Shown: positions 1-33,116, counted from the stretch's first letter. The stretch: DNA of 33,116 bases from Reclinomonas americana ATCC 50394 (GCA_048213135.1 PS015026.1:262093-295208); one strand, 5' to 3'. Program-made: numbers and translations. Notes: generated from the letters alone by a model not told the origin.

Positions 1-877
1 TGATGATGGAGATGACGAGACAACGAGCACAGTGAGTGAGGAGGACGGGCTCCAGCCGTGTGGATCACCGGCTGCATCACCGTTGAATCTCGCGAAGAAA
101 TCTGCGCACCACCACGAGTACAACAGCCGACGCGTGAACGTACCCGGAGGCCACGGATCATCGGCAGTGCTGCTCGCCGGAAGTTTGCGGCTGTTGCCGA
201 CCGAGTGGCAGTCGAGACCACTGGCGCCGTATGCATCACGGACAACGCCGCGTGCAGATTCGCCTCGTCCAGTGCACGTGGTGGCGAGAAACGCCATGCG
301 ACACTGGTCGCTGTCGGTGGAGATGAATAGCAGGTTGCAGAGGGTACCGACGCCACCGACACCCCCGCCACCTCCGGCCGCGCTCAGCATGCCGCGATTA
401 CCCGTGGCGTCGGCCTTGTGGCAGGCGGCGGAGCGGAATTCGAATGGCCACGGACTGTTGTCGCCAGTGACAGGGAGTTGCATGTCGGGGCGAGCGGTGG
501 CGTCGTTCCGATCGGGTCATTGGACAGAGGAGAGCATTGTGGACAGCTACGACGAGGGCGACGAGGAGGGCGAGGATCGGTACGACTTGGACGAGTCCGT
601 GGACGATTTTGAAGACGATGACGACGACGACGACGACGATGGGGGAAAGGAGTACGAGGAGAGACAGAGGAGAAGAGACGACAAGGGTGAGTAATGCTGT
701 GCGTTGATTGGGAACAGTGTTTGGCGCTTGCTAACTCCACGACGGACAGCAGGGAGGAGAGAACGACCGATGAATGTCGCCGACAGCGACTCGTCCGGAT
801 CGACGACGGGCGAGGGCGACATGTCGCCCGCTCTTTCGCCTCTGTCGCACACATCTTCGACGCCGTGGCGTTCGTGA
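1..877 (+). CDS. 3' end of an uncharacterised low-complexity (Ser/Pro/acidic) protein, 5'-truncated by the window
   Basis: Frame open from position 2 (DDGDDETTST...). Intron 687-749 (GTGAGT...CTAAC...CAG) splices in frame to a last exon ending ...TSSTPWRS-TGA at 875-877. Unspliced, the frame stops at 694. Confidence 0.6.
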
Positions 878-934
878 TGAATCCACTGGGGAGTGTACCA
901 TTAGTTTTAATTGAAAGCACACACACACATACAT

Positions 935-2323
935 TCACAACTCGCTCTCCTCCGCCTCGATAATAGCACGCAGCTGATCGGCAACCGAGGCTACAATCTC
1001 GGCCGGTGCATCCGACACGAGTCGCACGCGCAGGTGCTCTCCATCGCCCGTGTCTTGCACGATTTGCAGCACCAGGCCGTGAGACTGCCAGCAAGTGAGT
1101 GAGTGTGATCGGTGAACCGGCAGTACAAGAGAACCCAGAAAGCACACCAGCATCGCCATGACGACCGCTGCTCCCACCGGGATGCCGATTGTTGACGGCA
1201 CTCGGCACTGCCGCCGGATCATGCTGCCAGAGCTGATCAGCTGCGGAAGACTGCACGTGAGTCTCGAAGCTCTCTCTCCTTCTCCCTCTCTCCCTCCTCC
1301 CGCACCACCCACCGATGCGGTATGATCCAGACCCTCCACATTGGCCGCCGCGATGCTGGTGACGCCCACAAACGAGAACTGATCCAGTGCCGTCAAGTGG
1401 TGCGTCTCGGTGACGGTCAGTGGTCTCCTGCTGCCGGGACTGGTGAAGAGCACGCGGATGATCAAAGTGGACGGGAGCACCAGCGATCCGTCGCCTGCGC
1501 TCAGCCGCAGCTGCAACCACAGCTGCACGGTTTCACCGGGATTGATGTTGCTCATCACGGTGCTTCGCACCTCTTGTCGTCCGAGCAAAGGGTCATCACT
1601 TGTCTCCACCACCAGCTCGACACCACGCTCAGCGGCCACTGTTCTCGTCGTCGTCGTCGTGGTGGTGGTGGTGGCGGCCACTGCCGACGATGATGAACCA
1701 CTGCTGCTTCCACCACGAGTGCGTTTCACCGCCGGCTCCTCCTCGTTGCCCGAGTCACCAATCGTCATCTCGCCAATGCTCTCCAGCGCCCGCTTCCTCC
1801 GCACCTCATCCATGCGCACCACCTGCCACCGCGGATCGCTAACCGACGCTGAGATCACCACAGGCGACGGGAGCGGCAAGCGACCTCGATTGCGCACGAG
1901 AACTCCCACGACAAAGTCGGCCACCGCGGGACTCTCCGCCAGCAGCCTGTCGCCCGCCACCTGAAACCCCGCTCTCGCCGCCTCCATTACACTCCTCCGC
2001 TGCACATCTACACACACACACACACTCTGAGCAGGTGCGCGCGCAGATGATGACGACAACCACTGACCAATGATGACGCCGTGCACCAGATGATGCTCCA
2101 TGAGTGCATTCACTGTGCCCAGCAGCTCACTGGTGCGCGTCATACTGCTGCTCACAGCACCCACAGACTCCGCCAGTGTCTGCTGCACGTTGCTCATGGA
2201 GCGCGTCACCTCCGACAGCGCGTGCATCCAGCTGTGCGACACACACACACACACAGGTGTGAGTGACCGTGCGAAAGAGCAGCTGTGTGTGTGAGTGGCA
2301 CACCTCTGATCGCCCTCAGCCAT
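935..2323 (-). CDS. Uncharacterised protein: N-terminal coiled coil, beta-rich middle, C-terminal alpha/beta segment
   Basis: Long ORF 935-2326 with in-frame microsatellite-containing GT-AG introns; probable ATG at 2323; ends ...RAIIEAEESEL-stop. Confidence 0.65.
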   Translation of the reverse strand: MAEGDQRCATHTHSCSFARSLTPVCVCVSHSWMHALSEVTRSMSNVQQTLAESVGAVSSSMTRTSELLGTVNALMEHHLVHGVIIGQWLSSSSARAPAQSVCVCVDVQRRSVMEAARAGFQVAGDRLLAESPAVADFVVGVLVRNRGRLPLPSPVVISASVSDPRWQVVRMDEVRRKRALESIGEMTIGDSGNEEEPAVKRTRGGSSSGSSSSAVAATTTTTTTTTRTVAAERGVELVVETSDDPLLGRQEVRSTVMSNINPGETVQLWLQLRLSAGDGSLVLPSTLIIRVLFTSPGSRRPLTVTETHHLTALDQFSFVGVTSIAAANVEGLDHTASVGGAGGGREGEGERASRLTCSLPQLISSGSMIRRQCRVPSTIGIPVGAAVVMAMLVCFLGSLVLPVHRSHSLTCWQSHGLVLQIVQDTGDGEHLRVRLVSDAPAEIVASVADQLRAIIEAEESEL

Positions 2324-2381
2324 CACTGTCTCTCACGGGCACACACGGTGGGAGTCCTGTCATCGTCCCGTCGTGTGTGCG

Positions 2382-3296
2382 ATGGACGGTGAGGGCGAGG
2401 AGGAGTCCTCTTCTGCAGTGATTGTGAGTGCGTTGAGTCCACTGCTCGCCCGTGTGCGTGCGTGGAGTGCGCGCGCGTGGGAGGCCGCAGGAGAGCCGCA
2501 AGTTGTCTTGTCTTTCGGTCTGTGTGTGTCTGTTGATCGCTCTCTCTCTCTCTCTCTCTCTCTGCGCGTGCTCATCTCTCACAGTGATTGGCTTGGTGCT
2601 TGGTGCGGCGTGGACCACTGGGCGGTACTCGTCGCAGAGACAGGAGATTGCGGTTGGTCTCCATCAGCCTGTGTCATTGACTCTCCCATGTCGCTCATTG
2701 ACGCACAGGTGCTGAGTGACGGGGTGCGACGACGAGAGCATGCGTTGCTGGAGTGCATGGATCGCGTGCGCCTGGAACAGCAGTTGACGCGACAGGAGGC
2801 GCTCAAGGCGCAGAGCTTTGACGCAGAGTTGCGTCACACCGGCGTGTTGCCGTGAGCTGATCGTCACCCTCATACTCAGCGCAGATGCCGATCGCTGGCC
2901 ACGCGACTGGAACTGGAGCACCGTGAGCGACTGTACAGTGAGGATGCGTTGCGAGTGGTGCAGGAGGAGGCCAGCGTGCAGCAGGCGCGCATGGAGCAGG
3001 CAGAGGAGCGAGCGCGTGAGGCGCGCGAGTGGCTGCTGCAAGCCGAGATGCGTGGTGAGGAACTACGTGCGCGAGTCGACGAGGCGGAGCGCCGTGGTGC
3101 TGCGTTGGAGGGGCAGCTGGCGTCCACGCAGGCGACGGTGGTCGATGTGCAGCAAGCGCTGCAACGAGCGACGCAGACCAATGAGGTGTATCGCTACGTG
3201 ATGGAGCGCAGTGCGCCTGACCTGGCCGCCCACCTGGCCCGCCTCCGTCTCACTGGCCCGAGTGCGACAGGTCTTCCTCTCTCTCGCTGTCATTGA
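2382..3296 (+). CDS. Uncharacterised coiled-coil protein (multi-exon)
   Basis: ATG 2382 (MDGEGEEE). Intron 2828-2884 joins ...SFDAE to CRSLATRLELEHRERLYSEDALRVVQEE... in frame; E/Q/R/A-rich heptads. The 3' end is uncertain. Confidence 0.6.
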
Positions 3297-3457
3297 CTGT
3301 TGTTTTTCGTTCTCTCTCTCTCTCTTGCCATCACTCAACCCCACCTTCTCGGCGCAGACACACACGAATGACACACGTCTCCTCGTCAACCAAAAAAAAG
3401 GCCATGTTTACGGCTGTATGCCTTGACCAACCCCACCATCGCTCACTCGGATCGTCG

Positions 3458-6400
3458 TCACGCCTCCATGGCGGCTGCAGCAGGAGCGCCGTCGCCAACA
3501 GCCTGTATGCGATCGGGCATGCGGAAAATTTTGACGTCGCTGCCGTAGCTCTTGGCACGTGCGGTAATGGCGCTGCGCAGAGAGCATGCCGCATACACAC
3601 TTTCGTGAGTACATTGCTTGAGCTTGGGCGGTACTGCTGGAGGTCACTCACCTCGGGTCCTGTGGCGAGATGAAAATGTACTGCCGTTTGCTCTTGCACG
3701 CCACTTCGAGCACGAGATCAATCGCCAGACGACGGTACGAGGCGTCCTGCGCCCCGTGATACCGCCATAGTCAGTGAGTGAGAGTGAAATGATGGCGTGG
3801 CGCGCCGCGCGCACCATGAAAATGTCAAACTCGTCGGCGACACGGAAGGGCGACTCGATGGCCTCCCAGAGCGCCAGCATGAACGCCACGGTGGTGTACG
3901 ACCGCTCGCCACCACTCAGCTCTCGCACGTCGTGAACCGTGTGCTGTGCCAGCGCACCGGAAGAACCTTCGTTCTCGTTGCCGCCCTCCGCCATGTTCAG
4001 ATACACCTGGGAACAGACAGACGTCAGCGGCGGCCACTTAAACAGTCCCTCGCCATCGCAGCCAACAATCGCACCTTCATCTCCAACTCCATCTTGTCCT
4101 TGTCGAACAGCAGCTGACCAGTGTGGCCGCGATGGCTGAGGAACTGCGTAAAGTTGGAGGAGGTGATTTGCATGATGCGTTGCTGCATGCCGCGCAGGGC
4201 ACGTTGTCGCTCGTGACAGCTGCGTTGCATCTGGGTAACCAGCGCCACTGTCTTCTCCATGTTCTGCTTGGTCTGCGTGGCCTTGGCACGAATGTCAAAG
4301 TAGCGCCGCTCCACTTCGTGCGGATCATCGATCTTTTGACTGTGACGAAGGAAACGGAAGCGGGATGTCAGTCACACATGCACGGTGGAGGCAACAAGCA
4401 CGCCGAAAAAAACGCACTTTTCCATCTCCTGCTGAATACGCGCGCGCACGTCCTTGAGCTTGGTCACGTAGAACTTGCGTGGCCTGTCGGCCTCGACGCG
4501 ATTCGGTGCACCTGCGGCTTCACACTCCGCAATGTTCGCCTGACAGAAAACACAGCAGTGAGCAAGTGGCCGCCCCAAGCAGCGAGCAGGCACGACAGCT
4601 AATACCTGCACTTTCTGACGTGCTACTGCAAACTTCTTCTCTGACTCCGAAAGCTTGGCTCGGAGACGCAGGAAGCGGTCCTTGACAACCTCGGCAGATA
4701 CGGCCATATGCTGCACCTTTTGTTCCAGCTCTTCCGCAATTTTCTGTCAATGAGTACACCTCGTGAGCAAAGCGCGTCACGACATCAATAACAACAACTA
4801 TGGCACTCACCATGGCATCAGTTGCTTGCGCATCTAGAGCCTCAGCCACTCGAGTGGCCTCGACCCACGCGGCTTTCTTCTGCGCCAAAGCACCATCCAG
4901 CTGCTGCAACGAGTCTGCTCCACGCAAAATATTCTGCTCGGCGTCCGCCAGCCTCTGCATTTCGTCGTCGATGCGCTGTTGCAGCTGATCGATGGCGTCT
5001 TGCACGTCGGGCTCATCGATGACGCTGGACTGCAACGTCTGCAAGTCATCCTTGGCCGCGGACAGTGCTCGTCTCGCCTTCAGCAGCTCGCCCTGCGGAA
5101 TGAGCAGTGAGCGAACACATACAGCCGACAGACACATCGACAGCGATGCCTGCGTACCTTCACTTTGCGAAGCTCCTGCTCGCATTTGTTCTTCTCGGCG
5201 GTGTGCACCTTGAGTTCTGCGGTCACCACGCTCACGCTGTGCTCGTACTCCTGCGCTTCGCGCTGATACTGGGCCAGCTGAACGCTCATGTCGCTCGTGA
5301 GACGAGGCGGATCGCGCATCGCTGGTCGGACACTTCTCGAATTTCCTCTGCGTGGCCAACTCAGCGTCAATACAGCAAAAGGACGTGACCGCCAACTGTC
5401 ATCAGCATCATCCAACGCAACTGTTGCTTCTGCTCGCGACCGTCGAGGTCGATCGCCTGGTTGGCCAGTGTGCGCATGGGCGGAGCCGGAATCACCTCAT
5501 CCCTGCCAGCGAAAGATAGTGAGGTCGGAATCGCAGCAAGTATGCAGCGGGAGGACGCAACATTTCGGCCTGCGATTCCACCAACGCCACGCTCTCGATA
5601 CCTCTCTGGTCGATCAGCGCGTTGAGAATGGTCGGCCCAATCACCGACGGATCCGAGTGCTGTCGGAAAATCGTTAACACAGCTGCACTCTTTCTCTCTC
5701 ACACACACACACACGTACCCAGGCAGACTGCACCGACTCGTCGACCGTCAGCACCTCAAACATGGTCTTGCGCACATGCGCCAAGCGAGGAAAGTTGTAG
5801 ACGNNNNNNNNNNNNNNNNNNNNCAGTCACTTGAAGGCCGAGCAAGTGAACAAGATCGACGCCGTGGAGTCGCGAATTCACCAGCTCGAAACCGCTGTGG
5901 CTCAGGTTTTGTCGAGTTCCTGCACACACCCCTTCTCCGTTGGTTGCTCATTCGATCTCTCAGATGACGGCGGCCGAAGAGCAACTGAGGGTGCGCAGCG
6001 ACGAGATTGTCGCGTATCACGAGCAGACAGCGGAGAAGCTGGAGAGGGCACGAAGCGGATTCTCCAATATCCAGAACCAGTTGCGTTTCGAGCTGCGACG
6101 TCAGCGCTTCTGGTTATTGTGCTCACACAGCGGCGTGGCTGCAGACTGCTCGACTTGCAGGCGGCATCATCCAACAAGATGCTTCTGTGGGGCCGCTACA
6201 CGGACCGAGTCAATGCAGCGATCGCCAGCAACTTGAAGCGCTTCCGCCGCCCGCCGATCGGACCCATTGGTGAGTGTTTGTGCACGCACGGTCATAACAT
6301 CATCGTGACGGATCTGACCCGCGGCTCTCTCCTCCTTGTGCCATCGTTCGTCAGGCGCACTGCTGCGACTCAAGCCGGAGGAAGCACGTTGGGCGCGAGC

Positions 6401-9075
6401 CGTGGAGTCGCGCTGCTTCCACGAGCTGAACACGTACCTGTGCGACAACTTTGAGGACAGCAAGCGCCTGCAGGAAATTCTGAAAGAAGCCTATCACTCG
6501 GATCAGTGAGTAGTGGTATCGCACGAGGGCATTAGCTGTTGTGAGTGGCTCACTGTTCCCGCTTGATCAGGCACAAAACACCGGCAATCATTGTCTGCCG
6601 GTACCGCAGCGANNNNNNNNNNNNNNNNNNNNNNNNNNNNNNNNNNNNNNNNNNNNNNNNCGGCAGACACAAGACGTCGGCCATTGCAGATACTCACAAC
6701 AGCGGCGACATGGGAGACAGAGAATAACGCAACCGCACGCGCTCCGTGGCAGCGACACGCGCATGATCACGCTCCTTCTCCAACCGGGTGATGTTGGCCT
6801 GGTACTTCTTCACCGTGTCTTGAAGCGACCCCATGTCACGATTGAGACGATTTCGCTCGCTGGTGGCTGTGGTCAGCTCCAGCCGCCTCTCTTGCACCTG
6901 AGCGTTCAGCGCCTCAAGTTCGGCAAACATTTGCTGATATCGCTCCGCAGCCGCAGCAGTCTCGGCTTGCAGCGGCGCATTGTCGCCCTACGACACGCTA
7001 ACAATGAACAAAGGCAACAAACCATCACAAGTGGAAAGGCAACACACCCTGACGGCAGCATACTCGGCTTCCGCGACTTGCACCACTTCCTGCCACTTGA
7101 GCACTTCCTGCTCCGCCTCGGCAGCGACCTGCACACCACCGATAACGAGGTCAACACGCGGCGTCACATAAAAGTGTTCCAGTGAGCGGAAGCAAACGGA
7201 CCCTCTCGGCCGCAGCGACGTCGGACCACACAATCTGCTGCAGAAGATTGTTCTCCTCCTGATTCAGCTGCGTCAGCTTCTGTTGCTCCTGGTACTTCTT
7301 CTGCCAGTAGACCAACTGCTCCTGGAGGGCCTGGAAGCCGACTTGACGGTCCGCCAGCTCTTGTTGCATCATCGCCATGTCCGACAACACGGTGCTGTGG
7401 TCCTGAGCCATGCGCTCAAGCAGTGTGCCCTTGACTGCGAGAGGCGAAAGCAAATGCGCGGTGAGCGAACGATGACAAACGAATGTTGCGGGAGAAGCGA
7501 GCAACGCACTGAAGAACTCGTACTTGGTCCGCGGCGAACTGCCGTGCAAGAATGTGCGCGACGCGTCCTGCGTGAGCACCGTGCACGGATTGTCGGGCTG
7601 GATGTTGAAGTAGAGCATGATCTGCTCCAGGTCCTTGCGGTGGCGCGACACAATGTTGCCCCTGGCCGACTTGATGCGGTACTCGCTGCTGCCGTTCTTG
7701 TTGATCTGCGCGAAAGCGCCAAAAGAGAATCCGGTGAGCACAACGTGCGCCTTCACCAGCAGCACCGCATCCACCCACACCAACCTGTCGTTCCACCGTC
7801 AGCGAGTCGCCAAAGTCCTCCGGACGGTAGGCCTGCGGGCCCATGTTGTTGATGGTCACGGAAACCACAGCGTACCTGTGTGGCATGCAGGTGAGCGACA
7901 AGAGTATGCAATTCAATTCATCGACACCGTGACGTCGCACGCAACGATCCGTCCTTGTTGACCAGCGAGCCGAGCGAGGCGCCACGATTGGTCGTCGACG
8001 CCCGAGTGCCGAGACAAATCTGCAGCGCCGTGATGACCGCACTCTTGCCACCTGCGCGCGAGTGAGTCCTAGAGAAGCACATGCATGTGTAGAGAGGGAA
8101 GCGTACGCAACTCCCATTGAGGCCAATGATAAAGTTCACGTGCCGGCCAAACTCAATCTGCAGGTTGGAGTGACACCTGGAGAGACAAGAGTGGAAATGA
8201 GCCACGAAATGCGCTGGTGCATATCAGAAGCAAACGCAACATGAAGTTGCGCAGATGCATGCGTTGCTGTACACACAGACACACACATGTAAGTAACACT
8301 CCGCACGCAACACACTTTACACACAATGACGCAACAATAGTGCCAGCTGCACACATGAGATCCGGGTCAAAGCCGGCCAGCTCTGCATCGACAGCCGGCG
8401 CGCCAGCTGGAGATGACGGCGCAGGTGAAGGTGCCGCGGCCGCACTCTTGGCGGAGCCTGCGCGCTTGTTGATCGACGGAGACACCATCATTGGCGACAT
8501 CGCCGCATCGACATGCACTGTGCGCATGCAAATGTCAGATGCATGTTCACAGAGAGAGGGCGGGAGAGAGAGAGAGAGAGAGAACAAGAGAGAGTGCATG
8601 GTGTGAGAGTGTGCGTCACAGTGAGGCAAATGCACATTCATGTGTAACTCTTCTTGTGTGTGCATGCGTGTGTGCGAGAGAGAGAGAGAGAGGGAATCAG
8701 CGTGCGCGCATGTGTGAGTGTGTGTGCGTGTGTGCGTGCACAGAGAGAGACACTTTCATGACACTCTGATGATGTGTAACTTTGTTGTTGCGGAGGTGAC
8801 AGCTGCTCAGGTGCCGGAAAGTCATGCTCGTGGTCCACCTCCATTTGCTGTGCACGAGGCGCAGGCGCAGGTGGCGGTGGCGGAGGAGGAGGCGGAGGAG
8901 GAGCTCTGTTGCTCCTTGACTTCAACTGGACCTCCTCCTCCGCAAACTCCTCGTCCTCTTCGTCATCATCCAACACCTTCTTGTGCAACTTCTTCTTCCG
9001 CGCACTCTGCAGCGCACAGAAGCGCACAATCAGAGAGAAAGCAAGCACATGTGAGAGTGCAAAAAGGCAAACCAT
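3458..9075 (-). CDS. SMC6: Structural maintenance of chromosomes protein 6 (SMC5/6 complex), many exons; segment 5824-6612 is assembled in the opposite orientation
   Basis: Spliced translation gives GTIQRMHLRNFMCHSNL..VNFIIGLNGSGKSAVITALQICLG..ASTTNRG (Walker A), FNIQPDNPCTVLTQDASRTFL (Q-loop), coiled coils, hinge (PPIGPIG; NALIDQRGIE), LSGGERSYTTVAFMLALW..SPFRVADEFDIFMD (signature and Walker B), QYIFISPQ. Stop at 3458-3460. Confidence 0.95.
5824..6612 (+). other. SMC6: Inverted internal SMC6 fragment (coiled coil plus first half of hinge) between two N gaps
   Basis: Plus-strand exons encode HLKAEQVNKIDAVES...FRRPPIGPIGALLRLKPEEARWARAVE...NTYLCDNFEDSKRLQEIL...PAIIVCRYRS, which is SMC6 hinge sequence. 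Flanked by N runs 5804-5823 and 6613-6660. Confidence 0.9.
8550..8750. repeat. Compound (GA)n/(GT)n tract in the unusually long second SMC6 intron
   Basis: Alternating GA and GT runs, seen directly. Confidence 0.8.
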
Positions 9076-9186
9076 TCGTCACAGGGGGTTTGCGTTCCGA
9101 TGGCGGGGAAATGGACAGATCACGCACGCGAGCATACGCGAGCCATGCCGTTAACCAATTGTCTCGTCTCACAAAACAAAAAAACC

Positions 9187-12100
9187 ATGCTCTCGTCGGG
9201 GCAAGAGCTCACGAATGGCGATGGAGTCGTGCAGGAGTTCCTCTTCTTTCTGTGGAAGAGACGGTCGCGGCATGAGGACCACTTTGCGGGGGTGAGAGTG
9301 GCGCAGACTGTGCTCTTCAATCTCGGTCGACCACAGTGGTGGTTCTTCTCGTCGTCGTCGGAGCCGAGTGGTGAGAGAGAACAGAGAGAAAAGAGAGAGC
9401 ATAGGCAGGTGACACTCACACTCGCTCGTTCTCTGACACGCAGGTGCGCTCAAGAAGAAGAGCGAGGCGAACATCCGAACAGAGAACGTGCGACAGGCAT
9501 TCATAGCTCCGAAGAAGCTGCAGCCGGCGCTTCCGGCTGGCGGCACCAGCAGTGGCTTCAGCGCTGGTGTGACAGTGAACAGTCTGTTCATCAGCAGCGA
9601 GGGCGATGCCAAGCGCGGAGATGCCGATGTCACGATGCAGTTTCACACAGCGGAATCACTGGGTGAGCTCCCTCCCACCTGCTCCCTCGCGCGTGTAGAG
9701 GCTCATTCGTTGCTGTGATTCGTGAAGATGCGCTGTTGTTGGACTCGAGCACGCCTCGAAACGGGTTGCTGCAGGAGTTTGTCATTTCGCAGGAGGATCC
9801 GTCGCGACCGCGTCGCAACTGTGCGTCTTGCTCCTCTCCGCTTGTCTGTGTGTACGTGGTGGTGATGCTGACCCGCGTGCGCGCTGCTCAGCGGTTCTGG
9901 TGGTGGTCTGGTCGCCGTCGCTGATGGTGGCCGAACGACGCACCAACATTTATCGGATTGATGACGAATCGCGGACACTGTATGAGCGTGTGATGACACA
10001 CGATGGGGACTTGCGATACAGCGAGACGGGTACGTGCACTTGCTTGGCGATGTGGTGGCGGTGGTGGTGGACAACTCTCTTCTGTGGATCTGAACGGGAC
10101 ACGCATGTACCGTCTGCAGAGCCTGTGCGCTCGGACAAGCTGCTGTCGCGACTGGAAGATGCCTGCCAGTCCATGGTCGCTCACATTGAGGGCGTGGAGA
10201 CAAAGAAGACACTGGCACGCATGTGTCTGCACTTCAAAATTGATACCAGAGGTGCGTGCACGGGCTGCCGATGAGATGTTCCGATGTGCACTACTCATGT
10301 GGCGCGTGTGTGTGCAGATCGACTGGTGTTTCTGTACTGCACGTCGCTGCGTGTTTCGGATCGACAAAAGGTACACAACGATTATGCGCATAAGCATACT
10401 TTGACGACGATATTCGGAGGAACTAAGCCACTTTTTTGCAGGATATCTACAGAGAAGTGTCGGCTCCATCATCTCGGTCCACCTCGTTGGCCCCCAGTGG
10501 CCGCGCCTCCGCCGTTTCGTACCCAAGCAATTGTGCTGCGTGTTGGCCGCACGTACGCTGTGCTGACATGCAACTGCTGCGCGCGTATGTGTGTGTCAGT
10601 CCAAGCGACAGGTGCAGCTTCCACCGCCGGCTCCAACTAGCGCCACACTTGCACGGCCGGCGTCGAACAATCGACGCATGAGGTGTGCAAAACACGCACA
10701 TGCCTCTGCTATCCACACTGTCTCCTCACATTTGTGCTTCGCGCGCAGCTCCATGTCGCAAGTGGCGCCGTCACGCACGGTCAGTACTTGGCGCTCGTGT
10801 CGTGCACCTTGCCTGCTCATCTAACTCGGTGTCTGCCACAGGCCGATGCACGTGCGCATTTTGCTGGCGCAGCAACACGCTCTGCCTCCGTTGCCTCGGT
10901 GTTTACGCTGCAGAAAGTTGTGTGCCTATCGTTCTCGTTGCTGTCGAGCCCGCTGTGTCTGACTCTGTTCCACCACAGTTGCGCACACCACCCAAGCCGC
11001 AACCTGTGCGCTCACTCAATCTGTCGTCCACTGCTCGGGAGACACGCATCGCAGAGAAGGAGGCTCTTGATTGGACATGTCATGCGTGCCGTCGTCAAGT
11101 CGGTACGTATACGTGCGCTGCGTTGCGTGGCTGCAATGCAGGGTTCGTGTTGGTGACTGTAATATCTCGGCTGCAGACGGTTCGCAAACACCACATCACA
11201 TGACGCTGCGCAACGTCATGGTCTCTGCCGGCGATGACATTCGTCCGTACACTGTGCCATTCGACCCGGAGGAGCGATTCAACATTGGTCGCTTTGCACC
11301 GCGCGTTGCGTTTACTGCACTGCACGGCTCTGCCGCCACTGATGTGTGGCCGCCTGTGCTGACCTCGGTTCCACTTTCACAGTCGAAACCACCGTCGCCC
11401 TCTGTTGTCGAGGAGACCTTTGATGAGAGCATGCTGATTCCGCTGGAGGGACCGATTTTCCATTGGGTGACTGATTACGAGAAGGGTGAGGCTTTTGTTT
11501 TTCAATCCACCAAGAATGAGTGAGTTGCAGCTAACAGGCAAGTCTCGCAGTGATTTCAAGTGTGGAATCGTCTCCACAGCTCGTCGGTGGCAGCCTCCCG
11601 GCGTCGCCATCTGTTGCAGCACCGACCATCGATCAGGGAGAGCATGCAGTGCTGGAGGGGAGCGGCTTGCACGACGCGGTGGGAGAGGGGGAGGCAGATG
11701 AATCCACGGCGGCGACAGCACAAGGTGCAGATGAGACTGACGGTGGGGAAGCTGTGGTCTTTATGAATTCGGAGGAGCAGGATGAGCTGCCGCCACCGCA
11801 GCCACAACACCGTCCGTGGGAGGCCGTGGTCCGGGAAGTCGAAATGTCAAGAGTCAACTCGCCGGAAATGATGCGCATGACATCGCACAGCAGCTATCGT
11901 CCTCGTTGCGTAGTGGGTCAGTTTTGTCTGTGCACACGCGCACACGCCACCAACTTACACTGTCGGTCTGCAGGTGAAATGGACTGGCGACGGGCGGCGC
12001 CAGTGTCCGTTCTCGCGGTGCGTCCACAACTGACATTGGACGAGTTCTGTGAGCTCTGTCGCACTGGCAAGCTGTTGGACGAGCCTGTCGATACGTGCGA

Positions 12101-14058
12101 CTCGTGTTACTTGCAAATCACGCGATAGTTTCGTCGCCACCGGCTTTGCCACTCCTGGAGGAAGAGAGAAAGAGACTCATCATTCTTCTTGTCGACGACG
12201 CAGTTTGAGCACGTACTCGCGAGGCGGCAAGCGTCGACGACTCAAGTTTGGAGCCGAGGACTCGCTCTCGTCTTCGGTAAAACTGCCGTCGGTGAACAGT
12301 CGCGGCTCGAACTCGACCAGGAATCGCTCGAAGACCAATTCGCCGCCCAAGACACGCAGTCGACACAGCCGCGCGCACGATCATCGCGCCAACGACGGCT
12401 ACGGGGATGAGAACGTACACATTGTCGTGCAACAACGGGTACCTGAGGTACACGGGCACATGATGGAGGAGGAGGAAGTGATGGTGGTGGACGACGGACA
12501 GCACAATGCGGAGACGCGGCTGACGCGCTCGGCCAGCAAGTTGCGTCGTCACTCGGTCAATTCGTCTCAACGAGAACGAATGCTCACAACTGACCTCACA
12601 GAAGCGGCGGTACCGGTTCCTACTTGCTGTCGGCTTCGGAGGTGCCGTATCGAGTGTCGCATTCGACGTCCCCGACCAAGCGCGCAGCGCGCGGTGTGCC
12701 GCTGCACTCTCAGGCGGTGCGTACACGCTCTCTTTTTTCCACCTCTTTCGATTGCGGCATGTTTCTCACTCGTCTTTCCGTGAGCAGCGACATGAAGAGC
12801 TGTGGAAACGAAGGCTAGTGACCAATACCGAGGAGGACCAGCGGATGGCGTCGTCGCTGTTGCAGCTGGACGCGGTGTTGGAGTCGGTCGTTCGTTCGCA
12901 CACTCGCGTGCAGGTCGGTGTGCGTGGTCAGCTGCCGTTTGCGCTCCACGAGACACAGAAAGCACAGTGCGTAGTCTGTGTGGTATCTTGGATTTCTCTT
13001 GCCCAGCGATAGTTATTTGACTGTGTTGTGTGCGTACAGGCTGCGACGCGCCATTCATCGTGCACAATTCGATCCGCAAGGTGAGCACTCAACTCTGCGT
13101 CTTCGCCGGTACATGGTCACGTAAATCTCATCATTTTTTGTTGTCGTTGTTGCAGACCAAGACGAGGGCCCCTTCTTGCTGCCTCTAGCGAGGCAGTCGT
13201 CAAACTCGAAGCCGCCAACGTCGCCGGGTCGTGCCAAGCAGCAGAACCGACCAGGAGCTGTGTACGCCAACACCGTGCTGCCGCGCAAGTATCCGGTCGT
13301 CGGTGGTGGCGGCAAGGCCAAGTCGTCTCAGGCGTTGCCGGCCGCGCGAGGTGCGCCGCGTCGTGCGGCCACAGACGCCGCGATGCGAGTGCCACCGTTG
13401 CGACGAGTGGCCGGGTCTGTCGAAGACATGGACGGTGCGCACGTGTCACGTGTTCTTCACATGGTGCTGTCGCTGACCTACTCACGTGGATGGTTGGCGC
13501 GGTGCAGATGATCGCATCGATGGTGCGTCGGACATGGTGGAGAGCGACTTCGAGATCAAGACGGAGACGGATCCGACTGCGCCATCCACCAAGCCTGTGT
13601 CGCCCTCCAACTCGTTCCTGCAGGGCGACTTTGAGACCATTGACACTGAGCTTCGTGTGGACGAGGCGGCGGCAGTGGAGAGTCTCGGCGCCACCACCGC
13701 TCCACCTCCCAGACCAGCCGAAAACGCAGCTCGTCGTCGGCGCCGCGCCGATGGCAACGATGAGAGCGTCGGCGGCGGCGGAGACGACGAAAGTCTGCCG
13801 GCGCCTGCGTCCATTGGTTCTCCCAAACCGCGAACCGGTGGTGGGGCACGCACGCTATCCACGCTGCTGTCACCACAGCCGAAGACGGCGACGGCCCCAG
13901 TGTCGCCGGGCCACGATCCCACGCGCCAGATGACTGCGGCCGAGATTGCGGAGAACCGACTCCGATTATCGAGACTGGTGGAGGAGTTGCAGTTGGGCTC
14001 GCAGGGTGACGACGGCATTGATTTGGCGCACGTTGCGCAACCATTGCAGTGGAAATAG
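9187..14058 (+). CDS. Large uncharacterised protein: globular N-terminal domain, split CxxC...CxxC motif, long disordered C-terminus
   Basis: ATG 9187. Spliced exons give LFNLGRPQWWFFSS, GLLQEFV, VVWSPSLMVAERRTNIYRIDD..LYERVMTHDG, RMCLHFKIDTRDRLVFLYCTSLR, then WTCHAC and DTCDSCY. The apparent TAG at 12126-12128 is removed by an intron starting at 12128. Final stop at 14058; linking all downstream exons into one gene is inferred. Confidence 0.7.
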
Positions 14059-14126
14059 TGATAATTGAGAAGTAGGGAAAATGGAGAGTGATTGCTCTTG
14101 TTTGTTCGCAAGAAAGACAATTATGT

Positions 14127-16741
14127 TCATTCGCCACCGTCGTCGTTGAGAAGACTCGGAACCAGCGGCGGTGGGAACGACGCACGTATCTGTATCGCCA
14201 ACCCTTCCACCCACTGCGCCGAATGCGTCTCTAATGACCACAGCGCACGCTGTGCGTCTGTCTCCTGCGACAAGACTTGATCTGCGGGACCAGCACGGTA
14301 TTGAGTGCTCCCGCAGCAATCACTGCCGCACACACACAGAAGAGAGAAAACGCACCTCCCGCACTTGCCAGACGAGAGAGTGTGTTGTACAGGTCGCCGT
14401 GCTGCGAGTTTGACAGACGAGCGCGCAATGTGGCTACGTTGCTGAGGGCCGTCGTCATTCTCGTGCGTACCAAGTCGCCCTGGCGAGCTGCAGCGCCAGT
14501 GTGAGCGGTGAGCGGCGAGCGAGCAACAGAAGCGACAAGGTACGTCGCACGCACCAACAAATCGTGCAATCTCCGACGTTCGCGAACGCAACACATCGGC
14601 CACTTGCAGCAAGTCAATCACTGCACGCCGCACCGAAGTCACCTCGTCGCGAATCTCGTTTTCCCGCTGCAGTGGCAATCAGCGACATTGATGCCGATTG
14701 CTACTCCTTGCACAATACACACTCACCCTGGCGGACTGCTGCAGAGCCTCTTGAGCCTGCTCCCGACACCGGCGCTCTGCATCCTCCATGCTCTCAATCT
14801 GCGTCCGCACAGCATCGAGCCGTTCCTGCAACGTCGAGTTCAGACGCATGGTGTTCGCGGCATCATTCTCCAGTCGTGCCGTCTCATCTTCCAGCGCCAG
14901 CACACGCTGCTGTCGCGAGTTGTAGTGCACACTCAAGAGGTCGAGTCTGCACAGGAGTGATATTGCGTCAGGCCACTGGAAAACACTCGCAAAGGTAGAC
15001 ACGGAGCACTCAACTTTTTCTGCAACTCATTTCGCCTCCTTGAACGCTCTGCATGTTCGCGCGTCGCATCCTCCAAACCGCTCTCCTTCTTCACCAATTC
15101 CTCAAACGTGCGCATGTACCTGCACAAGGAAGTGTTGAGAAAGCACATTCGGCGTGGAGAGCACACACGCCATCTTCTTTTTTTGCACCGTTCCGACAGC
15201 AATCTCAGCCGCTCTTCCATGGCCACACCAGATGGCATATCACGCGACGATGGCGACGGTGACCGTTGCTGTGCAAAGCAGCCACAGATGAGAAGGCATT
15301 CACACGCAGCTGCACGAGGCACACGCACTGGACGAACTCTCGATCCTCGTGGTGACGGCGAGCGGCTGCTGCGCGGCGAAAGCGAGCGCATACCACGAGG
15401 TGATGGAGAGCGAGCGCTGCGTGGACTCTGACTGGTGGGCAATCCGAGCAACTCGAGAGCGTCGCTGTACGGCTTGACAGTGGCGCGCACTGTCATGTGG
15501 TCGGGAGAACCGCGGCCGCTTCCGCCAGTCGCCGGGATGCAGCTGACGACCACGCGCCGCGGAGATGTGCCGGGCGAGGGGTGAGAGCGACGTGGAGAGA
15601 CCCCATTGCGTGGCGACTGGGACGCAGATGATCGAGGGCCGCGCGGTGACGCAGCGTTTGAGGAGGACGCACTGGGCGATCTCGAACTGCGGCTGAACTG
15701 ATGGAGTGCACGAGATGTTTCCTTTCGTACAGCGCTGGAGGGAAGCGGACGTCAGAGTTGGACACGACACGACACGACAGGAGGATTGCAAGGAGGATCA
15801 ACGCACGGACTGAGTTCGGCCATGAGAAGCGGTGGTGTGCCCGGTGGATCCAGCGTCAGCGGAACTGAGCGCAGTGGCACAGGAGAGGTGCCGACACGGG
15901 AAACGATTTCGGCAACCGACATCTCTGCATGGCGATGTGGATCAGCTCAAAGACCGCACACTCTCGTTCTGTTGCAAGTGTATACAAACCAGCCGACGTG
16001 CGTTCGGGGCTGCGAACTTCAGCCATCGGTGGAATGGCTTGCACGTATGCAGACGGCGGTGAACTGTACAAAGGCACGGTGAGCAGGCGTCTACCAACAC
16101 TTCACGTGCAGTTGGGGTGCACACACAACTTGCTGTTGCTTGACGACGACGCCGGCGGAGGTGGTGCATTCGATGAGTGGCGCCGCTGCACAACAGTGGC
16201 GAGAGTGAGCGACGTTGGCGATGCACGCAGCCGCTCCTCTCGCGCCGGCGCGGATGGCTGCGCTTGCTGCTGAGGCGGCATATCGATGTATTCGCCATCG
16301 TCATCCTCCTCCTCATCATACGGTCTCTTTGTCTTGCAATTCTGCACAATGCACGGCTATGAATGCGGCGACACAAGCTGGAGAGGTTGTGGCGTAGCAA
16401 CACACACACACCAGTTGGTCCAACGGAGGTGGTGTCGGCACGCGGTCTGCGTGCTCTTCGAGGTAGGAGAGCGAGTGTTCCAGGTTCTGCTGACGCGACA
16501 TGGCGAACACCGATTGCAGATGCGAGTACTTGGCGGCGAGCTCAGCACGCAGCGGATCTACGGGGGAACACGGCACCGCCATTAGACTCACTACCACAAG
16601 CATGCACCCTTTGTGCAGGGAATAAACGCACCCGTTGGACTCGGCGACATGGTGTCGTCGGTGGGTGAGTGGTAGGAGGCCGAGGACGTCGGCGAACCGG
16701 CCTCGCCGAACCGCACCACCTCCAAATCGGCCAGCATCTGT

Positions 16742-16786
<45 letters not shown>

Positions 16787-18398
16787 TGTCACACACACAC
16801 GCACAGCGAAGAAACAAAGCACACATGGTGGAACCTGCAACGTGTCGGCTGCACCGCTGGCCACCGAGGACGGGATGCGAGAGGGACTGCACGGGAAAGG
16901 GGCAACTATTAGTGCATGCCAGGGAAACAAAGTAGACTCGACGTAGCGCAACGAGGGCGACCGTCGAGGGTTGGTGGGTGACACGCTGTCGCTGGGCGGT
17001 TGGCCCATCGACTCCTCGAGTAGCCGCAGCTCGGCGGCCAGACGTTGTGAGGTGGCAGAAGGCAGTGTTTGAGCTGGCGATGCCACGGTGGAGGCCGCGG
17101 CGGCGGTGACCGCGGCCGCCGAGGCCGCAGCCGCCGATGCCGCCACAGGCGGTGAGAAAGGGGCGCGCCGCAAAGGTACTGCCGTTGGCGAATTGAAGAC
17201 GAGAGAGGGTCCGGAGGCCATGGAAGGCGACACGGCTTCACCGTGGTTGCTGCTCTTGTTCGCATCCACCAAGTACACGACAGAGGCGTCGCCATCGCTG
17301 GTGTCGATCGGTGGCGGAGGGAGCGGTGGTNNNNNNNNNNNNNNNNNNNNNNNNNNNNNNNNNNNNNNNNNNNNNNNNNNNNNNNNNNNNNNNNNNNNNN
17401 NNNNNNNNNNNNNNNNNNNNNNNNNNNNNNNNNNNNNNNNNNNNNNNNNNNNNNNNNNNNNNNNNNNNNNNNNNNNNNNNNNNNNNNNNNNNNNNNNNNN
17501 NNNNNNNNNNNNNNNNNNNNNNNNNNNNNNNNNNNNNNNNNNNNNNNNNNNNNNNNNNNNNNNNNNNNNNNNNNNNNNNNNNNNNNNNNNNNNNNNNNNN
17601 NNNNNNNNNNNNNNNNNNNNNNNNNNNNNNNNNNNNNNNNNNNNNNNNNNNNNNNNNNNNNNNNNNNNNNNNNNNNNNNNNNNNNNNNNNNNNNNNNNNN
17701 NNNNNNNNNNNNNNNNNNNNNNNNNNNNNNNNNNNNNNNNNNNNNNNNNNNNNNNNNNNNNNNNNNNNNNNNNNNNNNNNNNNNNNNNNNNNNNNNNNNN
17801 NNNNNNNNNNNNNNNNNNNNNNNNNNNNNNNNNNNNNNNNNNNNNNNNNNNNNNNNNNNNNNNNNNNNNNNNNNNNNNNNNNNNNNNNNNNNNNNNNNNN
17901 NNNNNNNNNNNNNNNNNNNNNNNNNNNNNNNNNNNNNNNNNNNNNNNNNNNNNNNNNNNNNNNNNNNNNNNNNNNNNNNNNNNNNNNNNNNNNNNNNNNN
18001 NNNNNNNNNNNNNNNNNNNNNNNNNNNNNNNNNNNNNNNNNNNNNNNNNNNNNNNNNNNNNNNNNNNNNNNNNNNNNNNNNNNNNNNNNNNNNNNNNNTA
18101 TGAGAGAATGCATGCGAGTGTGTGTCTGTTTGTGTGCATGTTACCTCCTCTCCATCGGCATTGGTGGGTGAGAGGGGAATAGGCGCGCCTGGGCGACGCA
18201 GGCGCAGAGAGAGGAGCAGCTGAGGAGCACCAGAGGTGGCCGCACTCACTGGTGACATGCCATGCAACTGCACACACAGTGCACGAGTGCCAGTGAGAGA
18301 AAGAGCAGACAGTGCATGTGTGTGTAAGACAGAGAGACACACACCGCATCGACACCTCGCACTTCTGCCACGCGAATGGTGAAGCGCGTGGCGATCAT
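14127..18398 (-). CDS. Uncharacterised protein: Ser/Pro-rich middle, C-terminal coiled coil, possible C2-like N-terminus; spans an assembly gap
   Basis: Chain of spliceable exons from MIATRFTIRVAEVRGVDA (ATG 18398) through RSPSPR repeats and heptads (RVLALEDETARLENDAAN) to ...LLNDDGGE-stop at 14127. Continuity across gap 17331-18098 is assumed. Confidence 0.55.
16743..16783. repeat. (CA)n microsatellite in an intron
   Basis: About 20 perfect CA units, seen directly. Confidence 0.95.
17331..18098. other. Assembly gap
   Basis: Run of N. Confidence 1.
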
Positions 18399-18465
18399 GA
18401 GATATCGGAGAAGAGTGGGTTTTGTGACAATCTACTCGCGTTTTCCTCCGTGTTTCGTTGCCACA

Positions 18466-20130
18466 ATGGAGACAGGTGGATCACCCACATCGCCCACTTC
18501 GCGAGGGCGATTGTCTGTGGAAGATGGCTGGAAGGTCTCTCTCACACACGCACACGCTCTCTGTCTGTGTGTGTGTCTGTGTGTGTGTTTTGACATGCAG
18601 TTGGCGCAGGTTGTTCCTCGCGTTGATTCTCCTCCTGCTGCTGCTGGAGGTGAGTGTGTGTGTGTGTGTGTGTGTCGCGACAGAGAGAGTGTGTGTGTTT
18701 GCTTACACGCATGCGCAGGGAGTCCACCTGGCGCGGCCTCTGTCGGTCTGTGTGTCTCTCAGTCGCTCACATTGTGTCTTGTGTCGCTCACCACTGTCTG
18801 TGCACAGCTGCCTTCACCACACCATCACCGCGTGTGTCTCGTGCCACGTCACCTCGTTGCGTGGGCACGCACGCACTTGCTCTCTCTCTCTCACGCGCTC
18901 ATGCGCACGTTGCGTGCAGGGTCGAGAACCAGCAGCACATCGCCTCTTCGTGCGTCTCCTGGTGTGCAGTCAACTGTACGCAAACGTAGAGTTGTCTGAT
19001 CGCGTGTTGCAGGCGCACTTCCGCAGTCGCTGTACGACTCTGATGCGCAGTTGTGGACCGAGAAGAAGAAGCTGCAAGTGTTGTCGGAATGGTTCAATTT
19101 TGGCGAGACTGTGTGCTTCCCGATGTTGCTGCTGACTGCTGTTGCTCTCGCAGCTACAATGCACTGTGGGATCGCTCTGTGGAGGTCGAGAAGCGCTTGG
19201 CGGAGATGGATAAGCGCAACAGGAGCGTGGATCAGCAGGAGGCCGTCATTCAGCAGCGCATTGATCGTCTGGTGTCGTCGTTGCGGCAGCAGGAGTCGGT
19301 GTTTGAGCGGACCAAGACGGCGTATGCCAAGTCGGTGGTGTGTTGTTGTGTGTACGCGTGTCTCTCTTTTTTGTCGCGTGGCGGCTGAGCTGTGGCGACA
19401 GGCGGAGGCCGAGTTCAGCGCTCGTCTGCACGCCTGTTTGCAGGAGACGCTGTTGACGGAGGAGAGCCGGTTGACGGCGGCCACGCAACGGACGCAGGCG
19501 GTGGCGCGGCAGCTGGAAAGCGTGCAGCAACAGCAGGCCGCACAGCAGGAGCGAGAGCCGACGGTTAGCATCCAGCAGGCGGGACAGGTGGGCGCAACAC
19601 GTGTGTTTAGCGGCGGCTGTCAGAGAAGGGCAGTAGCTCACGTGTGTACAGATGCGCGTGCATGTGGCGTTGCGCGAGTGCGCGTCGGCTGCAGAATCCG
19701 ACTGCCTGCGATTGGCGAGGACTGCTGGTGCGTTCGATTTCGTTCGTCTCTACTTTCGCTCTTGCGTGTCTCATGTGGGCGCACAGACGACGCGCTGCAG
19801 GCGCTGTCCGGAACGCTGTCCGAGTGCTCGGCTCTCGCCTCCGCCGCTCGCTTCCGCGCCCAACAGCAACTGGACGCGGCGCAGTCGTTCGCCCACGTGG
19901 AGCTGCAGGCCACGAATGCCGCACGACTGGACGACCTGTGCGAGGCCATGGACCATTCGGAAACGGTTTGCGTCGGACGCAATGCGTGTACGTGTTTTTG
20001 ATTCTCATCATGTCTGCGTATACAGTCGCTGGAAGAGTGCGTGTCACGGATGCAGCATTTGTGTACACTCATCCAGGCGTGGGACGAGCGGTCGGCGTCG
20101 CTGCTGAGACTCTCCTCTGCCGCCACATGA
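18466..20130 (+). CDS. Uncharacterised coiled-coil protein
   Basis: ATG 18466 (METGGSPTSP); several short exons; heptads (VEVEKRLAEMDKRNRSVDQQE); last exon SLEECVSRMQ...LSSAAT-TGA at 20128-20130. Confidence 0.65.
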
Positions 20131-20254
20131 GCGAGTGTACCAATATTCGCTTGTTGGTCGAAGAAGATTCGCGTCGGTGTTGCAATTGGATTCAAAATCG
20201 CATCTCTTTGCTCTTTTCACTCACCCGTCGCGAGAGGAGAGGAGTGGTGAGAGA

Positions 20255-22402
20255 ATGACTTCACACGCAGTTCCGCTGACCATCGAAGGCCTCGAATCCA
20301 TTGCGCGATCGCACTGCCGACCCGCACACTCGCAGTGGACGATCGTCGGCAGAATCGGGTTCTCTCCGAAGACCGATGCTCCCTTGCTCACTCGCGATGG
20401 TCGCCGTGAGCGATTCGTCATCACGGTGAACGACAAGACGGTGAGTCACGCTGTGGTGGGCAGGCATGAATGCCGCGCGATCTGATGCGCAAGCATTGCA
20501 GGGCTCTGTGGAGGTACTCGCGTTTCAGAATGCGAGACAGCGTGGTCCAGCGTCGGAGCTGTTTACGCGAACGCATCGCGACCTCGTAGAGGGCACGCTG
20601 GTGCGAATCACTGGCGCATTCACTGGCGGACCGGCGAATAGGGCCCAGCTGCAGTACAATCCCGACTTCGGAACCTCGATTTACTTGCATGCGGCGTCCG
20701 ACGTGCAAGTGTTGGAGGTTTGTACGTGCCGACGACGATCCATCGAGTGGTGGCTGACGACACAACATGTACATGCAGCCGTCGGAGGTGCAAAAGTACG
20801 AGAAAGTGGCTGTCACTCATGAGGTGCACGAACCGCGAGTTCCACTCCGCTCGATTTGTCGGGCGCCCCTGGAGCAGCTCACAAAGCCGTCGATCGTGGC
20901 ATACGCCGGGGTCATCATCGACATGGACAAGGAAGGGGAGAAGCATGCACACCTGCGCAATGTCGTGATCGCAGAGCCTGACGAGCAGCTCAATGTCCGC
21001 ACTTGCGATGCCGACGCATTGCTGTCCGCAGCACGAAAAGTAAGTTCCTGATAATGCCAGCGCTGAGAGAAACTGTTGTTGGGCCCGGGAGCACTGACGC
21101 GCACGTGGAACTGTGTCGCAGGTGAGGCTGCTCGTGTGGGACCAGCCGTGGCCGTACAAGTTGGGAGACGTGATTTGTGTGTCTCGAGTCACGATTCACA
21201 CCGAGGGGTACGGTGCCACGGCGACGATCGACGTGCCCGAATCATCGCCGATTGCCGAGATTCCTCACGACGACGAACAGGCGGCCAAGTACACCTTGTG
21301 GTGGAACAGACTCTGCGAGACGTTTCCGCCGCCGCAGGAAGGGGGACTCGGCACACAAGTGCACATGCCGTACGACGTGGCAACGGTGTTTTCGATGATT
21401 CGCGATATCCGTCTCGGCGACGCGTCCGAGCCAGCGACGCCGACGGGCTCGCAGGATCACGACGACGTGCGTACAGTTGCAAGCGTCACCGCAGCCGCGC
21501 CGAGTTCGCCCAGTTCCACTGACATCGACATCCCACGCTCACACCACATTGTGAAGACTTCGAAGCGCATCAGCCTGCACCAGCTGCAGCGACTGGCGGC
21601 GGAGGAGATGACGCTGGCGGTGGCAAGGGAGAAGATTATTGCAGCTGGCAGCGGAGGAGTAGAAGCGCCACCGCTCTTTGCGGTCGCGGCCATTGTGGAC
21701 GTCACCAATATCACGTTTGTTCCGAGCTGCGAATTTTGCTCGCTGCCAGTGGAGGAACTAGCCAGCTCGCGTCCCCACAGCCACGTCCTGGACGATGCCG
21801 ACGAGAGCAGTATCGTTTACCACTGCAAGAGATGCAACAGGGACCAGCATTCGCCACCAGCAAGGTATGTGCTGGAAGAGGGCTCTTCTTGCTCGCAGAG
21901 TGTTCTCTCATATCGTGCAAAATGCAGAGTGATGCTGGACGCCCATTTGGAGGACGCATCCATCTCTCCCCGGCGCCAGATAGCACACTTGGATTGCGGC
22001 ATGACAGAGCACTTGTTCCGTGCCTGCTTTGCGCCTCGCGCCGGCACCACTGCCACCGAGCAATTCAACAATCTCGTGAGCGACAAGACACAGCAGGTCT
22101 GGCGCTCGATCGCGTGCGCATGCGCGGTGCGAGAGGTCGTTTCTGATCTCGATGTGTCGCAGAACGGGGGCGTGTTCTCGAGGGCCGTGCACGAACTGTG
22201 CAGTCCATTGCTGTACGGCCGCCGCTGGTTCAAATTCGGCTTTGCGTACCCGGCGGTGGCGCACGACATCTTGGACGATGCACGACACGAGCTGTGGCGG
22301 GTGACCAGCCTGGAGGAGTGCGACGTACCAGCGTGGACCAAGCCGGAGTACTTGTCCCGGTTGCAAGCGTTGGCGCCGGTTGACCATGGCCATGAGCGAT
22401 AA
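20255..22402 (+). CDS. Divergent RPA1 (RPA70)/MEIOB-family ssDNA-binding protein: three OB folds with a C4 zinc ribbon
   Basis: OB-A-like QWTIVGRI..KTD..ERFVITVNDKTGSVEVLAF; OB-B-like YAGVIID..RNVVIAE..VRLLVWD..EQAAKYTLWW; OB-C-like FVPSCEFC..YHCKRCNRD..RVMLDAHLED. Similarity judged from remembered RPA1/MEIOB motifs. Confidence 0.7.
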
Positions 22403-23081
22403 CAACGACGTGGTTCTCTATTATAACTGATTCGCCTCGACAACACAGCGAGGGATCGAATGAACTGAGCAAGAAACAAGCGATCGCTGATTTCCGATGA
22501 CGGAAATGCAATTCACGTCCGATCGCTCTGATGATCAGCAGCGATGTATGAGTAAGAGAATGCGCATGCGCGAATGTTGCTGCTGCATGCGATTGCAGAC
22601 TCGATCGTTGCGGCGCCTGTTTTCCCGTGGATCAATGCATCACTGTCTTTTCGCATTTCCGACGTGTTTCTCCGTGAACCGAAAGTTGCATTCTGCAGAC
22701 TGGAAACTCACACCCCACACCACGCACCTGCACGTCAGCAGTGCATGTTGATTCGTACGCGTGACAGTCGCGTCGAAATCCATCAATGCGTGTCCGGTTT
22801 CTTTGTTTTATTGCGCAAGCACAACAACACATCGACGGTCGTGGCGGTTCACGCCCGCGCTTCGTCGTGACCAAACTCATTCATCCTCGTGCAGGCTCGC
22901 TCTCAACCGCTCGCTCCCTTTGTCACTCACACACTGCACGAGCGCGCGTGCGCGTGCACCAGTGCATTGTCGTGAAATCGCTTGCTTCCTCCCCCCTCTC
23001 TCTTCCTTGCGCCCAGTGTTGCTGTGTGCATAAAACTAGACACGCGAGAGAGTGCGTGTGTGTGAGAGAGAGAGAGAGAGC

Positions 23082-23534
23082 ATGCGACCCTTGATTCATG
23101 CCATCCGCTTGCGATGGAATCGGTGTGCGCGCGCTTTTCTGTCTCTCTCTCGTTGTCTTGCTCACCGACTGCAGCACTCACTCTCTAACATAACAACAGT
23201 CGCCCACTGACGACTCTCTTCGCATTGTGTCTGACGACTGCAATGGCCACTGCGCTCATGCTGCTTCTCCTCTCGTCCTCCTCGAGTGGAGTTGCGCTGA
23301 TGGGTCCTGGCAGATCGACCTCGACGACTTCTCCTCTGTCGTCGTCGTCGTCTTCTGCCACTGCCTCTGTGACCCCGCGTGTGCCAGCTGCGTCCTCTTT
23401 GCTCATGTCATCGCATGTGGCCTCGCAATCGCCGGCTGCCTTTGCTGCAAAACCCGCCCTGACCGATCGTCTGCGTGATTTCGCTGCTGGTCTCCTACAG
23501 CCGCACATTTACTTGCCTCGAGGTTGGCGTTTTG

Positions 23535-23566
<32 letters not shown>

Positions 23567-24993
23567 TCCTTCTCGCAGTGCACTGCTTGTGCTTGGTCGC
23601 AGTGAGTCGCTGCGTGTTTGCGTGCGCACACCCTGACTCGATTCGAACTTTTGCAGTGCTGCTGCCGTATGAGACCCAGGAGCGACTTGGCGCTTTGTTG
23701 ACGCAGTTCGATGGACCTTTGCCGCGGCCGCTGCTGTTTACCGAGTTCTCTGGGGCCTTTACGGACTTTCTGGATAACTGGATGTGCTCGGTGCTCAAGT
23801 ACAAGGTGCACGAGTCGTTTGGCGTGGTGATTCTGGCGTGGAGTGCCGAGGCGGCCGAGCACGCCATGAAGTTGTATTCTGCGTCCGGTCGTATCGCCGT
23901 CTTTTACGATCCTACATGGTTTGCCCCTCCTCCCCGATGGCTTGTCGAGTCGGTGTGTCTTCTAACCACGTGGCACGCAGGTTCAACATGGATGAGGATG
24001 CCGCCAGTTTCAACACGCCCGTGTACAACCAGTCGCTTCGAGCCCGCGATCCGCTGTTCATGTATGCGGTTCGTCTCCTCGCTCTTGTCTCGCATCCTCG
24101 ACTCCCCGTTCACCTGTTGTTGCGCAGCTGAAGCGCGGACACCCCGTCATGCATGCCGACGCCGACACCACCTTCACCACGCCAATGAGCTTGTTCCCCG
24201 ACGTGCGACAGTGTGACATGGCGTTTGCGATCGACGACGAGTTCGGCTTTGGCGATCAACTGACTCACGAAGAGATCGACTTTTCGATGCGGAAGCCATG
24301 TTTCGTGCTCACTCTCTCGCTCTCTTGCATTGACTCGCGTGCCGTGCCTGACCAACAACGATGCAGATATGGTGAATGGCGGCTCGTGGTTTGCTGCACC
24401 GACCACACGCACCATCGAGTTCTTCGACTTGTGGATTCGTTTGAGTGGTCAGGCACCAATGGCCAACGACCAAGTGTCGCTGCGAGGTTGGTTCTTTTGT
24501 CCCCTTTTCCTGCTCTCTTCTGTTTCACTCGTCACTGACGCCGTGCACAGAGGCGCTGAAGCCTGCCAAGTATCGCGGAATGGCCGATCTGAGACCATTC
24601 GCCGACGGGCAGCAGCTGTACCGCGACCTGCAGGCCGACATGGACACGGTGGCTGGCGAGACCACCTTTCAGATGTGTTGTTTGCCCGCGCTGCAGTTTC
24701 CCAGTGGTGCGCTACAGAGAGGGCGCGAGCGACAACCACTGCTGTGTGCACGTCTGACTTTCGTCGCATGCACAGGTCACTTCCTCTTCCGCTTCACGGA
24801 ACAGTTCAATCAATTCGGCGGCCCGCAGGCCGCACTCCTTTACCACTTCAATTTTGTCAGATCGCACCAGGAGAAGCTCCAACGTGTTAAGGAGCTGTTC
24901 CCGGAGCAGTGGTTGTTGGAGTACGAGCCGCAGACGTGCAAGCGACTAATCGTCGAGTTGCATGCGGCGGCGAGAAAACAACATCGTAAGTGA
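23082..24993 (+). CDS. Nucleotide-diphospho-sugar transferase (GT77/PF03407-like), type II membrane protein, paralog A
   Basis: N-terminal hydrophobic anchor and Ser/Thr stem; DFLDNWMCS; DxD motif MHADAD; VNGGSWF; NDQ; LPALQFPSG; YHFNF..HQEKLQRVKE..WLL. Confidence 0.85.
23537..23568. repeat. (TTTC)n microsatellite in an intron of GT paralog A
   Basis: About 8 TTTC units, seen directly. Confidence 0.9.
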
Positions 24994-25035
24994 ACTTTAA
25001 TAGATACACAACCCTTCTTGTGCTCTCCCCCTTCG

Positions 25036-26828
25036 TTATGCTGGTGTCACCAGCCGTAACCTCCGTTCTTCGCACTGATCGCGCTCCGATTCAACGAGCC
25101 ACAGTTCGGGGTACTGTGTGTGTGTGTACGTGTGTGACCAACCGACTTCGCGCACGACACGCAGCGGTGCACAATAACTCACCATCTCGCGCACTTTGTT
25201 GATCTTCTCGTCGTGCGACTTGAGAAAGTTCCAGTGCGCGGCGTCGACCTGCGCCAAGTTCTTGCTGTACTTTACCAGATCTTCGCGCTTGCGGAAGAGG
25301 AACCATCCTGGACGCGAGGCAGAAATTGATTGAGAAACAGTTGTGTGTGCACATCAGCAATCTCCTCACCGCTCGGATAGCGAATCACATTGAGTGTACA
25401 CACGCGCAGCTCCGTGTCCCCGGTGAACGTGGGCAGCGAGGCACTGCGCAGATGCTGTGCGGCCCAGTGATGGCGATCGCGAATCTCGACGGGTGTGGCG
25501 TCGCCCATGTAGGTCGTGGCCTTCAACACCTCTGCGATGCGCGGGTTTAGCGAGCTTGAAGATGCAGTGGCGGCGCACGCGCGCACGCACGCACGCACGC
25601 ACCTTGCATGGCGACTTGGTCGTTGCGATCCTGAAACTCACGTGAATCATTCGCTCGAATCCACTCCTCCATGAAGCGCTCGGTGCGGGCATTGGATATC
25701 GCGAACCACGTCCCGCAGTTGAACATGGCTGCAGTAAGGGTGAGTGAGTGTCCCCACATGGGAGGACTCAACGGCAGCGGCATGAGTTGCGAGCGCAACT
25801 CGGAGGCGAAAACGAAAAGTCGAAATCCTCTCGCACACCCGACCCGTGCTCCTCGTCGATCGCAAACGCCACGTCGCACTGATCCATGTCGGGAAAGTAG
25901 CGCACCGGCTTCACAAACGTCACATCGGCATCGGTGTGGAACACGGCATATCCACGGCGGATCTGCACGGCACGGGCGAGTGAGTGAGAGACAGACGATC
26001 GAAAAGTGTCGCGAGGCGATCGACCACCACACCATGTGCAACAGCAGCGGCTCACGCGACTTGCCGGCGGCGTTGTAGCGCTTCGTGTCAAACGTGTGCA
26101 CCTCCTCGTCCATGTCGAACCAGTCAAAGTCGTAAAACACTGCCAGACGACCCGGAGACGAGTACCTAGAGAATGAAACAAGGACAAAGGTGAGCGGGGA
26201 TGAGAAGGCGGCATGCAACGACATGAGCCGAGAACCGTGCAGCAAAGGTCTCGGCGGTGGCACGCGTGGTCACCAGCACGACAATACCAAACGTCTTGTC
26301 CATCTCGTGCTTGAGCACCGAGCACAGCCTGCACTGCGTCATGAGCGATGATGCGAACACCTTGTTGGGAGATTGCTCACTCACCAGTTCTCTAGGAAAT
26401 CCTGAAAGGCCGCCGAGCCATCGACCACAAGCAGAGGAGAATGCCGCGGAAACTGACTCAGAATGCGATCCAAGTGCTCCACCACCGTCGCCGGAAGATC
26501 CACCGGGAACGATACTGCAAATCTGCGATCAGCAATGTGCAAGGAAGGATGACACGTGGGCCCTCTCCGGCACTCAACATCTCTCATCGCCACGCACTGG
26601 TGGCGACGTCGGCACCTTGCCTCTCACTCGCGTCACCCAACGTCGCGCCGCCTGCACCTCTCTCGCCACCAGACCATCTCTGTCCTTCTCCGCAGCAGTC
26701 GACGATGCACTGCCTCCATTGCCGCTGAACAGCAGCACAAAGAGCACAACCAGAGCCAGAAGCACAATGGCCACCAGTGTGCAACATGCGCGTCGGCATG
26801 GGCGAGACGCGCCACTGCTCACAAGCAT
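25036..26828 (-). CDS. Nucleotide-diphospho-sugar transferase (GT77/PF03407-like), type II membrane protein, paralog B
   Basis: TM segment LVAIVLLALVVLFVLLF; DFLENWLCS; VFHTDADV; FNCGTWF; RNDQ; YPSG; AHWNF..HDEKINKVRE..LWLVE; TAA at 25036. Start is ATG 26828 or the in-frame upstream ATG 26879. Confidence 0.85.
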
Positions 26829-26894
26829 CTGTGGTGAGGGGTTCGGATTTTCATAGTCGTTTTTCGCGCCCACTCTCATTTTTTCGTTGGCGAG

Positions 26895-28698
26895 ATGGCA
26901 TCATCGTCGTCGTCATCAGTGGAAGACTGCTCATTGGAGTGGCTTCCACTGGAAGGCAATGGCGACAAGCGCGTGCCTGCTGTTGCGTGCCTTGCTTGCA
27001 CTCAAGTCATCAGTGGTTACATCACACTGAACTGATCGTCGTATCGTTGTAGACACTGGTCAGTGTGAAGCAACTGCAGGCGGCGCATCGTCGCGCAGAG
27101 AGGCAAGTGGGGGCGAAGCATGCGACCACGCTGCACCACATGCTGCACTGGTTGTGGGAGGCTGTGCGCGTGCAGGAGACCATCGAGTCGGCGGTGCAGC
27201 TGCGCGATCTGTACCGCGCGCAGTGTGCGTGTGAGCAGGTGGGCGCGATGCATGCGGATGCGCTGCGCACGAGGTACTTGCAGGCGTGGTTGATGGTGCT
27301 GGAGCGGCGCTTTGATGAGGCGCGCAAGGAGCTGCGTGAGCTGTATGCGGCGCAGAGGCGGCGACTGGGCGCGCTGCATGCGGACACACTGCGCACACTG
27401 TGCTTGGTGACTGCGGTGATCATCTTTGGCGATCTGGACTACAAGACTGCGCGACGACTGGTCGATCGCCTGGAGCGCACGGTGCGAGTGTGTGTGGAAG
27501 ATGATCTGCGCAGCTTGCTCGTTGCTGAGAGAATGTGAGTTGTCTTTGGTGCAGGTTCGCGACTTGTTTGGGGAGCAATGTACGCTCTTTGCCGATGTGG
27601 CGTACTATGCGGGCTGCGTGGCGGAGCACGAGCGGAGCTTTGGCGAGGCGCGCTCGCTCTTCTCGCTCTCAATGGCCGTGTACTCGCGGCTGTGTGGCGA
27701 CGCGCATCCGGCCACGTGGCGGTGCCGTCTGCGTATGGCGTCCATGGCGTTTCAGGAGGTGGGTTGCGGAGAGAGAGAGAGAGAGATCGCTTGTGGAGTG
27801 AGCACTCACATGGCTTGCAGGAGAACACGGCCGTCGCCGACTCACTGTACGCCGACTTGCTTCGCCAGTCGGAGATTGCGGCGTCGTCGCACCCCGATCG
27901 GTGTGTGCCTGCCTCTCTGCCACCTCTGGCTGCGTCGATTGCTGACTGGCGGTGTGCGCAGGGTGGCCATTCGGCAGTCTGCCGCCGCCTTTGTGTCGCA
28001 GGTGCATGCGCAGATCGACGTGGCCGACGGGTACATTCGGGAAAACATCACCGCGTGCACCGGCACATACGGCGACGAGCACCCACTCACGCTCTCGTCG
28101 CTCTCCAATCGAGCCATGCTGTGCATGGTGGCTGGCGACAATGACGGGTCGCGCGAGATCCTGCTCCGCCTGCTCCGCGTGCAAGACGCCGTGCTGGGAT
28201 CCGATGTTGCGCGCAGAGACAAATGATGAAAAATATGATGGTCGCGATTACTCATCGCCCTTTTCGCCGCAGCACCGTGACACACAACTGACGCTATTCC
28301 GCCTCATGACGATTGCTCGTGAGCGCGGCGACAAGCGCGATGCCGAGGAGTACCTGGGACGTATTCGGGCCAACGCCGAGGCCATGGAAGACCGCATGTC
28401 GCGCAGCCGGCAGGTGGCACTCAAAGCCGCCAAGGAGTCGGGCATGCCGTGCCTGTTCCCGCCGCAGGTGGACCGCCTGTTCAGCACTGAGGAGCGGGAT
28501 GGCGGTGACGATGACGAGGAGGGACTGGAGCATGGCCACGGTGAGGATGGCGACTGTGCGACGTGCGCACGCACCAAGCCCAACATGGCCAATCGGTCGC
28601 TGGCGGGCCGTCTGATCACCATTGGCTTCCTGCCGCTCATTCTCGTGGTGCTCGCCGTGCTGTTCCGCAAGTACTGGTTGCCCAACTCCTTGATGTGA
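26895..28698 (+). CDS. TPR-repeat protein (kinesin-light-chain-type ~42-aa repeats) with a C-terminal transmembrane anchor
   Basis: Repeated G.xH..T motifs (VGAKHATTL, VGAMHADAL, LGALHADTL, CGDAHPATW, YGDEHPLTL, LGSDHRDT); terminal LITIGFLPLILVVLAVLF-RKYW. Confidence 0.8.
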
Positions 28699-28820
28699 AG
28701 AGGGAAAAAACCCCAACGAAAGTGGCGTCGAGACATTGATTACAAAAACATGCCGGTGTCATTCATTTTTCATTGGGGCAACAAACATTCTATGGCACAA
28801 AATTTTTTCCTCTCCCTTCC

Positions 28821-30758
28821 TCATCGAGCACGAGCGGGACTGCTCGCAACATCTGCTGCGTGCAGGTACGACGAAGGCGACTGGCCGATGGAGCCGACAT
28901 GGGAACGGAGGATTTCCATGAGGTGCGCATTGCGCTTCCGTTCCACGTCGAGCTGCGTCTCGGCATCCGCCTTCTCCCGCTCCAGTCGCGCAACGCGAGA
29001 CTCGAGCAGAGTGACCCTCTCGCTGATGCACTGCGTTTGCATCGTGGCCATGAGCGCCTCCAGCGCCGCCACGCGCTTCTCCACGGCACCACTGGCCGCC
29101 GGCGAAAACAGCGAGGATGACGCCATTTGGTCTCCAGCACGCGGACTCCTGCCGCTGTTGCTGCCACTGCCAGCACCGGATGGCGACAGCCGCGGCAGTG
29201 AGGCACGGCGAGTCAGCTTGTGTGGTGAGAGCAATCCGGCTCCGCTGTCGCCGCCCTCGGCAAACGACACTTGAATGGACCGACGGCGAGTCGACTGAGC
29301 GCCCGGCGTCATGAACCCAGGCGTGCGCGGCGACAGCGTGCCCACCGACCACGTGTCCTCCGAGTCGGCCTCCACATCGATCGACAGCTGCGGGCGACCG
29401 TCGCCCTCTCCATCGCCACCATCCTCTTCGCCGTCCTCGTGTCGGTTGGCGTACGCCTCAATGATGCGCTGCGCCGTCGTCACCTGCGTGTCGGTGATCG
29501 TGGCATACAGTTCCGCGTCCTCAAACGGCGCCAACTCGTGCAGCGTCACCGACGCCGGGTCAACCACCAGATCGGTGCTGCGCGTCAGATCGAACTGCGG
29601 TCGGCGCGGCGGGTTGTCGTTCTCGTTCCACGCATAGTCAAACGAGTGCAACAGACGGGCCTCCAGAGTGCGCGCATTCGCCAGTGTGGCGGTGCACGGC
29701 ACCGAGCCAGTGACACAGTAGCGCACCCAGATCTCGAGTCCGCTCTCCAGTGCGTCGCACATCAGGCGCCTGTGCATGTGGGGAGGGAGGGAGAGGAGGA
29801 GGAGGTGAGTGTTGGCGACCTCAGCAGATTTCTTCTTTCTTGCGCGCATGTCGCACCTGAGCTTGTCGTTGCTGCAGGCATTGTAGTACAGCGACGAGAC
29901 GCGATAGCCGAGGACCGAGCAGGCGCGCACATAACACACACCCCAGCTGTCGGTCTCCACATCGTGCACGGCGAGCTCGACCACACCCGGCTGCTCCGGC
30001 GCCTTGATGCCCTGATTGTCGACCACGGGGCGGCGGCGATTCGACATGCGATCAAAGCGCAGACCACGCTCACGCAGCGACGGGCCATCCTCGGACGACA
30101 GCAGGCGCTGCCAGTTGGCAAACTGCCAGCCGCTCTGATCCAGCACCGCATCGGCATACTTTTCGCGCAAGTACCGCCGACGCAGACGCAAGCCGCCCGC
30201 CGTCTTGAAGAACGTCAGGCCGCAGTCGCCCTCCAGATGCACGCCCAGCGCACCAGCATACGTGCCAATGACAATACCCCAGCGGGCATCGGAGAGCTGC
30301 TGCACGCGGTCGCCCGGCTTCACTTGCCACTCGGCTAGGCACTTGTCGGCCTCCGTGTGCATCTCATACGCCTGGCCCGTCTTGCTGCAATAGGTGCACT
30401 TGGAGGCGCCTTCCGTGGGCACAATACGCACTCGGCGCAAGCGGTAAAATTCCTCGTGAGCGCGCACTCCGCGGTAGCATCGCGCGCCGCCTTCGCCGTC
30501 AAACTGAAAGTACAACTCGCCATCGTCGACTCCGACGCCCACAATGGTGGCCAGACGCGAGATGTTCTCCTCAGTGAGGTGCTCCTGCGCGCGTGGCAAT
30601 GTGGTGAGTGACTGAGAGAGGGAGAGGGAGAGAGAGTGGGGAGACGCAACAATCACGTTGACGACTTGTCCGCGTCGGAAAAAGTCACCAAAGCGCAGGC
30701 ACGCGGCATCCGACGTGCGCACTGGGATGATCTGTCCTTCAGTAGTGCAGTACTGCAT
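28821..30758 (-). CDS. Uncharacterised protein with N-terminal beta-rich (SH3-like) repeats and a C-terminal coiled coil
   Basis: 645-codon ORF containing two probable in-frame introns (~30585-30656 and ~29770-29845). Two similar repeat units near the N-terminus; heptads VEKRVAALE..LESRVARLEREK. Confidence 0.75.
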   Translation of the reverse strand: MQYCTTEGQIIPVRTSDAACLRFGDFFRRGQVVNVIVASPHSLSLSLSQSLTTLPRAQEHLTEENISRLATIVGVGVDDGELYFQFDGEGGARCYRGVRAHEEFYRLRRVRIVPTEGASKCTYCSKTGQAYEMHTEADKCLAEWQVKPGDRVQQLSDARWGIVIGTYAGALGVHLEGDCGLTFFKTAGGLRLRRRYLREKYADAVLDQSGWQFANWQRLLSSEDGPSLRERGLRFDRMSNRRRPVVDNQGIKAPEQPGVVELAVHDVETDSWGVCYVRACSVLGYRVSSLYYNACSNDKLRCDMRARKKKSAEVANTHLLLLSLPPHMHRRLMCDALESGLEIWVRYCVTGSVPCTATLANARTLEARLLHSFDYAWNENDNPPRRPQFDLTRSTDLVVDPASVTLHELAPFEDAELYATITDTQVTTAQRIIEAYANRHEDGEEDGGDGEGDGRPQLSIDVEADSEDTWSVGTLSPRTPGFMTPGAQSTRRRSIQVSFAEGGDSGAGLLSPHKLTRRASLPRLSPSGAGSGSNSGRSPRAGDQMASSSLFSPAASGAVEKRVAALEALMATMQTQCISERVTLLESRVARLEREKADAETQLDVERKRNAHLMEILRSHVGSIGQSPSSYLHAADVASSPARAR

Positions 30759-31711
30759 GTGGTGACGTCTCTCTCGTTCTCCTCAAACACACAATGACCA
30801 GTGCACCGAAAAACGACATTGCGGTTTTTTTGTCGGGGAGCGAAGTTTTTTGTCCTGTCGACGCTTTTGATGGCTCGGTTGTGGATTCTTGCACAGAGAA
30901 AGCCAGGCCCGTGACTCGCACTGGCGACGTGTGAGTAGTGCGATCACAAGCGGGACCGAATTCAAACCGGGGGAAACGAGTTCGAGTTCGAGTTCAAACG
31001 GATGGATTTTGTGGACGTGGAAGTCGACCTCCAAGTCGAGCGATCCGCAGCGTCAAATACGGGCGAAGCTAGTCAGCTGTTCATGTCTGGTCTGGTCGCA
31101 GACGTGGATTTCGAAGCCGGGCATATATATCGACGATATCGGCCGCGGGTCTTCCGATATCGATTTTCTGTCGCGCTCACCGAACCTTCGTGTATGGAAC
31201 GGTATCGGCGTGATCACCCACCAGTGTGTTGTAGTTTGAATCAGCAAAGCTGTCGTTGATGATGCAGTTGCTGATATTCTGACGTCAAATAATCGCAAAG
31301 ATGCTGTCGGGATGTCGAGTAATATCGGAAATCGCGATCGGACCGACCGAGTTCGCCAACCATTTCCGGGTACAGAGAGAATCACGCCGCGGCCACTCCT
31401 GCCTCCTGCAGGAAGAACACCATCCCACCTCCCGAACACACGGTGCCGCACAGCAATTCGGAAAGCAGAAAAACTCGCCTCTTGAATCCGACCGTTACGC
31501 TGGGCGGAATTTTCATTTTGTCAGTGCTGTACCTGTTCGTTGCGCGCGCACGCGTGCCTCTCATCACACACACACTTGTGCACTCGCGCGACAGACAGAC
31601 AGACACACGCGCACGCGCATACGTACGTACATAGAGAGAGAAACACACACACACAGTGCTCCTCCACACACACGCGCGCGCGCTTTGACAGAGGCGTGCT
31701 GGTGAGAAGAA

Positions 31712-33116
31712 ATGCATCAGCGCGCTCGTCGACCGCGCATGCGGTCGGTGCTGGAGCAGCACGCTGGGGGCTTTGATGACGACGATGGGTACGTCGATGC
31801 GGGTGGAGGCGCAGCCACAGCAGCAGGAGGCGCAGGCATGGTGGCGGCCAGTGACAGTTCAGATGGTGGTGTGGGTGGCTCACCGCCGTCCTCGCGACGC
31901 GGTCGCCAACGAGAGCATCACGTGCAACGACAACTTCAGCAGCCGCCGCCTACACAAGGTGCGCCGCGACCAGTTGCGGCAAAGGCGGTGGCGGCGAGTG
32001 CAACAATCCCTCCCACGGCGGCCGCCTTGGCCAAGAGTGGTGGGCNNNNNNNNNNNNNNNNNNNNNNNNNNNNNNNNNNNNNNNNNNNNNNNNNNNNNNN
32101 NNNNNNNNNNNNNNNNNNNNNNNNNNNNNNNNNNNNNNNNNNNNNNNNNNNNNNNNNNNNNNNNNNNNNNNNNNNNNNNNNNNNNNNNNNNNNNNNNNNN
32201 NNNNNNNNNNNNNNNNNNNNNNNNNNNNNNNNNNNNNNNNNNNNNNNNNNNNNNNNNNNNNNNNNNNNNNNNNNNNNNNNNNNNNNNNNNNNNNNNNNNN
32301 NNNNNNNNNNNNNNNNNNNNNNNNNNNNNNNNNNNNNNNNNNNNNNNNNNNNNNNNNNNNNNNNNNNNNNNNNNNNNNNNNNNNNNNNNNNNNNNNNNNN
32401 NNNNNNNNNNNNNNNNNNNNNNNNNNNNNNNNNNNNNNNNNNNNNNNNNNNNNNNNNNNNNNNNNNNNNNNNNNNNNNNNNNNNNNNNNNNNNNNNNNNN
32501 NNNNNNNNNNNNNNNNNNNNNNNNNNNNNNNNNNNNNNNNNNNNNNNNNNNNNNNNNNNNNNNNNNNNNNNNNNNNNNNNNNNNNNNNNNNNNNNNNNNN
32601 NNNNNNNNNNNNNNNNNNNNNNNNNNNNNNNNNNNNNNNGTGAGCGCGACGCCACCTACGAGGATGAGTTTGAGCGTGAGTACGATGACGATGACGAGGA
32701 GGAGGAGGGACAGCGAGACGAGGACGACGACGAGAGATCAGCAGCACAGCGACGTCGAGGACCGCCCACTGCAGGCGGTCCAACTGCCAGCCCCGGTTCC
32801 GTCATGGTGACCGTGGTGCCGCCGTCCACCTACTATGATATTAGAAGAGGCGAGAGTGATGGCGCGAGTGGCGGCGTGCCCATGGCTGTCCAGAGAGCAA
32901 GACGAAATTCGTACGTGCAAGACCTGACAACGGCCACGACCAAGCGGAAGCCTCCATCACAGCAGGCTGCGGGTCTTATTGAGATGAAGTTGCGTGTGTC
33001 ACGGAGGGGCGGGGGGCGCGTTTCGATATCTGACACATTGCGTTTTATTGTGTTGTCGCAGATGTGTCGTGTTTGGCGACAGGGGCACTGGCAAGAGCAG
33101 CCTGTGCACGAGGTTT
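31712..33116 (+). CDS. Ras-superfamily small GTPase domain protein with a long low-complexity N-terminal extension (3'-truncated, gapped)
   Basis: Intron 32989-33061 (GTTGCGT...CGCAG) joins LIEM to KCVVFGDRGTGKSSLCTRF, a beta1 plus G1/P-loop GxxxxGKS. Upstream frame is open from ATG 31712 on both sides of gap 32046-32639. Confidence 0.75.
   Translation, partial: MHQRARRPRMRSVLEQHAGGFDDDDGYVDAGGGAATAAGGAGMVAASDSSDGGVGGSPPSSRRGRQREHHVQRQLQQPPPTQGAPRPVAAKAVAASATIPPTAAALAKSGGXXXXXXXXXXXXXXXXXXXXXXXXXXXXXXXXXXXXXXXXXXXXXXXXXXXXXXXXXXXXXXXXXXXXXXXXXXXXXXXXXXXXXXXXXXXXXXXXXXXXXXXXXXXXXXXXXXXXXXXXXXXXXXXXXXXXXXXXXXXXXXXXXXXXXXXXXXXXXXXXXXXXXXXXXXXXXXXXXXXXXXXXXXXXXXXXXXXXXXXERDATYEDEFEREYDDDDEEEEGQRDEDDDERSAAQRRRGPPTAGGPTASPGSVMVTVVPPSTYYDIRRGESDGASGGVPMAVQRARRNSYVQDLTTATTKRKPPSQQAAGLIEMKLRVSRRGGGRVSISDTLRFIVLSQMCRVWRQGHWQEQPVHEV
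32046..32639. other. Assembly gap
   Basis: Run of N. Confidence 1.

Follow-up and report, generated by a model that had tools for sequence, protein, structure and literature searches.

A second class of 5′ splice sites, beginning with GTT, in a 33-kb window of the Reclinomonas americana genome

Genes of the window and their GTT-class introns

The window (the whole stretch of DNA that was analysed, 33,116 nucleotides) carries an SMC6 gene, part of which lies on a flipped contig, a long coiled-coil open frame, two glycosyltransferase paralogues (A on the plus strand and B on the minus strand), a TPR gene, a GIY-YIG open reading frame (ORF) of 653 amino acids, and a GTPase frame. From these 33 kb we compiled a table of 66 predicted introns, 20 of which are pinned, i.e. 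their boundaries are set by homology or paralogy, and 37 of which form the canonical comparison set. Introns that begin with GTT (the GTT-class) make up 20 of the 66 introns (~30 per cent, a share that refers to this window only) and eight of the 20 pinned ones, bearing out an earlier proposal, made from the sequence alone, that such donors are frequent here. The GTT-class introns of the SMC6 gene and the canonical introns used for comparison are as follows (a slash marks the exon–intron boundary or, in proteins, the junction):

8267..8335 (−), SMC6 intron 1, donor att/GTTGCGT, 69 nt, phase 0, pinned
8177..8240 (−), SMC6 intron 2, donor cat/GTTGCGT, 64 nt, phase 2, pinned
8052..8111 (−), SMC6 intron 3, donor gga/GTTGCGT, 60 nt, phase 1, pinned
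7876..7945 (−), SMC6 intron 4, donor atc/GTTGCGT, 70 nt, phase 2, pinned
7435..7509 (−), canonical comparison intron, donor tca/GTGCGT, at YEFF/IKGT
6727..6733 (−), GTTGCGT, candidate donor at an SMC6 exon end, open frame ends soon after
6080..6144 (+), SMC6 intron in the flipped contig, donor cca/GTTGCGT, 65 nt, phase 2, gene model
5503..5561 (−), SMC6 hinge-end intron, donor aat/GTTGCGT, 59 nt, phase 2, pinned
5348..5421 (−), SMC6 intron, donor aca/GTTGCGT, 74 nt, phase 2, gene model only, in a gap-rich alignment region
3747..3814 (−), canonical comparison intron, donor atg/GTGCGC, between DEFDIFM and DASYRR

Four consecutive SMC6 introns (8335, 8240, 8111 and 7945) belong to the GTT-class and are pinned. 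Specifically, removal of the intron at 8335 yields AAGTI/QRMHLRNF, gap-free in an alignment with 60 full-length SMC6 homologues, and the junction at 8240 restores NF/MCH, conserved among the homologues shown. When the intron at 8111 is read through, an insert of 20 residues falls exactly between GLNG and SGKS of the Walker A motif (in the alignment to SMC6 in the PDB); its junction is gap-free in the alignment with 60 SMC6 homologues. The junction at 7945 (KDG/S..YAVV) gives a length equal to that of the six homologues shown, and the exons around it follow chain 9lwi_A colinearly, with a deviation of no more than one residue. At the hinge end, the junction at 5561 (RGIESVALVESQAE/MDEV) is gap-free against SMC6 homologues, and an unbiased gene finder picked the same intron. 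From 6080 to the hinge motif PIGPIG, the homologue alignment shows no query-specific gap. The acceptor for 6733(−) is lost in the N-run at 6613–6660 and the flipped contig.

Close relatives of the window's proteins were absent from the searched libraries: the best identity to the query was 56 per cent, and the best SMC6 match over nearly the whole conserved exon reached 55 per cent; the named top matches are scattered over a fungus, an insect, and a heterolobosean. Exon 7785–7874 by itself had no match in the PDB, and word-based protein searches found nothing for the SMC6 coiled-coil exon. The gene finder mis-modelled the SMC6 head until a second donor class was allowed.

The GTT-class introns of the other genes are as follows:

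2828..2884 (+), donor aga/GTTGCGT, 57 nt, phase 2, unbiased and final gene finder
11905..11973 (+), donor ctc/GTTGCGT, 69 nt, phase 1, hand-placed on frame continuity only
12128..12203 (+), donor ata/GTTTCGT, 76 nt, phase 2, hand-placed on frame continuity, removes an in-frame TAG
12540..12601 (+), donor caa/GTTGCGT, 62 nt, phase 2, unbiased and final gene finder, newly listed
14480..14592 (−), donor tgt/GTTGCGT, 113 nt, phase 2, final gene model only, newly listed
14947..15014 (−), donor aaa/GTTGAGT, 68 nt, phase 2, final gene model only, newly listed
24300..24366 (+), glycosyltransferase paralogue A, donor cat/GTTTCGT, 67 nt, phase 1, pinned
25729..25799 (−), glycosyltransferase paralogue B, donor cga/GTTGCGC, 71 nt, phase 1, pinned
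26515..26578 (−), first intron of paralogue B, donor gat/GTTGAGT, 64 nt, phase 1, unbiased and final gene finder, unpinned, newly listed
26982..27063 (+), first intron of the TPR gene, donor gct/GTTGCGT, final gene model only, acceptor uncertain, first exon 23 nt
28206..28272 (+), TPR gene, donor gat/GTTGCGC, 67 nt, phase 0, pinned
30585..30650 (−), optional 66-nt intron in the GIY-YIG ORF, donor att/GTTGCGT, gene model, newly listed
32989..33061 (+), GTPase, donor gaa/GTTGCGT, 73 nt, phase 2, hand-placed

The introns at 24300 in paralogue A and at 25799 in paralogue B have the same position and phase in a gap-free alignment, and the exons flanking 24300 match PF03407 at positions 63–106 and 112–146. 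This old pair of paralogues (129 of 368 residues identical) keeps the donor class at all three shared introns, one being GTT-class in both copies and two being of other classes in both. In the TPR gene, the exon before 28206 stops at position 39 of TPR_10, a profile of 42 positions, and the G-x-x-H spacing seen in the other repeats of the protein is preserved across the junction LGSD/HRDT. Removal of the intron at 2828 joins a long coiled-coil open frame. The upstream frame is not that of the GTPase P-loop (CVVFGDRGTGKSSL), which lacks a start codon, and the junction at 32989 yields MK/CVVFGD. No stop appears when the intron at 30650 is read through, and its removal is thus not required to keep the frame open. 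For the 653-aa ORF itself, word-based protein searches gave no match and a metagenome scan gave 205 pattern matches with none confirmed. The ESM Atlas gave no usable match.

The sequence-only reading had named 11 GTTGCGT, two GTTGCGC, and three GTTTCGT sites as donors of introns needed to restore reading frames. All 16 words are present at their positions and strands, and their support as donors varies. Homology or paralogy pins seven (8335, 8240, 8111, 5561, 24300, 25799, and 28206); frame-consistent models are all that 2828, 5421, 6080, and 26982 (from the gene finder) and 11905, 12128, and 32989 (added by hand) fit; and 10514 has no coding support as a donor, with flanking frames that score negative. 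The conserved motifs that were said to pin several junctions do so for NFMCH (8240), GLNGSGKS (8111), and LGSDHRDT (28206), whereas KCVVFGD (32989) reflects a hand-placed frame model. Six further GTT-class donors were added, with GTTGCGT at 7945(−), 12540(+), 14592(−), and 30650(−) and GTTGAGT at 15014(−) and 26578(−); only 7945 among them is pinned.

Donor consensus, last exon base, and intron anatomy

To describe the donors, introns were predicted by a gene finder restricted to GT..AG and codon scores, and an unsupervised two-component donor model was then fitted to the resulting introns. The model separates nnG/GTGnGT (73 per cent) from nn[T/A]/GTTGCGT (27 per cent). Position +5 is G in 92 per cent of the main component and C in 74 per cent of the GTT component, in which G follows at +6 (90 per cent) and T at +7 (79 per cent), as expected from the proposal that GTT donors carry G-T at +6/+7 instead of +5/+6. 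The correspondence extends one base further: G at +8 of the GTT component matches G at +7 of the canonical one (46 per cent each). Shifting the register by one base brings the consensus back. With G absent from −1 in the GTT-class, the heptamer GTTGCGT equals canonical −1 to +6 (GGTGCGT) at six of seven positions, and 14 of the 20 class members have exactly this heptamer. Consistent with the sequence-only reading, GTGCGT, GTGAGT, and GTACGT donors coexist with them.

The last exon base sets the two classes apart. G occupies −1 in none of the 20 GTT-class donors vs 31 of 37 canonical ones (P-value = 1.9e-10), and the contrast holds in the pinned subset (0/8 vs 11/12; P-value = 7e-5). Viewed from the exon, all 36 donors with G at −1 lie outside the GTT-class, to which 20 of the 30 donors without it belong. 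This depletion exceeds what a shift alone predicts (G at canonical −2 is ~19 per cent), and base pairing does not explain the U found at −1 in nine of the 20 GTT-class donors. Intron phase differs as well, with 3/5/12 GTT-class introns vs 19/12/6 canonical introns in phases 0/1/2 (P-value = 0.002); the GTT-class accounts for 12 of 22 phase-2 introns, five of 19 in phase 1, and three of 25 in phase 0. It is the unpinned introns that account for the surplus in phase 2, where only three of the eight pinned GTT-class introns fall.

In other respects, GTT-class introns resemble their canonical counterparts. Median length is 67.5 nt vs 71 nt, and base composition is the same. A branch-like motif CT[CG]A[CT] lies ~19 nt from the intron end in 18 of 20 GTT-class vs 32 of 37 canonical introns (median of 18.5 nt in the GTT-class, in a test range of 10–40 nt upstream of the acceptor), a result that leans towards the positive because the acceptor score rewarded such motifs. 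The acceptor is CAG in all 20 GTT-class vs 33 of 37 canonical introns. The GT-AG status of all 20 is partly by construction, as the gene finder allowed GT..AG only; at the pinned sites, homology sets the GT and AG boundaries, as is typical of U2-type introns. The likeness of branch site, acceptor, and length to those of other introns argues against a separate spliceosome. When all 66 introns were compared with each other (blastn-short), only GT-repeat stretches matched and no two GTT-class introns were linked; a family derived from introners or transposons was rejected, as these introns share no sequence beyond splice signals and GT repeats.

Recognition of the GTT-class donors

From these sequence patterns, the GTT-class seems likely to form a regular second kind of 5′ splice site alongside the common G/GTGCGT and G/GTGAGT. 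We favour the reading that its members are GT-AG introns of the major spliceosome, with the recognition string placed one base inside the intron and read in a shifted or bulged register. The heptamer would then lie wholly within the intron (N/GT-TGCGT); the first G of the intron would take the usual place of the last exon G in the helix with the U1 5′ end, and one U (at +2 or +3) would be left mismatched or bulged. The G-U of canonical +5/+6 would sit at +6/+7, cleavage would still occur before GT, and shifted pairing with U1 would be followed by a one-base bulge at the U6 stage. Because the signal would no longer need the last exon base, such donors could serve exons whose final base is barred from being G, chiefly those that end on the second base of a codon (phase 2), and would thus relieve a coding constraint. 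The sequence-only reading had left a bulged and a shifted register side by side; absence of G at −1 favours the latter. The data do not support a plain +2/+3 bulge with exon-side pairing kept (−1 G with U1 C9), which predicts that G at −1 is retained.

In the canonical register, GTT-class donors pair poorly, having no G at −1 and mostly C at +5. Their duplex energies with a standard U1 5′ end are −0.6 to −1.7 kcal/mol in any register vs −8.9 kcal/mol for G/GUGCGU, and modelled pairing gives a stable shifted helix only when the U1 5′ end is adapted to +4 C. The predicted shifted helix would be convincing only if the host U1 differs from the standard one.

The poor pairing with the standard U1 5′ end is also what would be expected if the class had its own variant snRNA (another U1, or a U11-like RNA), with a 5′ end fully complementary to GUUGCGU, and ordinary U1 read G/GUGCGU. 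The sharp definition of the class, with its exact heptamer, suits this explanation, and lineages with co-evolved U1 5′ ends exist: Entamoeba pairs donor GUUUGU with U1 ACAAAC and Mastigamoeba pairs GUGCGC with ACGUAC (bioRxiv 10.1101/2022.06.08.495308). We nevertheless regard it as unlikely. Branch site, acceptor, length, and composition are those of canonical introns, unlike in U12-type introns, and a search with Rfam families at gathering thresholds gave no match in the window and hence no snRNA gene there (a tRNA search of the window also returned none). Moreover, with a single mismatch between the heptamer and the canonical −1 to +6 string, the same snRNA can account for both classes.

Weak predicted pairing would likewise fit recognition independent of the U1 helix, by proteins (U1C, Luc7, or TIA-1-like) or by U5/U6, GTTGCGT being a protein-binding or U6-optimised motif. 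The preference for A/T and the absence of G at −1, which base pairing leaves unexplained, speak for such recognition. Yet a one-base offset of the canonical string, G at +8 included, reproduces the motif, as a nucleic-acid register, unlike an unrelated protein site, would predict; we consider this explanation improbable.

If GTTGCGT were merely a frequent G/T-rich word of the sense strand, the class could be a product of chance or gene modelling. GTGTGTG is strongly sense-biased too (32 sense vs 2 antisense). Twelve of the 20 class members rest on our own gene models (frame continuity only), the unbiased gene-finder run picked only eight members, and the donor model used to train the final models had already taken in the GTT-class, which introduces some circularity. 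Testing each GT for local ORF bridging proved weak and sensitive to the parameters chosen, and we give the outcome little weight: GTTGCGT passed in three of 20 cases at the first setting and in 1, 5, and 4 of 20 at three others, with significance in two of these and not in one. Against chance, GTTGCGT has 21 matches on both strands vs 8.18 (sd 2.68) in 100 dinucleotide shuffles, none of which reaches 21, and within gene spans it occurs 15 times in sense vs once in antisense, whereas near-identical control words are unbiased (GTTGCGC 6/5, GTTGCG[AG] 5/4, and GTTGCTG 5/6). GTTTCGT (4 observed vs 3.6 shuffled; 46 of 100 shuffles reach 4) and GTTGCGC (15 vs 12.1; 24 of 100 reach 15) are not enriched as words, and their donor status therefore comes from context alone. 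Homology and paralogy fix the exact donor boundaries at eight GTT-class sites independently of any donor model, in each case with removal of the intron restoring a conserved protein, and the −1 contrast persists in the pinned subset. An artefact is thus very improbable.

It is hardly credible that GTT belongs to the exon, with the intron beginning as GC three bases on, as GC-AG or tandem GT/GC donors with isoforms that differ by one residue. Every GTTGCGT and GTTGCGC has an in-frame GC at +4/+5, and for 7945 the additional residue would agree with the spacing in the human chain. Elsewhere it breaks conserved spacing: NGSGKS at 8111, NFMCH at 8240 (giving NFMLCH), the distance from G to NF at 8335 (one residue added), G-x-x-H at 28206 (giving LGSDVH), and the equal spacing between paralogues at 25799. 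This argument covers those five sites and leaves 5561, 7945, and the unpinned sites outside it. GC is missing from +4/+5 in the GTTTCGT and GTTGAGT members, and 24300 has no in-frame alternative donor within 12 nt.

Three further readings were rejected: a boundary shift to TT..GN would cost 28206 the conserved H of its repeat pattern; U12-type introns are contradicted by class members that lack a [AG]TATCCTT donor and a TCCTTAAC branch; and a lone G>T substitution at +1 of a G/GTGCGT donor, as the origin of the class, recreates the heptamer but shifts the frame.

Known systems and consequences of two registers

Our preferred reading, major-spliceosome recognition in a shifted register, has parallels elsewhere. 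Roca and Krainer reportedly described shifted-register 5′ splice sites in human in 2009. Irimia and Roy are said to have described in 2008 constrained GTGCG(T/C) donors and an ACTGAC branch in Mamiellales such as Ostreococcus. The main donor here (GTGCGT or GTGCGC), the CTGAC/CTCAC branch, and the short introns are similar, whereas this window is far more intron-rich. U12-type introns also form a second donor class beside a major one, but here the GTT-class has the same branch and acceptor as the major class.

In human cells, shifted and bulged registers of 5′ splice sites with U1 are experimentally established, and the validated non-canonical registers together amount to 1.5 per cent of 5′ splice sites (PMC4856993), with the +2/+3 bulge predicted for 68 of 201,541 (Table 3, PMC4856993; Roca et al. 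2012). The human shifted-register sites resemble the GTT-class in that all U1 pairs are moved by one position, −1 is not G, G-U comes one base later, and cleavage occurs at GU. They are rare exceptions, however, whereas the GTT-class donors of the window, whose register we infer from sequence, are 20 of 66 and have their own tight consensus and a correlation with phase. The human +2/+3 bulge shares the extra U directly after GU and the downstream pairing restored past the bulge; a pure bulge keeps the exon pairing, in contrast to the absence of −1 G here. Entamoeba and Mastigamoeba are likewise protists with atypical donors, and the +4 C GUGCGY type is the main class here, but each has one transformed consensus, whereas here two registers would coexist within the same genes. 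Our literature search found no report of a GTTGCGT or GTT-shifted donor class; a genome paper for the host could still describe one.

More tentatively, the window may represent a lineage with two routine, evolutionarily stable 5′ splice-site registers, in which ~30 per cent of introns carry the whole U1/U6 string inside. Such a system would probably come with a U1 5′ end adapted to +4 C. Gene finders with a single donor matrix would miss or misplace GTT-class introns. If the two-register system is real, a register that is rare in human would serve roughly a third of the introns in one genome. The choice of cleavage site despite a U1 helix offset from GU could then be studied in a natural setting, and the handling of one additional base by U6 would come to light. 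Such a genome would also test for a trade-off between splice signals and codon constraints (−1 G vs phase): splice-site strength would be independent of the last exon base, so introns could occupy codon positions unable to hold G.

Intron boundaries fixed by homology

Judged from the sequence, introns that begin with GTTGCGT, GTTGCGC, GTTTCGT or GTTGAGT (the GTT class) are real at sites where homology or paralogy fixes the boundary to the base (pinned sites), and their mechanism is one that we infer. In the SMC6 gene (minus strand, approximately 8500 to 3458), boundaries were fixed without a donor model by aligning the script-assembled spliced protein with 60 full-length homologues. The following junctions, named by donor position, fall in conserved columns without gaps, except that for 5561 only the absence of gaps is noted:

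8335, 8240, 8111 and 7945, GTTGCGT
7784, GTTGGT
7509, GTGCGT
6270, GTGAGT
5561, GTTGCGT, at the end of the hinge
3814, GTGCGC

The head of the protein reads AAGTI/QRMHLRNF/MCHSNLQIEFGRHVNFIIGLNG/SGKSAV...KDG/SYAVV (slashes mark junctions). When the 60-nt stretch 8111..8052 is read through, a PDB search aligns the product to SMC6 chains with a 20-residue insert precisely between GLNG and SGKS. The exon 7511–7705 matches chain 9lwi_A 148–210, colinear with the earlier exons within one residue. For the most conserved SMC6 exon, the best relative is 55 per cent identical (near-whole-exon matches, 1.84 billion representatives searched), and the named top matches are taxonomically scattered.

Two convergent PF03407-like glycosyltransferase genes (gene A, plus strand, 23405–24993; gene B, minus strand, 26879–25272) are an ancient duplication, with 129 of 368 residues identical in a nearly gap-free alignment. 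They have three intron positions in common (A, then B):

24069, 26032
24300 (GTTTCGT), 25799 (GTTGCGC)
24487, 25602

Donor class is kept at all three, which suggests that it is tied to the intron site. The private introns 23919, 26384 and 26235 are each pinned by the opposite paralogue. All six donors modelled in gene A begin with GTT. In a TPR gene, the exon upstream of 28206 (GTTGCGC) stops at position 39 of TPR_10, a profile of 42 positions, and the junction LGSD/HRDT has the G-x-x-H spacing of the other repeats of the protein.

A formal rival arises because GC lies three bases inside every GTTGCG[TC]: GTT would be exonic, and a GC-AG intron would start three bases further on. The residue added by this reading would give NGSCGKS, NFMLCH, LGSDVH and uneven paralogue spacing; because it breaks those motifs or that spacing, GC-AG introns are rejected at 8111, 8240, 8335, 28206 and 25799; they may still apply at 5561, 7945 and the unpinned sites. 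Sliding both intron ends by one base (TT..GN) was also rejected, since another residue would then take the place of the conserved H at 28206.

The 33-kb window is nuclear DNA of a eukaryote (approximately 58 per cent G+C), gene-dense and with many short introns; no Rfam families and no tRNA were found in it. Runs of N occupy:

5804–5823
6613–6660
17331–18098 (768 bases)
32046–32639

G+C drops to 41 per cent in the bin 16001–18000, much of this from the 768-base run. The piece 5824–6612, between the first two runs, seems to lie in reverse orientation in the scaffold: its SMC6 hinge exons (RFRRPPIGPIG...; SMC_hinge in Pfam, E = 0.027) are on the plus strand, and SMC6 is on the minus strand on either side. 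The SMC6 model is provisional in 4540–4810 (minus strand), where the coiled-coil exon 4627–4743 is kept or skipped according to the model and has either GTAGCA or GTACTA as its downstream donor. A 653-residue open frame (28821–30782, minus strand), with two optional in-frame introns modelled within it, weakly matches a GIY-YIG domain (PF19239, E = 4.8e-6); its relatives were sought by word-based search, Atlas and metagenome scan, and none were found.

Two donor classes

The sequence-only reading had claimed 16 GTT-type donors, and every motif is where it had been placed. GTTGCGT occurs 21 times, a count that none of 100 dinucleotide shuffles attained (8.2 ± 2.7 expected), whereas GTTTCGT (4 vs 3.6) and GTTGCGC (15 vs 12.1) are not enriched as words. 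Within gene spans, GTTGCGT is found 15 times in sense and once in antisense (P-value = 5e-4), a strand bias absent there in its one-letter neighbours (GTTGCGC, 6/5; GTTGCG[AG], 5/4; GTTGCTG, 5/6). Within gene spans the repeat GTGTGTG, too, falls almost entirely on the sense strand (32 sense, 2 antisense), and 67 more copies lie outside the spans; GT repeats are located in introns, and some act as modelled GTGTGT donors.

We ran a dynamic-programming gene finder whose only inputs were the GT..AG rule, codon log-odds learned from the window and a rough score for acceptor and branch. With no donor model, its choices included four GTTGCGT donors, two GTTGCGC donors and one each of GTTTCGT and GTTGAGT. 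A two-component position matrix fitted iteratively to its donors converged, in training that is self-reinforcing, on two classes. The first (73 per cent) is nnG/GTGnGT, with G at −1 in 79, G at +3 in 64, G at +5 in 92 and T at +6 in 66 per cent. The second (27 per cent) is nn(T or A)/GTTGCGT, with G at −1 in 2, T at +3 in 90, G at +4 in 90, C at +5 in 74, G at +6 in 90 and T at +7 in 79 per cent; the last two values bear out the G-T at +6/+7 that the sequence-only reading had put up for checking. The SMC6 head model, wrong in the first pass, was mended once the second class was allowed.

Canonical-register donors, too, frequently have T at +3 (GTTGGT at 7784 and 24487, GTTCGT at 24069, GTTTGT at 20718 and 21715; 22 per cent in the main component). 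Eukaryotic donors mostly have a purine there, and T at such a frequency is unusual. Two modelled but unpinned plus-strand donors with −1 G, 19966 (acg/GTTTGCGT, with two extra T) and 23523 (gag/GTTGGCGT), resemble a further displaced form.

The intron table comprises 66 introns, 62 modelled (many being predictions only) and 4 placed by hand (8335, 11905, 12128, 32989). GTT[GT][CA]G[TC] donors number 20 (GTTGCGT 14, and GTTGCGC, GTTTCGT and GTTGAGT 2 each), canonical GT..G[TC] donors 37, and 9 fit neither pattern, three being GTGCGA. G at −1 is present in 0/20 GTT-class vs 31/37 canonical donors (Fisher P-value = 1.9e-10), and in 0/8 vs 11/12 of the homology-pinned subset (P-value = 7e-5); all 20 GTT-class donors are thus among the 30 in the table that lack −1 G, and the 36 that have it include no GTT-class member. 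U occupies −1 in 9/20 GTT-class donors. Phases 0/1/2 are distributed 3/5/12 vs 19/12/6 (P-value = 0.002), a bias that calls for a larger sample because only 3/8 pinned members are in phase 2. CAG acceptors are found in 20/20 GTT-class vs 33/37 canonical introns. Length (median 67.5 vs 71 nt), G+C and branch-like motif (CTCAC, CTGAC or CTCAT, approximately 19 nt from the intron end) are alike in the two classes, and GTT-class introns in the table share no sequence beyond splice signals.

Proposed register of U1 pairing

GTTGCGT differs from the canonical −1 to +6 string GGTGCGT at only one of its seven positions. In the simplest reading, the snRNA helix of a canonical donor would form one base further downstream: intron +1 G would stand in for exon −1 G, one U would be mismatched or bulged, and cleavage would stay before GU despite the shifted helix. 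GTT-class donors are most likely read in this shifted register. The sequence-only reading had allowed either a bulged or a shifted register; the lack of −1 G favours the shift and speaks against a pure bulge, which would keep exon pairing. Being wholly intronic, the GTT signal would fit sites with coding constraint on −1 (codon position 2, phase 2), which would account for the phase bias and the A/T at −1. The U at −1 and the total lack of −1 G are unexplained, the latter exceeding what a shift alone would predict. From sequence statistics we infer this mechanism, its coding-constraint rationale and the site-bound donor class.

In ViennaRNA, the standard U1 5′ end pairs with GTT-class donors at −0.6 to −1.7 kcal/mol in any register, and with cAG/GUGCGU at −8.9 kcal/mol. 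Two U1 ends adapted to +4 C were modelled, ACGUAC, reported for Mastigamoeba (bioRxiv 10.1101/2022.06.08.495308), and a hypothetical ACGCAC; the structure predicted with GTT donors is the exact shifted helix (−5.3 to −8.6 kcal/mol; controls, −1.5 to −3.0). Since GTT donors pair weakly with standard U1 and well with the adapted ends, the model predicts that the U1 5′ end of this organism is non-standard. Were its U1 standard, donor recognition driven by proteins or U6 would become more likely; a second U1 carrying ACGCAAC would point to the variant snRNA that the sequence-only reading also raised.

Relation to known registers

The register proposed for the GTT class is that of rare shifted human sites, and the human +2/+3 bulge register comes close to it, although a pure bulge would keep exon pairing (PMC4856993). 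All validated non-canonical registers account for 1.5 per cent of human sites, and the +2/+3 bulge is predicted for 68 of 201,541 (PMC4856993). The main donor GTGCG[TC] and CTSAC branch seen here resemble those described for Mamiellales, Thecamonas and Mastigamoeba (bioRxiv 10.1101/2022.06.08.495308). Our literature search returned no lineage reported to have a shifted class in a large share of introns; a genome paper on the organism, or supplementary files, could hold one. The human precedent for a coexisting shifted class is only a rarity (PMC4856993). Such registers are already known, and what would be new here is a shifted class that coexists with canonical donors in a large share of introns.
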